IMG/VR virus record: IMGVR_UViG_3300028840_003267 | Origin: an uncultured virus (IMG/VR IMGVR_UViG_3300028840_003267) | Taxonomy: Duplodnaviria; Heunggongvirae; Uroviricota; Caudoviricetes | Length of the DNA: 64,000 nucleotides | Reading direction: 5' to 3' (one strand) | Shown here: positions 1 through 64,000 of the stretch, in pieces | How the letters are laid out: every line of letters begins with the position of its first letter | Position numbering within the stretch: position 1 is the stretch's first letter | The notes under the pieces: generated by a model | What the model was told of the DNA's origin: nothing | What the model saw: only the letters and a program-made list of their open reading frames with translations | Database searches by the model: none | Program-made: the position numbers and the translations under genes

Positions 1-1220
1 GCTACCGTTCGGTTGATCAGGTTCCCCGCGACAGACTCATCTACAAGAATCGATCCCTTCTCAATCGCATCAGCCCCGTAGGTCTGCCAATCGAAGAGAG
101 CGGTTCGGTTCGGAGACAGACCAGCAAAGGAGGCACATTCGATGCGCACATCTTTGTTCGTCGATCCCGTGAAGTCCGTATTGGGGTTCAGTGTCACTGT
201 ACCAGTTCCACCATTTCCAGCCGCTGCTGTGAGGGCAGAAACCGAAGAGAACTGGTTGGTGTTGTCGTAGGTTGGGTCCAATTCGATGACGGACGGTCCA
301 AGCGCGTTGAACTCAAAAACGTCACCAACAGCCCAGACACCAGGGTCAGCCGGGTCGAGGTCGACTAGCACACCAAGAGAGGTGAGCCCCATCTGAGAGT
401 CGAGGTCGTAAGCACCCGCGATAGCGACCGGGAAGGTCAGCCCGCTGATGTTCGGACCTACCGGATAGTCCGGAGTCAGGTTGTTGCCGCCACCCTCGTT
501 GGTGATGTCCACCAAGAAGGTCAGCGGTGCGAGCCCAACCGCCTCAAAGCGATAGTGCCTGTTGTGCTGCCCTGTGTAGGTGGCACCAACATTGACCGTC
601 GGAGTCGGAGCACCACCACCCGTAGCCGTCTGCTGAACAGGAGTGAACAGCGTAGTCGTCGCGTTCGCCACCGTCGGGTCCGGAACTGGATCCGTATTGG
701 AGGTGATAACGCGGTAGTCCACCTGCTCGGAGTAGAAATCCTGGTCCTGGTAGTCGCCTACTCTAACCATTTGACGCATCTCGTCAAACGGGACATCATC
801 GACAACATCTCGGTCGATGGTCTGGTAGTCGAGAGTGTAGGTCGAGGTGGAGTTGAAGGCTTCCGGCAACAGCAGAATTTGGTCGTATCCTGTGATACCG
901 GGAGCGGACTTCTGGAACTGCCACTTCGAGGCTGGAATGACAGCCCCCGACTGTGTAGTCATCGTTGCCAACGTCTGGTCGCCATCCGATGGGTGCGCAA
1001 GAGTTACCAAGTGCGGCACCGTCTGCGGGAAGGGGATGACCTCTCCCTGCAAAAACGCACGGCGGATCGGAACGTTCGCTGCGGTCGCAAGTCGACTACC
1101 CTTCCCAACGTAACAGGGTTGTCTTGGGTCGCCCGACAGCGTTCCGGCGTTGGGTGTGTAGATTCTTCCTAGGTACGAACCTGGGAGCACATATTGTGAT
1201 GTGACTAAGACGTCAGCCAT
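1..1220 (-). CDS. probable tail sheath protein (partial, runs off left edge)
   Basis: Not in the ORF track. My translation from ATG 1220 is open to the edge: MADVLVTSQYVLPGSYLGRIYTP...; YVxPGxY N-terminus and a T/G/V/P-rich beta-type body are typical of sheath proteins; GGAG SD upstream. Confidence 0.6.
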   Translation of the reverse strand, partial: MADVLVTSQYVLPGSYLGRIYTPNAGTLSGDPRQPCYVGKGSRLATAANVPIRRAFLQGEVIPFPQTVPHLVTLAHPSDGDQTLATMTTQSGAVIPASKWQFQKSAPGITGYDQILLLPEAFNSTSTYTLDYQTIDRDVVDDVPFDEMRQMVRVGDYQDQDFYSEQVDYRVITSNTDPVPDPTVANATTTLFTPVQQTATGGGAPTPTVNVGATYTGQHNRHYRFEAVGLAPLTFLVDITNEGGGNNLTPDYPVGPNISGLTFPVAIAGAYDLDSQMGLTSLGVLVDLDPADPGVWAVGDVFEFNALGPSVIELDPTYDNTNQFSSVSALTAAAGNGGTGTVTLNPNTDFTGSTNKDVRIECASFAGLSPNRTALFDWQTYGADAIEKGSILVDESVAGNLINRTV

Positions 1221-1324
1221 GGTTCTGAACGCTCCGTTCTTATTTGGTCAATTTCATCGATATCGTCTAAAGATAACCTCGCTCTAGAGAGGTCGTCTTT
1301 ATAAGACGCATCCGTGCGACCAGA

Positions 1325-1417
1325 TCATATGAGAGATACAGAGACTTCCTGAGTTGCAAAAATTCTAGCTTCGAGCCCTGTGGAGTTGCCATCAGCAACC
1401 ACTATGTTAAAAGTACC
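1325..1417 (-). pseudogene. orphaned (apparently native) 3' end of the 2658-3674 gene, 30 codons plus stop
   Basis: Translates GTFNIVVADGNSTGLEARIFATQEVSVSLI*, 25/30 identical to the C-terminus encoded at 2658-2750; no start codon of its own. Confidence 0.9.
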
Positions 1418-1560
1418 GTTCTCTTTCAACAAGTTCACGCTTCATCGACCTGCCTTGCTTCTCTAGTCCAGCTAGAGAAGTAGAGGACGTGGTCTCCACG
1501 TGCGTAACTTCCGGGAGAACTTCCCGTAGATTGATAGCTGCGTTCCGGTCTCTATCATGC
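1396..1560 (-). ncRNA. predicted TnpB omega/reRNA (scaffold overlapping tnpB 3' end, guide about 1415-1396)
   Basis: Minus strand reads ...GGAAGTTACGCACGTGGAGAC...GTCGATGAAGCGTGAACTTGTTGAAAGAGAACGG then flank; TnpB RNAs are known to overlap the gene end and take the guide from the flank. Boundaries approximate. Confidence 0.6.
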
Positions 1561-2600
1561 TCTGTCTTACAGACAGGACACACCCACGATTCCATTCCAA
1601 GCTTTAGTTCTGAGTACTTATAGCCACAACACGAACAGAGTTTGCTGGAAGGGAACCAACGATCTGCTAAGAGGACTTTTGTCCCATACCACTTCGCTTT
1701 GTACTCAAGTTGACGACGGAATTCGTACAATCCCACATCCGAGACAGCTCTGGAGAGATAACGATTCTTCAGCATCCCCACTACATTTAGGTCTTCGATA
1801 ACAATTGTAGAGTAATCTCTAACCAAGGATGTCGTCGCCTTATGCAGAGCATCTTTTCTGATATCAGCGATTCTCACATGAAGCTCCGCGATCCGATGTT
1901 GGAGTCGCGTCCGTCTGTTCGACCCCTTCTTCTTGTTGCGAAGTTGTCGCTGTAGTCTCTTAAGCTTCCTCAAGTTAGCTTTCAGCGGCTTCGGATTCTC
2001 ATAGAAGACACCATCGCTTGTAACAGCCATCCAACGAAGACCAAGGTCTACTCCTCCAACTGCTTGGTTTTCGCGCTGGAAGGAGCAAAGCGGGCTATCA
2101 ACCAAAAAACTGATGTACCACCGCTGGGCTCTTCGTGAGATCGTAGCGGACTTTATTTGGCCTTCAAAACGAAGCGCTTCTCGCATTCGTACCCAGCCGA
2201 GTTTTGGTATGCCGACTGATTTTCCATTAACCTGGACCGCATCGGCTCCTTTAGTTTGAGGACCATTATCCGCACGGAATGCGTCATGCCTCCCAAGTTT
2301 CTTATATTTCGGGTATTTAGCACGCTTATTGAAAAAGTTGTTGAAAGCCTTTCCCAGATTTTTAATCGATTGTTGTGGTACCGTTTTTGAAACGTCTTTC
2401 ATCCAAGGGAATTCAATATACTTGATCTTGTTTAAGTTTTTTCGGATCATAGCTTCACTTGGCTTTTCTCCCAATCGGTAAAGAGATACCCATTGGTCTA
2501 AAGCCCAATTATAAGCGAAGCGCGCTGTACCTGCTGCTTTCCTGAAGTACGTCTCCTGATCTGGGGTAGGAGATAACGCTATTTTATGTGCCACAAACAT
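1407..2600 (-). CDS. tnpB: RNA-guided endonuclease TnpB (IS200/IS605/IS607 OrfB), catalytically intact
   Basis: N-terminal HTH (AHKIALSPTPDQETYFRKAAGTARFAYNWAL), RuvC-I GVDLG, RuvC-II IVIEDL, zinc finger CSCCG...CPVC, RuvC-III HDRDRNAAINL. Confidence 0.95.
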   Translation of the reverse strand: MFVAHKIALSPTPDQETYFRKAAGTARFAYNWALDQWVSLYRLGEKPSEAMIRKNLNKIKYIEFPWMKDVSKTVPQQSIKNLGKAFNNFFNKRAKYPKYKKLGRHDAFRADNGPQTKGADAVQVNGKSVGIPKLGWVRMREALRFEGQIKSATISRRAQRWYISFLVDSPLCSFQRENQAVGGVDLGLRWMAVTSDGVFYENPKPLKANLRKLKRLQRQLRNKKKGSNRRTRLQHRIAELHVRIADIRKDALHKATTSLVRDYSTIVIEDLNVVGMLKNRYLSRAVSDVGLYEFRRQLEYKAKWYGTKVLLADRWFPSSKLCSCCGYKYSELKLGMESWVCPVCKTEHDRDRNAAINLREVLPEVTHVETTSSTSLAGLEKQGRSMKRELVERERYF

Positions 2601-2750
2601 TAAATTTCTATGTGATTGCTGCTCTATGCGCCTACTAGCTATCTAACCCTCTCTGAGCTATATAAGTGCCACAGACACCTCTTGCTTTGCAAAGATGTCG
2701 GCCTCAAGACCAACACTATTACCATTAGCCACGACTATATTAAATGTACC
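1416..2750 (-). mobile_element. TnpA-less IS607-like TnpB cassette carrying a recoded replacement gene end
   Basis: Both junctions fall at the GG of the same Gly codon (2750-2749 and 1417-1416); right end GAGAACGG; more AT-rich than flanking genes; no transposase gene. True left boundary may lie a few codons further upstream. Confidence 0.75.
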
Positions 2751-3674
2751 AACTTTCCTAGGGATGATGGTGTAGCCCCGTATCAGTGCCACACGGGGAT
2801 TGTCGCTGTAGATGACGGCGCTGTAGCGTTCGTTAACTACACGGAATGGTTGGGCTCTCCCCAACTTAACCGGAGAGGAAACAACGATTGTGGTGTCAGG
2901 GAAGTCATCGCTGTCTACAGGGGTATTCGGACCATAATCGGGCTCCGTCGGAACAGCAGCCTCCATATCGAGAGGTGTTGACCCCTCGAAGTGGACGTCA
3001 TCCAAGGACAGCGTAGCCGACCACAGCGACGAGACAGGGTCATCTCCGATGTTGATTCGCTCTCTGGAGCTGATGGTTTGATTCATCGGAAGCCGAACTT
3101 CCCAGGTTGACCCACCTGTAGGTGTCGTCGGCTTCAAGATTGTCTCTTTGGTGAACTCCTTCAAAGGCCCAAAGATATTGATAAGTTGGGAAGTTATCTG
3201 CCCTGTCGTATGTTCATCCAACGCCCCTACAAGAATATCGATGCTCCCCATGAGGAAGTTGCTGAGCCACAACGGAGAGTGCTGGAGCCCATCGGTCCCC
3301 GGCACGGAGATACCACCCGAGATGTCACTCAGAGAGTTCTGACGAGTCCAGCCAGTCTCCGCAATGACGATGCAAGGAAGACGCTGCTTGAGACCTTGCC
3401 ACATCCGAGCGATCTGAATTTTGTACTTTGTTGGGTCTTCGTATTCTCCAGGCCGAGGGACACGAACGTCTGTAACGAATTGTCCTACAGTTGGGCACAC
3501 AGACTCTACAAGTCTTCGATACTTCCCATCTGAATCGAAAAACTGATTAAGGTAGTGCTGGATGGCGGACTTGACGAGGACGAGGGACTCCTCATAGGCG
3601 TTGTTCTGAACAGCTTCAGCGGTGGATCGGGGAATATCCTTGTAGATGTAGTCCGGTGGTTTGGTAGCAACCAT
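2658..3674 (-). CDS. putative virion structural protein (tail completion/neck-like) with possible C-terminal Ig-like domain
   Basis: Directly upstream of the sheath-like gene; RLPCIVIAETG motif; C-terminal YSDNPRVALIRGYTIIPRKVGTFNIVV resembles a Big_2 Ig-like domain. Confidence 0.5.
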   Translation of the reverse strand: MVATKPPDYIYKDIPRSTAEAVQNNAYEESLVLVKSAIQHYLNQFFDSDGKYRRLVESVCPTVGQFVTDVRVPRPGEYEDPTKYKIQIARMWQGLKQRLPCIVIAETGWTRQNSLSDISGGISVPGTDGLQHSPLWLSNFLMGSIDILVGALDEHTTGQITSQLINIFGPLKEFTKETILKPTTPTGGSTWEVRLPMNQTISSRERINIGDDPVSSLWSATLSLDDVHFEGSTPLDMEAAVPTEPDYGPNTPVDSDDFPDTTIVVSSPVKLGRAQPFRVVNERYSAVIYSDNPRVALIRGYTIIPRKVGTFNIVVANGNSVGLEADIFAKQEVSVALI

Positions 3675-3730
3675 GAAGCCTCGTTGTGTCCAGAGGCGTA
3701 AAATGCCCCTAAATCACAATAACCGAGGAC

Positions 3731-4078
3731 TTACCCTTCGTTCGAGTCTGCGAGGATATCCTTCTTGGAGTCACGCATCAGGGTAGCTGCCTCCCTGAGA
3801 GTGCGCGCTGTGTCATCCTGATTCTTCGTGAAAGAATATGCTGCTCTCTCCAGTAGCCACTGAGAAGCCGCATCCACTCCAAAATAGGAACCCTGCTTTC
3901 GATTGAGAGCTTCCCGTTTATCCAGAGGATTGTCGACATCCTCCATGTCTGGAGCATCTGGCATGGATAGACAGTTCATGGATAGACAGTTGTAGTAGCC
4001 GACGGTGCAGTACATGTTGCTACAGTACGGACGGTCCTTGGTGATCTCCAGGTCACATAGAGGACAACAGTAGGTCAT
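3731..4078 (-). CDS. hypothetical Cys-rich protein
   Basis: ATG overlaps upstream stop (ATGA); CPLC...CSNMYC; contains a 15-bp tandem duplication at 3962-3991. Confidence 0.6.
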   Translation of the reverse strand: MTYCCPLCDLEITKDRPYCSNMYCTVGYYNCLSMNCLSMPDAPDMEDVDNPLDKREALNRKQGSYFGVDAASQWLLERAAYSFTKNQDDTARTLREAATLMRDSKKDILADSNEG

Positions 4079-5256
4079 TCTTGTAGTCCTTTCGTCGATC
4101 CCTGTTTTTGAGAGATAGGCGATTGTACAAATACCGTTCCCTGACCTCGTTTTCCAGAGCGTCCGGGTTTGAATCTGGCACCGTAGGGTCCAGAGAGATA
4201 CCTGTCCAAAGTGTTTTGAGCAACGTTCACTGCTGCTTTGCTCCTATGACCACATGTGGTACACAGGAACGTTTCACCGGACAGATTACTCCTCTCGGTA
4301 CTTCCACATGCTGAACAACACGTCTTGGTATATACAGGAGCGGTAGAGCGAAAGCGAGAACGTCTCATCTCACACTCTCTATGAAACCTCTCCAACCAGT
4401 AGGTGTATGCCCAGATACCGAGAGATCGTTGCTTGTTTTCTGGCGAGCAACGTCCGCCTATCGCATCCTTCTTGGGTTTGGCACGCTCAAGCACAAAGAG
4501 CTTGACATGCTTACGCCCAATTTCTTTGACTACTTCATTCAGACGCTGTTTGAGCGCTCGCTGCGCCTTCCTGTGGCCCTTTGACCCAGGCACGCATCTT
4601 TGTACACGATCGACATAGCGTCCGATGTCCGTACCGTACTTCGTGCCATCGGAGATAGTGGCAAGAGTCTCCCCATTTGTGTAGACTCCGACCTGCTTGC
4701 CCTTGGTCCTCTTCTCCCCGGTCTCAAGTTCAAAGATGAATTGTACTGAGTCCCGATAGACATGGATAGTATTGACGCGCCTTCCTTTGGCGCTCAATTG
4801 ATTGAAATGCTTGTGGAATTTTATAGGAAAAGCGATGCATATCCCCTCTCCTGTATCCGAATACTTCCCAACTCCACGCAATCTAAACCAGGCGTCAAAA
4901 GAATCTGTCTTTTTGGAGTCCGTCAGATAGGCGGTGTCAAAATGGAGAGTCATTGACCGCCCTTTATAGTTCGGCTTCTTTTGTGGCGTCCCTGGTCTAT
5001 TCGTTATAGACCGGATGTTTCGCAGAGCCTCACGAGCCGCGTCCCTTTTGAATTTATATCCCAGCCACGTCGGAGGGATTGATTCGATGACAGGCTTCAA
5101 GAGGTCATTATTATGAAGGTATCGCGACTTTTCCCAGAACAAGTCGATGTACAACCGCACCACCCTGCCGTACTCGTCTATAATCTCAGACAAGATGTCC
5201 AGCTTGTGTGGATTGGTGTACTTCAAGGTACAGCGTGTCGAGCGATAAACCTTCAT
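4075..5256 (-). CDS. TnpB/Cas12f-like protein with inactivated RuvC
   Basis: TnpB layout with zinc finger CSACG...CTTCG; RuvC-I reads GVYTN (D to Y), RuvC-III reads KAAVNVAQN (D to A), RuvC-II Glu kept (FVLER). Confidence 0.8.
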   Translation of the reverse strand: MKVYRSTRCTLKYTNPHKLDILSEIIDEYGRVVRLYIDLFWEKSRYLHNNDLLKPVIESIPPTWLGYKFKRDAAREALRNIRSITNRPGTPQKKPNYKGRSMTLHFDTAYLTDSKKTDSFDAWFRLRGVGKYSDTGEGICIAFPIKFHKHFNQLSAKGRRVNTIHVYRDSVQFIFELETGEKRTKGKQVGVYTNGETLATISDGTKYGTDIGRYVDRVQRCVPGSKGHRKAQRALKQRLNEVVKEIGRKHVKLFVLERAKPKKDAIGGRCSPENKQRSLGIWAYTYWLERFHRECEMRRSRFRSTAPVYTKTCCSACGSTERSNLSGETFLCTTCGHRSKAAVNVAQNTLDRYLSGPYGARFKPGRSGKRGQGTVFVQSPISQKQGSTKGLQE

Positions 5257-5302
5257 GACAATATACTTTGACTACCTTTCTTTGAGAATTGCTCTCAAAA
5301 CT

Positions 5303-5794
5303 TCAGCGTTTTTTGTTCCACGTGTTCGTGAGCCTCGACTCAAGCCACTTGAGTTCTCTCTTTTCGATGCGCGGGAGTCTCGCGCTCCGGAGTCCTTGCT
5401 TGGAAGCTCCGACGCGACGTCCCGTCTTTCGACTGTAGCGCTCCTCTCGCTGTCCGCACGAAATGAGGATCTGCGTTTCCGTTGTCCGGACGACCTGGTG
5501 TGTGGTTTTGTACCAATCGCCTTTCCACCGCTTGACCTCAACTGTGGGAACCGTTCTCAAGCTGTCGATATGCACATGAGAAGAGATGAGGCTGTCGACC
5601 ATGGACTTTGGCCAAGGAACGTCGGTTTCCCGATGGCTCGACGCCTGCTTGTAGGTGTATAGGCCAGCCCTTTCGATATTGAGGGTGTAGCCATTGCCGT
5701 CTGGACCCCACCACAGAACGCAGTCTCCTACCACACTGCGTGTGTCCTGAATGTAGTACAGCTCTTCCTCTTTGTTTGCCATCTGTCTTCTCAC
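5303..5794 (-). CDS. hypothetical phage protein
   Basis: ORF just downstream of AGTCAAAG motif; start GTG 5794 or ATG 5782. Confidence 0.65.
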   Translation of the reverse strand: MRRQMANKEEELYYIQDTRSVVGDCVLWWGPDGNGYTLNIERAGLYTYKQASSHRETDVPWPKSMVDSLISSHVHIDSLRTVPTVEVKRWKGDWYKTTHQVVRTTETQILISCGQREERYSRKTGRRVGASKQGLRSARLPRIEKRELKWLESRLTNTWNKKR

Positions 5795-5852
5795 TTACTG
5801 TACTTTGACTGGATTTCGATAACAGTGGAACCGCATAGTAACGTAGGAGGTG

Positions 5853-5993
5853 TTAGTGTGCGGAAACGGAGGTTCTACTTGAGGCTTTCTTGTCTAGCTT
5901 TTCAATGACCTTACGGACGAGTCGGAGACGATAGCGCGCAGACACCTTAGCCATCTCAACGGCACGATAGGACTTCTCGTTGGAAGAGGTCAT
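5853..5993 (-). CDS. small basic hypothetical protein (46 aa)
   Basis: Not in track; MTSSNEKSYRAVEMAKVSARYRLRLVRK...; ATGA overlap with upstream stop. Confidence 0.45.
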   Translation of the reverse strand: MTSSNEKSYRAVEMAKVSARYRLRLVRKVIEKLDKKASSRTSVSAH

Positions 5994-6322
5994 TTCTTCG
6001 CCCAACCGTCAGGCAGCTTGCCCTTCTGAGCCTTGTCGCTGTTGATCTGAGAGAGGATCTCCAACTCCAGCATAGCACTGACGATATCGTCTTCAAGATT
6101 GGACCCAAGCCCCCTCGGAAGAAGCAGGCGCATCCTTGTGTCACGACTGTTATCGTTTATGTTGATAAAGCCAACACCTGCATGGTAGTAGATTTGGATG
6201 GTATGTGGCTCATCTCGGATATCCACCCGATACATCCCCACACCATCTCGGCGAACCGCCACGCCTCCAGACAGGAACAGCACGACATCACCGTCAACGA
6301 AGTCAATCTTCCGTTCGCTCAT
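5990..6322 (-). CDS. hypothetical protein
   Basis: Start moved to MSERKIDF, preceded by AGGAGG. Confidence 0.6.
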   Translation of the reverse strand: MSERKIDFVDGDVVLFLSGGVAVRRDGVGMYRVDIRDEPHTIQIYYHAGVGFININDNSRDTRMRLLLPRGLGSNLEDDIVSAMLELEILSQINSDKAQKGKLPDGWAKK

Positions 6323-6635
6323 CGCCTTCCTCCTCCTGATCCTTTGACTCGTTTTCTGAGCCTTCATCGGAGGAAGTGTCCTCTGCAACCTCTGGATTGA
6401 CGGTCGCCTTGACTTCGATGTTGTTGCCATCGACTTCGATGCTCTCGGCAGGGAGGGCTCCAGCTTCAATCTGCGCCGCGACCTGCCGACCCTTCTCTGT
6501 CTTCATGAATCTACTGAAGATCCTCTTTCGCTTCGCCGTCTGCGCGTGAGCATGCCTCTTCTCCATCCCAACGACCATGGCTTTTGCCATCGCACCACCG
6601 TGACTTTTCTTGTTGCCGTACTTTATTTTCCCCAT
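6303..6635 (-). CDS. hypothetical protein, basic N-terminus and acidic C-terminus
   Basis: TGATG coupling to upstream gene, GAGG SD. Confidence 0.65.
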   Translation of the reverse strand: MGKIKYGNKKSHGGAMAKAMVVGMEKRHAHAQTAKRKRIFSRFMKTEKGRQVAAQIEAGALPAESIEVDGNNIEVKATVNPEVAEDTSSDEGSENESKDQEEEGDERTED

Positions 6636-6916
6636 CAGCTTCTCCTCTTAGCTTCAAAAAACCGTTGTTGTTCCACAATCTTAGCCACACCATCGATGGA
6701 GACGCCTGCAACCGTGCACGCCTCCACCAACCTGTCGACTCGATCATTGTTCTCTTCTGACCTCTCGAACACTTCCCCATCGATGTGGCGATACAAGAAA
6801 GCGAGGTCAGCCATCATCGATACGGGGTGAGTGCTATTGCTCTCCACCTCTTGGATGAAGTAGTCGATGCGCTCACCCCATTCGTAAGACGTCAGAATCA
6901 TTCGGTTCCCTTTCAT
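6635..6916 (-). CDS. hypothetical protein
   Basis: GAGGTG SD, tightly packed after nrdJ. Confidence 0.65.
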   Translation of the reverse strand: MKGNRMILTSYEWGERIDYFIQEVESNSTHPVSMMADLAFLYRHIDGEVFERSEENNDRVDRLVEACTVAGVSIDGVAKIVEQQRFFEAKRRS

Positions 6917-6922
6917 AGCACC

Positions 6923-9900
6923 TCAGCATTTGCTATAGCCGCAGAAGGCGCAGCTCGTGCACCCTTCCTCCGACCGCAATCCGAGATTACCACACTCGGG
7001 ACACATATCCAAGCCATGAGTTGAAGCTGGTTTCTCTTCTTCATCTTCTGAGCATGACAAGTCATCGTCCCTACCTACTATTGACTGCAAATGTCGACTT
7101 ATCGACTTAGCAATCGCATCAGGGATCGAACGAATCTTATTTGGACCGAAGCCAACCTGGTCTCGACCACCGATCCCCTCAAGCTGCTCGACAAGAAGCT
7201 CACAGCGTCTTGTGGGCCGGATTGGACCTCTCATCTGGAGGAAGAGGGAGATGACACGTCCGAAAGCTTCGGTCATAGCTCCAACATCAGAGCCTGCCTT
7301 CCCAATTCTCAGGAATGTCTCGAAGGGGTTGTCTGGCGTCGGATACTGATTGAACGTAGCGTGCAGGGTACCAGAGGGAGAGTCGATGGACCACGTGGAA
7401 CCATCTTTCTTGTCCCCCTTCGGCGGTCCAGGAGTCTTCTCCGGGAAGCTCATCTCGAACGTCTTCTTCTCCTTGGGGTCGAGACTCTCAAGAACCTGAA
7501 CGGTACGAGACCCTTCACGGAAGACCGTGCCTCCCTTACATCGACGTTTCCAGATCTCCATGTAGATCTTTCCGATGTCCTCTGGTGTATACTCCTGTGG
7601 TAGGTTGTAGGTCTTACTGATACCTGAGTCAATCCACCGCTGGAGCGCAGCAGTCATGACGAGGTGCTCTTTTGGAGTCAGCTCCCCAGCGCTCACGAAG
7701 TAATCCGGAACAGCAGCGCTCTCACCGTGTTGCCTATACCATTCATCCAGAACACGCTCTCGTTTGATATGGGTTCCGAGATTGGTGTTCTGGCGGTACT
7801 CGAAACGAAAGAAGGGCTCGATTCCGGTAGACGTTGCCACCATGGTCCCGATGGTCCCGGTAGGCGCTGAGGTCGTGAAGCTCACGTTCCTGGCTCCATG
7901 CTCACGAATCCGTGACTGCAAGTCCTGGTTGTCCTCTGGAGGCAGATACCGGAGAATACGTTGCACATACAGACTCTCCAAGAACTTCTCCCGGTCCTCT
8001 GGAGTAGCCAACACATCACAGCAGCCCTTCTCTTCTGCGAGGTCCACGCTGGCTCTGAGGGACTCTGAAGCCGCGACCAAGCCAGCCTCCTCCACGAAGT
8101 CTACCGCCTCCTCAGACCCATAGCGAATACCAAGAATGACCAGAGCTTCGGCAAGCCCCATGAAGGGACTCAAGCCAACTCGACGCTCACGCTTCGCATT
8201 GTATTCTTGCTCATCGAAGAAGTAGGGAGTGGTGTCGATAACGTTGTCCAGGAAGCGCATGGAGACATGGATCGCATTCTTGTAGGCTTCCTTGTCAAGG
8301 ATGACTTTGTTCGGGTCGTCTGGATCCTCCATGAGGAAGCGAGGGAGATTGATTGCTCCAAGGTTACAGACACCGTACCAGCTCGGGAGAGGCTGCTCTC
8401 CGCAAGGGTTCGTCGCCAGCATGTTGCAGTACCACCATGAGGTACTCTCACTGTTGACCGTATCGATGTAGATGACTCCCGGCTCAGCCGAGTCCCACGC
8501 GGAGTACATGAGCTTGTTCCACAGGTCGCGCGCCTTGACTACCTTGTGGACTTTGATTGGATGACCTTCCTCTTGCCACTTCTTGAGGTCCCCATCCCAC
8601 TTCTCTGTGTACTCCGGAACTGTCGTATCAGGAAAGACGAGCTGCCAGTCCCGATCGTGAATAACAGCTTCCATGAAATCGTCTGTGATTCCAACCGAGA
8701 GATTGGCGTGCTGGATGTGAGCTGGCCATTGCCCCGCGAGATCTCTGGCTTCTTGAGCGAACTCCGTGAGACCAAAGCCGTATTCGAGCTTGTCAGCCAG
8801 GAGAGCGAGCTGCTTAGCTTTGGGCTCCCTCTTGCACTCAATGAACTCGTACACATCCGGGTGCCAGACGTGTAGAACGAGCATTGCGGCACCGCGACGG
8901 GAGTTGTGTATGAAGACACCCTCTTTACAACCCTTCGAGAATACAAAGAAATTGTGAGTATCAGGGACTTCGAGATCGTAAACGTCTTCTTCCCCACAGT
9001 CTTCTACGGATTGGACATGGTGGATAGAAGCACTCTCGACATTCAGTGCCGTCCCTACCTCCAATTCTTGTAGAGGACGATACTTTTTGTCAGCACACAG
9101 GATGAGATGGTCAGGAGTAGCTTCAAGAATAAGACCCTGGGTTGTCGTAAGTCGTAGGATTCTTTGACTATCCCCGGTCTTACCCACCCACTTCGCTGTT
9201 TTGAGCACAGTCCTTTCTGTGGAGCAGTCATAAGAATAGACGTCTGGTGTCGTTCCTACAAGATTCTTGATTGGAAAATCACCCTTAGACGTAGCTACAA
9301 GAGTCTCTCCAGTGACGCAGCCTCCTTGCTCAATGAGCCCCGTGAGATGCGAGTACAGAGACCCCCAGCTCACAGCCCCGGAAGAGCGTCCGTTGACACC
9401 CTTCACGTAGGCGAAGCGAGGACGCAGAGAGGAGAGGTAGGTCCCGACGCCAGCCCCACGGGAGAACAGCTCCGCGAGAATCTTTGCTGTGTCGATGATC
9501 CCTTCTCGGCTATCCTTGGGAGCTGGGATGACGTTGCAGTTGAAGAAGGTGAGCGGCGTCTCTTGCTGGATACCTGCTCCGGTGAGAATGCGACCAGCTG
9601 GAACGAACTTCCAGTTGCCCATCAGCTTCTTGAAGATGTTCTCCCAGCGACGAGGCTTCTCCTCAACCTTCGATAGGGCGCGAGCGACACGCTGGACCAC
9701 ATCTTGAGGATCCGTCTCCAGAGGCTTGTCTACCTCCTCCACATCGACGGTGTACTCTTCCCCATCTTCCGCGCGAATATTGACGGTCCGGTCATCGTTG
9801 TTGACTCCGATGACGCTGCCAATCTCCCTCTGTCCAGACTCCTTGTCTGTGCAAAGGATGACGAGGTCTCCAAGCTCTACGGGTGCCGTCTTCGGTGCCT

Positions 9901-9979
9901 TGCGAGCGTATCGGTCCAGAAGAGTCTTTCGTCCGAGCGCAGTCAACTCGTTCGACGCAAGATACTGCGGATATCGCAT
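6923..9979 (-). CDS. nrdJ: class II (adenosylcobalamin-dependent) ribonucleotide reductase with intein and C-terminal TSCPD/zinc-ribbon region
   Basis: Motifs PAGRIL, FNCNV, RGAGVG, RRGA, EPGV, ATNPCGEQPL, CNLGAINL, APTGT, STGIEP; C-terminal CPECG...EGCTSCAFCGYSKC. Confidence 0.93.
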   Translation of the reverse strand: MRYPQYLASNELTALGRKTLLDRYARKAPKTAPVELGDLVILCTDKESGQREIGSVIGVNNDDRTVNIRAEDGEEYTVDVEEVDKPLETDPQDVVQRVARALSKVEEKPRRWENIFKKLMGNWKFVPAGRILTGAGIQQETPLTFFNCNVIPAPKDSREGIIDTAKILAELFSRGAGVGTYLSSLRPRFAYVKGVNGRSSGAVSWGSLYSHLTGLIEQGGCVTGETLVATSKGDFPIKNLVGTTPDVYSYDCSTERTVLKTAKWVGKTGDSQRILRLTTTQGLILEATPDHLILCADKKYRPLQELEVGTALNVESASIHHVQSVEDCGEEDVYDLEVPDTHNFFVFSKGCKEGVFIHNSRRGAAMLVLHVWHPDVYEFIECKREPKAKQLALLADKLEYGFGLTEFAQEARDLAGQWPAHIQHANLSVGITDDFMEAVIHDRDWQLVFPDTTVPEYTEKWDGDLKKWQEEGHPIKVHKVVKARDLWNKLMYSAWDSAEPGVIYIDTVNSESTSWWYCNMLATNPCGEQPLPSWYGVCNLGAINLPRFLMEDPDDPNKVILDKEAYKNAIHVSMRFLDNVIDTTPYFFDEQEYNAKRERRVGLSPFMGLAEALVILGIRYGSEEAVDFVEEAGLVAASESLRASVDLAEEKGCCDVLATPEDREKFLESLYVQRILRYLPPEDNQDLQSRIREHGARNVSFTTSAPTGTIGTMVATSTGIEPFFRFEYRQNTNLGTHIKRERVLDEWYRQHGESAAVPDYFVSAGELTPKEHLVMTAALQRWIDSGISKTYNLPQEYTPEDIGKIYMEIWKRRCKGGTVFREGSRTVQVLESLDPKEKKTFEMSFPEKTPGPPKGDKKDGSTWSIDSPSGTLHATFNQYPTPDNPFETFLRIGKAGSDVGAMTEAFGRVISLFLQMRGPIRPTRRCELLVEQLEGIGGRDQVGFGPNKIRSIPDAIAKSISRHLQSIVGRDDDLSCSEDEEEKPASTHGLDMCPECGNLGLRSEEGCTSCAFCGYSKC
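8903..9319 (-). mobile_element. mini-intein (139 aa, no homing endonuclease) in nrdJ
   Basis: EQGG|CVTGETLV...LEATPDHLIL...VYDLEVPDTHNFF...FIHN|SRRGA: Cys1, block B TxxH, block F, terminal HN, Ser+1. Confidence 0.93.
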
Positions 9980-10027
9980 TCTTTCCCTATCCTTCCGCTG
10001 GCTTACAGAGCCACGTGCTGATTCTAG

Positions 10028-10183
10028 TTACAGGATGTCTGCCCAATCCCAAGCGAGCCCATGGACCGCGATATCAACACAGTCCATGGTCACGGCACAA
10101 CAGCGTTTGAAGACAGCACCTAATGCTACGGTTTTGGAGTAAATGGCTACGGCGAGAAATACGAGGCTTCCTACAAGAGTCAT
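10028..10183 (-). CDS. small putative membrane protein (51 aa)
   Basis: Not in track; MTLVGSLVFLAVAIYSKTVALGAVF...; purine-rich SD and AGTCAAAG motif upstream. Confidence 0.4.
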   Translation of the reverse strand: MTLVGSLVFLAVAIYSKTVALGAVFKRCCAVTMDCVDIAVHGLAWDWADIL

Positions 10184-10267
10184 GCGGTCTCTTCCTTCAC
10201 GATCTGCTGTGCTGAATCGGTAGGCAACGTTAACGTAACCTACTCGTCGTACCCAAGACTTTGACTA

Positions 10268-10510
10268 CTATTCGTTGGAACAGACCTTCTTCACCCATTC
10301 CACCAAAAGCTTCTTAACATCGGGAGTGGGAGGAAGGTGTCCTAGAAGGCACACAGGTCCTACAGGAGTTCTGCTCATGCGATCCCCGCACACAAGACAA
10401 ATCTCATTTTTCTTCAAGAATCCCTCGTAGCGCAGCGCAATATGACGCCAACTCTCAGCTAGCTCCCGCTGACACTTCAGATACCCATGCTCATCCGTCG
10501 TGCTACCCAT
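10268..10510 (-). CDS. hypothetical protein with possible zinc ribbon
   Basis: ATG 6 nt after AGTCAAAG; CLVCG...CLLGH. Confidence 0.6.
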   Translation of the reverse strand: MGSTTDEHGYLKCQRELAESWRHIALRYEGFLKKNEICLVCGDRMSRTPVGPVCLLGHLPPTPDVKKLLVEWVKKVCSNE

Positions 10511-10727
10511 ACCATACTTTGACTACTCTACTTTTAAAGAGCAGACAGAGAGTTGTGGCCACTTATAAAACGCTATATCTCGCCAAAAGTGGGGTCAAAA
10601 AGCGACTTCTGGCGGAATATAGCTTGACACCTCACTCAAAACATGGGACAACATACTCGAAGGTCGGGTACCTTCAAGGAGGAGGTGAAACATGCATCCA
10701 ATTTAGCATAGCTAAACGGAGGCATTC

Positions 10728-10916
10728 ATGGCTAACAAAGGCGCTCGCAAGGGCAACACTCCCTATGGAGTGGAAGACACCCCAATCCGTCGCGAAGAGA
10801 ACCGACGACGACGTGCTGTTACAAAGCAAGCTCTTCGGGAAGCAATTCGAGACGGTGAGCTGGATGACCTGGCTCTCCCAACCTTTCGCGGAACGGAGGG
10901 TTGGCTGACCTGGTGA
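10728..10916 (+). CDS. small Arg-rich protein
   Basis: GGAGG SD; preceded by TTGACA (10624) and a 4-codon mini-ORF. Confidence 0.65.
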   Translation: MANKGARKGNTPYGVEDTPIRREENRRRRAVTKQALREAIRDGELDDLALPTFRGTEGWLTW

Positions 10917-10919
10917 TAA

Positions 10920-11168
10920 GTGACTGTTCAGAACCAAATCACAGAAGAGAACCTTCTAGCGCGGACCAGACGGCGGCTGCTACAGATCTCCACTGACGAC
11001 ACCCCACTGACGCCAGAGCAAGAAGACAGAGCCTACATCATCCTTGCCTTGGACATCAGAGAGTGGACGCACTTCCAGAATCGATACGCAGCTATATCTA
11101 CGCTAGCGAGAACCTTACCGAGCACGTTTCTCCCTGTAATCAACGACATCCTCCACGATTATTCTTGA
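10920..11168 (+). CDS. hypothetical protein
   Basis: Follows previous gene directly; GTG start. Confidence 0.5.
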   Translation: MTVQNQITEENLLARTRRRLLQISTDDTPLTPEQEDRAYIILALDIREWTHFQNRYAAISTLARTLPSTFLPVINDILHDYS

Positions 11169-11192
11169 CAAGCGCATCTGTCTTCTGATAGA

Positions 11193-11714
11193 GTGATTCT
11201 TGAAGAGGAGATACCTATGCGAAGAAAAGGTAAGAAGGTCCACATCGTGGAAGGATCGTGGTGGGGAAATGACGCGGTCATCCAAGATGAAGTCCCTAAT
11301 AAAGAGGGGTACATTACAGTCGCCATCAACGATATCATCACCAGTGTCCCGGTCGGAGTCCTCCACACACTGACCGCTCCTGGGTTCGATCGTCCAGTAC
11401 CTGGAGATCCGATCACATGTACACGGAGAGCGCTCCATGCGTTGGAGCGACTTGAGTGGGTGCACGAAGACATGGAGACGTACATGAGAGACGTCTTCAT
11501 GAAGGAGCTGAACTCGAACCTCGTGAGAATCTGGAGTCTCGCCTACTTCGTCACGGAGCTTCGGGCATGTCGGGTGGCTGGGGAGATTCTTGAAGACACG
11601 GGATACAACATTCAGCAGTTCGGCTTCAAGGCTCTGGAGTCTGCTCTGGAGGAGTATCAAGCTCTTCCGACTCCTCCTCCTTTTGTGGCTCCTGCTGAAA
11701 TCGCAGGACAGTAG
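11193..11714 (+). CDS. hypothetical protein
   Basis: ORF; true start probably ATG 11217 after GAGGAG. Confidence 0.6.
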   Translation: MILEEEIPMRRKGKKVHIVEGSWWGNDAVIQDEVPNKEGYITVAINDIITSVPVGVLHTLTAPGFDRPVPGDPITCTRRALHALERLEWVHEDMETYMRDVFMKELNSNLVRIWSLAYFVTELRACRVAGEILEDTGYNIQQFGFKALESALEEYQALPTPPPFVAPAEIAGQ

Positions 11715-12225
11715 CGACAAGCTTCACGAGCTTAGGAGTCGTCACAGACACATCGGCATAGGCGAGCAGCCATGGGGGCTGTATCGTTCTGTTACACACC
11801 AAGACCGTAGGTATCCCAAGCTGCGTTGCCAGAACTAGGTCGACAGAGGGACCGCTAGAAAAGGCTGCGTCCCCATCGACAACTACAAGAGACGACCTCA
11901 CCAACAGATAATGGTTGACCGCGAGAATGGACGCTACGTAGCCTCCCTTGGCCATGTTTTGTGCCTCAGCGAGAGCTGCCGGCACTCCCTCCTCTCGCAC
12001 CGATGCGGCAAGATGTGGAGGGAAGCGTAGAAGCTGGAGAACTTCTGGACTGGCTACACAGGGGATATCCGCCAGAGTGTCCTCGTTGAGGTCTTGTTCA
12101 GCCAGGGGCTGTCCTGGGTCGTAGAGAATCGCCTCTGGGAACGTTTCTTGTAGTATCCTCACCCAAGAGGGCTGTGTCTCAGATTCATAGTAGTCGTAAG
12201 CTGCATAGATGAGAGGTTTGGTCAT
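11626..12225 (-). CDS. nucleoside 2-deoxyribosyltransferase-like (NDT fold) protein, divergent
   Basis: LIYAAY...LYDP...SSLVVVDGD..SSGPSVDLVLATQLGIPTVLV matches the SxGTxxExxxAxxxGxP pattern loosely. Confidence 0.5.
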   Translation of the reverse strand: MTKPLIYAAYDYYESETQPSWVRILQETFPEAILYDPGQPLAEQDLNEDTLADIPCVASPEVLQLLRFPPHLAASVREEGVPAALAEAQNMAKGGYVASILAVNHYLLVRSSLVVVDGDAAFSSGPSVDLVLATQLGIPTVLVCNRTIQPPWLLAYADVSVTTPKLVKLVATVLRFQQEPQKEEESEELDTPPEQTPEP

Positions 12226-12815
12226 TTCTGTCCTACAATCTTCGGAGGCTTTGGTCCAAAGAGTACCCCAATCTTCGTCTTCAGAATATCGGAAGTGACC
12301 TCCTGACTGATTCCAAAGACGCGTGCCAGCCGCTCAATCGAGCGTATCCTTGTGAAATTCTTGATCAGCGCATCGAACTCCTTCACCTCCAGAGTGTCCT
12401 CTTCTTCTTCATCTCCAGACTGCATTGCCTCAGAAGCGTCAATGCTTGCTTCTACAAGAGTCTGTATGCTCTTCAGCTCTTTGAGCACTGCGTCTCGGAG
12501 TTTGACGTGCTCCTTCTCCGAGAAGGCTTCGTCCAGCTCAGAAAGCTGCTGAAACAGGTTCTCCCTCGCATCTTGAAGAAGAGAATCGAGCTGCTCCGAC
12601 TCCAAGGTGATAGGAGGGGTACAGGAGGAGCACTGGATTGTGTTGAGATAGATTGGAGCTGCGAGCACTGGCTTGCCACACTCAGAGCAGTCCAGCGTTT
12701 GAACATCTTGCTTTGAGGTTTTGTTTACCAGCGACAAGACCTTCTGCTCATGCTGCTCAATCAGGCGAAGGAATTGTCCCTCTGCGTCTCTAGTTTCATC
12801 TTGGATAGTTGACAT
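12222..12815 (-). CDS. hypothetical protein with zinc ribbon and coiled coil
   Basis: CSECG...CSSC; GAGGTGAG SD. Confidence 0.65.
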   Translation of the reverse strand: MSTIQDETRDAEGQFLRLIEQHEQKVLSLVNKTSKQDVQTLDCSECGKPVLAAPIYLNTIQCSSCTPPITLESEQLDSLLQDARENLFQQLSELDEAFSEKEHVKLRDAVLKELKSIQTLVEASIDASEAMQSGDEEEEDTLEVKEFDALIKNFTRIRSIERLARVFGISQEVTSDILKTKIGVLFGPKPPKIVGQK

Positions 12816-12816
12816 C

Positions 12817-13470
12817 TCACCTCACATGCTCTGGGGTAGCACCTGTTTTCATCCCAGAGTAGATCATGGTCGTGATTCCCTGCTTCTGCTCACTATAGGA
12901 GTCCGCAGCCTGTTTCAAGGTCCACGTAGCGGTCTCAGCCGCCTTGATCAGGTGCTCTACATCTCCCAAGGCGTTGACTAGCTCCTTGAGAATCAAATGG
13001 ACTGCCCGTTTTCTATCGCCGTCCTTCTTTTTGTTCATATAGGGATGGAGCATCAGCCAAGCTTCACACTCCTTCCATGCCCGCTTGAGGTCCCGTGCCA
13101 TATCCATGAGTCCGATCTGAGTTGACGAGACCCGCTCTCGATAGGATTGGATGACACCGATGAGCGCTACAACCTTCGGGAGATCAGCTTCAGTCCGCAC
13201 TGTCTTGTCGATCTTCTTCGCGCTCATGTATTGCTGTAGCTCAACGGTGAAGCTCTTATCCGGAGTGAACAGCTCCGCTAATCCATTAGCCTGTTGGATG
13301 TGAGGAGCGAGACGCATACGATCTACGAACTCAGCCCACGTCTCATCCGCTGGAACAGCCAGCCAGTCCCTATCTTCTGGAGAAGTCTCCTTCGGAGGGT
13401 CTGGTTCAGGAACAGGTTCCGCTGGAACGTCTGGCTCAGACTCAGGCTGTGTTGTTTCCGGCTCTGTCAT
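12817..13470 (-). CDS. hypothetical coiled-coil protein in replication module (possibly recombination mediator-like)
   Basis: Helical/coiled-coil composition, position near clamp and helicase; function weakly supported. Confidence 0.55.
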   Translation of the reverse strand: MTEPETTQPESEPDVPAEPVPEPDPPKETSPEDRDWLAVPADETWAEFVDRMRLAPHIQQANGLAELFTPDKSFTVELQQYMSAKKIDKTVRTEADLPKVVALIGVIQSYRERVSSTQIGLMDMARDLKRAWKECEAWLMLHPYMNKKKDGDRKRAVHLILKELVNALGDVEHLIKAAETATWTLKQAADSYSEQKQGITTMIYSGMKTGATPEHVR

Positions 13471-13479
13471 CGTTTACAT

Positions 13480-13758
13480 TTACCTCGCTGAGGACCTCCA
13501 CAAAGAGATCTTCTGCATCAGATAGAGAGCAACACGTGAAGGTTCTCCAATAATCTGGACGATGGCGTCCGTCGTCCCATCATCTAATACGACAGGATGG
13601 CGGCATTTGATCGTGGGACGGACGATGAACACAATGTTGGGAATGAAGCTCGCATCCACCCAGAGTGGGGACTCCGAGACCGCCTCGAACGTCGGCCAGT
13701 CATCCCTGTCACTTGCGCTGTTTGGCAGCACGAGCGAAGAATAGGTAGTCATCTCCAT
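13480..13758 (-). CDS. hypothetical protein
   Basis: ORF in packed minus-strand operon. Confidence 0.5.
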   Translation of the reverse strand: MEMTTYSSLVLPNSASDRDDWPTFEAVSESPLWVDASFIPNIVFIVRPTIKCRHPVVLDDGTTDAIVQIIGEPSRVALYLMQKISLWRSSAR

Positions 13759-14074
13759 AGCGATACAAGCGCATCCTGTTGTCTTTCGCCAGCAGCTCCG
13801 GTGTCTGTGGCGTCAAGTCTGAGACACTCTTCATGAGATAGATCCACTGCTCTTCGTAGACCTCACCCCACCGTGGTTGCTTCACCTCCAAGATGTACCC
13901 CAGAGCTTTAGGAGACGCTGTGACAGAATAGAATGTGATCACCTCATCGTCGTACCGCACATTCAGAGACAGAGACTTCCCTTGTGGCTGCTCGTATCCC
14001 TTCATCAGCACGATGGTGTCGTCGATGACCTGGATCTTCTTCGGATTTACAGGAGAGTCTTTGAAGACGCTCAG
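13709..14074 (-). CDS. hypothetical protein (start uncertain)
   Basis: Fills the gap after the clamp gene; no clear canonical start at the junction. Confidence 0.4.
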   Translation of the reverse strand: MSVFKDSPVNPKKIQVIDDTIVLMKGYEQPQGKSLSLNVRYDDEVITFYSVTASPKALGYILEVKQPRWGEVYEEQWIYLMKSVSDLTPQTPELLAKDNRMRLYRYGDDYLFFARAAKQRK

Positions 14075-15279
14075 GAGTCCTTTGCTATCTGCGGGATGAT
14101 GTAGTAGGTCTGCATCTGCCCCCGCAATTGATTTTGTTTTTCCGGGTCTGTCTCTGCGGCGATTTCTTCCGGTTTCGGTCCCGAATAGACCAACACTGCT
14201 GCCGGGTTCGACCATACTTTCACCTCTGCGGAACCACTTCCCAGCAGCCCCAAGCTTTCTGTCATGTGACGGGCTCCCAACTGCATCTTCAGCTCACCCT
14301 GTGGTCCCGCAGTGAGAGGAAGCTCACTCGTAGCTTCTCCGCTCGCTGCACGCACATCGATCTTCAGGACCTCAGCAGTGGCGACACAATCGAGAGTGAT
14401 CTCTTGGACCGGTGCCCCAACAGAGACAACCACGCTCGTAGCTTGGTTGATTCCACCAAGGAAGGTCTGAACATCAGCATGAAGCTCCCCAGAGAATACC
14501 GACGGAGGCTTCTGGAGCTGCTCAATCCACATCTCGATATCTTGAGCCTCGAATGCAAGAAGAGGTTGATAGAGGTCGACAGCAGCCGACAGCAGATGGA
14601 AGACTTTCCCATCCGTTCCGATCTGGATTGGCCCCTTCACCTTGCTGACGATACTCCAGAGGATGGGAGGAAGCATCACGTCCATGAACGTGTGAGAAGT
14701 ACCTGGCTCCCTCTGAAGCACGATTGGGAGCTGCTTCTTCGCGATGACAGCACGGACGTTCGACTCAATGGAGGACAGAGCCAGCGTCACTGGAGATTCG
14801 ACGTTCTGCTCGTCTCCGTACAACTGACAGCGTATCCCGTAGGGCTGTCCTACAAGAGTCGGTTGAAGGAACGCGCGCTTCGTGCACTCAACGAAGTCCT
14901 CAGCCGCCAAGTTGAAGGGAGTGGGGATGATCTCCGCTGGACGAGACGCCTTGAAGCGATCAACATCCTGGGAGGTCTCCACGTGACCCTGGAAACTGCC
15001 GGATTGGAAGTCGAGCCAGTTGTTGTTCAAAGTCAGCCGTACCTTGGCTCCGAGACGAAGAGACGTCAGATAGGCCGATTTGACGACTACCTCACCTTCC
15101 TGATGGACTTCAGCAGGGAGCGTACACTTCAAGTATGTCCCATCCTTGAAGCCTTCCAGCGTCAATCCGTCAGTCTTGCTCGCCGTTACCAAGCACTCTC
15201 CGTCAGCTTTCTGACCCAAGGAGTTCGAGATCATCTTGATCCTATCCTTCAGGTCGGAAGCTTTTGTCTCTACCAGCAT
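14071..15279 (-). CDS. DNA polymerase sliding clamp, beta/DnaN-like
   Basis: About 400 aa with repeating clamp-like pattern (LTLEGFKDGTYLKCTLPAEVHQEGEVVV, AEDFVECTKRA, LGARHMTESLGLL); adjacent to helicase. Confidence 0.65.
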   Translation of the reverse strand: MLVETKASDLKDRIKMISNSLGQKADGECLVTASKTDGLTLEGFKDGTYLKCTLPAEVHQEGEVVVKSAYLTSLRLGAKVRLTLNNNWLDFQSGSFQGHVETSQDVDRFKASRPAEIIPTPFNLAAEDFVECTKRAFLQPTLVGQPYGIRCQLYGDEQNVESPVTLALSSIESNVRAVIAKKQLPIVLQREPGTSHTFMDVMLPPILWSIVSKVKGPIQIGTDGKVFHLLSAAVDLYQPLLAFEAQDIEMWIEQLQKPPSVFSGELHADVQTFLGGINQATSVVVSVGAPVQEITLDCVATAEVLKIDVRAASGEATSELPLTAGPQGELKMQLGARHMTESLGLLGSGSAEVKVWSNPAAVLVYSGPKPEEIAAETDPEKQNQLRGQMQTYYIIPQIAKDS

Positions 15280-15323
15280 GCTTTCTCCTTAGCTCCTAAA
15301 TTTCGTCAGGGCCTAAATCTGAG

Positions 15324-16652
15324 CTACCTCAGCTCATCCATGAAATCCAAGGTCGCCTCTGTATCATTGACTTGTTCTTGTTGAGATGGCATTTCCACAT
15401 AGTCCGTCATCCGCATACGTTCATAGTCTGCCCGAACCTTGAAGGAGAAGCGCTCCGTGTGCCGAGACACCATCTGTCCAATCTCCACGACTCCTGTAGC
15501 TTCCTCGGACTCTCCATAAGTCCACGTCCAAACGTAGTCCGCATGCTCCTCGATAGCTCTGGAGTAGCGAATGTTTCCGCTGGTGACGTCTGTCTGTGTG
15601 GCTGCGATGACTGGACAGTTCAGAAGCCCTGTGAGCTGCTTGCAGTCACGAGCTTGGTCATTGAGGATCTGATGCTTCGGTGTATCTGGAGAGCCGTCAT
15701 ACCGGAGAAGATTCAAGTAATCGATGATAACGAAGTCGAACCCATAAGGCTTCAGAAGCAGTCCAATCTCACTGAGAGACAAGGACATTGTTGGCCATAC
15801 CGTGAGCCTACAGTTGTTGGTCAGTCCGTGCTGAACGAAGTTCTGGTATGCCTGCGTAATTCTGGCACTTTCAGCTCTCGACGTTTTCTTGAGACGGATC
15901 TTGCTGTAGGGAATACCAGAGATGTTGGACAAGAGGCGTCCACCATACTCTTCCTCTCCCATCTCCAGAGTGATGATACAGCCAGACAGACCGAGCTGAT
16001 ACATGTTCAGCCCTTCGTTAAGACACAGTATGGACTTCCCGCCTTTCCTGTGACAGGCGACAATCTGGAGGTTGTTGCGCGCGAGTCCACCAGCTACCTC
16101 GTCGAACCCTCGAAAACCAGTAGGTACAAAGACCTGCTGCAGGTTTGGGTTCATGATGCGTTGGAACACCTCTTCTGTATTGTCTCCCTTGCCGAAGTGG
16201 AATAGAGCCTCCTGCTGGTCCTTGGACCGGACCACGGTGATGGTGTTCTCCATCGCTGTGACGACATCATCTAGGCTTGGCGTCTCCTTCTCCATTTCCT
16301 CCGTTGTCATCTGGAGAGTATTGAAGAGGACACGTCCATTCTCATATGTGCGCAGTGTGTCGAGCAAAGCCTCCGCATCCTCCATCGTATTGATAGGAGT
16401 CATGGAAGGCTGAGAGATCATGGTACGTGCGACATCGGACAGAGCGACGTCTTGCGCCATGATTGGGCTAGTCGGGATCGGCTTCGCACTCTCTACAAGA
16501 AACCGTATTCGCTTATGAATCTCTCTGTTGGCTTCAAATCCAAAAATAGTGTCGCGGAATCCTCCTAGAAGTCGAGCTTTAATACGTTCATCCGGGGAAT
16601 CAAGCGCAGCTTTGAGGGCTGCCAGCTCCGCTTCAGGTTTGTTTCTTTTCAT
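15324..16652 (-). CDS. replicative helicase, DnaB-like
   Basis: VPTGFRGFDEVAGGL, Walker A ACHRKGGKS, ITLEM, IIDYLNL, VIAATQ, RYSRAIEEHADYV. Confidence 0.92.
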   Translation of the reverse strand: MKRNKPEAELAALKAALDSPDERIKARLLGGFRDTIFGFEANREIHKRIRFLVESAKPIPTSPIMAQDVALSDVARTMISQPSMTPINTMEDAEALLDTLRTYENGRVLFNTLQMTTEEMEKETPSLDDVVTAMENTITVVRSKDQQEALFHFGKGDNTEEVFQRIMNPNLQQVFVPTGFRGFDEVAGGLARNNLQIVACHRKGGKSILCLNEGLNMYQLGLSGCIITLEMGEEEYGGRLLSNISGIPYSKIRLKKTSRAESARITQAYQNFVQHGLTNNCRLTVWPTMSLSLSEIGLLLKPYGFDFVIIDYLNLLRYDGSPDTPKHQILNDQARDCKQLTGLLNCPVIAATQTDVTSGNIRYSRAIEEHADYVWTWTYGESEEATGVVEIGQMVSRHTERFSFKVRADYERMRMTDYVEMPSQQEQVNDTEATLDFMDELR

Positions 16653-16823
16653 TAACGCTCCGTGGAGTAGGCGTCAGCAGCAACGCTGGCTGATCCTTTG
16701 CCGTACCTTCTTTGACTGGTTTGGATTCAAACGTCAGGAGGAGGGTCGGGACATCCACAATGGAACGCTTTAGAGCGTCTGTTTTCGGTAGTTTGGAGGC
16801 GATCATTGGACTTACTCATGGGT

Positions 16824-17402
16824 CTACAGCGCTCTCTGCTTCATCAGATTACCCTCGAAGTAAAACAGGACGTTGGGTTGAATATTGAGGACCTTGGTGG
16901 CATATTCATGCGGGTTCCCAGCCACTACAAGAATACACACTCTATCCTGATAGGCGTGAACGCGGTCTTTGACTTTCATAATCCTTTCATTGGTGTAGGC
17001 GGTAGCCGACAGATTATACATAACCACAACCTGATCTTTGGATGTTGGAGCGTCGTAGCTCGCCACATCGAAGACATGCACGCCACCAAGCCACTGGAGA
17101 ACCGCTACCTTTGCAAAACGACAGGCAATGACCATCGCCTTCGCATCTGTAGGAGATGACCCTACAACAGCAAGAAGAGAAGACGTCCGGAGCCTCTCGA
17201 CATCCATGAGCCAGTTGTAATGCTTGAGCTGTCCCTCACTGGAGAGATTCTTGAAGGAACCGTCTGCTTGAGTGCATAGCAAGGGATAGGGAGCTAGCTC
17301 GTAGTCGTCAGCCCAAAACTGTTGAGGTATCCCAGCAGCGTAGAACCACCGGTCTTCTTCAGTCTTGACCCGTCCGATATCTCGTGAGGTATACTTTCGC
17401 AT
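16824..17402 (-). CDS. hypothetical protein, possibly degenerate DnaC-like helicase loader
   Basis: AGIPQQFW N-terminal motif, upstream of helicase; no intact Walker A. Confidence 0.4.
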   Translation of the reverse strand: MRKYTSRDIGRVKTEEDRWFYAAGIPQQFWADDYELAPYPLLCTQADGSFKNLSSEGQLKHYNWLMDVERLRTSSLLAVVGSSPTDAKAMVIACRFAKVAVLQWLGGVHVFDVASYDAPTSKDQVVVMYNLSATAYTNERIMKVKDRVHAYQDRVCILVVAGNPHEYATKVLNIQPNVLFYFEGNLMKQRAL

Positions 17403-17430
17403 ACACTCTTTTGACTAGAATAATCTGAAG

Positions 17431-18177
17431 TCAGTTAGAGAAGCGCTCTTGGATGGCGTCGACATCCCCATCGACGAAGCGCGTCCAGTTGACGATTGTA
17501 GCGTCTTCACTGTCATCGAAGGAGAGAGGGTACATCACGGAGGCTGTGTAGTCGTCGTGTCCGAGAAATAGGACGTGCCCAAGTTCGTGGACCAAGACGA
17601 TGTAACTGACGCGCTCGGATGCAATCGCACGTATTCCAACGTGAGCGCATAGCCCGTTGGAGTCGCATGCCTCATTACCAGATACGAGATCTGTTGATCC
17701 GTCCCTGTTGTAGAAGTGGCTAACGTAGCCCTCGGCTCGCTCCGCTGGACCGTTTCCGTAGGGGACTCCCCAGAAGATGGTGACGGTAGCTGGAGATCCG
17801 GGTGCCACCTTTTGAAACGCTTGGAATCCAAATTGGGAGTTGGCATCTTCCAGGGCTTGGTCGATCGCCCGCCACGCGTCGTGGTCTCTTTGAAGTACCT
17901 TGCCGTCATGCGATAGCGCGGTGACGGTAAGCGGGAAGCTCGCCTTCGTCCACAGAGGTTCTGTAGTCCTCTCACATGCGACTTCGCCATCAGACCTCTC
18001 TCCTTCTATGCCTTGATCGAAGTACAGGACCCGGTCTCCGTGCCGACACACCTCCATGAAGGTTGCTTCATCATGACCAGTGATTCCAACAATGAGCAGA
18101 ACCGCGACAACAATAGCGAGAACGACAGCAAAGACTATCGTCCCAATTGTCAATCCTTTTTTGAGCTTACTGTGCAT
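17431..18177 (-). CDS. membrane-anchored metzincin (matrixin-like) metalloprotease
   Basis: N-terminal TM helix; HELGHVLFLGH zinc motif; Met-turn SVMYP. Confidence 0.85.
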   Translation of the reverse strand: MHSKLKKGLTIGTIVFAVVLAIVVAVLLIVGITGHDEATFMEVCRHGDRVLYFDQGIEGERSDGEVACERTTEPLWTKASFPLTVTALSHDGKVLQRDHDAWRAIDQALEDANSQFGFQAFQKVAPGSPATVTIFWGVPYGNGPAERAEGYVSHFYNRDGSTDLVSGNEACDSNGLCAHVGIRAIASERVSYIVLVHELGHVLFLGHDDYTASVMYPLSFDDSEDATIVNWTRFVDGDVDAIQERFSN

Positions 18178-18194
18178 GACAACTCCTTACCACG

Positions 18195-18854
18195 TCATTC
18201 GTGGCATTCTCTATGTCCAGGACGGCACTTCCGCTCCAACGCATGCCATCCAGGAGGTACCCCATCTTTTCGCACTTCCCACACCACGGTGTTGCGCCCA
18301 GATGCCCACCCCACCGGAAGAGAGAAGCTAGCGAACTCGACGACGTGTCCAGGAAACCAGTCAAAGAGTATCTGGAAGTCGTCGTAGCTCGCTGGAGACA
18401 GGTGCTTCCGCATCAGATAGAGCGCGGCTACACCAGAGGCATGCAGCTCCTCAATCTTGAAGGCATGTCTCATGTTGCACTTCTCGTAGGTGTAGCGAAG
18501 GGATAAACCACCGACCGCTTGCTGGACTTCCCCTTGGAACGTGAGAAGATGATCTGGAGCAGCCTCACAGAACACGAAGTCGTCCTTGTTGTAGCCTTCC
18601 TGTTCCGCCAAGATCTCTCGCGTGACCACCGCACAGTCAGATGGGATTTTATTGCCAAGCCACGGAGCCCCGGAACCGGAGCCTGCGTAGCGAAGCCCGA
18701 TGTTCCCATCGTAGCCGCTCTCTACAAACTCCTCAGCGGTCCTCCAGACGTTGAGCTGGTTACCGAAAGCCCCAAGTGCGGAATACTTGTAGTATTTCGT
18801 TTTGACGTCGATCAAATGAGGAAGCTGCATGGTTGTATCCAGGTAACCTTTCAT
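18195..18854 (-). CDS. hypothetical phage protein
   Basis: 219-aa ORF in operon. Confidence 0.65.
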   Translation of the reverse strand: MKGYLDTTMQLPHLIDVKTKYYKYSALGAFGNQLNVWRTAEEFVESGYDGNIGLRYAGSGSGAPWLGNKIPSDCAVVTREILAEQEGYNKDDFVFCEAAPDHLLTFQGEVQQAVGGLSLRYTYEKCNMRHAFKIEELHASGVAALYLMRKHLSPASYDDFQILFDWFPGHVVEFASFSLPVGWASGRNTVVWEVRKDGVPPGWHALERKCRPGHRECHE

Positions 18855-18882
18855 ACTCTCTAAGCCAGTATGATGGCATCTC

Positions 18883-19692
18883 TCAACCAGAGGAGTCGTT
18901 GACCGTCCTAAAGGTATAGGAATTCTCGTTGTCTTCCGTGACGTAACGCCTGTTCATCGACACGCCAGTCCAGCCAGGGCACTTGTTCAGATAGAGGTAG
19001 TGCTGATAGGTACCAAGTTGGTCGGAGGTCAGCTCATCAGCGAAGCGCACATTCTTGTAGTACACGCTGTATCCGCGCATCGGGTTCGACTCGCTGCCTC
19101 GCTTCCAGTCCCCTTCGTAAACCATCTCTGGGAAGTCTCCCATCTCCTCCCGGAGAGCAGCCAGCTTTTCTTCAGTTCTGTCCGGATAGATGTCACTGAC
19201 CTCGTTGTCCCAATCTCTAAGTCTCATTCCTTGCTGCATTGCCGCGATGTAACAAGGCGTGTAGATATCATCCTTGATAGAACGGTACTCGCCTTCCAGC
19301 GTCGAACTCAGCGTCTGGAAGTAGTAATCACCACCCCAACGAGGCTTGCAGGTCTCTACAAGAATAGACTTCGCCTCTGGGAACCCAGCAGGCCCTGGTC
19401 CCGGAGGATTGAACTCTGTCACTCCAGAAAGAAATGTACGTCCCGTGTCTAGATGACTATAGCCGTACTCCATGAGAGCGAGCAGATAGGCACTCCAGGG
19501 AGCTTCGATCTTCTCCCCGCTCTCCGGGTCGATGATACCAAGGAACTCACCATCGTCATTCTTGTAGAGTTCCGGGAAGGAAGCATACCGCTTCATGACA
19601 GTGCGAGTGCTCTTCCCATAAGGATGGGGCTCCTCAGCCTTGTCCTTCCACCGCTTCACGAAGTCTTTGAGATGTACAGGATCATTTTCCAT
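18883..19692 (-). CDS. hypothetical protein
   Basis: ATG 6 nt after CGTCAAAG motif variant. Confidence 0.7.
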   Translation of the reverse strand: MENDPVHLKDFVKRWKDKAEEPHPYGKSTRTVMKRYASFPELYKNDDGEFLGIIDPESGEKIEAPWSAYLLALMEYGYSHLDTGRTFLSGVTEFNPPGPGPAGFPEAKSILVETCKPRWGGDYYFQTLSSTLEGEYRSIKDDIYTPCYIAAMQQGMRLRDWDNEVSDIYPDRTEEKLAALREEMGDFPEMVYEGDWKRGSESNPMRGYSVYYKNVRFADELTSDQLGTYQHYLYLNKCPGWTGVSMNRRYVTEDNENSYTFRTVNDSSG

Positions 19693-19731
19693 ACATCTCT
19701 TTGACGGCTTCAGTTTGAAGTTCTGACGCCG

Positions 19732-19938
19732 CTACCACTCGCCAGAGTCATCCTCTTCTTCTCGCAGCACATCGACATGCTGCTGGAGGATCTCATCGTT
19801 GTCCAGAATCTCTTCGTCACCTAGACGACGAAGGCAGATGTCGTTCTGGTCGAGCCACTGGAGAAAGCTTCCCACGTGGTCCTCTCTGGCGTTCGATGGT
19901 TTCTCGTAGTTCCCACAGGCAGGACAGATATCACTCAT
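19732..19938 (-). CDS. hypothetical protein
   Basis: GGAG SD, CPACG. Confidence 0.55.
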   Translation of the reverse strand: MSDICPACGNYEKPSNAREDHVGSFLQWLDQNDICLRRLGDEEILDNDEILQQHVDVLREEEDDSGEW

Positions 19939-19965
19939 TCTCAGCTCCGTTACAGCAACAGTAAC

Positions 19966-20289
19966 CTAGCCTGCGAAAGGCACGTTCTTTCTCCTGACGT
20001 CCAGCTCTTTGAGGAGGCGGATGACGTTAGTGGAGAGACCTCCTTCATGGATGTCGCCGGGATTGTTCTGGAGGACGTAGGCTGCGAGTACCTCATGGTC
20101 AAGAGTCGCGGAGAAAAGGTGCCCGAACACCTTGTCAAAGCGCTCCACGCGCTCCTCTTGCGTCGGCGCATCCTCTATCTGCGCCAGGACGCTCTCAAGG
20201 TAGGCACGCACGGCAGGCATACCACCATTGGCGAGGATAGCGTTCCGCTTCTCGACATCGTAGAAATCACTGATCTTGAACTGTTCCAT
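19966..20289 (-). CDS. hypothetical protein
   Basis: AAGGAG SD; GGTTAT motif upstream. Confidence 0.65.
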   Translation of the reverse strand: MEQFKISDFYDVEKRNAILANGGMPAVRAYLESVLAQIEDAPTQEERVERFDKVFGHLFSATLDHEVLAAYVLQNNPGDIHEGGLSTNVIRLLKELDVRRKNVPFAG

Positions 20290-20418
20290 AGCTTCACTCC
20301 TTGGTCAGATGGGTGGAGATAACCCTCACTCTGTCTCTACTTCAATCGGCACACCGAAGTGGTAAGTCCAGTTCGCTTCACTCATCGTCCTCAACCTCTT
20401 CAGCTTCTTGCTGCTTAT

Positions 20419-21450
20419 TTAGTCAACGTTCACGTCGATACTGTAGAACGCATTGAGGGACTTGACTATTTTGTCTACGTTGACCCGATGCTCAAGCCAC
20501 GCATTATAGACAAGATCCTCTTTCTCTTTGACTGGTTTGTGCTGACCTGTAACGAGACAGATCTCATGGTGGAAGCGCTTCAGCTCCTCGTCGAGAGGAG
20601 GCAGCACGAAATTCTCATCATCCTCTTCATCGTAGGTGTAGAGCGGTCCCTTGAACTCAGGATCCTCCAGCTTGTGCACATCACAGAGGGCACAGTAGAG
20701 GTCTTCAAGAATCCCATCATCCCACTGAGGACCAATAGGCAGCAGGTACTTGCAGATCTCGAAGTTTCCATTCTTGAAGTTGAAAAATACCTCTACCAGA
20801 ATCGTCGACTCCTCCTTCTTGGACTCCAGCATGTACGCAGGAGCCTTCTCCTGGTCGTAGATGCACTTCTCCACCCCTTGCGCCAAGCTGATGTAGGAGT
20901 ACTTCTCTCCAGACGGGTCGTACTGGATACCGGCAATGGCTTCCTTGATCGACAGATGGTGCGGGAGAACGAAGTACCCCAGACGGTCGTCGAACGTGAC
21001 CTTCCCTTCGTCGAGATTCTTGAAGTCAACGAACTGGAGCTTCCATGACCTGTCGTCACCCCAGATGCATCCAGACACAAAGCCGAAGGGATACTCATCT
21101 GGCTCTGGACGCCCAAGGTACTTGTTGTACGGGAAGTCTTCAAGAGTCGGTACGTAGAAATCCACCGGACAGAAGCCCAACGAATGCGAGATCTCCCCAT
21201 CCACATCCTCACAGGACGGAAGAGCCAGCACTCGGCTACAAGTATGGTCCGGTGAGTAGAGCGCGTAGTCCTTGCCCTTGTGGCTGAAGGGATGGAAGAG
21301 GTGCGTGCCGTAGCCCGCCTCACAAGGGAAGGTCCCCACGACCTTCTCCTGCTTCTTGTCGTAGACCTCCATCATGATCCCATTAAAACTGCAACAGGAG
21401 ACTTCCTCTCCCTCAGCAGGTTTAGCTTCATAGCGTTCTAGAGCTTTCAT
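20419..21450 (-). CDS. hypothetical acidic protein
   Basis: Start moved to MKALERY after GAGGA. Confidence 0.7.
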   Translation of the reverse strand: MKALERYEAKPAEGEEVSCCSFNGIMMEVYDKKQEKVVGTFPCEAGYGTHLFHPFSHKGKDYALYSPDHTCSRVLALPSCEDVDGEISHSLGFCPVDFYVPTLEDFPYNKYLGRPEPDEYPFGFVSGCIWGDDRSWKLQFVDFKNLDEGKVTFDDRLGYFVLPHHLSIKEAIAGIQYDPSGEKYSYISLAQGVEKCIYDQEKAPAYMLESKKEESTILVEVFFNFKNGNFEICKYLLPIGPQWDDGILEDLYCALCDVHKLEDPEFKGPLYTYDEEDDENFVLPPLDEELKRFHHEICLVTGQHKPVKEKEDLVYNAWLEHRVNVDKIVKSLNAFYSIDVNVD

Positions 21451-21451
21451 G

Positions 21452-21817
21452 TCATTCCTCACTGACGAGCTTCGTGATAACGATGTCCCTATCGTCGCAG
21501 AGAACATCAGCACTCGTGCAGTCGGCGACGATCTCCTCAGTTCCAAGCAGCTTCGCGATGTCATCTCCGCTCAAGTCCGTCGTGAGCCGAACGATAGGAC
21601 CACCCACCCGAAGATTAGGGTCTCTTCCAATACACAGATGGAGGTCTAGTGTGGACGTGGACCCACTGGACTTCTTTGTATTCTCTATCTCCAACTTGAA
21701 GTTGCCTTCCTTCATACGGCGAACAAGTTCATTCATCACAGTATCAAGTTGGATGGTATGTGTGATCTTCTTCTGTAGGATGGTCTCTTTCTTCTTGTAG
21801 AGCTTAGCTTTAGCCAT
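21452..21817 (-). CDS. hypothetical protein
   Basis: AAGGA SD, in operon. Confidence 0.65.
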   Translation of the reverse strand: MAKAKLYKKKETILQKKITHTIQLDTVMNELVRRMKEGNFKLEIENTKKSSGSTSTLDLHLCIGRDPNLRVGGPIVRLTTDLSGDDIAKLLGTEEIVADCTSADVLCDDRDIVITKLVSEE

Positions 21818-21820
21818 AAG

Positions 21821-23533
21821 TTACAATCCTTTAGCTGTCTCTTTGTACTCATCCAAAACGAACTGCATAAGGTCGCGGAACCTCTCGGGGCTCCAGTCGA
21901 AGGGGGCTCCAGCCGTTGCATAGATTTCCGGGACGCTTCTACTGTAGCCGAGAGACAACGCCTTCTTGTAGCAAGCTATCGCCTCTTCTGGGTCATTCTT
22001 GTAGCGCTTCCAGACGGAGAGGGCTCCGAGCTGAGAGATCCCGTACTCGATATAGTAGAAGGGGTTCTCGAAGATGTGGCTCTGTCTCTGCCACAGGAGA
22101 CTCCTATACCACTCCAAGTCTCCCCACTGAATGACATCGGAATCGTACCGGTCCATGATGTCCATCCACTTCGCATCTCTGTCTTCTGGTGTAGCGTCGG
22201 GGAAGTCATACAGGAAGAATTGGAAGCGGTCTATGCACGATACCCACGTCAGCAGACGACAGATCTCATCCAAGGAGGCAAGTTTGATTCGTTTGGCTGC
22301 CCTCTTGGCGTCATCTCGTCCATCGAAGAAGGTCTCCAGATGATCCAGGACGAGCATCTCCATCGTCGTAGAAGCCAGCTCGTCAACTTCGCTGGTAGGG
22401 ATCTTCCAGTTGTACACCTCTAAGGGATACATCTTGAAGGAGTGGAGGGCATGCCCTATCTCATGTACGACCGAGGAGAGGTCCTCCAGGGCTTGAGCGC
22501 AACTCAGGAAGATGAAGGGTAGCTTCTTCGACAAGGAGGTCGTCTGGAAGCCTACAGGGGCTTTCTTGGGGCGAGACTCCAGGTCGAGTCTGTCATTGGC
22601 TTCGAGCTGTACGAAGCGTCGAGCAGCTTCCTCGTCGATCTCTCGCAGCATGTGGTAGACGCGCGTGTACAGGTCTGGGATGTCTTTGTAGGGGATGATC
22701 CTCTCGTCACCATAAGCATCACAGTGGAGGTCCCATGGTCGAAAGGTGTCTACCCCAAGTCGTTGGCGCTTCAACTCATGGATCTTGTTGTAGACAGGCT
22801 TGACCTCTTTCTGCACCGCAGCGTGGAAGGCGTAGCAATCTTCCCTTCCGTAGTCGAGGCGTCGTCGATCCAAGAAGTTGTACTGAGGGTAGTCATCGTG
22901 CCCGCACAACTTGGCGATCTTGACACGCTTTTCGATGAGGGAGGTCATCAGCTCGTTGAGAGGTTCTTGGACACTCTTCCGAGCAGCAGCGACCTTCCTG
23001 TAAACCTCTTCACGAACAGAACGGTCCTTGGAGTCCAGGTGAGACATCCCAGCGTCCAGAGTGAGCACCTTTCCTTTGAAGCGGAGCGTCAACGAGCTAT
23101 GCAACTCCGAGGACTTTGAGGCTTCGGTATCTTCCTCCCCACCTATGATCAACGCTTCCTCATTGAAGAGAGCTGCGGCGACCTGCATGCTCTTAATGAT
23201 GATGTCATAGCCAGGTATCTTCGCTATGTCGGCGAGAAACGAGAGTCCAAGAAGCTTTTTACACAGATTGTTGTTCCACTCAGACTCCTTCTGAGAGATG
23301 TCCTCGTTGTATGTGTGGTACGCCTTCTTAGCATCCTCGTCCGTGGTATCGAGGTGGATACGGAGGTACAGATCATCGTAGTAGCAATCCAGATGCTCAC
23401 GGACTTCTCCCCAATCTTGAAGCCATTGAATTGCACGGTCGACGTTGGTGATCTTCCTGGATTCGAGGTCCTGGTAGTATTCCTCAGCATCAGACCATGC
23501 GGTAAATTCAAAATCTTCGGGTAGATAGGGCAC
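21821..23533 (-). CDS. M3 family oligoendopeptidase (PepF-like)
   Basis: RPWD, LDLESRPKKAPVGF, HEIGHALH, ELASTTME, WQRQSHIFENPFYYIEYGISQLGAL. Confidence 0.92.
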   Translation of the reverse strand: MPYLPEDFEFTAWSDAEEYYQDLESRKITNVDRAIQWLQDWGEVREHLDCYYDDLYLRIHLDTTDEDAKKAYHTYNEDISQKESEWNNNLCKKLLGLSFLADIAKIPGYDIIIKSMQVAAALFNEEALIIGGEEDTEASKSSELHSSLTLRFKGKVLTLDAGMSHLDSKDRSVREEVYRKVAAARKSVQEPLNELMTSLIEKRVKIAKLCGHDDYPQYNFLDRRRLDYGREDCYAFHAAVQKEVKPVYNKIHELKRQRLGVDTFRPWDLHCDAYGDERIIPYKDIPDLYTRVYHMLREIDEEAARRFVQLEANDRLDLESRPKKAPVGFQTTSLSKKLPFIFLSCAQALEDLSSVVHEIGHALHSFKMYPLEVYNWKIPTSEVDELASTTMEMLVLDHLETFFDGRDDAKRAAKRIKLASLDEICRLLTWVSCIDRFQFFLYDFPDATPEDRDAKWMDIMDRYDSDVIQWGDLEWYRSLLWQRQSHIFENPFYYIEYGISQLGALSVWKRYKNDPEEAIACYKKALSLGYSRSVPEIYATAGAPFDWSPERFRDLMQFVLDEYKETAKGL

Positions 23534-23581
23534 GCGATGCTCCTTGGTAAGGTGAGAGTCCCACCTACACGTAACCCCGTA

Positions 23582-23944
23582 TTACTGCGATTTCTCCGCG
23601 CGGCGACGAGCCTTGAATCGCTCATGCAGCTCCAGGTAACGCTTGTAGTCGCGCTCCTCCTGCTTCCCCTCGTTTTCCTTCATCTCGCGGTAGTAGGTGT
23701 CAACCCATTCTTGAAAAGGAAGCTCCATCCGGCTCTCCGCATTGAGCGTATGCACCTCTACATCTATCTCCCGACATAGCTTCTCTGTGGCCTCCAAGGG
23801 AAGGTCGTGCCGCCAGTGATCGCCGATCCTTTCGTTGACGGAAAAGTTAGCTTCATCTATGGTGTGTTCACGGTCTGGAGATACCAGTGTGACTTCTCCA
23901 CTGTACAACAGAACGTACAGCACTCGGTCGTTTTCATCGCTCAT
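23582..23944 (-). CDS. hypothetical protein
   Basis: AGTCAAAG motif then AAGGAG SD. Confidence 0.7.
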   Translation of the reverse strand: MSDENDRVLYVLLYSGEVTLVSPDREHTIDEANFSVNERIGDHWRHDLPLEATEKLCREIDVEVHTLNAESRMELPFQEWVDTYYREMKENEGKQEERDYKRYLELHERFKARRRAEKSQ

Positions 23945-23977
23945 AGGAACTCCTTGTAGGATACTTTGACTAGATTT

Positions 23978-24511
23978 TCAGGAGGGGTCTTTGGCTTGAG
24001 CAGCAATCACAGCCGCTTCTGCTTCTTCCGCTTCTTGGTCTCGTAGGTAGGAGTAGTAATCGAACTCGATATAGTCTTTCCGAGCTTCAGACTGTGACTC
24101 GAACGCATCAGCGAGGTTCTCATACGCTACGTCACAGATGTTCTCCGATCTGAAGGAGAACGTCCTCTCGTCACCGTCTTCCAAATGCACGATAACCTTG
24201 CAGGTTTCGTTGGCTCCTACCTTCTCGCGCAGCTTCCACTGAAGACCTAGGAAAAACGAGTCAACATTGAAGGCAGCGAGAGAAATGATACCTACCAAGA
24301 ACAAGGCTTGTAGAGCACCTTCTTCATTCTCCGCAACCATGTGGAAGATATGGAAAACTGAGACTACACAAAGGAGAGCAGCAGTTAGCAAACTCGCCCA
24401 CGGCTTGCCGGGGACAATACCAGGGCACACGGTATGGACTTTCTGACGAGAGAGCCCAACAACGTAGTCCCTCTTCATCGTGCAATGCAGTAGTGTCTCA
24501 ATAGGTTTCAA
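23978..24511 (-). CDS. hypothetical membrane protein (2 TM)
   Basis: Two hydrophobic segments; AAGGAG SD with TTG start. Confidence 0.6.
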   Translation of the reverse strand: MKPIETLLHCTMKRDYVVGLSRQKVHTVCPGIVPGKPWASLLTAALLCVVSVFHIFHMVAENEEGALQALFLVGIISLAAFNVDSFFLGLQWKLREKVGANETCKVIVHLEDGDERTFSFRSENICDVAYENLADAFESQSEARKDYIEFDYYSYLRDQEAEEAEAAVIAAQAKDPS

Positions 24512-24523
24512 GGCATCTCCTTT

Positions 24524-24838
24524 CTACAGACGGTCGCATCCCTGCTCCCGCAGATAGGTCGCTATCGCAGCAATCGCCGTGGAATCTGAGTCGCGGATAT
24601 GCGACCAGTCCCACTCCAGCTTCTCCGCGATGTATTCGATGGTGACTTTGCCGAAGCCGTTAGCCGTCGTCCAGACACGGAACATGTCCTCGTCCGACAG
24701 CTTGTGTCGGCGCTTACCACTCCAGTGTGTGCAGTCGACTACAAGGTCAAAGTCATCCTTGCTGATCTTCGCCTGGTCGTCTTCGATCTCTTGAGCCATC
24801 TGCGCGTAGTGAAGAGCTAGGAGACTTTCGTTCGACAT
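24524..24838 (-). CDS. early hypothetical protein
   Basis: Start at ATG after conserved promoter/RBS cassette. Confidence 0.7.
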   Translation of the reverse strand: MSNESLLALHYAQMAQEIEDDQAKISKDDFDLVVDCTHWSGKRRHKLSDEDMFRVWTTANGFGKVTIEYIAEKLEWDWSHIRDSDSTAIAAIATYLREQGCDRL

Positions 24839-24891
24839 GCTTTCCTCCAACCAACTGAGATCACACTACCAGAATCCCCTACCCTTGTCAA
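24836..24891 (-). promoter_or_regulatory. sigma70-type promoter/RBS cassette (copy 1)
   Basis: TTGACA-17nt-TAGTGT...GTTGGTTGGAGGAAAGCATG. Confidence 0.85.
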
Positions 24892-24898
24892 CAACTTT

Positions 24899-25237
24899 CT
24901 ACGGTAGGTCTTGAGGCAAGAGCAGCCCAGATGACTTCAGACTCTCTTCGATTTCTCGCTGCATTGCACAGCATTCCTCGAACGACTTATCTACACTGCT
25001 GTAGACAAATTGAAGATTGGCGTCAGACCCGACATGAAGGACAATCCCCGCGAGACTGGAGGTTATGGACATAGCCTCATTAGAAAGCTTCTGTGCCTTA
25101 GCCCAAGCCTCCCAATCGGGATGGCGGTCAGAGATCATCTCCAGAGCACGACGTGAGAGATTCCGAAGGTTGCCATCGAAGCTTTCCATGTCCTGGTACA
25201 TTTTCTGGTAACGACACTGGGAATTTCCTTGGTACAT
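24899..25237 (-). CDS. early hypothetical protein
   Basis: Start at ATG after conserved cassette. Confidence 0.7.
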   Translation of the reverse strand: MYQGNSQCRYQKMYQDMESFDGNLRNLSRRALEMISDRHPDWEAWAKAQKLSNEAMSITSSLAGIVLHVGSDANLQFVYSSVDKSFEECCAMQREIEESLKSSGLLLPQDLP

Positions 25238-25291
25238 GCTTTCCTCCAACCAACTGAGATCACACTACCAGAATCCCCTACCTACTGTCAA
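25235..25291 (-). promoter_or_regulatory. sigma70-type promoter/RBS cassette (copy 2)
   Basis: TTGACA-18nt-TAGTGT; nearly identical to copy 1. Confidence 0.85.
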
Positions 25292-25310
25292 CAACTTTCT
25301 GAGGAGAGAG

Positions 25311-25655
25311 TCAGATGAGAGCGGAAACGACGTCGGCGTTGAAGAAGCCCAGCCGCTTGGCGTAGACGCCATCAGCCTTGGCATAATGAATCAAGTCGGT
25401 CTTCCAGCGCCTCTTCGAGAGCTGACCGAAGGGAAGCTGAACGTACACTTTGTCTCCATTGCGGAGACGTCCGATGCAGTAGCTCACGTCCCACATCGGG
25501 AATCCAGGGTCCGAAATGAGGCGGAATCGGGTGACCTTCGCCAGCTCAGCGTAGTCCCAAGGAACGATAGCCACACAATCTTCGTCGTGGAACCCTTCTG
25601 GAAGAGGATTCGATTCGCAGACTCCGTACTCGTTTCTGACCATGTTATCCATCAT
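25311..25655 (-). CDS. early hypothetical protein
   Basis: Start at ATG after conserved cassette. Confidence 0.7.
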   Translation of the reverse strand: MMDNMVRNEYGVCESNPLPEGFHDEDCVAIVPWDYAELAKVTRFRLISDPGFPMWDVSYCIGRLRNGDKVYVQLPFGQLSKRRWKTDLIHYAKADGVYAKRLGFFNADVVSALI

Positions 25656-25701
25656 GCCCTCCAACTAGAACCACACTACCAGAATCCCCTACCCCTGTCA
25701 A
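25653..25701 (-). promoter_or_regulatory. sigma70-type promoter/RBS cassette (copy 3)
   Basis: TTGACA-17nt-TAGTGT, GTTGGAGG. Confidence 0.85.
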
Positions 25702-25704
25702 CCC

Positions 25705-26139
25705 TCAATCGACCCACACTCGCGCCAGACGAACACGAATGTCTTTCGCCGCGATGTAGCCCTTAGCCTGGTAGCGACCAATCTGGTCACGGAGACGACG
25801 AGCTACGCCACGAGCCTTCTCTAGGTCGTCTTTCTCAGTCTCAGGAAGGTTGTAAAGAGGACCGTTGTTCTCAATTCTGTCTCCATCAGGCTCGAAGCCA
25901 ATAACTCCCGAGTACGGAGAACCGTCCGTGTGTTCAACGGTGACTCGAAGCCACGGAGTCGGATAACAGTCTTCGGGGTGTGCCATGCCCTTGCGGTGAT
26001 GAAGAGGGCACTCATGCCAAGTATCGAAGTCGGTGAGAATCCAGCCGCCACCACGACAAGCACACGTCTTGGGGTCTTCAGTTGAAAGCTGACCTGTCTG
26101 AATTGCGCGTACCGTCATCTCGAATTCTTGTGCGAGCAT
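25705..26139 (-). CDS. early hypothetical protein with zinc-binding motif
   Basis: CACRGGGW...HECPLH; after cassette. Confidence 0.7.
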   Translation of the reverse strand: MLAQEFEMTVRAIQTGQLSTEDPKTCACRGGGWILTDFDTWHECPLHHRKGMAHPEDCYPTPWLRVTVEHTDGSPYSGVIGFEPDGDRIENNGPLYNLPETEKDDLEKARGVARRLRDQIGRYQAKGYIAAKDIRVRLARVWVD

Positions 26140-26191
26140 GTTTCTTCCCTCCAACTAGAACCACACTACAAGAATCCGTCCCCTATGTCAA
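26137..26191 (-). promoter_or_regulatory. sigma70-type promoter/RBS cassette (copy 4)
   Basis: TTGACA-17nt-TAGTGT, GTTGGAGG. Confidence 0.85.
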
Positions 26192-26505
26192 GAAAATTCT
26201 GTATCAGGCACCTTCCCAAGGATCTTCAGGCGTTGAGCCACGAACCACTTCCCACCTTGGCTCTCAGGGCGCGTGTGCTCCTCGTAGTCGTCGATCTCGA
26301 CCTGGTACCACTCTCTTCCCTTCAGACTAAGATGAGGCGCTACAGGCTTCGCCAGAGCGTGCCACCCAGGACGGTAGGCATAGCCTTTGGTCTCATGAGC
26401 TTCCGCTTCCATCCACTGTCCCAAGGGGAGCACAGCTCGCCTGTTGATAAAGAGAGACCCGAGAGTCCCTTTCTTCCGGACACGAAAGAGCTTGTAGGCT
26501 AGCAT
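26188..26505 (-). CDS. hypothetical phage protein
   Basis: AYKLFR...YAYRPGWH...PESQGGKW, a pattern seen in small phage proteins. Confidence 0.7.
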   Translation of the reverse strand: MLAYKLFRVRKKGTLGSLFINRRAVLPLGQWMEAEAHETKGYAYRPGWHALAKPVAPHLSLKGREWYQVEIDDYEEHTRPESQGGKWFVAQRLKILGKVPDTEFS

Positions 26506-26871
26506 CTACGGCTCTTCCGCTACAAGATTCCCGATGTAGACACGACGGCTATCCTCGGAGGGACAGATGACCTGCACAACGGTGTCATAGTGGAGGCGTT
26601 GATTCTTGAAGCGTGGCACACCCTCGTCATCCAAGACGTAGTCTCCGTCTTCTCCTGGGTTCATGATACGACCGTCGAGAGTCACAATCGTCATCTTCTC
26701 CTTCTTCGGAGACGTCTTCTCTGCCTTCTTCTTTTCAGGAGTAATCCTGAAAGACTTTTGAACGCGCTCGATCTCCGCATCGATCATCTCCAGAAAGACA
26801 CCCTGGCTATGAAAAATACCGCGCTCCTCAAGATATGAAGCCAGCGCCTCCAGCAACAATCCTTCTGTCAT
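26506..26871 (-). CDS. hypothetical protein
   Basis: Start moved to MTEGLLL after GAGG. Confidence 0.6.
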   Translation of the reverse strand: MTEGLLLEALASYLEERGIFHSQGVFLEMIDAEIERVQKSFRITPEKKKAEKTSPKKEKMTIVTLDGRIMNPGEDGDYVLDDEGVPRFKNQRLHYDTVVQVICPSEDSRRVYIGNLVAEEP

Positions 26872-26887
26872 CGTACCAACCTCTTCT

Positions 26888-27118
26888 CTACTTCTTCGGT
26901 ACAGCCTTGGGCTTGACGATCTTCTGAGGCCCATCGCCAATCCGAATGAAACCAGTAGGAGTGATGTGCACAGTCAGCTCCTGACGAGCCGTCTTCAAGC
27001 GTATCCACACAGCCCTCTTCGCTCCCTTGTTCGGATGGGAGTACCTCCGTTCGATCTCTACAGGTCCCCAACGGAACCCATACTTGGTCAGACGGCAGGG
27101 GAACTTATCCAAAGACAT
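26888..27118 (-). CDS. hypothetical protein
   Basis: AGTCAAGG motif variant and AAGGAG SD upstream. Confidence 0.65.
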   Translation of the reverse strand: MSLDKFPCRLTKYGFRWGPVEIERRYSHPNKGAKRAVWIRLKTARQELTVHITPTGFIRIGDGPQKIVKPKAVPKK

Positions 27119-27275
27119 AGGCTCAGATCTCCTTACCCTACCTTGACTAACTTTCGTTGACTTTTCTCGCGCACACTTCGCTCAAGAGATCCGTGGTAGA
27201 GAGTGGGGCAAGAATTTTTCTTGTCACATTTCCGCTTTTCCGTGCGTCATGCGATTAGGGAGGCAGGAGGACAGG

Positions 27276-27521
27276 ATGAAACGAAGCAAGGCAGAGGTTG
27301 AAAAGGCTACTACAAGAATGAGTGAGAAGATCAGCAAGTCCGTCACCAGAGGTGAGTATATCGGAGGGCTCGTATGCTCCCTGTTCTCCGATGCGTACAG
27401 GATGGACCCAAGAAACGCGGGGAATCGACGGGTGCCACCGAAGCCGACTCTTGAAGACATGGACTCATGGGGTGGACGTGTAGTCCTCGACCACACGACG
27501 AAGACGCTGCGATTCGGATAG
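27276..27521 (+). CDS. hypothetical protein
   Basis: AGGAGG SD before ATG 27276. Confidence 0.6.
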   Translation: MKRSKAEVEKATTRMSEKISKSVTRGEYIGGLVCSLFSDAYRMDPRNAGNRRVPPKPTLEDMDSWGGRVVLDHTTKTLRFG

Positions 27522-27597
27522 TAGAGGTTATCTCTAACTACAAGAAAACTTAGTCAAAGTAGTATAGCTGAAGAAATCAAACTTGAAGGAGAAACTG

Positions 27598-27882
27598 ATG
27601 CTTCTACAATGCCCAGAATGCGAGGGGGACTATCTCCACCACTTCAAAGTCGAGGTCTTCAACCGAACGATCGAAGACTCCACAGAAGGTGTTCACGTCA
27701 TCGTAACCACTGAAGATGGTGAGGAGACAGAGGTCACTCAGAACGGGGATATCCGGAACAACCCAAGTGAGCGTCGAAACGGCATCCTGGTACACTTCTG
27801 GTGTGAGACCTGTGATTGCAAGCCTATATTCTGTATCGAGCAGCACAAGGGCAACACACTAATGGCTGTACTCTGGAAGTAA
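27598..27882 (+). CDS. hypothetical zinc-binding phage protein
   Basis: CPECEGDYLH...NPSERRNGI...FWCETC...QHKG; AAGGAG SD. Confidence 0.7.
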   Translation: MLLQCPECEGDYLHHFKVEVFNRTIEDSTEGVHVIVTTEDGEETEVTQNGDIRNNPSERRNGILVHFWCETCDCKPIFCIEQHKGNTLMAVLWK

Positions 27883-27902
27883 TCAGCCGCTACAAGAATC
27901 TC

Positions 27903-28148
27903 CTACTTCGTCCGGACGTGGAAGTCTATGTTGCTTAGCTCGTTTAGTGTCTCTTTCTTGAAGCTGCCGAACTCCTTCAGCTTCAAGTCTTCGTACTGCG
28001 TCACCGTCCCATAGTGCTGCTCGTTCAGCTTCAGGATCTCCCGCAGCGTGCGAAGACACAGCCCTACAAGAATCAATACCACCACCATCATGACCGTGAT
28101 AGCCAGGACAGAAGCACAGCCACCTACTACAAGAATCTCCAGGTCCAT
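27903..28148 (-). CDS. small membrane protein
   Basis: Long N-terminal hydrophobic helix; GAGG SD. Confidence 0.6.
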   Translation of the reverse strand: MDLEILVVGGCASVLAITVMMVVVLILVGLCLRTLREILKLNEQHYGTVTQYEDLKLKEFGSFKKETLNELSNIDFHVRTK

Positions 28149-28198
28149 CTACATCCTCACATAGCCAGCTGACTACAAGTACCGTAGTCAGTTGACTT

Positions 28199-29992
28199 TC
28201 AAAGTCCTGTGACTTTGCTCTCAGCTCCCAATAAAGTCACTTGACTTTGTCCAACGACATTTCCCTCTCCAGATGAAGTGAGTTCACCTTGCCCTACAAG
28301 AATCATGTCTAAGTGTCTTTTACTAGCTTTCTCTACGCTACCAGGATCTAGATGCATCCCAGGAGGAGAGCTATGGAACTTCGGAGGTCGTGTGGATCTT
28401 CGCTTCCTCTCACGCTGCGCCTTATGTAGCTCCGTAGCTTGCCTAGCTAGTATCTTCTCTCTCCTCGACTTCTTCTTACTTGTAGTCCTCAAAGCAAGGT
28501 CCCTTATACTCGCCGTAGGCTTCTCATAGGCACCACTACCAAAGAGTTCTTGATGTTTCTTGTAGGTAGCATACTCACGGTTAGAAGAAGCTGAGGGAGA
28601 AGATGGAGTGTAGTAGGAAGAGGAAGTACCTTCTTGAAGAAGAAGAGAGTCATAGATGGTACGGAGCTTGCTATTACCCCAAACACTCACATAAATGAGG
28701 CGGGATCTAAAAGTCAACAACAAAAAACGTACATAATCCTCAGCAGAAAGGGCTTCTCCATACAGTTTGTGGCATATCTTCTTCTCATGGAATTCAACGA
28801 CAAGTGACTCCAGATAACCGTTGCGTCGGTCAACATTATACCAGAATCGGTCGTATCCTTCGGGGTCTTTCTTGGGGTCGGGCGGTTCATGCTTGTAGTC
28901 ACGATTGGATTGGGAGTCTTGAGCTTCACGGCAAAGTCTCTCGACGTAGCGGTTGATCTCCATCTCCTCTTCGCGGTCTCTTCTTGTAGGGATGTAGACG
29001 TAGCGGAAGGTCTCCAGGAGACGGATGGCGACGGTCGTGTTGGCGTAGCAAGTCGCGACGAGACCTCCGATAGCGCGCTCAGCGTAGTAGCGCTCGCCTT
29101 CTCGTATTGGCTCTCCTGGGATGATCCAGTCGACGGCTGCGGGGTGCTTCGTGAACTTCTCCCAGCGCTGCTTCGGTAGGGTGAAGCGGAAGAGCTTCAT
29201 GAAGAAGCCTTTGCGGATTCTGGGTGGAAGAGCTTCTGTTGGGTCTAGTGAGGGATGGTCGTTGCATTCGTGTTCCTTACACCAGTGGTGATCTCCATCG
29301 TAGTCACCATCCTCATTCTTGTAGATCTTCTTCTTGTGCTTCCCGTTGTAGATCTCTGTCAGCAGCCAAGAAGGGACATCCGGAAGGTAGAGCTTGCCTT
29401 CGTGATTGAAGCGAGGGGGGTCAAGCCATTCGTAGAGGGCTCCTGATGGATGAAGCGATCCTGGCAGGATGAGGTAGCCTCTGTCAGCGCTTCGGATGTC
29501 GACCTCTCCGTAGGTGGGAAGGATCTTCGCGCACGTGTGAGGGAGGCTGGAGGTATTCTTGAAGAGGAAGTGTATACCCTTCCCACTCTTGTAGGATATG
29601 GCGTTGATACCTCCGTTACGGAGGACTGACCGGAGCAGCTCCCCGCCTTCCATGGTGTCGCAGCCAATCCCTACGATTCCTGACGTCGGACCGCAGATGA
29701 GGGCTATGCCGGAAGCATCGTTGTGGAGGATACGAGTGAACAGCTCCTCCTCTGTGTAGCCAATACCGTCTGAGCGGTTGCGCCAAGGGATACCCTTGCA
29801 TGGGACTTTGGTCCTTCGGACACCTAGAATCGCCGCTCCGACATCGAACCATTGCTCCATCTCTCGTATGAGAGTGCTCTGTTCTGAGCTGTTGAGCTTC
29901 GTTTTCGTGGTTATATTATCCACAGAAGGGACGGGAGAGTTTGTCAAGGTTGCTTTCCTGTTCAGGGTGCGAAGGGCTGTAACCTTGCGCAT
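28199..29992 (-). CDS. bifunctional primase-polymerase (prim-pol)-like protein with PriCT-like region
   Basis: GIALICGPTSGIVGIGCD, SGKGIHFLF, VDIRSADRGYLILPGSLHPSGALYEW, IREGER; start uncertain. Confidence 0.75.
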   Translation of the reverse strand: MRKVTALRTLNRKATLTNSPVPSVDNITTKTKLNSSEQSTLIREMEQWFDVGAAILGVRRTKVPCKGIPWRNRSDGIGYTEEELFTRILHNDASGIALICGPTSGIVGIGCDTMEGGELLRSVLRNGGINAISYKSGKGIHFLFKNTSSLPHTCAKILPTYGEVDIRSADRGYLILPGSLHPSGALYEWLDPPRFNHEGKLYLPDVPSWLLTEIYNGKHKKKIYKNEDGDYDGDHHWCKEHECNDHPSLDPTEALPPRIRKGFFMKLFRFTLPKQRWEKFTKHPAAVDWIIPGEPIREGERYYAERAIGGLVATCYANTTVAIRLLETFRYVYIPTRRDREEEMEINRYVERLCREAQDSQSNRDYKHEPPDPKKDPEGYDRFWYNVDRRNGYLESLVVEFHEKKICHKLYGEALSAEDYVRFLLLTFRSRLIYVSVWGNSKLRTIYDSLLLQEGTSSSYYTPSSPSASSNREYATYKKHQELFGSGAYEKPTASIRDLALRTTSKKKSRREKILARQATELHKAQRERKRRSTRPPKFHSSPPGMHLDPGSVEKASKRHLDMILVGQGELTSSGEGNVVGQSQVTLLGAESKVTGL

Positions 29993-29997
29993 CTAAC

Positions 29998-30040
29998 AAG
30001 GGGCTGGTCATGAATAAAAATGGCTGGCCCCTTTTCTTTG
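29998..30040 (+). terminator. intrinsic terminator-like hairpin
   Basis: GGGGCTGGTCAT-loop-ATGGCTGGCCCC followed by TTTTCTTT; pairs fully (with G-U) only on the + strand. Confidence 0.55.
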
Positions 30041-30156
30041 TTAAAAGTGAAATGTACTAGCTAATTAATAACATGCGACTTCAAGACGGGTAGCGGAACC
30101 CCCTCTAAGACCACCAAGCAGTCGTCAGAGTTGGATAGCTCAAGCTTCTTGAAGAC

Positions 30157-30606
30157 TTACGGGTCAAGAAAAAGATCCATTTTTATTATTTCTCCGTGTT
30201 GGTTGCTGTAATAGACCCGCTTTACCCGCCTCTCTTTCAAGAATCGTTGGCAGTGCTCACAGGGGCGTGCCATCATGTATTGACTACCTGTCTTCGTAAC
30301 ACGCACGACGTAGACGGTGCAGCCCTTCAAGGATGCGGTTCCCCTGAGAGCATTGAGGCACGCGCGCACCTCCGCGCAGATCTGCCAACGTTCCGTCTTC
30401 GCTTGCAGTTTCGGATTCTTGGGGTCCGTCTTCGTGGAGCAAGCTCCGGTTGCGAGGATGCGGCTGCCCTTGGCTACGACAGCTCCAAGGAGGAAAGAGC
30501 AGCCCTCGTCAGTATCCTGGATGGCTGCCCGGTGGGCGATTTCGGCGAGTCTTTCGATACGGCACATGGGGTCTCTCCAACACAAACGACAATCCAACGG
30601 GTCCAA
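30157..30606 (-). CDS. cytidine/dCMP deaminase-fold protein
   Basis: GAVVAKGSRILATG, CAE, VYVVRV, MARPCEHC. Confidence 0.8.
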   Translation of the reverse strand: MDPLDCRLCWRDPMCRIERLAEIAHRAAIQDTDEGCSFLLGAVVAKGSRILATGACSTKTDPKNPKLQAKTERWQICAEVRACLNALRGTASLKGCTVYVVRVTKTGSQYMMARPCEHCQRFLKERRVKRVYYSNQHGEIIKMDLFLDP

Positions 30607-30812
30607 CGGCTGAGCGTTCAGCTAATTGTCTTGCTGAGCGTTCAGGGGTTGGTTTGGATTGTGTGCGTGTGGAGAGTCTCATCCGTCCGGTTCCCTTCTA
30701 CTTCCTTAATAACCTACCACATTTGTTATAGTTTGGGGCACCCTCCGTCTCCTATAACAAAAGTGGCATTGTACTTTGACCAGAAATCCAGTCAAAGTAG
30801 AGAGATGGAGGT

Positions 30813-31073
30813 TTGACCGTGCGAGACTATCAGCTTGGAGACATGGTACGTGTTCGGAACAAGGGCACAGGCGTGCTGCTGGCCATACAGGCACAGCCCA
30901 ACTCGAAGGGGAGAACAGAGCTACGATACAGCGTTCAGATCCCAGGAGAGCAGGAGCTGTGGGTCAATGCTTCGGACCTCTTGGGACGGGTGGAAGCTCC
31001 CCGTGTTCCCCGTGGACCTAAAGGCCCTCAGAGAATACGACGTCGCCCCTCGAAGCAACGGAACGTGGTATGA
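30813..31073 (+). CDS. hypothetical SH3/KOW-like small protein
   Basis: YQLGDMVRV pattern; GGAGG SD; AGTCAAAG upstream. Confidence 0.55.
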   Translation: MTVRDYQLGDMVRVRNKGTGVLLAIQAQPNSKGRTELRYSVQIPGEQELWVNASDLLGRVEAPRVPRGPKGPQRIRRRPSKQRNVV

Positions 31074-31528
31074 AACAGGATCAGAAAGAAGAGCTGAGCG
31101 AGATCCAGAAGCACCTCCTCTCCCTGGAGGCGTCGATTGAGAAGTCGACCTTGAAGCTCGCGCAGCTACGAGACTTGGCTGTGACGTATCCGAACCTCCA
31201 GCGAGGTGAAGACCGCTGGAAGAATGAGCGCTTCTACACGAAGGAGATCACCTCTCATCCGGGTCTTCAAGTATCTCGACGTCGGTCCTGTGGCTGCTGC
31301 CCCGATGCAGCTATCCTGATCGACCCTTTCCTCACTGTCGATGGCGGAGGCTTGCCCATCTCCTGTATCTATACTACCTACAGTGGAATTCAGACGGGAG
31401 TGGACAACAACGGAGATAGATTCCGGGAGCATGAAGCGGTTGTCGCTGATCTGAGGAAAGACGGCTACTCGGAGGACTTCATCCAGAAGCACTTCCCCGC
31501 TTCGGATGATACAGAGAGTGACGACTAG
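31070..31528 (+). CDS. hypothetical protein
   Basis: ATGA coupling; SCGCCPD motif. Confidence 0.7.
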   Translation: MKQDQKEELSEIQKHLLSLEASIEKSTLKLAQLRDLAVTYPNLQRGEDRWKNERFYTKEITSHPGLQVSRRRSCGCCPDAAILIDPFLTVDGGGLPISCIYTTYSGIQTGVDNNGDRFREHEAVVADLRKDGYSEDFIQKHFPASDDTESDD

Positions 31529-32142
31529 GAGTCTCGAACCATAGCATCGACAGCATGTCTAAGGTTCCGTATTGATTGCCGTAGTTTGCGATTCTGGAAG
31601 GCGTTCTCCATCTTCTTCGGCCAACTCCGTACACTGTGCTCCATAGCGTTCGTGAGTTCAATGACGACATCGTAGGTCAAGAGCGCTGTTGTCTTGACCT
31701 TCTGTGGGATGTCTTCCTGTCTCTCTACCTCCGCTTTGAGCTTCTGTGCTCGTGCTCTGAGCTTGGGAGAGGCTTTACCGATGCTCTTGACGGAGCCTTC
31801 GACGAATTCGATGTCGTCATCGTTGTAGTTGAGCAGGCGATCTGAGTAGAGACGCTTGGAGTATTCTTCGACGGTCCTCTCAATCAGGTCCAACTCATCC
31901 CGGATATGACCAGGTTCAAACCAGTGGTCCCCTCCCATGGAGCCGAGGATGCAGTGTGAGGCTTCAGCGATGCGCTGCGCCCCGATCTCGTACTCCGTCC
32001 ATGCTACGTAGCCTCCAGACGAGGGGAGACCTCCATAGGCTTTGGTGCGGAGAGGACAGGAGGATGAGGAGAGAAGCTCTGTGGCGAGGTCGCTGTGTCC
32101 TTCAAGGACAAGCTTGGAGAGAACAGCGGGAAGGTGCTTCAT
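31525..32142 (-). CDS. hypothetical helical protein
   Basis: GAGGAG SD; AGTTAT motif variant upstream. Confidence 0.65.
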   Translation of the reverse strand: MKHLPAVLSKLVLEGHSDLATELLSSSSCPLRTKAYGGLPSSGGYVAWTEYEIGAQRIAEASHCILGSMGGDHWFEPGHIRDELDLIERTVEEYSKRLYSDRLLNYNDDDIEFVEGSVKSIGKASPKLRARAQKLKAEVERQEDIPQKVKTTALLTYDVVIELTNAMEHSVRSWPKKMENAFQNRKLRQSIRNLRHAVDAMVRDS

Positions 32143-32194
32143 GGAGATCTCCTCAAAGATAGATAACTTCCGGACGAACTGGTCAAAGTTTGGT

Positions 32195-32428
32195 ATGAGC
32201 CACTTCGCCGTAGGATTCCGACCAGTAGTGACTCCGGAGTATAGAGCCTACTGTCCGGAATGTGGGGAAGAGCTTCTTCCAGAGACTGAGGTTGAAGCTG
32301 CTACAGGAAAAGGGTCCTGGAGCCATCTCCCGTTGACGGGAGATATGGCTTCTTGTAGAGGGCGTCCGTATGTCTTGTATAGTGGACTGTTGGACGAAGA
32401 TGATGTCCGTCTAGAGCGTCAGGCGTAG
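32195..32428 (+). CDS. hypothetical zinc-ribbon protein
   Basis: ATG 6 nt after GGTCAAAG; YCPECG. Confidence 0.55.
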   Translation: MSHFAVGFRPVVTPEYRAYCPECGEELLPETEVEAATGKGSWSHLPLTGDMASCRGRPYVLYSGLLDEDDVRLERQA

Positions 32429-32625
32429 GAGGGGAGTTGGCTGCGGTCCAGCCGCCGCTGGGTCTTGCCTTGGAGAACGAGGCAACGTGCTACGAGATGA
32501 CCTCCGAGGTCGTTTTCACGGGCAATCTCGACGGCGCGCTTGGCAGCGAGGTGAGCTTCGTGCACGTTTCCGCTCGTGCTCTTGGCCATACGGAGAAGGT
32601 CTTGAACTTTCTGCGTCTTATCCAT
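32419..32625 (-). CDS. DUF2786-like small protein
   Basis: KVQDLLRMAKSTSGNVHEAHLAAKRA resembles the DUF2786 pattern. Confidence 0.55.
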   Translation of the reverse strand: MDKTQKVQDLLRMAKSTSGNVHEAHLAAKRAVEIARENDLGGHLVARCLVLQGKTQRRLDRSQLPSYA

Positions 32626-32893
32626 GGTTCTCCCCTTCCTCGAAGATCTTGAGAGCCATTTCGAGACCGAGAACAACGCCGTAGTCTTCGGTCTGTTGGG
32701 CTCTCTCTTGAGCATCCAGAGGTTCGCGTTCTGCTCGCTTCTTCGCCTTTCTCAGCACTGCGCACAGCTCATTGTAGCGGGAACGCACGCAATCGCTAGC
32801 GTATTCAATGCCTCGTGCCATCTTCTCGTTGGATTCTCCGAGGCTCCTGGCGCTATCTGCGGCTTCGTCCAGCTTGTCAAAAATTGATGTCAT
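32618..32893 (-). CDS. hypothetical protein
   Basis: AAGGAG SD, ATGA coupling. Confidence 0.6.
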   Translation of the reverse strand: MTSIFDKLDEAADSARSLGESNEKMARGIEYASDCVRSRYNELCAVLRKAKKRAEREPLDAQERAQQTEDYGVVLGLEMALKIFEEGENHG

Positions 32894-33114
32894 GACGGCT
32901 CTCCTTCTTTGTCTTCCAGAGCGTGGAGATAGCCGATGTTGACCAGCATCTCGAACTGATCATCTGTCGTGCTGTTCTGCATCAGCCTCCTCCAAGCCGC
33001 TGCCCCGGCTTCAATGTCTTTTCCGAAGCGAAGGTGAATCAATCTCGCTAGGCGAGTGTGATCTCTGTATGAGAAGGTCTCGCCGCAAGTTGTCGTGATG
33101 CTTCCGTTATCCAT
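32890..33114 (-). CDS. early hypothetical protein
   Basis: After conserved cassette. Confidence 0.65.
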   Translation of the reverse strand: MDNGSITTTCGETFSYRDHTRLARLIHLRFGKDIEAGAAAWRRLMQNSTTDDQFEMLVNIGYLHALEDKEGEPS

Positions 33115-33167
33115 TCTCTCCTCCAACCAACTGAGACCACACTACCAGAATGCCCTACCCCTGTCAA
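33112..33167 (-). promoter_or_regulatory. sigma70-type promoter/RBS cassette (copy 5)
   Basis: TTGACA-17nt-TAGTGT, GTTGGTTGGAGG. Confidence 0.85.
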
Positions 33168-33217
33168 CAAGAATCGTCTACCCAGGGCTACTGAGTAGAC
33201 AAATCCTGGCTATCTCC

Positions 33218-33460
33218 CTACCGTCGAGAAGACATGCTCCCGTCAGCGATGGGGAAGTGGGAGAGTACCTCCATGTTCCCTTCCCGAGCCTCGGTCTGCG
33301 TGACGATAACCATCTTGTCGCCATCCATCGCTACGCAGCGATGTCGCATCTGCGATGGGTAGACCTGCTCTCGGACGTCTGCGTTGTTCGCCCCTTCAAC
33401 AGCTCCGATCAAGGGAAGACCTGATGGGGATGCGCCGATCCAAATCTGATAGTTCGCCAT
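33218..33460 (-). CDS. early hypothetical protein
   Basis: After conserved cassette. Confidence 0.65.
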   Translation of the reverse strand: MANYQIWIGASPSGLPLIGAVEGANNADVREQVYPSQMRHRCVAMDGDKMVIVTQTEAREGNMEVLSHFPIADGSMSSRR

Positions 33461-33512
33461 GCTTTCCTCCAACTGATAGAAACACCCTACCAGAATGGAG
33501 CGGCTCCGTCAA
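33458..33512 (-). promoter_or_regulatory. sigma70-type promoter/RBS cassette (copy 6)
   Basis: TTGACG-17nt-TAGGGT, GTTGGAGGAAAGCATG. Confidence 0.8.
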
Positions 33513-33591
33513 CCAGAATCGCCACCGCAGCCCCTATTAAGAAGGTAGATACCTTCAAGTATGAAAAGAGATCTGACCTTCAAGAAATGTG

Positions 33592-33647
33592 TTGACAGGA
33601 ACAAGGGATTCTTGTAGGGTGTTTCTAGTTGGTTGGAGGACAGAATG
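33592..33647 (+). promoter_or_regulatory. sigma70-type promoter/RBS cassette (copy 7) driving ardC
   Basis: TTGACA-17nt-TAGGGT, GTTGGTTGGAGG. Confidence 0.85.
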
Positions 33648-34622
33648 AAAAAGCGCAGCAGAGACGCCCAAGCGGAACAGATTGAGATGATTCTTGAGCA
33701 GCTCGAAAAGGGCGTTGCTCCTTGGGTCAAGCCCTGGCAAACGTTGGGTAATCAGCGGAACGCAGGTACTGGTCGTGGATACAACGGTGGAAACGCTGTG
33801 TATCTCAGCGCCGTCATGTCTTCTCTCGGCTACAATACGCCTCTCTGGGTCACAGCGAAGCAGGCAACGGCTCTCGGGGGACACGTCAAGGGTCGCAAGA
33901 CGCGCAACGGTGAAGTTGTTCAGGAAGACGAGTACAACAACTCTTGGGCAGTCATATGGTTCCGTCCCAACGAGCGCACCAAGCTCGACTCCGACGGCAA
34001 CCCTGTCCTCGACGATAACGGCGACGAAGAGACGGTCACTTCCTGGATGCGCGGCGTTCAGTTCGTCTACAACGTCGAGCAGACCACCATCGACCCCAAG
34101 AAGTACACGAAATTGCTCCCGGCTGCGACGAAGACTCAGCTTGAGCGTAACGACGAGATCGAAGCCTTCTTGTCCAAGGTCCACAAGAGCTGCGGCTTCA
34201 AGCTCCAGTTCGGTGGAGACCGCGCTTGCTACAGCAGCATGACTGACCGCATCAGCGTTCCCGAGCTTGACCGCTTCAAGTCCTCGGAAGACTTCTACGC
34301 GACTCAGATTCACGAATTCGCCCACGCTACCGGTCATAAGAGCCGCCTCAACCGACCGCTCAACAACGTCTTTGGCTCGAAGTCCTACGCCGAAGAGGAA
34401 TTGGTTGCGGAGCTGACCGCAGCGTTCGTTGGCGCGGACTTCCAGATTGACGGGCAGTGCCAACATCCAGAATATTTGGCGAATTGGTTCGAGGCTGTCA
34501 GCAAAGACAAGCGCATCTTCAACCGAGCTGCCTCCAAGGCGAAGAAGGCTGCGGACTTCCTCCGCAAGGCAGCCGCGCCGAAGAAGGCCAAGAAGTCCGA
34601 GGCGTCCAAGAAAGCCGCCTAG
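33645..34622 (+). CDS. ardC: ArdC-like antirestriction protein (ssDNA-binding domain plus zincin-like domain)
   Basis: LEKGVAPWVKPW, TGRGYNGGN, WVTAKQATALGGHV, VYNVEQT, HEFAHATGHKSRLNR, YAEEELVAEL. Confidence 0.9.
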   Translation: MKKRSRDAQAEQIEMILEQLEKGVAPWVKPWQTLGNQRNAGTGRGYNGGNAVYLSAVMSSLGYNTPLWVTAKQATALGGHVKGRKTRNGEVVQEDEYNNSWAVIWFRPNERTKLDSDGNPVLDDNGDEETVTSWMRGVQFVYNVEQTTIDPKKYTKLLPAATKTQLERNDEIEAFLSKVHKSCGFKLQFGGDRACYSSMTDRISVPELDRFKSSEDFYATQIHEFAHATGHKSRLNRPLNNVFGSKSYAEEELVAELTAAFVGADFQIDGQCQHPEYLANWFEAVSKDKRIFNRAASKAKKAADFLRKAAAPKKAKKSEASKKAA

Positions 34623-34658
34623 TCTTTCCTCCTCCAACAAACTCAGTCAAAGTAGATC

Positions 34659-35852
34659 ATGCCTCGAAAATATCCAGTCTGGGAACGAAAGCTCATCTAC
34701 ATGGTCCGTGCTGGGTCGCACGCCTACGGCACCTCTACTCCCGTGAGTGACATCGACCTTCGTGGGATCTGCCTTCTCGACCGTGAGAACGTGTACGGGA
34801 ACCAACGCTTCCAGCAGTACGAACCAAAGAAAGAAGCCAAGAAGGTCAACGATATCGTCGTTTATGGCGTGATCAAGTTCTTGAATCTGGCTGCCACCTG
34901 CAACCCGAACATCATTGAGCTGTTCGCCATCGACGATGGGAACATCCTCTACATGGATGACCTCATGGAGAGGATTCGGAGCAAGATCGATCTCTTCTTG
35001 ACGTTGAAGGCTCGGCATTCCTTCTCGGGGTACGCATTCGCACAGCTCAAGCTGATCGAACGGCACCGCAAGTATCTCTTGAATCCGCCGAAGGCTCCTC
35101 CGCAGCGGTCAGCTTTTGGTCTCCCGGAGCACCGCTCCGTGATTGGGGCTGATGAGATGAACGCGTACATGTGGCTTGTGACGCAGCTCCTAGAGCAGAC
35201 CGCAGCAGGTTCCAAGCTCTCGCAGTCTACCAAGGATGAGCTGGATGGGATTGACTGGACGGGGATGGTCCAGAGCGCTCAGCTTCCGGAGAACTGTGCT
35301 CCTGTCCTCAAAGACCTAACTGCTGTCTCCGAGGAGATGATCCAGGCTGTCATGGCTGAGAGGCGCTACAAGAATGCCATGAAGCAGTGGCAGGGCTACC
35401 AGGAGTGGAAGAAGAATCGACATCCGGAGCGCGCCAAGCTGGAAGCGAAGTTCGGCTATGACACGAAGAATGCACTCCACCTCTGTCGTCTCATGAATAT
35501 GGGGATCGAGATTCTGGAAGGCAAAGGGGTCATCGTCAAGCGTCCTGAAGCAGAGTGGTTGCTGAGCATCCTCCGTGGCGCGATGAAGTACGAAGAGCTG
35601 GTGGAGTGGGCCAAGAAGAAGGACAAGGAGATCATCGTCGCCGAAGCCAACTCGAAGCTCCCGCATGATCCTGACTTCAAGAAGATTGAAGAGCTTCAGA
35701 TGGAGCTGGTTGAAGAGGGGCTCAGCGGATTCGACGCTCCGATCGGTCTTCTCCATGATCTCAAGATCCTTGGAGAAAAGTACGACTACGAGAATCCCTG
35801 GTCTACGGTGAAGCAGCCTAAAGAGGGGAAGAAGCGAAGAAAGAGAGCGTGA
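34659..35852 (+). CDS. Pol-beta superfamily nucleotidyltransferase (YcgL/RlaP-like)
   Basis: GSHAYGTSTPVSDIDLRGI, CNPNIIELF, GYDTKNALHLCRL. Confidence 0.88.
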   Translation: MPRKYPVWERKLIYMVRAGSHAYGTSTPVSDIDLRGICLLDRENVYGNQRFQQYEPKKEAKKVNDIVVYGVIKFLNLAATCNPNIIELFAIDDGNILYMDDLMERIRSKIDLFLTLKARHSFSGYAFAQLKLIERHRKYLLNPPKAPPQRSAFGLPEHRSVIGADEMNAYMWLVTQLLEQTAAGSKLSQSTKDELDGIDWTGMVQSAQLPENCAPVLKDLTAVSEEMIQAVMAERRYKNAMKQWQGYQEWKKNRHPERAKLEAKFGYDTKNALHLCRLMNMGIEILEGKGVIVKRPEAEWLLSILRGAMKYEELVEWAKKKDKEIIVAEANSKLPHDPDFKKIEELQMELVEEGLSGFDAPIGLLHDLKILGEKYDYENPWSTVKQPKEGKKRRKRA

Positions 35853-35853
35853 G

Positions 35854-36045
35854 ATGAGTGTGCAGACAAGGGCTGATGAGAACATCGAAAAGGCCACAGA
35901 ACTCCTGACTGAGGCGCGGGACCTTCTCTATGAGACCGTGCTCCAAGAATGTTGGGGATGGGAAGATTACAACGAGGAGTATCAAGAGAAGGTCAAGTCC
36001 TCCTTCTTTGATTTGGCTCACATTGTAGACAGGGTGAAACGATGA
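35854..36045 (+). CDS. hypothetical protein
   Basis: Packed + operon. Confidence 0.55.
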   Translation: MSVQTRADENIEKATELLTEARDLLYETVLQECWGWEDYNEEYQEKVKSSFFDLAHIVDRVKR

Positions 36046-36413
36046 TTTCTGATAATTTGCAAGAAATTTCCGAACGATACAAGAATATCGTATGGGAAGG
36101 AAAAACTTGGAATGAGGTTGGAGAGGGTTGGGTAGACCTCGTCTATAGAACGATGGATGATATCTACTCTGTTTCAAACGGGGAGAAAGTGACCATCCAT
36201 CAGGTTAAAGAGAAGTTCGGATACCTGAATATCTACTTTGAGTGTGAGGACAAAGACTTACAGTCTAAGATTGGTATGATTGTAAGAAGAGCTTCTGAGC
36301 GCTCAAAGACTCTCTGTGAGCAGTGTGGGGCTCCAGGTACCCATCGCAAAGAAGGGCATAGGTGGCTAACCTGCTGCTATTCGTGCGGGAAGTTGGAAGG
36401 TTCCGATGATTGA
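36042..36413 (+). CDS. hypothetical phage protein (QVKEKFG family)
   Basis: GEGW, QVKEKFGYLNIY, CEQCGAPG. Confidence 0.75.
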   Translation: MISDNLQEISERYKNIVWEGKTWNEVGEGWVDLVYRTMDDIYSVSNGEKVTIHQVKEKFGYLNIYFECEDKDLQSKIGMIVRRASERSKTLCEQCGAPGTHRKEGHRWLTCCYSCGKLEGSDD

Positions 36414-36600
36414 GAGAAGGTGTTCGTGCGGCTGCGAGGGATCGGCTGTCTACCGAGTGAAGAGTGAAGATCTCGACGGAACACGCTTCACGGAATACTG
36501 CTGTAGGTCTGCCTTTGCCTACCTCTCTGAGTGCGCTACAGAGGCAGAGAAGCCCTTCGAGTGGGATTACATTCTCACATTGGACGACAATGAAGACTGA
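36406..36600 (+). CDS. hypothetical Cys-rich protein
   Basis: Packed + operon. Confidence 0.5.
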   Translation: MIERRCSCGCEGSAVYRVKSEDLDGTRFTEYCCRSAFAYLSECATEAEKPFEWDYILTLDDNED

Positions 36601-37018
36601 CCTGGATGTCTACTTCTTCGGTGTGTGGCCTGACAACAAAGCTGGACACTGCACTCACTACCAAGAGGTTGGTGTCAGTCAGTGTAAGCATCAGCGCCCT
36701 CTTCCGTTCAATCGGATAGGTCCCTTCGACAATATCGACGCGAATTTTGCTCCAGACCAATGCCACAGATACAAAGAAGGAGCCGCAGCCCTCCACTACA
36801 AGAATAGCGGTGACACTATCTGGACCTGTCTTGCCTTCTGGGATACGTCTGGAGACCACCGTCCCAACAGCAACTCGAACTTCTTCATCGCACAGGAGTG
36901 CACCTTCGAGCAAATGCTTGAACTTGTTGAGGAAAGATTCCCAACCATCTGGAAGCGCCTAAAAGTGAGGCCCTTTCTTGTCCAGTCTGCGGAGAAACCT
37001 AGTCAAAGTAGGGTATGA
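36590..37018 (+). CDS. hypothetical protein
   Basis: Start moved to MKTDLDV; WTCLAFWDTSGDHRPNSNSNF. Confidence 0.65.
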   Translation: MKTDLDVYFFGVWPDNKAGHCTHYQEVGVSQCKHQRPLPFNRIGPFDNIDANFAPDQCHRYKEGAAALHYKNSGDTIWTCLAFWDTSGDHRPNSNSNFFIAQECTFEQMLELVEERFPTIWKRLKVRPFLVQSAEKPSQSRV

Positions 37019-37443
37019 AGAAGGACCTCAAGCACCTCAAGCTAGATCTCCCCGCGACAGTCTATGCTGAAGAGATCATCCGTGCCTTTGCTGATGATGT
37101 CAACGAGGACAACTTCATTCAGACCATAGTTGAGCTGTTGGAGGCGCGTGACGAGGACGATGTTCTTGTGACGGCGATCTTGACCCTTCTCCTGTCCTTC
37201 GTGAAGAAGCCGACATTTGATAGCACGGAATTCTTCCGTCTTTCTTCCAGCTTGAACGCGATGGTGGGGTGGTGCAAGAAGATGGAAGGTCCTGATGTCT
37301 ATGCTACTCCGAATGAGGAGCAGCAGTCCTACATACTCGACTCTGTAGGGGGTTTTCTGTTTGAGTTGGAGCAAGCGGAGCAAGAAGCCGCTGACCATCG
37401 AAAGCTGATAGCCCAGAAAAAGAAGCAAGGGCTGATTAACTGA
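37015..37443 (+). CDS. hypothetical protein
   Basis: ATG 6 nt after AGTCAAAG. Confidence 0.7.
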   Translation: MKKDLKHLKLDLPATVYAEEIIRAFADDVNEDNFIQTIVELLEARDEDDVLVTAILTLLLSFVKKPTFDSTEFFRLSSSLNAMVGWCKKMEGPDVYATPNEEQQSYILDSVGGFLFELEQAEQEAADHRKLIAQKKKQGLIN

Positions 37444-37451
37444 GGGATGCA

Positions 37452-37850
37452 ATGAAACGGAGAACACTTCCGAAGACGACGCGTGGTATGTTCACTATCG
37501 ACAGTGAAGAGCTGTGGGATATGCTGTGGGACCAGTATGAGACCGAGGACTTCGTTGAACTCATTCGTCGGTTCGACGAGGGTGCTCAAAGTTGGGAGGT
37601 CACTATACGGCTCTTCAACTTCTTCGCTGAGATCGTCTTGAAGAATCATAGCGAGATTCTTGAAGACATCCTGGACGACGAAGGGGTTGAGTATCAAACT
37701 CCCACTGAGGAAGAGAAGTACCCGCAATATAGCCCTTACACGCTGCTCGCGAACATCCGCAAGCTCTACATTCAGGTAGCGATGCTCCAGCCTCCAGCGG
37801 AGGATGAGTACGAAGCCATCGAACACGACATTCTGAGAAAAGGGAAGTGA
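37452..37850 (+). CDS. hypothetical acidic protein
   Basis: GAGGG SD. Confidence 0.65.
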   Translation: MKRRTLPKTTRGMFTIDSEELWDMLWDQYETEDFVELIRRFDEGAQSWEVTIRLFNFFAEIVLKNHSEILEDILDDEGVEYQTPTEEEKYPQYSPYTLLANIRKLYIQVAMLQPPAEDEYEAIEHDILRKGK

Positions 37851-37853
37851 CGT

Positions 37854-38165
37854 ATGATGTCGGAGTCAAGTTTCGGTTGGTCTGTTGGAATCGACCTTCG
37901 TGAGATCCCGAACAGGATTCTGGAAGACTGCTCGCAGCAAGCCATCGTCGGCTTCATTGGGCGACTCTGCTACCATGGAGACGATGACTACCAGCAAGCC
38001 GTCGTGAGCTTGATTCTCCAGCAATATGGAGAGTCTGGCTGTAGCGACAAGGCTGACATGATTGCGATTCTTGAAGGGCACATAGAGAAGCTCAAAGAGG
38101 CAACCAAGAGAGACGAGGCAGCAGCTCGAAAACGAGCCCTTCGAGAAACGACGAGGTACCTCTGA
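37854..38165 (+). CDS. hypothetical protein
   Basis: Packed + operon. Confidence 0.6.
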   Translation: MMSESSFGWSVGIDLREIPNRILEDCSQQAIVGFIGRLCYHGDDDYQQAVVSLILQQYGESGCSDKADMIAILEGHIEKLKEATKRDEAAARKRALRETTRYL

Positions 38166-38398
38166 TGCTGTACGAGGTAGTCAACCTCACCTCCGGAGAC
38201 ACATGGAGCCTCAAAGTACAGGAGCCGCGCTTGGGCGAATACCTCTGTCTTGACGGAGACTACTTCAAGATTCGCTTCATCGTCAAATTCCCAGAAGGTA
38301 AGAAGGGAGAGTGTTTGGACCCCATTGTCTATGTCTCCAGTGTGCAGGCAGACTTAATTCGCGATGCGGAGAAGATGCGAGAGGATTTGCTGGAATGA
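38165..38398 (+). CDS. hypothetical protein
   Basis: TGATG coupling, GAGGT SD. Confidence 0.6.
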   Translation: MLYEVVNLTSGDTWSLKVQEPRLGEYLCLDGDYFKIRFIVKFPEGKKGECLDPIVYVSSVQADLIRDAEKMREDLLE

Positions 38399-38637
38399 AA
38401 CGTCGCTTCAAGAATGACCAGTCCATGCGCGGTTCCCGGATGTACGGGAGAACTTTGTGGAGAACCGGCTGGGTACCCTCTTGCTTCGAGCGCGGGAAGG
38501 TGGGCCAAGCTCGTTGGCGTAGCAGCAAGAAAGCGCACACGCATAGACTCCGGAGACGGGTCCATGACCAAGCTGTGATTGAAGAAGGACTGGACGAGTA
38601 CGATGAACAAGAAGACCGAGAGTCAGACGATAGCTGA
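38395..38637 (+). CDS. small Arg-rich protein with acidic tail
   Basis: ATGA coupling; MKRRFKNDQ... Confidence 0.55.
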   Translation: MKRRFKNDQSMRGSRMYGRTLWRTGWVPSCFERGKVGQARWRSSKKAHTHRLRRRVHDQAVIEEGLDEYDEQEDRESDDS

Positions 38638-38962
38638 CCTGGAAGTTCCACCGGAGCTGATAGAACTCAAGCTCGTCCTAGAGGGGGAAGAGGTCGAGAC
38701 CATCATCCTCAACCACCGTGAGAACAACATCGACCTCCATGACCCTGAGACGCATGCATATCTCGGAAAGCTCGTCGCTGAGACCCTAGTGAAGAAGGAG
38801 CGCGCCTGGATGGAGTATCACGCCTTGGTCCGGAAGTACTGTGACTGCGGAGCTGCGGAGAAGAAAGGACCTCGTAGGAACTTCCATTCAGACTCGTGCG
38901 CTTCCTGGGAAGCGGAGATCGACCAGTACCTCCAGGAGGGAGAAGAGGAAGACAATGGGTAA
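38603..38962 (+). CDS. hypothetical protein
   Basis: Packed + operon. Confidence 0.6.
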   Translation: MNKKTESQTIADLEVPPELIELKLVLEGEEVETIILNHRENNIDLHDPETHAYLGKLVAETLVKKERAWMEYHALVRKYCDCGAAEKKGPRRNFHSDSCASWEAEIDQYLQEGEEEDNG

Positions 38963-39275
38963 GTACTCAGACCTGTTTGTAGGGATGGATAGCCTTCAAG
39001 AATTCATCGTCTATGTGCACGATGCTGTCCATACGGTTCTCATTGCAGGAGATGGTCACTGCAAGAGCTACGAAGGCTCTGTGTCTGTGCACTTCCCCTC
39101 CTTCTTCGAGATGACGGATCCGAACCACCAACCGCCCGTTACTCTCAAGCTCGCGTGCTACGTCCTCGGTCCAAGTAGAAGCTACTATTGGGAGTCCACG
39201 AACGTCGCTGGCTGCATCGAGCAAGCTCGAACTGACATCGAGGGATGGCTAGCCGAAGAGGCAGAGGATGAATAA
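38955..39275 (+). CDS. hypothetical protein
   Basis: GAGGA SD; GDGHCKSYEG. Confidence 0.65.
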   Translation: MGKYSDLFVGMDSLQEFIVYVHDAVHTVLIAGDGHCKSYEGSVSVHFPSFFEMTDPNHQPPVTLKLACYVLGPSRSYYWESTNVAGCIEQARTDIEGWLAEEAEDE

Positions 39276-39522
39276 GCAGCTTAAGCACCTGTACACGATA
39301 GAGATTCCCATAGCTAAAATGCGGGAGCGTACCACGCCTCTGCGTGTCTTTGAGGGGCCTGTATTTGAGTGCGAACTCTCGGGAAAGGAACTACGAGTCA
39401 GTATAGAGGAAGCTGTCGAGAGAGCGCAGTATAATTGCAACTGGCTTGAAAAGAAGCTCGAAGGTGCTCGCAAATATCTGTCGGAGGTTGAGCTAACGAG
39501 AGATATGGTGCTGAAGGAATGA
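39268..39522 (+). CDS. hypothetical protein
   Basis: Packed + operon. Confidence 0.55.
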   Translation: MNKQLKHLYTIEIPIAKMRERTTPLRVFEGPVFECELSGKELRVSIEEAVERAQYNCNWLEKKLEGARKYLSEVELTRDMVLKE

Positions 39523-40358
39523 CCATGTACCCCTACCACACCACTCCCTTTGGTAAGCTCTATCACGGAGACTGCCTAGACGTCCTTGCGACCATCGATG
39601 ACTTCTCCGTCGATACTGTCTTCGCCGACCCTCCCTTCAACATTGGAAAGAGCTACGGACCGCAGACGAACGACGCTCTTCCAGAGGAGGAGTACCTGAC
39701 GTGGTGTCATCAGTGGATCAAGGAGTGTGTACGAATCTTGAAGCCTGGAGGGTCCTTCTTCCTCTACAACCTCCCAAAGTGGAATGTGCCTCTTGGAGCC
39801 TACCTCTCGAAGAAGAGGCTAACCTTCAGGCATTGGATTGCTATCGAGATGACAACGGTTATGCCTATCAAGGGTAGGCTCTATCCGGCCCACTACAGCC
39901 TGCTCTACTACACCAAGGGACCTCCCAAGACCTTCAAGAAGATCCGCACACCCATCCCTGTCTGTCGCAAGTGCGGAGAGACCGTCAAGGACTACGGTGG
40001 GCACAAGAGCAAGCTTCATCCGGATGGTCTATCTCTCAAAGACGTGTGGACGGACATCTCTCCTGTGCGACACAAGAAGTTCAAGCAGATGGAGAGGAGA
40101 GCCAATGTGCTCTCGACGAAGATCCTGGACCGCGTGGTAGCAATGTCTACCAATCTTGAAGACTTGGTGGTGGACCCCTTCATGGGTTCCGGGACGACAG
40201 CCGTTGTCTGTGAGTCCTACGGTCGTCGTTGGATTGGGGCTGAGATTGAGCAGGACTACGCTGACCTCATCGTTGAGAGGCTGACGAAGCCGGATGTCTG
40301 TGCTCACAAGAACATGGACGTGACGGAAGACGTCAAGCGGATAGCGCTCAAAATCTAG
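39519..40358 (+). CDS. DNA amino-methyltransferase (N4C/N6A, beta class)
   Basis: GDCL, FADPPFN, LKPGGS, DVWTDI, DPFMGSGTT. Confidence 0.92.
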   Translation: MTMYPYHTTPFGKLYHGDCLDVLATIDDFSVDTVFADPPFNIGKSYGPQTNDALPEEEYLTWCHQWIKECVRILKPGGSFFLYNLPKWNVPLGAYLSKKRLTFRHWIAIEMTTVMPIKGRLYPAHYSLLYYTKGPPKTFKKIRTPIPVCRKCGETVKDYGGHKSKLHPDGLSLKDVWTDISPVRHKKFKQMERRANVLSTKILDRVVAMSTNLEDLVVDPFMGSGTTAVVCESYGRRWIGAEIEQDYADLIVERLTKPDVCAHKNMDVTEDVKRIALKI

Positions 40359-40370
40359 TCAAAGTAGGGT

Positions 40371-40964
40371 ATGAGCATTAACACAGAAGACCTCTGGGCA
40401 GCTATCAATGAGTACGTCTATGCATGCGAGGGCAACCCAGAGCAGAACGTTTATGGGAATCTCAGTCGGCAGGAAGCTGTCGTCAAAGTTGAGAAGCTCG
40501 TTCAAACCATTGTCGATGATACCAGAGACGATGTTCTCGGCAACACACTGCTTCCGGAAGAGATCGAACATGTCGGCGTCAACTCCAATCGCCTGGCTGT
40601 CGAGAGACATGTCTTCGAGAAGATCTTCGCGGAGGAGTGGGCTGACCGCAATGACTCTTGCCTGAACTGCCCAGACCCGAACGGAACGCTGGACTACATT
40701 CTCTCCGAGGACCACGACCATATCCCACAGACGAAGAGCCAGAGAGATGCGGCGGTGGCAGCATCGGTGGTGCAGTGGTTGGGTACGGAGGTGGGGTTCG
40801 ACTTCCTCATGGAGGTCATGTACCGTGCTCTCCTGATCGATGGAACCCACAATCAGGTCGTCAACGGCTTGGGGAGTCTCACGAAGAGATTGCTGGAGAC
40901 CAACCAGAGGCGCGGGAAGAAACTGGTAGATACGATCGCCCAAGAGATGCGATTTTTCTTGTAG
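40371..40964 (+). CDS. hypothetical protein
   Basis: ATG 6 nt after AGTCAAAG; QRDAAVAASVVQWLGT. Confidence 0.7.
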   Translation: MSINTEDLWAAINEYVYACEGNPEQNVYGNLSRQEAVVKVEKLVQTIVDDTRDDVLGNTLLPEEIEHVGVNSNRLAVERHVFEKIFAEEWADRNDSCLNCPDPNGTLDYILSEDHDHIPQTKSQRDAAVAASVVQWLGTEVGFDFLMEVMYRALLIDGTHNQVVNGLGSLTKRLLETNQRRGKKLVDTIAQEMRFFL

Positions 40965-40985
40965 GAGAGACGATTAGGAGAGACG

Positions 40986-41756
40986 ATGGCAGAGACCACT
41001 ATCTGTGGAGACTTCTTCGAGCAGGCCCCTCCTGAGACGCTCCTCGTCATCGCTGACCCACCCTATGGGCAAGTTGTCTCTGATGACTATGACAACCTGG
41101 ATGAGAAGCAGCTCCTGACATTCCTCTACGACTTCGTGGAAGGGTGCCAGAACTTCGTCCTGGAGGGAGGTTCGGTCCTCATGTGGGGCGGGATTGGATC
41201 ACACAAGAACAGGGCATTCTTGAAGTTCGCGGCTACTGTCGAGGATGAGTTCAAGGAGTGGCGTCTCCGCGACTTCATCACTTGGAAGAAGAGTCGCGGC
41301 TACGGAGTGGCTGACCGCTACCTCTTCACCCGAGAGGAGATGCTCTGGTTGGTGCGCGGGGAGAAGCCTGCGATTTTCAACAAGCCCTACCTGACTGAAC
41401 AGCATTCCGAGATGACGCAGAACGTGCTCAAGAACAAGAAGTACAAACCACACAGCACCTTCAAGAGACGCTCCAATGTGTGGACGGACGTGACCGAGGT
41501 CATGCATCAGAAGATCGTCTCGGCTCAGAAGCCGACACAACTCTATGAGATCATCTTACAGGCGCACTCCAACCCCGGAGACCTCGTTGTTGACCCATTC
41601 GCTGGATCGTTCACCACAGCGGTAGCCGCGCGCAGCTTGGGGCGTAGCTTTTGGGTCTGTGAGAAAGACCCTGAAGTGTTCGCTCTCGGGAAAAAGCGCT
41701 TGGAATCATCCCAACGAATGCCTCAGCTTTTCGCCCACGGAAAGGTGACCGAGTGA
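40986..41756 (+). CDS. DNA amino-methyltransferase (beta class)
   Basis: IADPPYG, ITWKK, NVWTD, AQKP, SNPGDLVVDPFAGS. Confidence 0.9.
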   Translation: MAETTICGDFFEQAPPETLLVIADPPYGQVVSDDYDNLDEKQLLTFLYDFVEGCQNFVLEGGSVLMWGGIGSHKNRAFLKFAATVEDEFKEWRLRDFITWKKSRGYGVADRYLFTREEMLWLVRGEKPAIFNKPYLTEQHSEMTQNVLKNKKYKPHSTFKRRSNVWTDVTEVMHQKIVSAQKPTQLYEIILQAHSNPGDLVVDPFAGSFTTAVAARSLGRSFWVCEKDPEVFALGKKRLESSQRMPQLFAHGKVTE

Positions 41757-41879
41757 AAACGCGTAGTTAGCGCTGGGTTATAAAACCCTATGCGCTGGAA
41801 TCCTTGGGTCGTCCAAACTTCAATCCAGACCAGTCAAAGATCAGAGCAACCCCTGGTACTTTCGGAAGCAGGAGAGTAG

Positions 41880-44771
41880 ATGCGTCTCGACTATAGAGCA
41901 GAGCAGGACCGGGTGTGTTGCCCTGGATGCTCACTCCACCCTCAGTTCACAGGAAACATCGTCTGGTATAGCCCAACCGAGATCGAAGGGCAACCAGACA
42001 TCTTCTTCGTCGCTGAAGCTCTCGGAGCCGACGAGGACGCCTATGTGCATCCAGATGGCACGAGGGGGAGACCGCTAGTCGGGGTCTCTGGTCAGATTCA
42101 TCGTGCTTGCATGCAGGAAGCCGGTATTCTCGGAGACTACGCTCTGGCGAACGTCTGTAAGTGCCGTCCCCTTCGTAATCAGACTCCCAACCCCGATGAG
42201 GTGAGACACTGCGTTCCCTATCTTCTTGAAGAGATCCAGCGGCATAAGCCGAAGGTTGTCGTGATGCTCGGAGGGACGGCAATCAAGGCGCTCGCTCCGG
42301 AGCTAGCTTCAGCGGGAGTTCTCCGTGCTCAAGGTCGCTACGTCGAGAAGGATGGCGTCACCTATCTCGCCAACGTTCACCCCTCCTTCATCGCTCGTCA
42401 GCACGAACCCACAGCCAAAGCTTCCTGGACACAGAAGTACACTAACGTCCTGAAGACAGCCAAGAAGCTCGTAGACGAAGACCCGAGTGTCGATTGGCTC
42501 AAAGACGGTCACTACTTCTATGTCGATACGCTGGAGAAGCTCAAGACGGTAGTCGATAGCTACTTGACGACTCCTGCTATCGATGGGATTCTCGCCTTCG
42601 ATACGGAGACAAGAGGGGGACTTCATCGCTTCAAGAATGAAGTGTCCATGATTCAGTTCTGCAATGACGGGATGATCACCACACTCATCCCGTACATGCA
42701 CCCTGAGTCTCCTTGGTCTCCGACAGAACTGCCACAGGTACAGGCTGAGGTCATTCGGCTGCTGACGACGCCTACAGACGCCTTCCAGTGGGTCACAGGG
42801 AACTACCTCAAGTTCGACCTGGCTATGCTGCGCACCTGTATCCATCCGGACCTGGGAACGGCACGTATGCCGCTGAACGCCTCTCTGCTGGATACGATGT
42901 TCCTAGCGCACTGCGTGGACGAGCAGCGTCTCAAGCGAATTCCAAAGAGTGACAAGCCCATGTCGTTGGCGAAGCTAGCCAATGACTATATCGGATGGAC
43001 GAAGTTCGAGGACTCCGGTATGAAGAAGAAGCGACAGGACTTCGATAAGATTTCCCTGTTCGATACCGGTTTCCGAGAGTACTGTGCGATGGATGGGTAT
43101 GTGCCGCATCGGCTGGCACGCGCGCTTCTTGACGTAGCTGATAAGGAAGAGGGAGGAAGAGAGCGTGTCCTGAATTTCAATGTGCACATGCACGGACCGC
43201 TCATCTGCGCTTTCGAGTCTATCGAACGCAACGGCTTCCAGATTGACGTCCCTCATCTCCGTATGCTCTGTGGGGAGTTGTCTCCGATCAAGCAGAGGAT
43301 GAAAGAGATCAAGGAGGAGCTGTTTTCTTTGCCAGAGGTCCAGCAAGCCAATACTCTCCACCTTGGGAAGACCAAGGCTGCGGGGATGGCAGGTCTCTTT
43401 GGTAGTCCCTGGGTCTTGGACATAGACAAGAAAGAATGTCTCATCACTCTGCTCATCGATGTGCTCAAGATTGAGCCTCTGGGATGGAGCAAGCCGAAGA
43501 TAGACCCTATCACAGGAGCGGAGATCCCGCAGCCAGAGATCAACACCGCGCTATTCGAGCGAAACAAGAGTGACGACGACCTCCCAGAGGACGTGGAGGT
43601 CACTCCAACCCAGCACATCGTCGACCTCGTTTACGAGTACAAAGGGCTCTACAAGCTCGATACCAGCTACACCAAGAGCGTCAATGCTCGAATCCATGGG
43701 GAAGGTCCTGATGGGGAGTGTGCAGACGGGAGAATGCGTTCTAGCTTCACCTCGTGCCGTGTCACCTCTGGGAGAACAAGCTCGGAGCAGGTGAACCTCC
43801 AGCAGGTTCCAGGGAAGGGACGTCTCGCTGCTACAGTCGCGGCTAGGAAAGCCGTCAAGAACATGTACTGCGTCCCTCATGGGCGTCTACTAGTCCAGAT
43901 GGACGTAGCTCAATCTGAGGTAAGATGGGCTGTCCAGATCGCACAAGATAAGAACTACGCCAAGGTCTTCCGCAACATGGAGAAGGTCAAGGCTGAGTAC
44001 ATAGCGAATCCAACAGAGGAGAACAAGAAGCGAGTCAAATTCGAGTGCGACGTGCATAGACAGACCGCTGCACTGATGCATCAGATTCCCATCGAAGACG
44101 TGACGTCTGTCCAGCGACAGGACGCCAAGAGAATCGTCTTCGGGATCATGTTCGGGCAGCATGTCAAGACACTCGCCAAGAACCTTGGGGTTGAGGTTGA
44201 GAAGGCTCAGGAGCTTCTGGACACCTTCTTCGCACAGTTCCCCGACGTTCACGCCTGGTTGCTTATGGCTGAGAAGGCTGCTCAGACGAAGGGGTATGTC
44301 ACCTCTCCCATGGGTCGACGTCGCCATCTCGCTCATGAGTACGCTGAAGGCAACGCGGGACGTGGGAATCGCCAAGCGCGCAACTCCCCCATCCAGGCTG
44401 CCAGCTCGGATTATAACCTCATAGCTGGTATCCGACTTCAGCAGTACATCGAAGCGAAGGGCAAGGATTGGAAGATCGTCAACCTGGTTCACGACTCCAT
44501 CATAGCGGAGATCCCCTACGATGCTGATGCTCTCCGTGAGTACATCGAAACGGCTGAGCGTATCTTCATGGATACTTCATGCTTGAAGGAGATGTTCGGT
44601 ATCGAGATGATCGTGCCCTTGGCTGTCGACTTCGATATTGGCTTCAAGTATGGCAACTGCAAGAGCTTTGACCGCACTGAGAAAGAGTTCACGGAGATCT
44701 GGGGATGGCTGGAGCAGCAGGTCACGGACGGGGTGGCTTGGCCGAAGCAAGAAGGGCATGTGTGGAACTGA
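41880..44771 (+). CDS. family A DNA polymerase with N-terminal uracil-DNA glycosylase (family 4-like) domain and 3'-5' exonuclease
   Basis: UDG: FVAEALGADED, GRPLVGVSG, NVCKCRP, HPS; Exo: AFDTET, KFDL, DTM, YCAMD; Pol: SGRTSS, NLQQVP, QMDVAQSEVR, RQDAKRIVFGIMFG, NSPIQ, VHDSI. Confidence 0.95.
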   Translation: MRLDYRAEQDRVCCPGCSLHPQFTGNIVWYSPTEIEGQPDIFFVAEALGADEDAYVHPDGTRGRPLVGVSGQIHRACMQEAGILGDYALANVCKCRPLRNQTPNPDEVRHCVPYLLEEIQRHKPKVVVMLGGTAIKALAPELASAGVLRAQGRYVEKDGVTYLANVHPSFIARQHEPTAKASWTQKYTNVLKTAKKLVDEDPSVDWLKDGHYFYVDTLEKLKTVVDSYLTTPAIDGILAFDTETRGGLHRFKNEVSMIQFCNDGMITTLIPYMHPESPWSPTELPQVQAEVIRLLTTPTDAFQWVTGNYLKFDLAMLRTCIHPDLGTARMPLNASLLDTMFLAHCVDEQRLKRIPKSDKPMSLAKLANDYIGWTKFEDSGMKKKRQDFDKISLFDTGFREYCAMDGYVPHRLARALLDVADKEEGGRERVLNFNVHMHGPLICAFESIERNGFQIDVPHLRMLCGELSPIKQRMKEIKEELFSLPEVQQANTLHLGKTKAAGMAGLFGSPWVLDIDKKECLITLLIDVLKIEPLGWSKPKIDPITGAEIPQPEINTALFERNKSDDDLPEDVEVTPTQHIVDLVYEYKGLYKLDTSYTKSVNARIHGEGPDGECADGRMRSSFTSCRVTSGRTSSEQVNLQQVPGKGRLAATVAARKAVKNMYCVPHGRLLVQMDVAQSEVRWAVQIAQDKNYAKVFRNMEKVKAEYIANPTEENKKRVKFECDVHRQTAALMHQIPIEDVTSVQRQDAKRIVFGIMFGQHVKTLAKNLGVEVEKAQELLDTFFAQFPDVHAWLLMAEKAAQTKGYVTSPMGRRRHLAHEYAEGNAGRGNRQARNSPIQAASSDYNLIAGIRLQQYIEAKGKDWKIVNLVHDSIIAEIPYDADALREYIETAERIFMDTSCLKEMFGIEMIVPLAVDFDIGFKYGNCKSFDRTEKEFTEIWGWLEQQVTDGVAWPKQEGHVWN

Positions 44772-44854
44772 TGCCTTGGTGGGATAAGTACGGGGTTCTG
44801 GTCATCTTTGTTGGGCTAGTCGTAGGAGCGATTCTCTTCGATTCATGCCTGTGA
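44771..44854 (+). CDS. small membrane protein (27 aa)
   Basis: Not in track; MPWWDKYGVLVIFVGLVVGAILFDSCL*, TGATG coupling to polymerase stop. Confidence 0.45.
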   Translation: MPWWDKYGVLVIFVGLVVGAILFDSCL

Positions 44855-44862
44855 GGTAAATA

Positions 44863-45072
44863 ATGCCAAAAAAGCGATGCGTTCTATACGTCGAGACTCT
44901 CCCAAACGCACAAGGCTTCGCCTACTTGACGTATGAGGATGGAGTCTACTATGCGGAATACGTCCATGAAGGAGACATCCGAGCAAAGTTGGTCATCTCC
45001 GACCCCACACACGTTCTGGTGCGCGATGGAGAGTACCTAGACCTAACGAAAGTTACGAGAGGAGCGAAGTAA
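44863..45072 (+). CDS. hypothetical protein
   Basis: GAGGT SD. Confidence 0.6.
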   Translation: MPKKRCVLYVETLPNAQGFAYLTYEDGVYYAEYVHEGDIRAKLVISDPTHVLVRDGEYLDLTKVTRGAK

Positions 45073-45359
45073 TGTTCGTAATTTCAGCTACATATCCTGT
45101 TAATACGGTAGCGAGCATGAGGTATCTCGGAGAATATCCGGAGTATCCGGTCGCTCTGCTGACCAACACGGAGAACGCTTTCCTGTTCGATACGAAGGAA
45201 CAGGCTGAGAGCTTCTTGAAGGCGCGCAAGGATGTGCAGAACATCTTTGAGAAGCTCAACTACACGGCTGAGATCGTGAAGATTCTTGAAGTGGATGAGG
45301 GTCCTGAGCCTCCCTGCACGGAAGTGGAGGTCTTTGAACCTGAGATGGGCGTAGACTGA
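45072..45359 (+). CDS. hypothetical protein
   Basis: TAATG coupling, AGGAG SD. Confidence 0.6.
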   Translation: MFVISATYPVNTVASMRYLGEYPEYPVALLTNTENAFLFDTKEQAESFLKARKDVQNIFEKLNYTAEIVKILEVDEGPEPPCTEVEVFEPEMGVD

Positions 45360-45643
45360 TGGATGAAGACCGGCTGTTTGAGCTTTTGAACATCCTTGTC
45401 TATGACCTTCCTCCAGGAAATCCGAAGGAGCATGCTGAGTATCTTCTGGGACAGCTACAGCAGGAGAGAGCCCTAGAACGTCCCCGGTCTTGTTCGTGGA
45501 AGGCAGCAAGCATTCATACCCGCGCGTGTTTTGGATGTGGCACGCTGATCGACCAACACGTAGATGTGGTGGGACTTGTTCTGTGTGAGAAATGTACGAC
45601 AGACGCACCAGAAGGAGATACGAATGGAAGTCAAGACGACTAA
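45359..45643 (+). CDS. hypothetical zinc-binding protein
   Basis: TGATG coupling; CFGCG...CEKC. Confidence 0.55.
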   Translation: MDEDRLFELLNILVYDLPPGNPKEHAEYLLGQLQQERALERPRSCSWKAASIHTRACFGCGTLIDQHVDVVGLVLCEKCTTDAPEGDTNGSQDD

Positions 45644-46550
45644 AGACGGGTCCGTCTACAAGTTCATTCACTCTGACTTCTCAGAGACGGCTATCAAAGA
45701 CGTTGGTGGCTGTTCCGGTCTCGGATCCGAAGCCAGCGAGAAGTACAGCGTCTTCGCCTCCTGCTCCTACGGTTGCAAGATGAACTGCAAGTTCTGTATG
45801 CTCTCTACGAAGGGCTGCAAGTACCAGCGGATCGAACCGTGGACTATCGAAGAGAACCTCTCGCATGCTATCAGCTACGCGACGACCTATCGGCGGGCGA
45901 TCACGAAGAAGAAGGTCAAGCTGGCTTGGATGGGGATGGGAGAGCCCCTGGCAGAGATAGGCAGTCTCTGCTGTGTCACTTCCTCGATTCTTCGGAGTGT
46001 CCTCAAAGACCACCAGAAGGCTACAGGGCTGGACTGTGTGGATGTCGGCACCTCCTTCCCTGACTACGACTTCAAGAATATGCCAGAGTACCTCCTGGAC
46101 ATGCTCGTAAAGGAAGTCCAGACGATTCCGGAAGTCCAGAATGAGCAGGATAGGACTCGCCCGTTGGTGCGCCTATTCATCTCTCTGGGGTCTCTGAACG
46201 AGGAGACGAGGTGCTTCCTCATGGGGAAGCATGGAAGCAGGTTTCAAGAGCGTCTGGACCGCCTGAGAGGCTCCTGGAAGGTGCCTAACTCCCTCATCTG
46301 TCACCTGCTACTCTTCGAGGGGATCAACGACTCTCCAGAGGAGATAGAGCAGCTCATGAGGTTCTTTACCGAACGTCCAGACCTGGAGCTGCGGCTGCTC
46401 CGCTACAACCAGTGTTCAGGGTCGCCATTCACTGAATCACAGCGGTTCGATGAGGTGTCTGAGCTATTCTTGAAGGAGCTTCCGAGGGTGAAGGTGCAGA
46501 CATCTCCAGGTAGCGAGGTCATGGCTGCCTGTGGGCAGTTCTTGGTGTGA
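45624..46550 (+). CDS. RlmN/Cfr-like radical SAM protein
   Basis: GCKMNCKFC, MGMGEP, ISL, GINDS, AACGQ; start moved to MEVKTT after AAGGAG. Confidence 0.85.
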   Translation: MEVKTTKDGSVYKFIHSDFSETAIKDVGGCSGLGSEASEKYSVFASCSYGCKMNCKFCMLSTKGCKYQRIEPWTIEENLSHAISYATTYRRAITKKKVKLAWMGMGEPLAEIGSLCCVTSSILRSVLKDHQKATGLDCVDVGTSFPDYDFKNMPEYLLDMLVKEVQTIPEVQNEQDRTRPLVRLFISLGSLNEETRCFLMGKHGSRFQERLDRLRGSWKVPNSLICHLLLFEGINDSPEEIEQLMRFFTERPDLELRLLRYNQCSGSPFTESQRFDEVSELFLKELPRVKVQTSPGSEVMAACGQFLV

Positions 46551-46627
46551 GGTGCCTGATGAGTTCGGTCAGCGTCCCCCGGCTGGATGGGGAAGTCTAC
46601 AAGCTGGGATAGACCTCTGGGGAGAGT

Positions 46628-46882
46628 ATGAAAATGCGGGCAGGTGAGCTGATCAAAGTACTCCAGACTGTAGATGAGAACACAGTCGTTCTCGTTGCTT
46701 CTGATGCTGAGGGCAATGCCTACGGGGAGCTGTATGCTGTATCCACAGACCAAGGCTACCTCAAAGAAGGCTACGAGATTTCGGTTCATTTCCTGAAGCT
46801 CACAGAAGAGCTGGAGGAGGAAGGTTACACAGAGGACGACATGCGGGAAGACGCCCGTCCCTGTGTGGTCCTTTGTCCATGA
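46628..46882 (+). CDS. hypothetical phage protein
   Basis: ASDAEGNAY...CVVLCP; GGAGAG SD. Confidence 0.65.
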   Translation: MKMRAGELIKVLQTVDENTVVLVASDAEGNAYGELYAVSTDQGYLKEGYEISVHFLKLTEELEEEGYTEDDMREDARPCVVLCP

Positions 46883-48015
46883 CAAGTCGGTACGAGATTC
46901 TTGTAGGGGACGCCAAAGAGAAGCTACGGGAGATCCCTGACCAGTCTGTGCACTGCTGTGTGACGAGTCCTCCGTATTGGAATCTGCGTGATTACGATAT
47001 TAACGGACAGATAGGTCTGGAGGACACTCCAGAGGCTTTCGTACAGACTCTTGTAGAGGTCTTCAAGGAAGTTCATCGCGTCCTCCGGAATGATGGGACC
47101 TTGTTTGTTGTTCTAGGTGACAGCTATGCACAAGCGAAGGGACATGGGCATTGGGAAAGCCGTAAAGGGAAAGGTGACGAGAAGGGACAAAAGACTGTCA
47201 AACGATGGGCCAAAGTAGATGCCTCGGACTTTGGTCTCAAACCGAAGGATTTGATAGGTATACCCTGGAAGGTTGCTTTTGCCTTACGGGATGCTGGCTA
47301 CTATCTCAGGCAAGACCTTATATGGGCAAAAGGCATATCTGGTCCTCACTATCGTGGAGGTTCTTGTATGCCTGAACCGGTTCGAGATCGTTGTACAAGG
47401 TCTTTCGAGAATGTTTTCATGTTCTCTAAGAGTAGGTACTACTTCTACGACCACGAAGCGATCAAGGAAGACGCCGTCTCCGACCACGCAGCTGGGAACA
47501 ACTTCAAGAGACAGGAGCAGATTAGCAAGGGAGGTCCTGGCTCCGAGGAGAAGTGCGAGACCCTGTACAAGAAGCGGAACAGGCGATCCGTTTGGCATGT
47601 GGAGGATTCTACTGCTCTTCCTCTGTGGTTGGCAGAAAACCACCCTGATATCCTGGGTGACTTCTTGAAGGAGCAGGACCCAACAAACGTGTTTCATGTC
47701 AATCCTCAGCCCTTCAAGGGTTCCCACTTCGCCACTTTTCCGGAAGCCCTCATCACTCCGATGATACGGGCAGGAACCAGCTCAGAAGGCGTCTGTTCCT
47801 CCTGTGGTGCTCCGTGGAGAACCTGTGAGTGCGAAGAGACTACTCCTGTCCCAGCGACCGTCCTGGACCCCTTCTGCGGCTCAGGAACGACTGGTTTGGT
47901 GTGCGTGAAGAACGACCGGCATTTCATTGGGGTAGAACTGAACCCTGAGTATGCTGAGATAGCGAAGGAGAGGATTGAGAGCGGGATTCTTCCCTACGTG
48001 AAGCTCTTTGGTTAG
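46879..48015 (+). CDS. DNA methyltransferase (N4C/N6A, SPPY type)
   Basis: CCVTSPPYWNLRDY, KPKDLIGIPW, HFATFP, VLDPFCGSGTT, GVELNPEY. Confidence 0.93.
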   Translation: MTSRYEILVGDAKEKLREIPDQSVHCCVTSPPYWNLRDYDINGQIGLEDTPEAFVQTLVEVFKEVHRVLRNDGTLFVVLGDSYAQAKGHGHWESRKGKGDEKGQKTVKRWAKVDASDFGLKPKDLIGIPWKVAFALRDAGYYLRQDLIWAKGISGPHYRGGSCMPEPVRDRCTRSFENVFMFSKSRYYFYDHEAIKEDAVSDHAAGNNFKRQEQISKGGPGSEEKCETLYKKRNRRSVWHVEDSTALPLWLAENHPDILGDFLKEQDPTNVFHVNPQPFKGSHFATFPEALITPMIRAGTSSEGVCSSCGAPWRTCECEETTPVPATVLDPFCGSGTTGLVCVKNDRHFIGVELNPEYAEIAKERIESGILPYVKLFG

Positions 48016-48392
48016 TTCCCAGAGAGGTACTGATATTGAACGATGAGAAGGGCTTCGCGCATCGTCCAGAGGTCTTCAAGAGTATTCCAACCGCGTTCGG
48101 CGAGGAATGACGTCAAGTAGGACATGCCTTCGTCACGGGAGCCAAACCAAGCGAGAAGGGCCGCGATCTCTTCGTCCGTGGGATCAGGTTTCGGCTCATG
48201 CCAGTCGCTATCGACTTGAGCTTCTTCCACTGCCGTTTGGAGCATACGGTCCCAATCTGTAGCGGGTCTGGGCTGAGAGAACAGCTCTTCAGCCTCAGCC
48301 GTTTTCCGGGCTTTCGCGGCGCGGTTTCTCTTCACCTCTTCATCCGAGGGATTGACGCGACCGTTATTTCCAAGAAGACCATTCCAACCCAT
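48012..48392 (-). CDS. early hypothetical protein
   Basis: After promoter cassette variant. Confidence 0.65.
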   Translation of the reverse strand: MGWNGLLGNNGRVNPSDEEVKRNRAAKARKTAEAEELFSQPRPATDWDRMLQTAVEEAQVDSDWHEPKPDPTDEEIAALLAWFGSRDEGMSYLTSFLAERGWNTLEDLWTMREALLIVQYQYLSGN

Positions 48393-48445
48393 GATGTCCT
48401 CCAATTGACAAAGACTACATTACAGGAATCGCTTCAGTCTGTCAA
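48390..48445 (-). promoter_or_regulatory. sigma70-type promoter/RBS cassette (copy 8)
   Basis: TTGACA-17nt-TAATGT, TTGGAGG. Confidence 0.8.
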
Positions 48446-48455
48446 GAAAAACCCG

Positions 48456-48683
48456 CTACCGGATTACAATCCGTTCGCCTTTGTATTGGACCCAGGAGGT
48501 GCCGCTGTTGCTCCAGATCGTATGGTACACTCGACGCCAGCGAGAGTCTCCAGGCAACCGCACCTTGTGGTCGGTAGGGATCTTTGACCCATACCCAGAG
48601 GCAGTGTAGGTCAATCCTTGTAGGTGCCACCACAAGGGAGCGTACTTCTTCTCCAGCTCCTCGATAACGTAATGCTTCTCCAT
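48456..48683 (-). CDS. hypothetical phage protein
   Basis: TASGYGSKIPT...RWRRVY...SNSGT; AGGAG SD. Confidence 0.7.
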   Translation of the reverse strand: MEKHYVIEELEKKYAPLWWHLQGLTYTASGYGSKIPTDHKVRLPGDSRWRRVYHTIWSNSGTSWVQYKGERIVIR

Positions 48684-48696
48684 GTCATGCTCCTAT

Positions 48697-48915
48697 TCAG
48701 ACAGTGATGAGGTCTTTGAGGTCGTCCCACTTCTTTTGGTCCATGCAGAGGTGCATACCTGAGCTGTAGCGCATCTCCTGCCAGTTCTGATGGCGGGGGA
48801 CGAGGGAGACGACACGAACGGGACCGCGCTTCGTGGAGCGCCCTGTCTCGCGAACCGTCTGGGTACCGAAGCCGTCGTAGCACTCAGGGGCGTCGGTGTA
48901 ACGTTCTATGCTCAT
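48697..48915 (-). CDS. hypothetical protein
   Basis: Start moved to MSIERY after GGAGG. Confidence 0.65.
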   Translation of the reverse strand: MSIERYTDAPECYDGFGTQTVRETGRSTKRGPVRVVSLVPRHQNWQEMRYSSGMHLCMDQKKWDDLKDLITV

Positions 48916-48961
48916 ACTGTCCTCCACACTACAAGAATCTGTTCCTGGTGTATAGATCCGC

Positions 48962-49213
48962 TTAGTTCCACACGGTTGCGAGAGTCGGCCACTTGCCTTG
49001 GGCTCCGGAGAGTTCCCAAGCCCAATCGTAGACGACGTTGGAGGTCCAGACGATACCACCGTGACGGAGGTCGATGACCTCGTCGCAGTAGCCCTGATTC
49101 GTGTAGGTGCGGCACTTACGGCAGCAGATCGCCGCGTCGATGTTGGAATAGGTCTCGCCACAGGCGCATTCGTAGGGGTATTCAGTTCCATCGATTGTCG
49201 TGACGGTGTCCAT
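48962..49213 (-). CDS. early hypothetical zinc-binding protein
   Basis: CACG...CCRKC; after cassette. Confidence 0.65.
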   Translation of the reverse strand: MDTVTTIDGTEYPYECACGETYSNIDAAICCRKCRTYTNQGYCDEVIDLRHGGIVWTSNVVYDWAWELSGAQGKWPTLATVWN

Positions 49214-49266
49214 GCTTTCCTCCAACCAACTGAGAACACACTACAAGAATCTCGCTCCCATGTCAA
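49211..49266 (-). promoter_or_regulatory. sigma70-type promoter/RBS cassette (copy 9)
   Basis: TTGACA-17nt-TAGTGT, GTTGGTTGGAGGAAAGCATG. Confidence 0.85.
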
Positions 49267-49289
49267 CAAAAATCTAGTCAAAGAAATCC

Positions 49290-49541
49290 ATGAAGAAAAC
49301 CGAAGATCGCGAAGTCTTGAAGACCGTAGTGGTTGACGTCATCTGCAACAAGTGTGGAAAGAGCACAGAGGACGAAGCCAAGATGAACTTCGAGTTCGCC
49401 GAGATTCGCGCAAGTTGGGGCTATCATTCCGGAAAGGACATGGAAGTCCATCTAGCACACCTCTGCTCCTCTTGCTACGATGAGGTCGTTGTGGATTGGA
49501 AGATCTCGCCGCTTGTCGAAGACGGTGAGGAGTGGCTGTAG
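49290..49541 (+). CDS. hypothetical zinc-binding phage protein
   Basis: ICNKCG...WGYHSGKD...LCSSC; ATG 6 nt after AGTCAAAG. Confidence 0.7.
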   Translation: MKKTEDREVLKTVVVDVICNKCGKSTEDEAKMNFEFAEIRASWGYHSGKDMEVHLAHLCSSCYDEVVVDWKISPLVEDGEEWL

Positions 49542-49551
49542 GGGTTATCGG

Positions 49552-49803
49552 ATGTATGTACTTGTAGGCGAGATTCCTGGAGAGTCGATGGACTTCTACC
49601 CAAGGCAGACCTTCCCGGTCCGTGTGTCGGAGTCAAGGGAAAAGCTGGAAGCGTGGTGGAGACTGTTGCCGAAACCTCGTTTAAAAGACATGCCTTTGTC
49701 TGCGTATCCTGACGATGGGGATGACCCAAGGACTGTAGAGTTGGATGGTAGGGATATCCACTGTATAGGCATGTCTATTCTTGAAGTTCCGGTTCTATCT
49801 TAG
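49552..49803 (+). CDS. hypothetical protein
   Basis: Start moved to MYVLVGE. Confidence 0.5.
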   Translation: MYVLVGEIPGESMDFYPRQTFPVRVSESREKLEAWWRLLPKPRLKDMPLSAYPDDGDDPRTVELDGRDIHCIGMSILEVPVLS

Positions 49804-50038
49804 GGTATCTACAAGTATCGTGACGGATGACCTGCAAGCCATCGCGGACCTAACGAACTTCTTCGTTGAGAAGATCAAAGAGGAGTTCGGAGAAGATTTG
49901 TCCAAGATGTCTCCCTCTGAAATCGCACTGATGCGTGCAGGTCTCTACCCCTCGATGGACATCATAGAAGCCGCTGATGGCAAGAAGATGATTTCATCGA
50001 AGGAAATATTCAAAGCTCGACGAAGGGAGGACACATGA
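49781..50038 (+). CDS. hypothetical protein
   Basis: Packed + operon; start uncertain. Confidence 0.5.
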   Translation: MKFRFYLRVSTSIVTDDLQAIADLTNFFVEKIKEEFGEDLSKMSPSEIALMRAGLYPSMDIIEAADGKKMISSKEIFKARRREDT

Positions 50039-50062
50039 TGCTAGCCTAAAGGAGGTTCCATC

Positions 50063-50365
50063 GTGTGTTCCTATCCCGTTCGTGGTCGCGCTTGGCGTCG
50101 TGCTCAGTATGAGCGAGCTAAGAATCGTGTTCGTTTGCGTCAAGGGTACTATCTACTTGACTTCTTGAAGAAACCCGACAAGTACACCAACTACGTTCAG
50201 AATCAATATCTACTGGAGAGCGTCGTCTTAGGCTTCCATGCAAGGACGAGTCAGCCATGTTCCTGTTTGGGATGCGGGAACGAGCGTCATCATACCGGAC
50301 AACACAATCCGAATACGAGAAGGAGGATGGAGGAGGCGGACTATCAGGAGTCTTGGTCTGACTGA
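50063..50365 (+). CDS. small Arg-rich protein with CSCxxCGNxR motif
   Basis: AAGGAGG SD; preceded by mini-ORF MMLA*. Confidence 0.65.
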   Translation: MCSYPVRGRAWRRAQYERAKNRVRLRQGYYLLDFLKKPDKYTNYVQNQYLLESVVLGFHARTSQPCSCLGCGNERHHTGQHNPNTRRRMEEADYQESWSD

Positions 50366-50664
50366 ACCATCTCTGTGTCATCAGACAGCGTGTCGGATAA
50401 TGTAGGGATAGGTGTCATGCTCGTGGGACAAGTGCCGTTTCGTCTGGGGCACTCGTTTTCAAGGAGGGTGAGTCGTCGTGCCCCATCGACGTAGGCTTGT
50501 CTGACCAGCTCGACATTGGTGTTGAGGACTTTGAGTTGCCTCTTTATGTCCTTTACATCTTGCCGTTGCTCCGTGAGAGCGTCAAGAACCTTCTCCCAAG
50601 GGTCGAATTCAACGGTGTCAACAGGTTCGAGTTCGGGAGCCGCAGATGGTTTACTCATAGTCAA
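50344..50664 (-). CDS. hypothetical coiled-coil protein
   Basis: Heptad pattern; GGTTAT motif upstream. Confidence 0.55.
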   Translation of the reverse strand: MTMSKPSAAPELEPVDTVEFDPWEKVLDALTEQRQDVKDIKRQLKVLNTNVELVRQAYVDGARRLTLLENECPRRNGTCPTSMTPIPTLSDTLSDDTEMVQSDQDS

Positions 50665-50714
50665 ATCCAGACAAAAAGAGAGACACGTTACATCCTACAA
50701 CACAATAACCCTTC

Positions 50715-51128
50715 TCATGCTTCTTTCTTGAGAAGCTCGATTGTAGCAGCGAGTAGCTCCCCTAGGGCTATCCTCTTGGAGGTAGGGGCTACCTCCAATT
50801 TGTTGAGGTTGCGCCTGATAGCTTTGACGAAGGTAGGTACCTTTCCAGTGCATCCATAAAGCTCAATGTTCTCCTCTAGATCGAACGTGCTTCCAGAGGC
50901 TTGGAAGAGGATCTTCCGCTCCGGAGTCACATCTACAAGAAGCTCTGCGCCCTTCTTCTCGAAGTGCTTACACAGGATTGAAGCGCTGGGTTTCATTGCT
51001 GTAGGGGATACTCGACGGTCAGGTTTGAACAGGGGTTGCTTGGGGGTTATAACGCCCACTGACCGTCGTTTAGAAGCTACTTGCTGTAGTATTGTAGTAC
51101 TCTTCGGGGATCGACGGCAGCATGCCAT
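50715..51128 (-). CDS. hypothetical protein
   Basis: End of virion operon. Confidence 0.6.
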   Translation of the reverse strand: MACCRRSPKSTTILQQVASKRRSVGVITPKQPLFKPDRRVSPTAMKPSASILCKHFEKKGAELLVDVTPERKILFQASGSTFDLEENIELYGCTGKVPTFVKAIRRNLNKLEVAPTSKRIALGELLAATIELLKKEA

Positions 51129-51131
51129 GAG

Positions 51132-51665
51132 TTAGACCTTTTCTGGTAGAAAGTCCAAGGGGCGCTCGCTACAGAACTGCGACAGGTCTGTTGGAGTCAC
51201 CAGTTCAGGATCCATGTCCTGTGCAGGGAAATACCCTGAATTCAGGAGGAGAAGTGCTCCGAGTTCCGAGCACGAGTAGGCACTGCTGTTGGTGACGGTC
51301 TTCGTCCAGAGCCAATCCCGGAACTTCTTGATTGGGACCATGTAGTAGAGGATCAGCAAGAACATATGAGTCAGGATGACCTTGTAGTCATAGGGCTTGC
51401 CGATGTAACCGTAGCACTTCCTCAGCCCTTCCTCCGCTCCGGAGAAGGTACACTGGTACCTCTTCATGAGGGTATACTCTTCGTAAACCGTCTCTGGAGC
51501 TTCTACAACAATGCCAGAAGGTTGAGCATGAACAACCATCTTGGCTCCCCAGGTGTCCGAGTCGTACTCTATCCAGGTGTGTGAATAGGGTCCTCTGGTG
51601 AGCTTCCGGATCAGCCAGGACTTCAGGTTGTACGGCTGACTTCCGAAACATAAGTATACTGCCAT
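51132..51665 (-). CDS. permuted papain-like NlpC/P60 (YiiX/YebB-type) hydrolase
   Basis: N-terminal YSHTWI His, GKPYDY, C-terminal YSCSEL Cys. Confidence 0.8.
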   Translation of the reverse strand: MAVYLCFGSQPYNLKSWLIRKLTRGPYSHTWIEYDSDTWGAKMVVHAQPSGIVVEAPETVYEEYTLMKRYQCTFSGAEEGLRKCYGYIGKPYDYKVILTHMFLLILYYMVPIKKFRDWLWTKTVTNSSAYSCSELGALLLLNSGYFPAQDMDPELVTPTDLSQFCSERPLDFLPEKV

Positions 51666-51674
51666 GACATGTCT

Positions 51675-52364
51675 CTACTTCCAGGTTCGGAATAGGAGAT
51701 AGATGTAGGGCTTTTCCCCAGTGGTAGCAGTGGAGTGGTAGATAACTCGGATTCGCAACATCGTCGGCATGGCTGCTGTTCCCTCAGCGACAACATGTGT
51801 AATCCCTGAAGGTGGTACAGGAGATTTGTAATTCTCCTCTCCTCTAACAAGATGTCGAACCGCTACCCATCCTCCTACCCCATCTGGAGCCACAATTGCG
51901 ATCTCCATCGAATCCTTGTTAAAACCAGCAATATGATTCTTAAGCTCTACACTAACACCCTGAACTTCTCTTGTCTCAGCAAACCCAACAAGGTGTTCAG
52001 TTGACGTATTCAAGTCAGCTTCAAAGTTAACCCCAACAGCTTGAAGGTCTTTGAGATTCGATCCCGTAGGCTCAAGGGTGACTGATGTGACCTCTGCTGG
52101 AAGAGCGTCTCCTGTGTGTGCAAGACAGATAGCGTCCAACATAGACTGTTCATCAGTGCTTAAGTCTGCCTTGAACCAGATATTGCAAATGTCATCACTC
52201 TCTTCATTGACCACAATGTCTACAGAGTCTAGGACAATAGTGATAGAGAGCTGATCCGAAGACCTGATGTAATTTTCAATATCGAAGCTGAGACGCCCCG
52301 CATCTACAATACCATTGGCAAAGTTGGCTACGTTGATGTTCTTGGGATAATTTGTAGACGCCAT
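51675..52364 (-). CDS. putative virion structural protein
   Basis: Position in tail module; beta-rich C-terminus. Confidence 0.55.
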   Translation of the reverse strand: MASTNYPKNINVANFANGIVDAGRLSFDIENYIRSSDQLSITIVLDSVDIVVNEESDDICNIWFKADLSTDEQSMLDAICLAHTGDALPAEVTSVTLEPTGSNLKDLQAVGVNFEADLNTSTEHLVGFAETREVQGVSVELKNHIAGFNKDSMEIAIVAPDGVGGWVAVRHLVRGEENYKSPVPPSGITHVVAEGTAAMPTMLRIRVIYHSTATTGEKPYIYLLFRTWK

Positions 52365-52366
52365 GC

Positions 52367-53350
52367 CTATACCTCATTCCGCCGTGTTAGTTTGATATGT
52401 AAGCGCCGGATCGTTGCTGCGTACTTCTTTGAACTCGACCAGTAAGAGATATTGAAGGTGTGGCTACCCTCGGTCAAAGTAAGCTTTTTTTTCCCAACAC
52501 TGCTCGTCCACTCTTCACCGTCGGTATGGTCCCTAGCTATTTCACTTCCATCAGCCTCTACGGAGCTATAGGCTGTGGCATTAGAGGTTGACGATCGGTA
52601 CTCGAATGACCAGTCTAAATCCCATACGCTGTTTTCTTGTACCTCGTTGGCAGTGAGGACCAAACGTACACGAGGAACTTTTGACGTCGTGCTAGTCTGC
52701 TGTTGGTCCTCTGCTTCGTAGCTGCCCTTAGCAGTAAAGTCCGCGATAGAGACGATTTGTGTATTTGGGCTGCCCAGTTGTGTTCTGTTGTCAACTATAC
52801 CGTCAATCTCTTCTTTGGTTGAAGCAGCCAGGATATCCAACTTTAGCTGGCTTTCTGATTCTTGAAGTTCTAAGATGGCGGCTGCGGTTGAGGCTACTAA
52901 CTCTCGTAGGGAACTTCTATCCGTGACATAGTAGGTGGTACTATTCAGGCATTGTATTGGAAATGGATAAGTTATAGCCTTCTTTTCATCCAGAAGAAGT
53001 AGGCTGCTATACACAAAAGCAAAGGTTGTATCCATAGAGAAAGTTCTCTCATCATATAGGAAGCCAAGACTCTCTAACGTTTGCGTGTTCATCTTGATTT
53101 CTTGGATACGATTATTCTTGTAGTCATCGAGATCGGTGACTTCCGTATAATGAGAAATATCTGTACCATTACCTGCTGTAAGCTTGTGGTACAGTACAGC
53201 TCCACGTTTTCCTTTGACGACTACGTTATCTGGGGCATTTTCAACCACAGTTACGATACTAGGATTTACGTCTTGAGCTATCTCCAGTGGACGGAAAACA
53301 CTACTGACTCCTATGACGTTGTTGTCTATGTCGAGGTAGGCTGTTGTCAT
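52367..53350 (-). CDS. tail fibre-associated protein with DUF4376-like domain
   Basis: YKNNRIQEIK...GFLYDERTFSMD...LKLDILAASTKEEIDGI. Confidence 0.55.
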   Translation of the reverse strand: MTTAYLDIDNNVIGVSSVFRPLEIAQDVNPSIVTVVENAPDNVVVKGKRGAVLYHKLTAGNGTDISHYTEVTDLDDYKNNRIQEIKMNTQTLESLGFLYDERTFSMDTTFAFVYSSLLLLDEKKAITYPFPIQCLNSTTYYVTDRSSLRELVASTAAAILELQESESQLKLDILAASTKEEIDGIVDNRTQLGSPNTQIVSIADFTAKGSYEAEDQQQTSTTSKVPRVRLVLTANEVQENSVWDLDWSFEYRSSTSNATAYSSVEADGSEIARDHTDGEEWTSSVGKKKLTLTEGSHTFNISYWSSSKKYAATIRRLHIKLTRRNEV

Positions 53351-53352
53351 AG

Positions 53353-55749
53353 TTAGCTCCAGAAGTATCCTTTTAGTGTTGTTGAAAGCAATGCTATACC
53401 GTCAGCAAAGGTGTCGTCCAAGTTTCCGCCAGATGCGTCCCTAAAAATGGATATACCCAAAAGATATCCTGGTATCATATCATACACGGGTATGGTGAAG
53501 GAGGTCGTGTATGAGTAGTACTGAGCGTCGCCCGTCACATTCGTGATGTCTGTGAGGATTGTTTCAGATAGTGTGCCATCGAATACGTTTTCATCCGCTG
53601 CTTTCGAGTAAGCAAGTTCCAGCTCAACATCCCCAGATCCAGCAGCAGTTTTCATCCATTTTATAGTTAGTGTAAGGGGGTAGGAGGTATCCAATCCAAA
53701 AGGAATGTCAACAATACCAGCTCGACCATCTATGGTACCATTAGCAAACTCATTATCGACTAACCCTACTTGAACATTTGTTGAGAAGTCAATGTTTTCG
53801 TCTACCGGGGACCATCCTGTTCTGTCTTCTAGCAGCCCAAGGTGCCAAAGCATACTACGGCGAGGACGACTCTCTCCAAAATACTCTAGGAATCCATGTG
53901 GTCCTATTCTTATAGAGTTGACGGTTGCCTTCATCTGTTCAAGAATAGGACTTGATGTGTATGCTGTTACCAGGCGGTAGCGTACCCAATAGGCTGTTGT
54001 TCCATTCAGGGATTTGGTCGTCCATCCAGGTAAAGGTCCAGCCCGTAGCTGGTATTCTCCAACTATTCCAGCTATATTTGACCCATATTGATTATGAGGA
54101 CTTCCATCATCAGTAGCCATTATAGCAGCGGAAGTCCAGGCAGACCCATTCCAATATTCAAAAATAGCCACCCCAGTACCTGCTACACCTGCTGTTGTTA
54201 TATTCAGATAGGAACCAGTGAAGGGACGATCATTTCCAAAATAGAAGCAATTTCCTGCGGTTACTCCAGTAAATATAGCAGTGGTGGACGAAGATTCTGA
54301 CTTTAGTATGGTAGTGACATCAGACCATGTACCTATTTCAAGATTTGTGTTTCTGAAGCAGTATATATTAGCAGTATTCTGGCCACCTTGCCCGAAGTAG
54401 GAATATGTGCCGTGGTTTTGCGATCCAACGCTCAGCTTTCCCCATACTTTAAAGGAAGCATCTCCTATGGTCTCATCTTGAAACGCTAGGAAGTGGTCTG
54501 CGTTGGCGTGAAAGTTGTCATCCGCAGAGATATTAGCTTCCAGCATCTCAGCGCCACTGAGGTGTACCGTACAGGAACTGGCAGCAGCATCTACTTCTAG
54601 GTCTAGTCCGCATCCAGCGCAACGTAAGTTGCGAATTTGCACGTCAGCACTCCCACTAGTGATGTGTAGCGCACTTCCAGTGAGGTCTTGGAATTCAGCC
54701 ACAGTACCTATGACTTGTCCTGCTCCACAGCTAATTCCGTCTGTAATTCCTGCTCCTCTAAGTACCATCCCATCAAAGGCGAACAGCCCTCCAGACACAA
54801 GAACAGCGTCTGTTATGGCAGTAACATACTTTGATATTAGTGTAGACCTTACAAACAGTTCTCCATTTGTAACTTCAAAGACACACGCCATGGAGCCCTG
54901 TTGAATAAAGGAATCCATGATCTCTGACGACCCAGACCCTGTTTGTCCATAGCACTTGCCTGACCCTCCTGAGCCAATGAAGACAATGTCACGGCTTACT
55001 GCTAAGGAGGGTGCTGCCCCAGCATATTCAATGGCGTAGGTTGCATCGGTGGGAAGCGTTATTTGAAAGCCACGGAGTACTGCCCCATTATTGAGAGCCA
55101 CCCGTGTCCCTGTAGCAAGGGTTCCCGTGATCTTTGTTACTCTAGACCCACTCTGCCCAAGGACAGTAACTCCAGCAGGAACTGTGAAGCTCTCTGCGTA
55201 GGTTCCTGGACCACAAATAACTACATCCCCTGCTGAAGCGGCAGCAAGAGCTAGAGTTATGGAAGCATAAGAAATGCGTGTCCCAGCTGATGTGTCTAGG
55301 AGGACAACACCATTGACAGCTCCTGGGATGTTGTCCAGCTCACTTTCAAGCACAACAGAACTATCAAGACCAATATCTATATCATTTGTATTTCCAGTTA
55401 GTGTTACGAGACTTGACGACGATAGGAGGCTTTTGAGGCGGATGTCCGTTCCAACCTTCTCCTTGAAGAAACTGGTACCAGTACCAACTATGGTGACAGT
55501 GTTCTTCTCTCCTTCATTCAAAAAGGTAAGAGACTCTGCTTGTGTTAGGTCTATAGCGTCTACAGACAGGAGGATAGAACCACTATTTATAGATGTAAAT
55601 AGCTCATCTGAGCGTTGAATCTCTTGGATCGTATTGTAGTCAGATATGGTCTCCTGACCAGACCCAGGGATAACGCCATTGGTTGCTTTGAGCCTTTTGA
55701 CTGGTATATCAAATGCCGTTTGATTCTTGGCAATTACTGTAGTAGCCAT
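53353..55749 (-). CDS. tail spike/fibre protein with parallel beta-helix region
   Basis: YASITLALAAASAGDVVICGPGTYAES is a typical pectin-lyase-like beta-helix entry motif; G/T/S rich. Confidence 0.7.
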   Translation of the reverse strand: MATTVIAKNQTAFDIPVKRLKATNGVIPGSGQETISDYNTIQEIQRSDELFTSINSGSILLSVDAIDLTQAESLTFLNEGEKNTVTIVGTGTSFFKEKVGTDIRLKSLLSSSSLVTLTGNTNDIDIGLDSSVVLESELDNIPGAVNGVVLLDTSAGTRISYASITLALAAASAGDVVICGPGTYAESFTVPAGVTVLGQSGSRVTKITGTLATGTRVALNNGAVLRGFQITLPTDATYAIEYAGAAPSLAVSRDIVFIGSGGSGKCYGQTGSGSSEIMDSFIQQGSMACVFEVTNGELFVRSTLISKYVTAITDAVLVSGGLFAFDGMVLRGAGITDGISCGAGQVIGTVAEFQDLTGSALHITSGSADVQIRNLRCAGCGLDLEVDAAASSCTVHLSGAEMLEANISADDNFHANADHFLAFQDETIGDASFKVWGKLSVGSQNHGTYSYFGQGGQNTANIYCFRNTNLEIGTWSDVTTILKSESSSTTAIFTGVTAGNCFYFGNDRPFTGSYLNITTAGVAGTGVAIFEYWNGSAWTSAAIMATDDGSPHNQYGSNIAGIVGEYQLRAGPLPGWTTKSLNGTTAYWVRYRLVTAYTSSPILEQMKATVNSIRIGPHGFLEYFGESRPRRSMLWHLGLLEDRTGWSPVDENIDFSTNVQVGLVDNEFANGTIDGRAGIVDIPFGLDTSYPLTLTIKWMKTAAGSGDVELELAYSKAADENVFDGTLSETILTDITNVTGDAQYYSYTTSFTIPVYDMIPGYLLGISIFRDASGGNLDDTFADGIALLSTTLKGYFWS

Positions 55750-55752
55750 TGA

Positions 55753-56586
55753 CTAAATCCTCCACTTGACGCGTACCCAACCAGTTGCATTCGTTGTGGC
55801 ATTTCCTCCAGCCTGATTGGTTACTGCTAGAACACCCCCTTGGGTGAAGTTACCGTCAAGGTTGGTAGCTTGTCCAGCCACGGCTGCTGAGGCTACTGTA
55901 GCACGAGATGTACCACTTTCTACGATATCGAAGGTCATCGCATCTGTGTCGTCACGAGTATAACCAAATGATACGATGGTTCCATTGAAGTGAGCGGTGT
56001 ACCCATTTGTAGCGGAGAGTACTAGTCCGTCCGTTCCTGAGTAGTATGACCCAGTAGCTGTGATTCCTGCTCCACCAAATTGTATGACACTCGACTCTAT
56101 AGAGAGCCATTTCGACCTGGTTCCATCCCACATCATGATCATATCTAGTACAGTATTGTAGTAGATATCTCCTTCAACAGGAGGGGGAGTTGCTGGGTCA
56201 GTAGCTGAGGGTGGATATTTCGAGCTGAAGGCTTGGCCTCCAATCGTACTTCCGTCCAAACGTAGAGTAGAATCTACCACCAAATCAGACTTATAGATGA
56301 TGTAGGTTGTACCTCCAATATTAAGTTGCACGGTAATGGTCTGGTCTGACGTATCACGATTGTGAATGGAAAAATCACTGATTAGACGGCGTGTGTTAGC
56401 AGCAGGAGCTGCTACAAGAGTGACTGGGGTTGTTCCACTGGTATTGACTTGATTGCTGTCTTCCGTGAACGCTGTACCTGTCTCGTCAGCGTAGTGAGCT
56501 ACACATTGAAGCTCGTTCGTCGTGACGGCTCCTCCAAGAACAACTTCAAGGGATTCATTTACTGCCCCTAAAACCCAAGCAACCAT
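55753..56586 (-). CDS. putative tail fibre/virion protein
   Basis: TDPATPPPVEGDIYYNT...WDG..WLS motif common in fibre proteins. Confidence 0.65.
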   Translation of the reverse strand: MVAWVLGAVNESLEVVLGGAVTTNELQCVAHYADETGTAFTEDSNQVNTSGTTPVTLVAAPAANTRRLISDFSIHNRDTSDQTITVQLNIGGTTYIIYKSDLVVDSTLRLDGSTIGGQAFSSKYPPSATDPATPPPVEGDIYYNTVLDMIMMWDGTRSKWLSIESSVIQFGGAGITATGSYYSGTDGLVLSATNGYTAHFNGTIVSFGYTRDDTDAMTFDIVESGTSRATVASAAVAGQATNLDGNFTQGGVLAVTNQAGGNATTNATGWVRVKWRI

Positions 56587-56587
56587 A

Positions 56588-58117
56588 CTAGAACCCCATC
56601 CAGCTTCGAGACTTCATGCTGATGTTTTCTCCGCTACTGCTATCCCCACAAGCATTCCAACGTGCTGTGGTAGCATCATACTGTAAAGAAATAGCCGCCC
56701 CATTCAATAAGACCATGGAGGCACTCTTCCCTGTGATAATACGGTTGGCGGCTACAGATCCTGCATTCTCATTCTCCAAAGTGAGGTCATATCCTGTGCG
56801 ATTGACGATAGTTAGAGTCTTCCCGTCTACACCATTCGCAAATCCTGTGATGTAGACAGTCCCAGCCCCCGTGAAACGCATGAAGGAAGTACCTGCTGTA
56901 GATACGTCATTCAGCGTTCCTGTCGAGGCGTTGTCTGCGCCCATCTCAAAGATGAACTCTTCGGTTACTGTCAGGTCTCCATTGATCGTAGCTGCTGGGG
57001 TAGCGAAGTTCCCGTAGATAAGGGGAGTGGCTGTATTCGAGTTCGAGATATACAGTGTGTTCGATCCCGTCTCAGAATATCCTGCTTGGTACCCTAAAAA
57101 TACATTTCCAGACCCGGTGACTAGGTCGTGTCCTGATCCTGAACCAAGTGCCGTATTTGTACTACCAGTGTTTATCAATAGAAGAGAATTATGACCGATA
57201 GCGACCATGTCTGATGCTGTTGTGTAGTCTTCTGCTGCACTGAATCCCATAGCGCAGTTTCGTACTCCTGTGGGGATTGTACCTGTATTTCCTCGAAGAG
57301 AAGAAGTGCCTACTGCTGTATTTCCATCTGTTGTTCGTGAATATCGAATGGTATCGAATCCTACAGCTACGTTATCGTCCCCAGAACGGTTGTTAGCTAA
57401 GGAGACGTATCCTATAGCTACATTTTGAGCGCCACCTTGGTTGAAGGTGAGAGACTCTTGTCCTACGCCGACGTTTCGATTTCCGGTAGTATCTTGAAGT
57501 GCATTGGAACCTACTGCCACATTTTCTAGGCCGCCTCCTATAGACCTCATAGCGAAGTAGCCTACTGCTACATTTTTGGAGCCGGTTGTCAGATTATATA
57601 AAGTGTCGGCACCTATGCCTGTATTGTTGCTTCCTGTCGGAGGAGTTACTCCATCTCCTCGCATTGAATTTCCTCCGATAGCAACACAAGCAGTTGGTGT
57701 GGTTCCGTAGCACAATGCTCGGTATCCGAGCGTAGTGTTATAACTAGCAGACGTGTAGAAAAGAAGAGATTCTGTACCAACAACCGCGTTGTACGACCCT
57801 GTTGGCGTGGTAATAAAATTTCCTTGAAGGGCATACGCGCCCATCGCTACATTTCCGGTTCCTATCTGCGTTTCTTGTAGTGCCTGGTCTCCTAGACCTA
57901 CATTGTAGGACCCTGTAGTTAAGTTACTACAAACTTGACGTCCTTGACCTACGTTGTTTGTTCCCGTTAGGGTATAGTTCCCACTATTGGTTCCAAGGAA
58001 TAAGTTTGCTGTACCATAGGTGTGTAGGAGACTGTTTCCTTGCTGAACGAGTGTGCCGAAGTCCAAGCCGGTTGTCGTGCGGATCTCAGGGCTATTTCTG
58101 AACTTGTAAGTAGACAT
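56588..58117 (-). CDS. tail fibre/adhesin with NxAxG beta-roll repeats
   Basis: Many roughly 14-aa repeats (NVAMG, NTGIG, NVAVG, NTAVG, NVFLGYQAG). Confidence 0.8.
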   Translation of the reverse strand: MSTYKFRNSPEIRTTTGLDFGTLVQQGNSLLHTYGTANLFLGTNSGNYTLTGTNNVGQGRQVCSNLTTGSYNVGLGDQALQETQIGTGNVAMGAYALQGNFITTPTGSYNAVVGTESLLFYTSASYNTTLGYRALCYGTTPTACVAIGGNSMRGDGVTPPTGSNNTGIGADTLYNLTTGSKNVAVGYFAMRSIGGGLENVAVGSNALQDTTGNRNVGVGQESLTFNQGGAQNVAIGYVSLANNRSGDDNVAVGFDTIRYSRTTDGNTAVGTSSLRGNTGTIPTGVRNCAMGFSAAEDYTTASDMVAIGHNSLLLINTGSTNTALGSGSGHDLVTGSGNVFLGYQAGYSETGSNTLYISNSNTATPLIYGNFATPAATINGDLTVTEEFIFEMGADNASTGTLNDVSTAGTSFMRFTGAGTVYITGFANGVDGKTLTIVNRTGYDLTLENENAGSVAANRIITGKSASMVLLNGAAISLQYDATTARWNACGDSSSGENISMKSRSWMGF

Positions 58118-58119
58118 GA

Positions 58120-58992
58120 TTACACACTTGTGGTCCAGGCACGGAACCTACCTGTTGACGAAGTCCAGCCCGCTTCGTTAGCGCTCGTATACTGGACTTG
58201 TCCTGCTGCGGTGATGGTGAATTCGATATTTGAGTAGTCTCCTGTTGAGGTGACAGTCATGTCCCAACCAGTCCCTCGTTGCATCCCGTAGAGATTGAAT
58301 ACCTCTCCAAGATCTACAGTGGCATCGATGAACACACTGACTTGTGCCCGAAAGCTACGAACAATGGCAGAACTGAAGACGAGACCTGTTACGTCAGCGG
58401 CTACGGCTTGGTTGTTTGCAGGAGTCCAGATTGTTTCTGGAATGTCTCCAGAGAGACCTGACCCGAAGTTTCGGAGGACTAGCTCATCATCTACTTTAAC
58501 TACCTCTAACCATCCGTTCTCCGTCGTAATGGTGAGGTTCGCGGTGCTTCCAGAGATGGTGTTGCCATTCGGGTCCAGAATGGCATTGTTCGTTGCCGTA
58601 TTGTACATGAAGAAACTACGTCCTTCAGGCCAGGTAGCTATTGTTGCTGGAACAGGTAGAGTGAGAGTACGGTTCCCGCCAGAGGTGTCGACTTCGATGT
58701 GGTCGAAGAGCCAAGTTTCAGCAGCTCCGTAGTCCGCAGCCGTATTGACGGTGGCAGGTTGCTGAGGAGCACGCTGCCAGCTAGCAGATACGTCGGGAGC
58801 ATTGGTGAGGTCGCCTTCTTCGGCTCCAGTACCAACCGCTGTCACACATTCCCAGACGTAATGATTCCAGTAGACTTGGTCGCCGACAATGTAGGTGTCT
58901 GTTTCGTCGTAAAGACCAACGGAATCGTTGAGAGATGCGCCTGTAAGGGTGTCTTCTTGAAGCTGCCCTTGTCTTAGGAGCGTTCGCGGCAT
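58120..58992 (-). CDS. virion protein with carbohydrate-binding-module-like segment
   Basis: YDETDTYIVGDQVYWNHYVWEC...P...W resembles CBM5/12. Confidence 0.6.
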   Translation of the reverse strand: MPRTLLRQGQLQEDTLTGASLNDSVGLYDETDTYIVGDQVYWNHYVWECVTAVGTGAEEGDLTNAPDVSASWQRAPQQPATVNTAADYGAAETWLFDHIEVDTSGGNRTLTLPVPATIATWPEGRSFFMYNTATNNAILDPNGNTISGSTANLTITTENGWLEVVKVDDELVLRNFGSGLSGDIPETIWTPANNQAVAADVTGLVFSSAIVRSFRAQVSVFIDATVDLGEVFNLYGMQRGTGWDMTVTSTGDYSNIEFTITAAGQVQYTSANEAGWTSSTGRFRAWTTSV

Positions 58993-58999
58993 CTAATCA

Positions 59000-59773
59000 T
59001 CATTCAGGGGACCTGGGAACATGCTCTTCAAGAGTGCAGTGCTCCATGAGGTCATCCCAGGATTTGAAATGTCGCTTACAGCCTCCACATTGGTATCGCC
59101 CATCGGCTCGAACAGCAGCTCTCTGAGATTCTTTGATCTCTGTCAACGGGTCTTGTGGAGTTGGAGTTGGAAGAGCCGGAACTTCTTCCTTCTCCTCTGT
59201 TGGCACGACGTTCTCAGGCTCAGATAGTTCAGGTACTTGAGTTTCTTCTGTTTGAGCTTTGATTTCTTCAGCCTGTCTTCGTGCTTTGATAGAAGGGAGG
59301 GGTCTCTGCCCTGTTTGTCGTCGATGAGGTTCCGCTGCTGTTGGGTCAAGAATCTGTTCCCCTTCTGCGCCTTCAGCACATTTGGCTAGGAAGATTGCCT
59401 GTTGTATGGCAGCTTCTTCCTTGTCAAACAGCTTCTTCACCTCGAAGATGCTCGCCTTGATTCCTGTAGACTTAGCTTCCAGTTTGACGTGCGCGTCATG
59501 CGCCATCCGAGCTGACTCTTCACAGATGTTCATCGACCGTGTGATGTACAGCTTGACAAGTTTGGCTACTTGGAGGTCTTTTATGACCCCTTCGTCTACA
59601 TCCTTATCTACGTGCTCATGAAGAGCCTGAATCTTTGGGGAGAGCCCTCCAACAGCTAGAGCCGCTCCCTCAGCCTTCAGTTTGGCTTCCTTCAACCCTT
59701 CAAGAAGGTCGTCGAGACGATTCCCAATTTCGTTGAAGGCTTCACGTTTGATCTTGTTTTTAGCTAAAGTCAT
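59000..59773 (-). CDS. coiled-coil protein with C-terminal C2H2 zinc finger
   Basis: YQCGGCKRHFKSWDDLMEHCTLEEH; AGGAG SD. Confidence 0.65.
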   Translation of the reverse strand: MTLAKNKIKREAFNEIGNRLDDLLEGLKEAKLKAEGAALAVGGLSPKIQALHEHVDKDVDEGVIKDLQVAKLVKLYITRSMNICEESARMAHDAHVKLEAKSTGIKASIFEVKKLFDKEEAAIQQAIFLAKCAEGAEGEQILDPTAAEPHRRQTGQRPLPSIKARRQAEEIKAQTEETQVPELSEPENVVPTEEKEEVPALPTPTPQDPLTEIKESQRAAVRADGRYQCGGCKRHFKSWDDLMEHCTLEEHVPRSPE

Positions 59774-59827
59774 CTAAGTTCTCCTAAATACTACAGTTTC
59801 TCAAGAACAGTTAGCTCAAGTTACAGT

Positions 59828-61378
59828 TTAGACGTCATCAGCATCGTAGGCGATGACGCAGAGAACATCGTTGACCTTTACGGAGAACTCAAACATGAGC
59901 TGCCCGTTGACCAAGGAGGTTCCTGGGTAGTAGTCGTTGTTTGCCGCAGCGTCTGCGCCTGGACGGAGAAGCTCACCATTCAGATAGGTGTCATAGTCCG
60001 TCAGGAAGGCACCTGCCGACATGTCAGGGAGCTGCGCGTCGAGGTTTGCGCCACCACCAACACCACCAACGTCGTTGTTCGCGGCTGTCGTGGATGTACA
60101 GTTGGCGTAGACCTTGGTTCGTCTCGTTCCAGTCTTGGACGCTTGCACGATGGCGTTGAAGAGCGAGACTTCACCACCGAAGGCTACTTCGTAGGCGTCC
60201 CATTCTGCCGTCGTCTCAGTCAGCTTGACGTCAGCAGCCCATGTTGAACCTGTGCGGTTCCCATCGTCGAAGCGCAGCTCTTGAGTACCGTCGATAATCA
60301 GGTCGGCTGCACCGTTGGTCTCGATACGACCCGCGTTGACACCGATGTCGATCTGAGTCGTTCCGGAAGCCACTTGGACACCAGAAGCGAAGTCGACGTC
60401 AATCGCATCGTTGTCGTAGAGGTCCGTGTCGGGACCGATTGTGACCTCACTCGAACCACCCGCCGAACCTTCTGTGATTTGGAAGAGGACTGCTTCTGCG
60501 TCATCTCTGATGACCCATGTCAGGCCAGCACCTTCCAAGTCGAGGATAGAGTTGGTGATCACGTCGACCGGAGTTGCACCCTGGTTGGTGTAGACGGTCT
60601 GACGAGTAGCAGTAGTTCCCGCGATGTCATCGATGAAGGCTCCGCTGAGGTACGCATCTTCCGGGATGTTGTCGAAGGCGACTCGTCGGACGTAGGAGTA
60701 GTTGATCGTCTGACCACCAATGTCGCCAGCAGGGCACTGCTCCAAGTCGTCTGCGGTGGCGTTGTTACGCACGAAGGAGATCTGGACACGCTGAGCGACA
60801 TCGTTGAAGGTCTGCCCATCTACGTTCGCTTCGCATTGGAGGAGACCGTAGATAGTACGACCAGAGGAGAGAATCGGGTCTCCTGTCGTGCCATCTCGAA
60901 TTTCCAAGAGGTTCTTGGGGTGAAGGGCGTCACTGCCTGCTACCTCTACAAGAGACGCAGCAGGGAAGCCAGCGTCGAACGCGACGACAGCACCCTCTGT
61001 GGTGACCGCACCGACAGCACCGACCTGAGACGGCGTTTCAGAGCCAGCGACCGAGAGGACTACGTAGGCTTGGGCAGCAGGTACTGCTATGTCCGTGAGG
61101 ATCTGCGCACGGAAGAGGAGGCGCTTCTCTTCGATGTCGTCAAGGTCGACGTTCAGAGCTGCGATACCTCTCTTTTTCGCGTTCGCTGTCTGGTTGTCAT
61201 CATACCAGTTTCCAGCCGCGTCTGCCCATGTGTGGCGTTTCAACTGCGAGCGGATCGCGTTGAGATCTGCTTCAACCTCTGTTGGGGCAGTCTCCATAGT
61301 CACGCCAGCAGCTACGGTGTCGTCGTAAACGTCCGAATTTCGGATTTGTGTGTCTTGTCGGATGAATGTTCTAGCCAT
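59828..61378 (-). CDS. putative virion structural protein
   Basis: Acidic, A/G/T/V rich; YLNGELL...DY motif; strong phage codon bias. Confidence 0.65.
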   Translation of the reverse strand: MARTFIRQDTQIRNSDVYDDTVAAGVTMETAPTEVEADLNAIRSQLKRHTWADAAGNWYDDNQTANAKKRGIAALNVDLDDIEEKRLLFRAQILTDIAVPAAQAYVVLSVAGSETPSQVGAVGAVTTEGAVVAFDAGFPAASLVEVAGSDALHPKNLLEIRDGTTGDPILSSGRTIYGLLQCEANVDGQTFNDVAQRVQISFVRNNATADDLEQCPAGDIGGQTINYSYVRRVAFDNIPEDAYLSGAFIDDIAGTTATRQTVYTNQGATPVDVITNSILDLEGAGLTWVIRDDAEAVLFQITEGSAGGSSEVTIGPDTDLYDNDAIDVDFASGVQVASGTTQIDIGVNAGRIETNGAADLIIDGTQELRFDDGNRTGSTWAADVKLTETTAEWDAYEVAFGGEVSLFNAIVQASKTGTRRTKVYANCTSTTAANNDVGGVGGGANLDAQLPDMSAGAFLTDYDTYLNGELLRPGADAAANNDYYPGTSLVNGQLMFEFSVKVNDVLCVIAYDADDV

Positions 61379-61444
61379 TATAGCCCCTTCTACGAAGCGA
61401 AAGCACGTTCATTATAAGAATAACCTTGGACAATCCCTCGCATT

Positions 61445-61981
61445 TTAAGGGGCTGGCGTGAAGTCAAGCCACAGCTTGTCACCAGTCTTAGGTGTAAAGT
61501 TCGTAGATATCAAATCATAACCAGTTCCTGGAGCTGACTCGGAGACGATATAGTCGTTTCCAGCACCCTCTTCGAGCCGCACTCCGTTGTAGAGAAGTAC
61601 CTCTGTGTCTGGGTTAGCGTGGATGAACTTCGTCGGTGAGGTGAAGTTCGTATTCACCCCGTCTATGACTCCTACAACAGGTTGATTGTAGTAGCGATTC
61701 CCAGAAGGTGCTGGACCTCCTGCACCATCTGGATAGGCCCAAAGATTGAGAATCTGCTCGTAGTTGAGGACGACATCGTTGATAACAACTGAGAGTCGAC
61801 CTTCCTTGAAGAGCTTGGCCAACCTATTACAGTAGGCAGGTGTCTCCTGGAAGATGAAGTGAGAGAAGGGTGTAATCGTCTTTGGGGCGAGATACTTCCC
61901 TGCCAACTGCACTTTCGCAAGCGTGCGGTTGTAGACTTCTACAACGAGATAGCAGTCTTTGTCGTAAGTGCAGGTAGCCAT
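61445..61981 (-). CDS. putative virion structural protein
   Basis: GVIDGVNTNF...YNGVRLEEGAGNDY...PKTGDKLWLDF repeat module typical of large-phage virion proteins. Confidence 0.65.
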   Translation of the reverse strand: MATCTYDKDCYLVVEVYNRTLAKVQLAGKYLAPKTITPFSHFIFQETPAYCNRLAKLFKEGRLSVVINDVVLNYEQILNLWAYPDGAGGPAPSGNRYYNQPVVGVIDGVNTNFTSPTKFIHANPDTEVLLYNGVRLEEGAGNDYIVSESAPGTGYDLISTNFTPKTGDKLWLDFTPAP

Positions 61982-62027
61982 TCAGATTGGTGCTCTCCAA
62001 TCTGAAATAACCTCTGTGAGCGAAAAG

Positions 62028-62507
62028 TTAGGGTCTGCGAAGCGGTTCTACTTCCAGGCTGACTTGGTAGGGAGGGAAACACTGGATGATTCTGGTAAGG
62101 AACTCATACAGGTCGAAGGCGTCGTCGTGGGCGTAGAGGATACCGCTAGCCACTACCCCTTTGTCTGAAGAATACAGGGAGACATGACAGCAGGGAGATG
62201 TGAGGTTACAAAGACCCTCCATCCCAGAGGACCAGCTAATCTCGAAGTCTTCCATTCTTGTAGTGTCATTCGCGGATTTGTCGAGCGCGAGGTAGAGACA
62301 GGAGTTTTTCCAGTCTCGGAGAGCCTGTCCTGTAATGGCTTTATCAGGGATAAGTGGAGGAAATGCCAAGCTAAAGCTGACTCCTAAGATGTCCTCTTCT
62401 TGAAAGAGCGCTTGAACGTCAAGTCCTCTCTGAATGTCGCCTTTCATAGTGGCATCGACATCCCAATCGATCTTAATCTCAGTCGAGACTGTTCCTTTGG
62501 TGCTCAT
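62028..62507 (-). CDS. hypothetical protein
   Basis: AGTCAAAG motif and AAGGA SD upstream. Confidence 0.65.
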   Translation of the reverse strand: MSTKGTVSTEIKIDWDVDATMKGDIQRGLDVQALFQEEDILGVSFSLAFPPLIPDKAITGQALRDWKNSCLYLALDKSANDTTRMEDFEISWSSGMEGLCNLTSPCCHVSLYSSDKGVVASGILYAHDDAFDLYEFLTRIIQCFPPYQVSLEVEPLRRP

Positions 62508-62539
62508 GGTAGAATCCTTTCTACCATACTTTGACTAGA

Positions 62540-62995
62540 TTACTGAAGGAGGGAGAGGGCACATTGAGGACCGAGACCGCGAGACACGCTTCCAGGGACA
62601 GTCAGGCGTCGTCCGCACTTTCCACAGCGACCTTCATGGAACACCTTGGCGGTTCCCAATTTCGCTGTGAAGTTAGCCACATCGGCACGACGGAGAACCC
62701 AGATGAAGGACTGCAAAAGGGAATGGTTCGGTTCATAGGCGGCGTTCCCCTTGAAGTAGACACGCCTTTCCGAAGGGTCTCCAACGATGTAGCCGATGTT
62801 CCTGTAATTGGTGTTGTTGTCAGGACCTACAAGAACCATCACCGTCCAGATCGGCTTGTCGTAGCCTTCGCCTTGAACCTTGACTACCTTGAAGGTCCTG
62901 TGGAGACCAGAGGGTGATTCAACAGTGAAGATCGCCTTGCCTGCGAAGATGAAAGCCCACACTGCGTCTGCCGGAAGCTGTCCTCTGTCACTCAT
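62540..62995 (-). CDS. DUF6011-like zinc-finger protein
   Basis: GRCGKCGRRLTVPGSVSRGLGPQC; GGTTGGAGG leader and TTGACA upstream. Confidence 0.8.
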   Translation of the reverse strand: MSDRGQLPADAVWAFIFAGKAIFTVESPSGLHRTFKVVKVQGEGYDKPIWTVMVLVGPDNNTNYRNIGYIVGDPSERRVYFKGNAAYEPNHSLLQSFIWVLRRADVANFTAKLGTAKVFHEGRCGKCGRRLTVPGSVSRGLGPQCALSLLQ

Positions 62996-63095
62996 GCTGC
63001 CCTCCAACCTCTTCCTTTGTCTCATATATTGAAGACGTTGTCAAGGTAAAAAGTAGGGAGGGAGAGGAGGAGAGATCTGTGGGGGATTCTTGTAG

Positions 63096-63536
63096 CTACT
63101 TACATGTAGGTATTGAGGAGATGTCCCCCTCAAACTGCTGGAGGTCTACAATGACCGCGTAGGCGTCGTACCGCTTCAATAAGATGAGACGATGCTCGAT
63201 CGGCAAGATCCAGTATCCTGGGTTGTGAGGGGTGATAACAACCAATCCCTCTTCGGATTCGATATCGTAGGTGCCAGGAATCAGCGTTCTGAACTCGTTG
63301 TCGTAGACCTTATGCAGAGGATGAACAAGGAAGCAGCCTTTCATCGCTCTCCCGAATTCATGAACGATTTTCACCTTCCAGAATTCCCCATCTGTAGGCA
63401 GCCGCTTGCCGCAGTCCGGTTTCCACCGCCGGTCAATGACCGAGATCTTCTGAAGGGTTCGGCTGATGACTTCGTTTTTGTTGTCGCTGCTAGGGTTTGG
63501 GTTGGTGTAGAACTTACAGATCGTAATCGCAGACAT
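63096..63536 (-). CDS. hypothetical protein
   Basis: Start moved to MSAITICKF after AGGAG. Confidence 0.6.
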   Translation of the reverse strand: MSAITICKFYTNPNPSSDNKNEVISRTLQKISVIDRRWKPDCGKRLPTDGEFWKVKIVHEFGRAMKGCFLVHPLHKVYDNEFRTLIPGTYDIESEEGLVVITPHNPGYWILPIEHRLILLKRYDAYAVIVDLQQFEGDISSIPTCK

Positions 63537-63585
63537 GTCTAAAGCTCCTAAAACGTTTAGTTTATCTAATGAAGTTTCGTTCGGA

Positions 63586-64000
63586 CTATGGAGTTGGGTT
63601 AAACTGCACCTCCACCCATTCGAGGAGGATAGTGTCGGCACCGTCCCCTTCAACTACCAACTGAGCACTGAATGTCTCTCCTTCTGTGAACGTAAAGCCC
63701 GCTGTGTCCAAAGTTACAGTAGTGACTTCCCAGGCTCCTGTTCCCACCACGACGGTTGTTCCTACAAGAGTCCCTGCCGTATCATATACAGATACCGTGA
63801 TATCTGTCCCAAGGGTGGTTGGTGTGTTGTGCCTGAAGACCACCGCAACAGGAGGGTTGGCTTTGGAGAGGAGGGAGAAATAGAAGGTTGCGGTCTGCTG
63901 TACCGGAGTTCCAGCGATGACGTTGATTTCTTCTCTGGTGTGGGGAACAGGCAATGCGGAATAGGTTGCCTCGGAAGAGATCCAAGTAGCATTTGAGAGC
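63586..64000 (-). CDS. putative virion protein, C-terminal part (runs off right edge)
   Basis: Frame stays open to the window edge (LSNATWISSEATYSALPVPH...); T/V-rich beta sandwich composition. Confidence 0.55.
   Translation of the reverse strand, partial: LSNATWISSEATYSALPVPHTREEINVIAGTPVQQTATFYFSLLSKANPPVAVVFRHNTPTTLGTDITVSVYDTAGTLVGTTVVVGTGAWEVTTVTLDTAGFTFTEGETFSAQLVVEGDGADTILLEWVEVQFNPTP

What the first reader, a model, noticed from the sequence alone, without database searches (positions are those of the whole stretch)
41..63769. Strongly over-represented motif CTACAAGA(AT) on both strands
Seen: by eye I count about 49 copies of CTACAAGA/TCTTGTAG (about 2 expected at uniform composition) and about 25 of the 10-mer CTACAAGAAT/ATTCTTGTAG (about 0.1 expected), e.g. 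41, 3227, 4077, 8276, 9064, 16925, 19051, 19356, 19558, 21995, 26166, 27890, 28064, 28127, 28294, 29315, 33608, 35366, 36796, 46897, 48929, 49241, 53114, 62254, 63086. It lies inside genes in both orientations and in different frames (YKN, ILV, LQE), is densest at 27.5-29.6 kb around the prim-pol gene, and overlaps the -10 box of several early promoters (ATTCTTGTAGTGT). Inference: a selected DNA signal such as a binding site for a phage genome-organising, protective or repressor protein, a Chi-like site, or a packaging/ejection signal.
Basis: partly seen in the sequence, partly recalled or inferred. Interest (0 to 1): 0.7.

Follow-up and report, generated by a model that had tools for sequence, protein, structure and literature searches.

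The report
Saturating DNA word in jumbo phage
An uncultured large phage writes one ten-letter DNA word into nearly every spot where its genes allow it, even changing its proteins, and also on its early promoters, which points to an unidentified protein that reads the word all over the phage genome.

Summary
Observation confirmed and larger than reported. It occurs 47 times in the window and 134 times in the 186-kb record, 68/66 by strand. In genes it occurs 95 times against 11.8±3.2 under a codon-pair null. It fills 94 of 112 places where synonymous codons allow it (reversed control 0 of 35), and it inflates the tripeptides it encodes (YKN 21, NKY 3). Spacing is random and there is no transcription polarity. 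Of 18 sigma70-like promoters, 13 carry a site with at most one mismatch (background 12%); two other promoter classes are at background. Best reading (about 50%): the site of a phage-made double-strand DNA-binding protein that marks the whole genome as self and blocks early promoters. The protein was not found, the host is unknown and no DNA of close relatives was reachable. It resembles Haemophilus/Neisseria uptake sequences statistically and mycobacteriophage operators at promoters, but fails defining tests of both. The scan noted similar words in other large phages (e1-6143757, e1-5339779).

The parts
41..63095 (.). 47 copies of CTWCAAGAAT. Starts with strand: 41+ 3227+ 4077- 8276- 9064- 9121+ 10412+ 11196- 11586- 16925+ 17247- 19051- 19356+ 19558- 20703+ 20770- 21016- 21995- 26166+ 26602- 27310+ 27890+ 28064+ 28127+ 28294+ 29315- 29555- 33608- 35366+ 36796+ 37656- 38067- 38406+ 38994+ 41216- 42629+ 45282- 46070+ 46466- 46897- 48929+ 49241+ 49777- 52858- 53114- 62254- 63086-. 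The 8-mer core CTWCAAGA occurs 104 times.
11165..11205 (+). sigma70-like promoter with a perfect site (11196-11205, minus strand) directly after the -10 box, before a 165-aa gene
   Evidence: promoter by consensus only
24863..24891 (-). canonical early promoter; one-mismatch site CTACCAGAAT over spacer and -10 box
25262..25291 (-). canonical early promoter (18-bp spacer); one-mismatch site
25673..25701 (-). canonical early promoter; one-mismatch site
26163..26191 (-). canonical early promoter; perfect site over spacer and -10 box
33139..33167 (-). canonical early promoter; one-mismatch site, plus a second one-mismatch site at the -35 box
33578..33620 (+). early promoter of the ArdC-like gene; perfect site over spacer and -10 box, one-mismatch site upstream of -35
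48417..48445 (-). canonical early promoter; two-mismatch site
49238..49266 (-). canonical early promoter; perfect site
27500..29600 (.). densest stretch of the window (12 CTWCAAGA), over and beside the prim-pol gene (28199-29992, minus strand, PF09250)
22430..22439 (-). site inside the M3 peptidase gene that puts Lys six residues after the HEXXH motif, where 113 of 119 homologues have Leu
39525..48015 (+). block holding three N6/N4 DNA methyltransferase genes (39525-40358, 40986-41756, 46879-48015) and PolA; relevant to the methylation rival only

Best explanation
CTWCAAGAAT(C) is the binding site of a phage-encoded, sequence-specific double-strand DNA-binding protein. Shown: the word is selected at DNA level and saturates the genome. 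Inferred step 2: on promoters read by host sigma70 polymerase it acts as an operator and shuts early transcription by occlusion. Inferred step 3: the hundreds of genic copies mark or organise phage DNA as self. Each extra site gives the molecule a small cis advantage (protection from nucleases, or priority in replication or packaging), so sites pile up wherever proteins tolerate them, whatever the orientation or spacing.
For: Counts survive five nulls. 94 of 112 synonymous opportunities are filled, and 32 of 32 in the YKN/FKN frame. Sites arose repeatedly: 34 sites in 18 kinase paralogues fall in 26 distinct column/orientation/frame classes. A likely protein cost is paid: Lys for a Leu held by 113 of 119 homologues. 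Positions 1, 2, 4, 6, 7 are nearly strict and 5, 8, 9, 10 graded. 13 of 18 intergenic sigma70-like promoters have a site with at most one mismatch and 7 of 18 a perfect one (background 12% and 4%); AGTCAAAG promoters 3 of 27 and late-type promoters 2 of 36 are at background. Sites lie over -35, over spacer/-10 or after -10, in both orientations; one promoter with two sites drives the operon that ends in a sigma-like gene. The word is about 40 times or more sparser in all 81 and all 121 bacterial genomes sampled.
Against: No reader protein was found (Pfam, PHROGs, NCBIfam, Atlas); the record is about 50% complete by CheckV. 11 of the 18 promoters are one homologous class and not independent; counted by architecture, 4 of 8 carry a perfect site. 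Promoters are consensus matches only. Seven of the 11 canonical promoters have imperfect sites, and their fixed position would also fit a promoter element. Conservation in relatives is mixed and protein-level only. A repressor does not by itself need 84% saturation of genes.
Confidence: 0.5

Rival explanations
1. Chi-like signal: the word halts or redirects a nuclease (the phage's SbcC-like enzyme or host RecBCD/AddAB). DNA with more sites survives and recombines better, so sites spread by molecular drive.
For: Non-palindromic, graded 3' end, no polarity, saturation, SbcC-like gene present. That recombination-driven replication gives no strand bias is inference from general knowledge.
Against: Does not explain the restriction to sigma70-like promoters. 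Far denser than in any sampled bacterium, so no host Chi is seen, but the host is unknown.
Confidence: 0.15
2. A host protein reads it (nucleoid protein, global regulator or uptake receptor), and the phage mimics or titrates that protein.
For: Early promoters must work before phage proteins are made (general knowledge). Density of 0.72/kb equals that of USS/DUS (PMC2817400: 1,471 per 1.83 Mb, 1,891 per 2.18 Mb).
Against: The TnpB and ArdC genes are poor in sites. The host was not identified, so the test is incomplete.
Confidence: 0.12
3. Template recognition word of the phage prim-pol, giving a priming site about every 1.1 kb per strand.
For: PF09250 gene in the densest window stretch. The 8-mer mean gap is 1.13-1.16 kb per strand. 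NrS-1 prim-pol reads an 8-nt word (PMC8718748, passages). Slight strand alternation of 8-mers, 180 against 161, p=0.023.
Against: Gaps are not regular: CV 1.02-1.07, equal to the null, largest gaps 6.2-6.7 kb. Density varies about five-fold between gene groups. Priming gives no reason for operator-like placement.
Confidence: 0.1
4. Methylation-linked repair bias, as proposed for cyanobacterial HIP1 (recalled): a phage methyltransferase marks part of the word and repair converts near-matches.
For: Three N6/N4 methyltransferases, weakly CcrM-like. The 3' half reads GANTC in 102 sites.
Against: GANTC overall is at expectation (909 against 928). Only 59 of 134 sites have the final C. Graded, non-palindromic 10-11 bp specificity is unlike a methyltransferase target (general knowledge).
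Confidence: 0.08
5. Dispersed packaging-initiation signal read by the small terminase.
For: An HTH protein lies beside the terminase. Competition between sibling molecules would favour more sites (inference).
Against: No positive evidence. Head genes are the least enriched core group (8-fold). Promoter placement is unexplained.
Confidence: 0.05

Closest known systems
Uptake sequences USS (Pasteurellaceae) and DUS (Neisseria); PMC2817400, parts 2-3 and passages read
   Same: 9-10 bp non-palindromic word, about 0.7-0.9 per kb, equal on both strands, mostly in genes, enriches the tripeptides it encodes over reversed controls, arises by point change.
   Different: Here it is in a phage. Spacing is random, whereas USS/DUS are more even than random. 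No terminator-like inverted pairs stand out. Sites sit on sigma70-like promoters. Tripeptide enrichment reaches 7-fold (YKN) against about 2-fold. No uptake function is shown.
Operator/stoperator network of cluster A mycobacteriophages (L5, Bxb1, TipsytheTRex); PMC9283540 and PMC6550527, passages read
   Same: Asymmetric site, dispersed over a phage genome, some copies on early promoters.
   Different: Stoperators number 20-30, lie in short intergenic spaces and follow transcription. Here there are 134-323, mostly inside genes, 125 sense and 132 antisense. No repressor or integrase was found.
Chi sites (recalled) and NrS-1 primase word TTTGGTTA (PMC8718748, passages read)
   Same: Short asymmetric words read by DNA-processing enzymes.
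   Different: No replication polarity, no even spacing, and a promoter association that neither predicts.
Phage nucleoid proteins that also repress early promoters: SPO1 TF1, phi29 p6, T5 D5 (recalled; search found no paper)
   Same: Same proposed logic: an abundant phage DNA-binding protein both coats the genome and shuts early promoters.
   Different: As recalled, those read base modification or DNA shape, not a fixed word written into genes. No HU/IHF-like gene was detected here.

Membership tests
USS/DUS uptake sequences | High density, both strands, non-palindromic | tested here: met
   134 in 186 kb, 68/66
USS/DUS uptake sequences | Encoded tripeptides enriched over reversed controls | tested here: met
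   YKN 21/3, FKN 11/0, ILE 47/12, ILV 23/10, LQE 34/13
USS/DUS uptake sequences | More even spacing than random | tested here: not met
   CV equal to local-density null
USS/DUS uptake sequences | Abundant in the chromosome of a competent host | tested here: inconclusive
   Not enriched in 81 and 121 sampled genomes; host unknown
USS/DUS uptake sequences | Biases DNA uptake | not testable with these tools
   needs a transformation assay
Cluster A operator/stoperator | Asymmetric site on early promoters | tested here: met
   13 of 18 sigma70-like promoters, consensus promoters only
Cluster A operator/stoperator | Oriented with transcription | tested here: not met
   125 sense, 132 antisense; intergenic 23 and 25
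Cluster A operator/stoperator | Mostly in short intergenic spaces | tested here: not met
   29 of 134 intergenic
Cluster A operator/stoperator | Temperate phage with an HTH repressor | tested here: inconclusive
   No PF00589 integrase in G000, no repressor family hit; record incomplete
Chi sites | Polarity along the replichore | tested here: not met
   Both strands mixed in 10-kb bins; a phage may have no fixed replichore
Chi sites | Alters a helicase-nuclease | not testable with these tools
   needs biochemistry
Primase recognition word | Regular spacing on each strand | tested here: not met
HIP1-type iterated palindrome | Palindromic word | tested here: not met
   the sequence is asymmetric

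The most novel reading that the evidence does not exclude
The phage has its own uptake-sequence-like self tag. A private protein-read word confers a cis advantage on DNA molecules (escape from the phage's own DNA degradation, or priority in recombination or packaging) and has been driven to 84% saturation at the expense of protein sequence. Promoter control was added later. This would be molecular drive of the USS/DUS type in a virus.
Probability: 0.3. Interest if true: 0.8.

Novelty: new variant of a known kind. Interest (0 to 1): 0.62.

Why it matters
Words that reshape a proteome at this density are documented for Pasteurellaceae and Neisseria (PMC2817400). A phage case implies a sequence-based self/non-self code instead of base modification. 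It gives a direct bait for finding the protein, and a system in which selection and molecular drive could be told apart. Similar notes on other large phages in this scan (unchecked) suggest a recurring class. I found no description in the library searched, which lacks most subscription papers.

Tried and rejected
Codon or peptide artefact: rejected by four shuffles and a codon-pair model. The N-terminal peptide L[LI]EAGYKN as the cause: it explains only a few sites, and homologues keep the peptide pattern without YKN (P0139, P0235, P0157). Repeat element: flanks show no consensus beyond position 11. DNA of close relatives: megablast of phages found none; viral scans gave no close relative or the same phage; the metagenome scan gave the same genome. 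The 3 and 60 pattern hits were unrelated and not enriched. G088 shares only kinases, RNR and DnaB and has 1 site in 113 kb. Five distant cultured or reactor phages (PaBG, Ep032, GR11A, Rctr197k, NCTB; 50 kb each) have 0, 0, 1, 0, 1 sites and no comparable word. Sequencing runs: 2 of 4 hold the stretch, both possible sources, no base variants; no RNA holder listed. Host: M3 peptidase homologues are only 35-38% identical, named ones being Bacteroidota; not informative. Reader search: gene G000 operon protein of 275 aa had no Atlas hit at 0.9 or more. No structure prediction or complex job was run. Supplements of the papers were not read.
Full report
Source. The window lies in G000, a 186,314-bp virus record, about 50% complete by CheckV. 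Its major capsid protein is 31-34% identical to those of PaBG, phiRSL1 and Yoloswag-type jumbo phages. A second record of the same phage, G001, adds 24.7 kb. The runs that hold it are sediment and seawater metagenomes. The host is unknown.

Observation. The window holds CTACAAGA 50 times and CTACAAGAAT 26 times, and all 25 coordinates given are right. The word is CTWCAAGAAT: 134 copies, 68 and 66 by strand, with 323 of the core CTWCAAGA. The extension has 15 in 24.7 kb. Against an order-3 Markov expectation of 2.6, changes at positions 1, 2, 4, 6 and 7 leave 0-6 copies per variant, while positions 5, 8, 9 and 10 are graded, for example G at position 9 in 44 copies against 2.7 expected. An eleventh C is preferred (59 of 134). 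Flanks carry no further consensus.

Chance. I called genes with my own model and used the 160 best-scoring of 214. They hold 95 10-mers. Nulls give 6.1±2.7 (synonymous shuffle within genes), 4.4 (genome-wide), 12.7±3.8 (with next-residue context), 1.1 (codon order; all) and 11.8±3.2 with a maximum of 20 in 100 runs (codon-pair model).

Saturation and cost. Of 112 places where the 10-mer can be written by synonymous change, 94 have it; the reversed word fills 0 of 35. All 21 YKN and all 11 FKN use the exact word. The encoded tripeptides exceed their reversals: YKN 21/3, FKN 11/0, ILE 47/12, ILV 23/10, LQE 34/13. In 18 kinase paralogues, 34 sites fall in 26 distinct alignment classes, so most arose separately. 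In the M3 peptidase a site puts Lys six residues after HEXXH, where 113 of 119 homologues have Leu; relaxed function of that gene is not excluded.

Distribution. Sites are 125 sense and 132 antisense. Gaps per strand match a local-density null; one small departure is strand alternation of 8-mers, 180 against 161 (p=0.023, one of several tests). Intergenic density is 1.16/kb against 0.65/kb in genes. Enrichment over a composition null is 8-fold in head genes, 12-fold in tail, 15-fold in replication, 18-fold in kinases and 27-fold in the N-terminally tagged genes; structural against the rest p=0.009 (groups assigned by me). The TnpB at 1407-2600 and the ArdC-like gene have no site, but each has only one opportunity, and the GIY-YIG gene has four.

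Promoters. Three promoter-like classes are visible. Of 18 intergenic TTGAC-N16-18-TAnnnT matches, 13 have a site with at most one mismatch within 60 bp and 7 a perfect one; random intergenic windows give 12% and 4%. The AGTCAAAG class (3 of 27) and the RGTTAYYT class (2 of 36) are at background. Eleven of the 18 are one homologous class with the site over spacer and -10 box: 4 perfect, 6 with one mismatch, 1 with two. Their first nine spacer bases vary while the site is kept. Three unrelated promoters carry perfect sites at -35 or just after -10; one has two sites and leads into an operon ending in a sigma-like gene (Atlas lead only). Counted by architecture, 4 of 8 carry a perfect site. Varied position and orientation suggest occlusion by a bound protein more than a promoter element; this is inference.

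Elsewhere. Five distant phages lack the word. In 81 genomes of one phylum the highest density is 44 per 2.5 Mb. In 121 genomes of the phylum of a Desulfobacterales MAG the 11-mer reaches 11 per 1.7 Mb, against 59 per 186 kb in the phage. Close relatives were reachable as proteins only, and the result is mixed. The PolA FKN site is kept in P0002 (74%) but reads FTN in P0003 and P0004. P0243 (63%) keeps EAGYKN but not the adjacent ILE. P0135 (47%) keeps YFKK and has ILV for ILE, the swap that the W position allows. These are anecdotes.

Mechanism. Shown: DNA-level selection or drive, near saturation, no polarity, no regular spacing, association with sigma70-like promoters. Inferred: a phage protein binds the word on double-stranded DNA, shuts early promoters, and gives each molecule a cis advantage that grows with site number (0.5). 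Rivals: Chi-like (0.15), host reader (0.12), primase word (0.10; lead from e1-5873261 and e1-5999142, spacing tested here), methylation-linked repair (0.08), packaging (0.05).

Comparison. Statistically it works like USS/DUS (PMC2817400; parts 2-3 and passages read) but fails even spacing and has no known competent host. At promoters it works like cluster A operators (PMC9283540, PMC6550527; passages) but fails orientation and intergenic location. It is a member of neither. Searches found no paper on such a word in this phage group (listings only). The scan's unchecked notes e1-6143757 and e1-5339779 report the same gene-plus-early-promoter pattern in T4-like giant phages, and e1-5833113 counted the same 134 copies in what appears to be this phage.

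Verdict. A real and unusually strong signal, new variant of dispersed protein-binding words, mechanism unproven. Interest 0.62.

Noticed in passing
L001:2137-19251, L002:2199-10930, L005:17254-18018 (outside window): About 19 paralogous protein-kinase-like genes (30-50% identical), most in one array with Tpt1/ADP-ribosyltransferase-like and phosphoribosyltransferase genes.
   Followed up: partly
window 31525-32142 (-); L001:7115-11754; L005:4387-4713; L002:12541-12906: Unrelated proteins share an N-terminal helix pattern (L[LI]EAG..EA..LL), also in homologues; several follow a late-type promoter. Possible head-targeting signal (inference).
   Followed up: partly
window 27551, 30789, 34644, 37000, 40356, 41831, 49275 and about 20 more: Second word AGTCAAAG in sense orientation before genes, sometimes 6-7 nt before ATG; probable phage-sigma promoter with leaderless starts.
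   Followed up: partly
upstream of structural genes, e.g. window 1220-1310 region, 31528-32230, 61378-61460: Third word RGTTA(T/C)(C/T)T before structural, kinase and tagged genes; probable late promoter.
   Followed up: partly
L007:12475-13698 (-): 408-aa sigma70-like protein (Atlas 0.94-0.95, lead only) after a MoxR-type ATPase.
   Followed up: partly
whole record G000: Strongly avoided words CTCGAG (0.02), CTGCAG (0.06), CAGCTG (0.08), CATCAA (0.15), CCCGGG (0.18), GGCC (0.34): host with many restriction systems.
   Followed up: no
L024, L026, L034, L039, L041: Unrelated 58%-GC phages carry the near-palindrome GTTAGT(G/C)ACTAAC about 10-13 times per 20 kb.
   Followed up: no
window 16076: One base differs between the window and the G000 file; contigs of runs X1 and X2 agree with the window.
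   Followed up: partly
window 1407-2600 and 4075-5256: Two TnpB-like genes; earlier notes e1-5833119 and e1-5833113 discuss them.
   Followed up: no
window 45624-46550: Radical SAM protein with weak RlmN/Cfr-family matches, far below cut-offs.
   Followed up: no
L003:1853-2356: Lipoprotein-like gene with an acidic double-disulfide repeat below cut-off; I recall this repeat from Myxococcota, a weak host hint.
   Followed up: no
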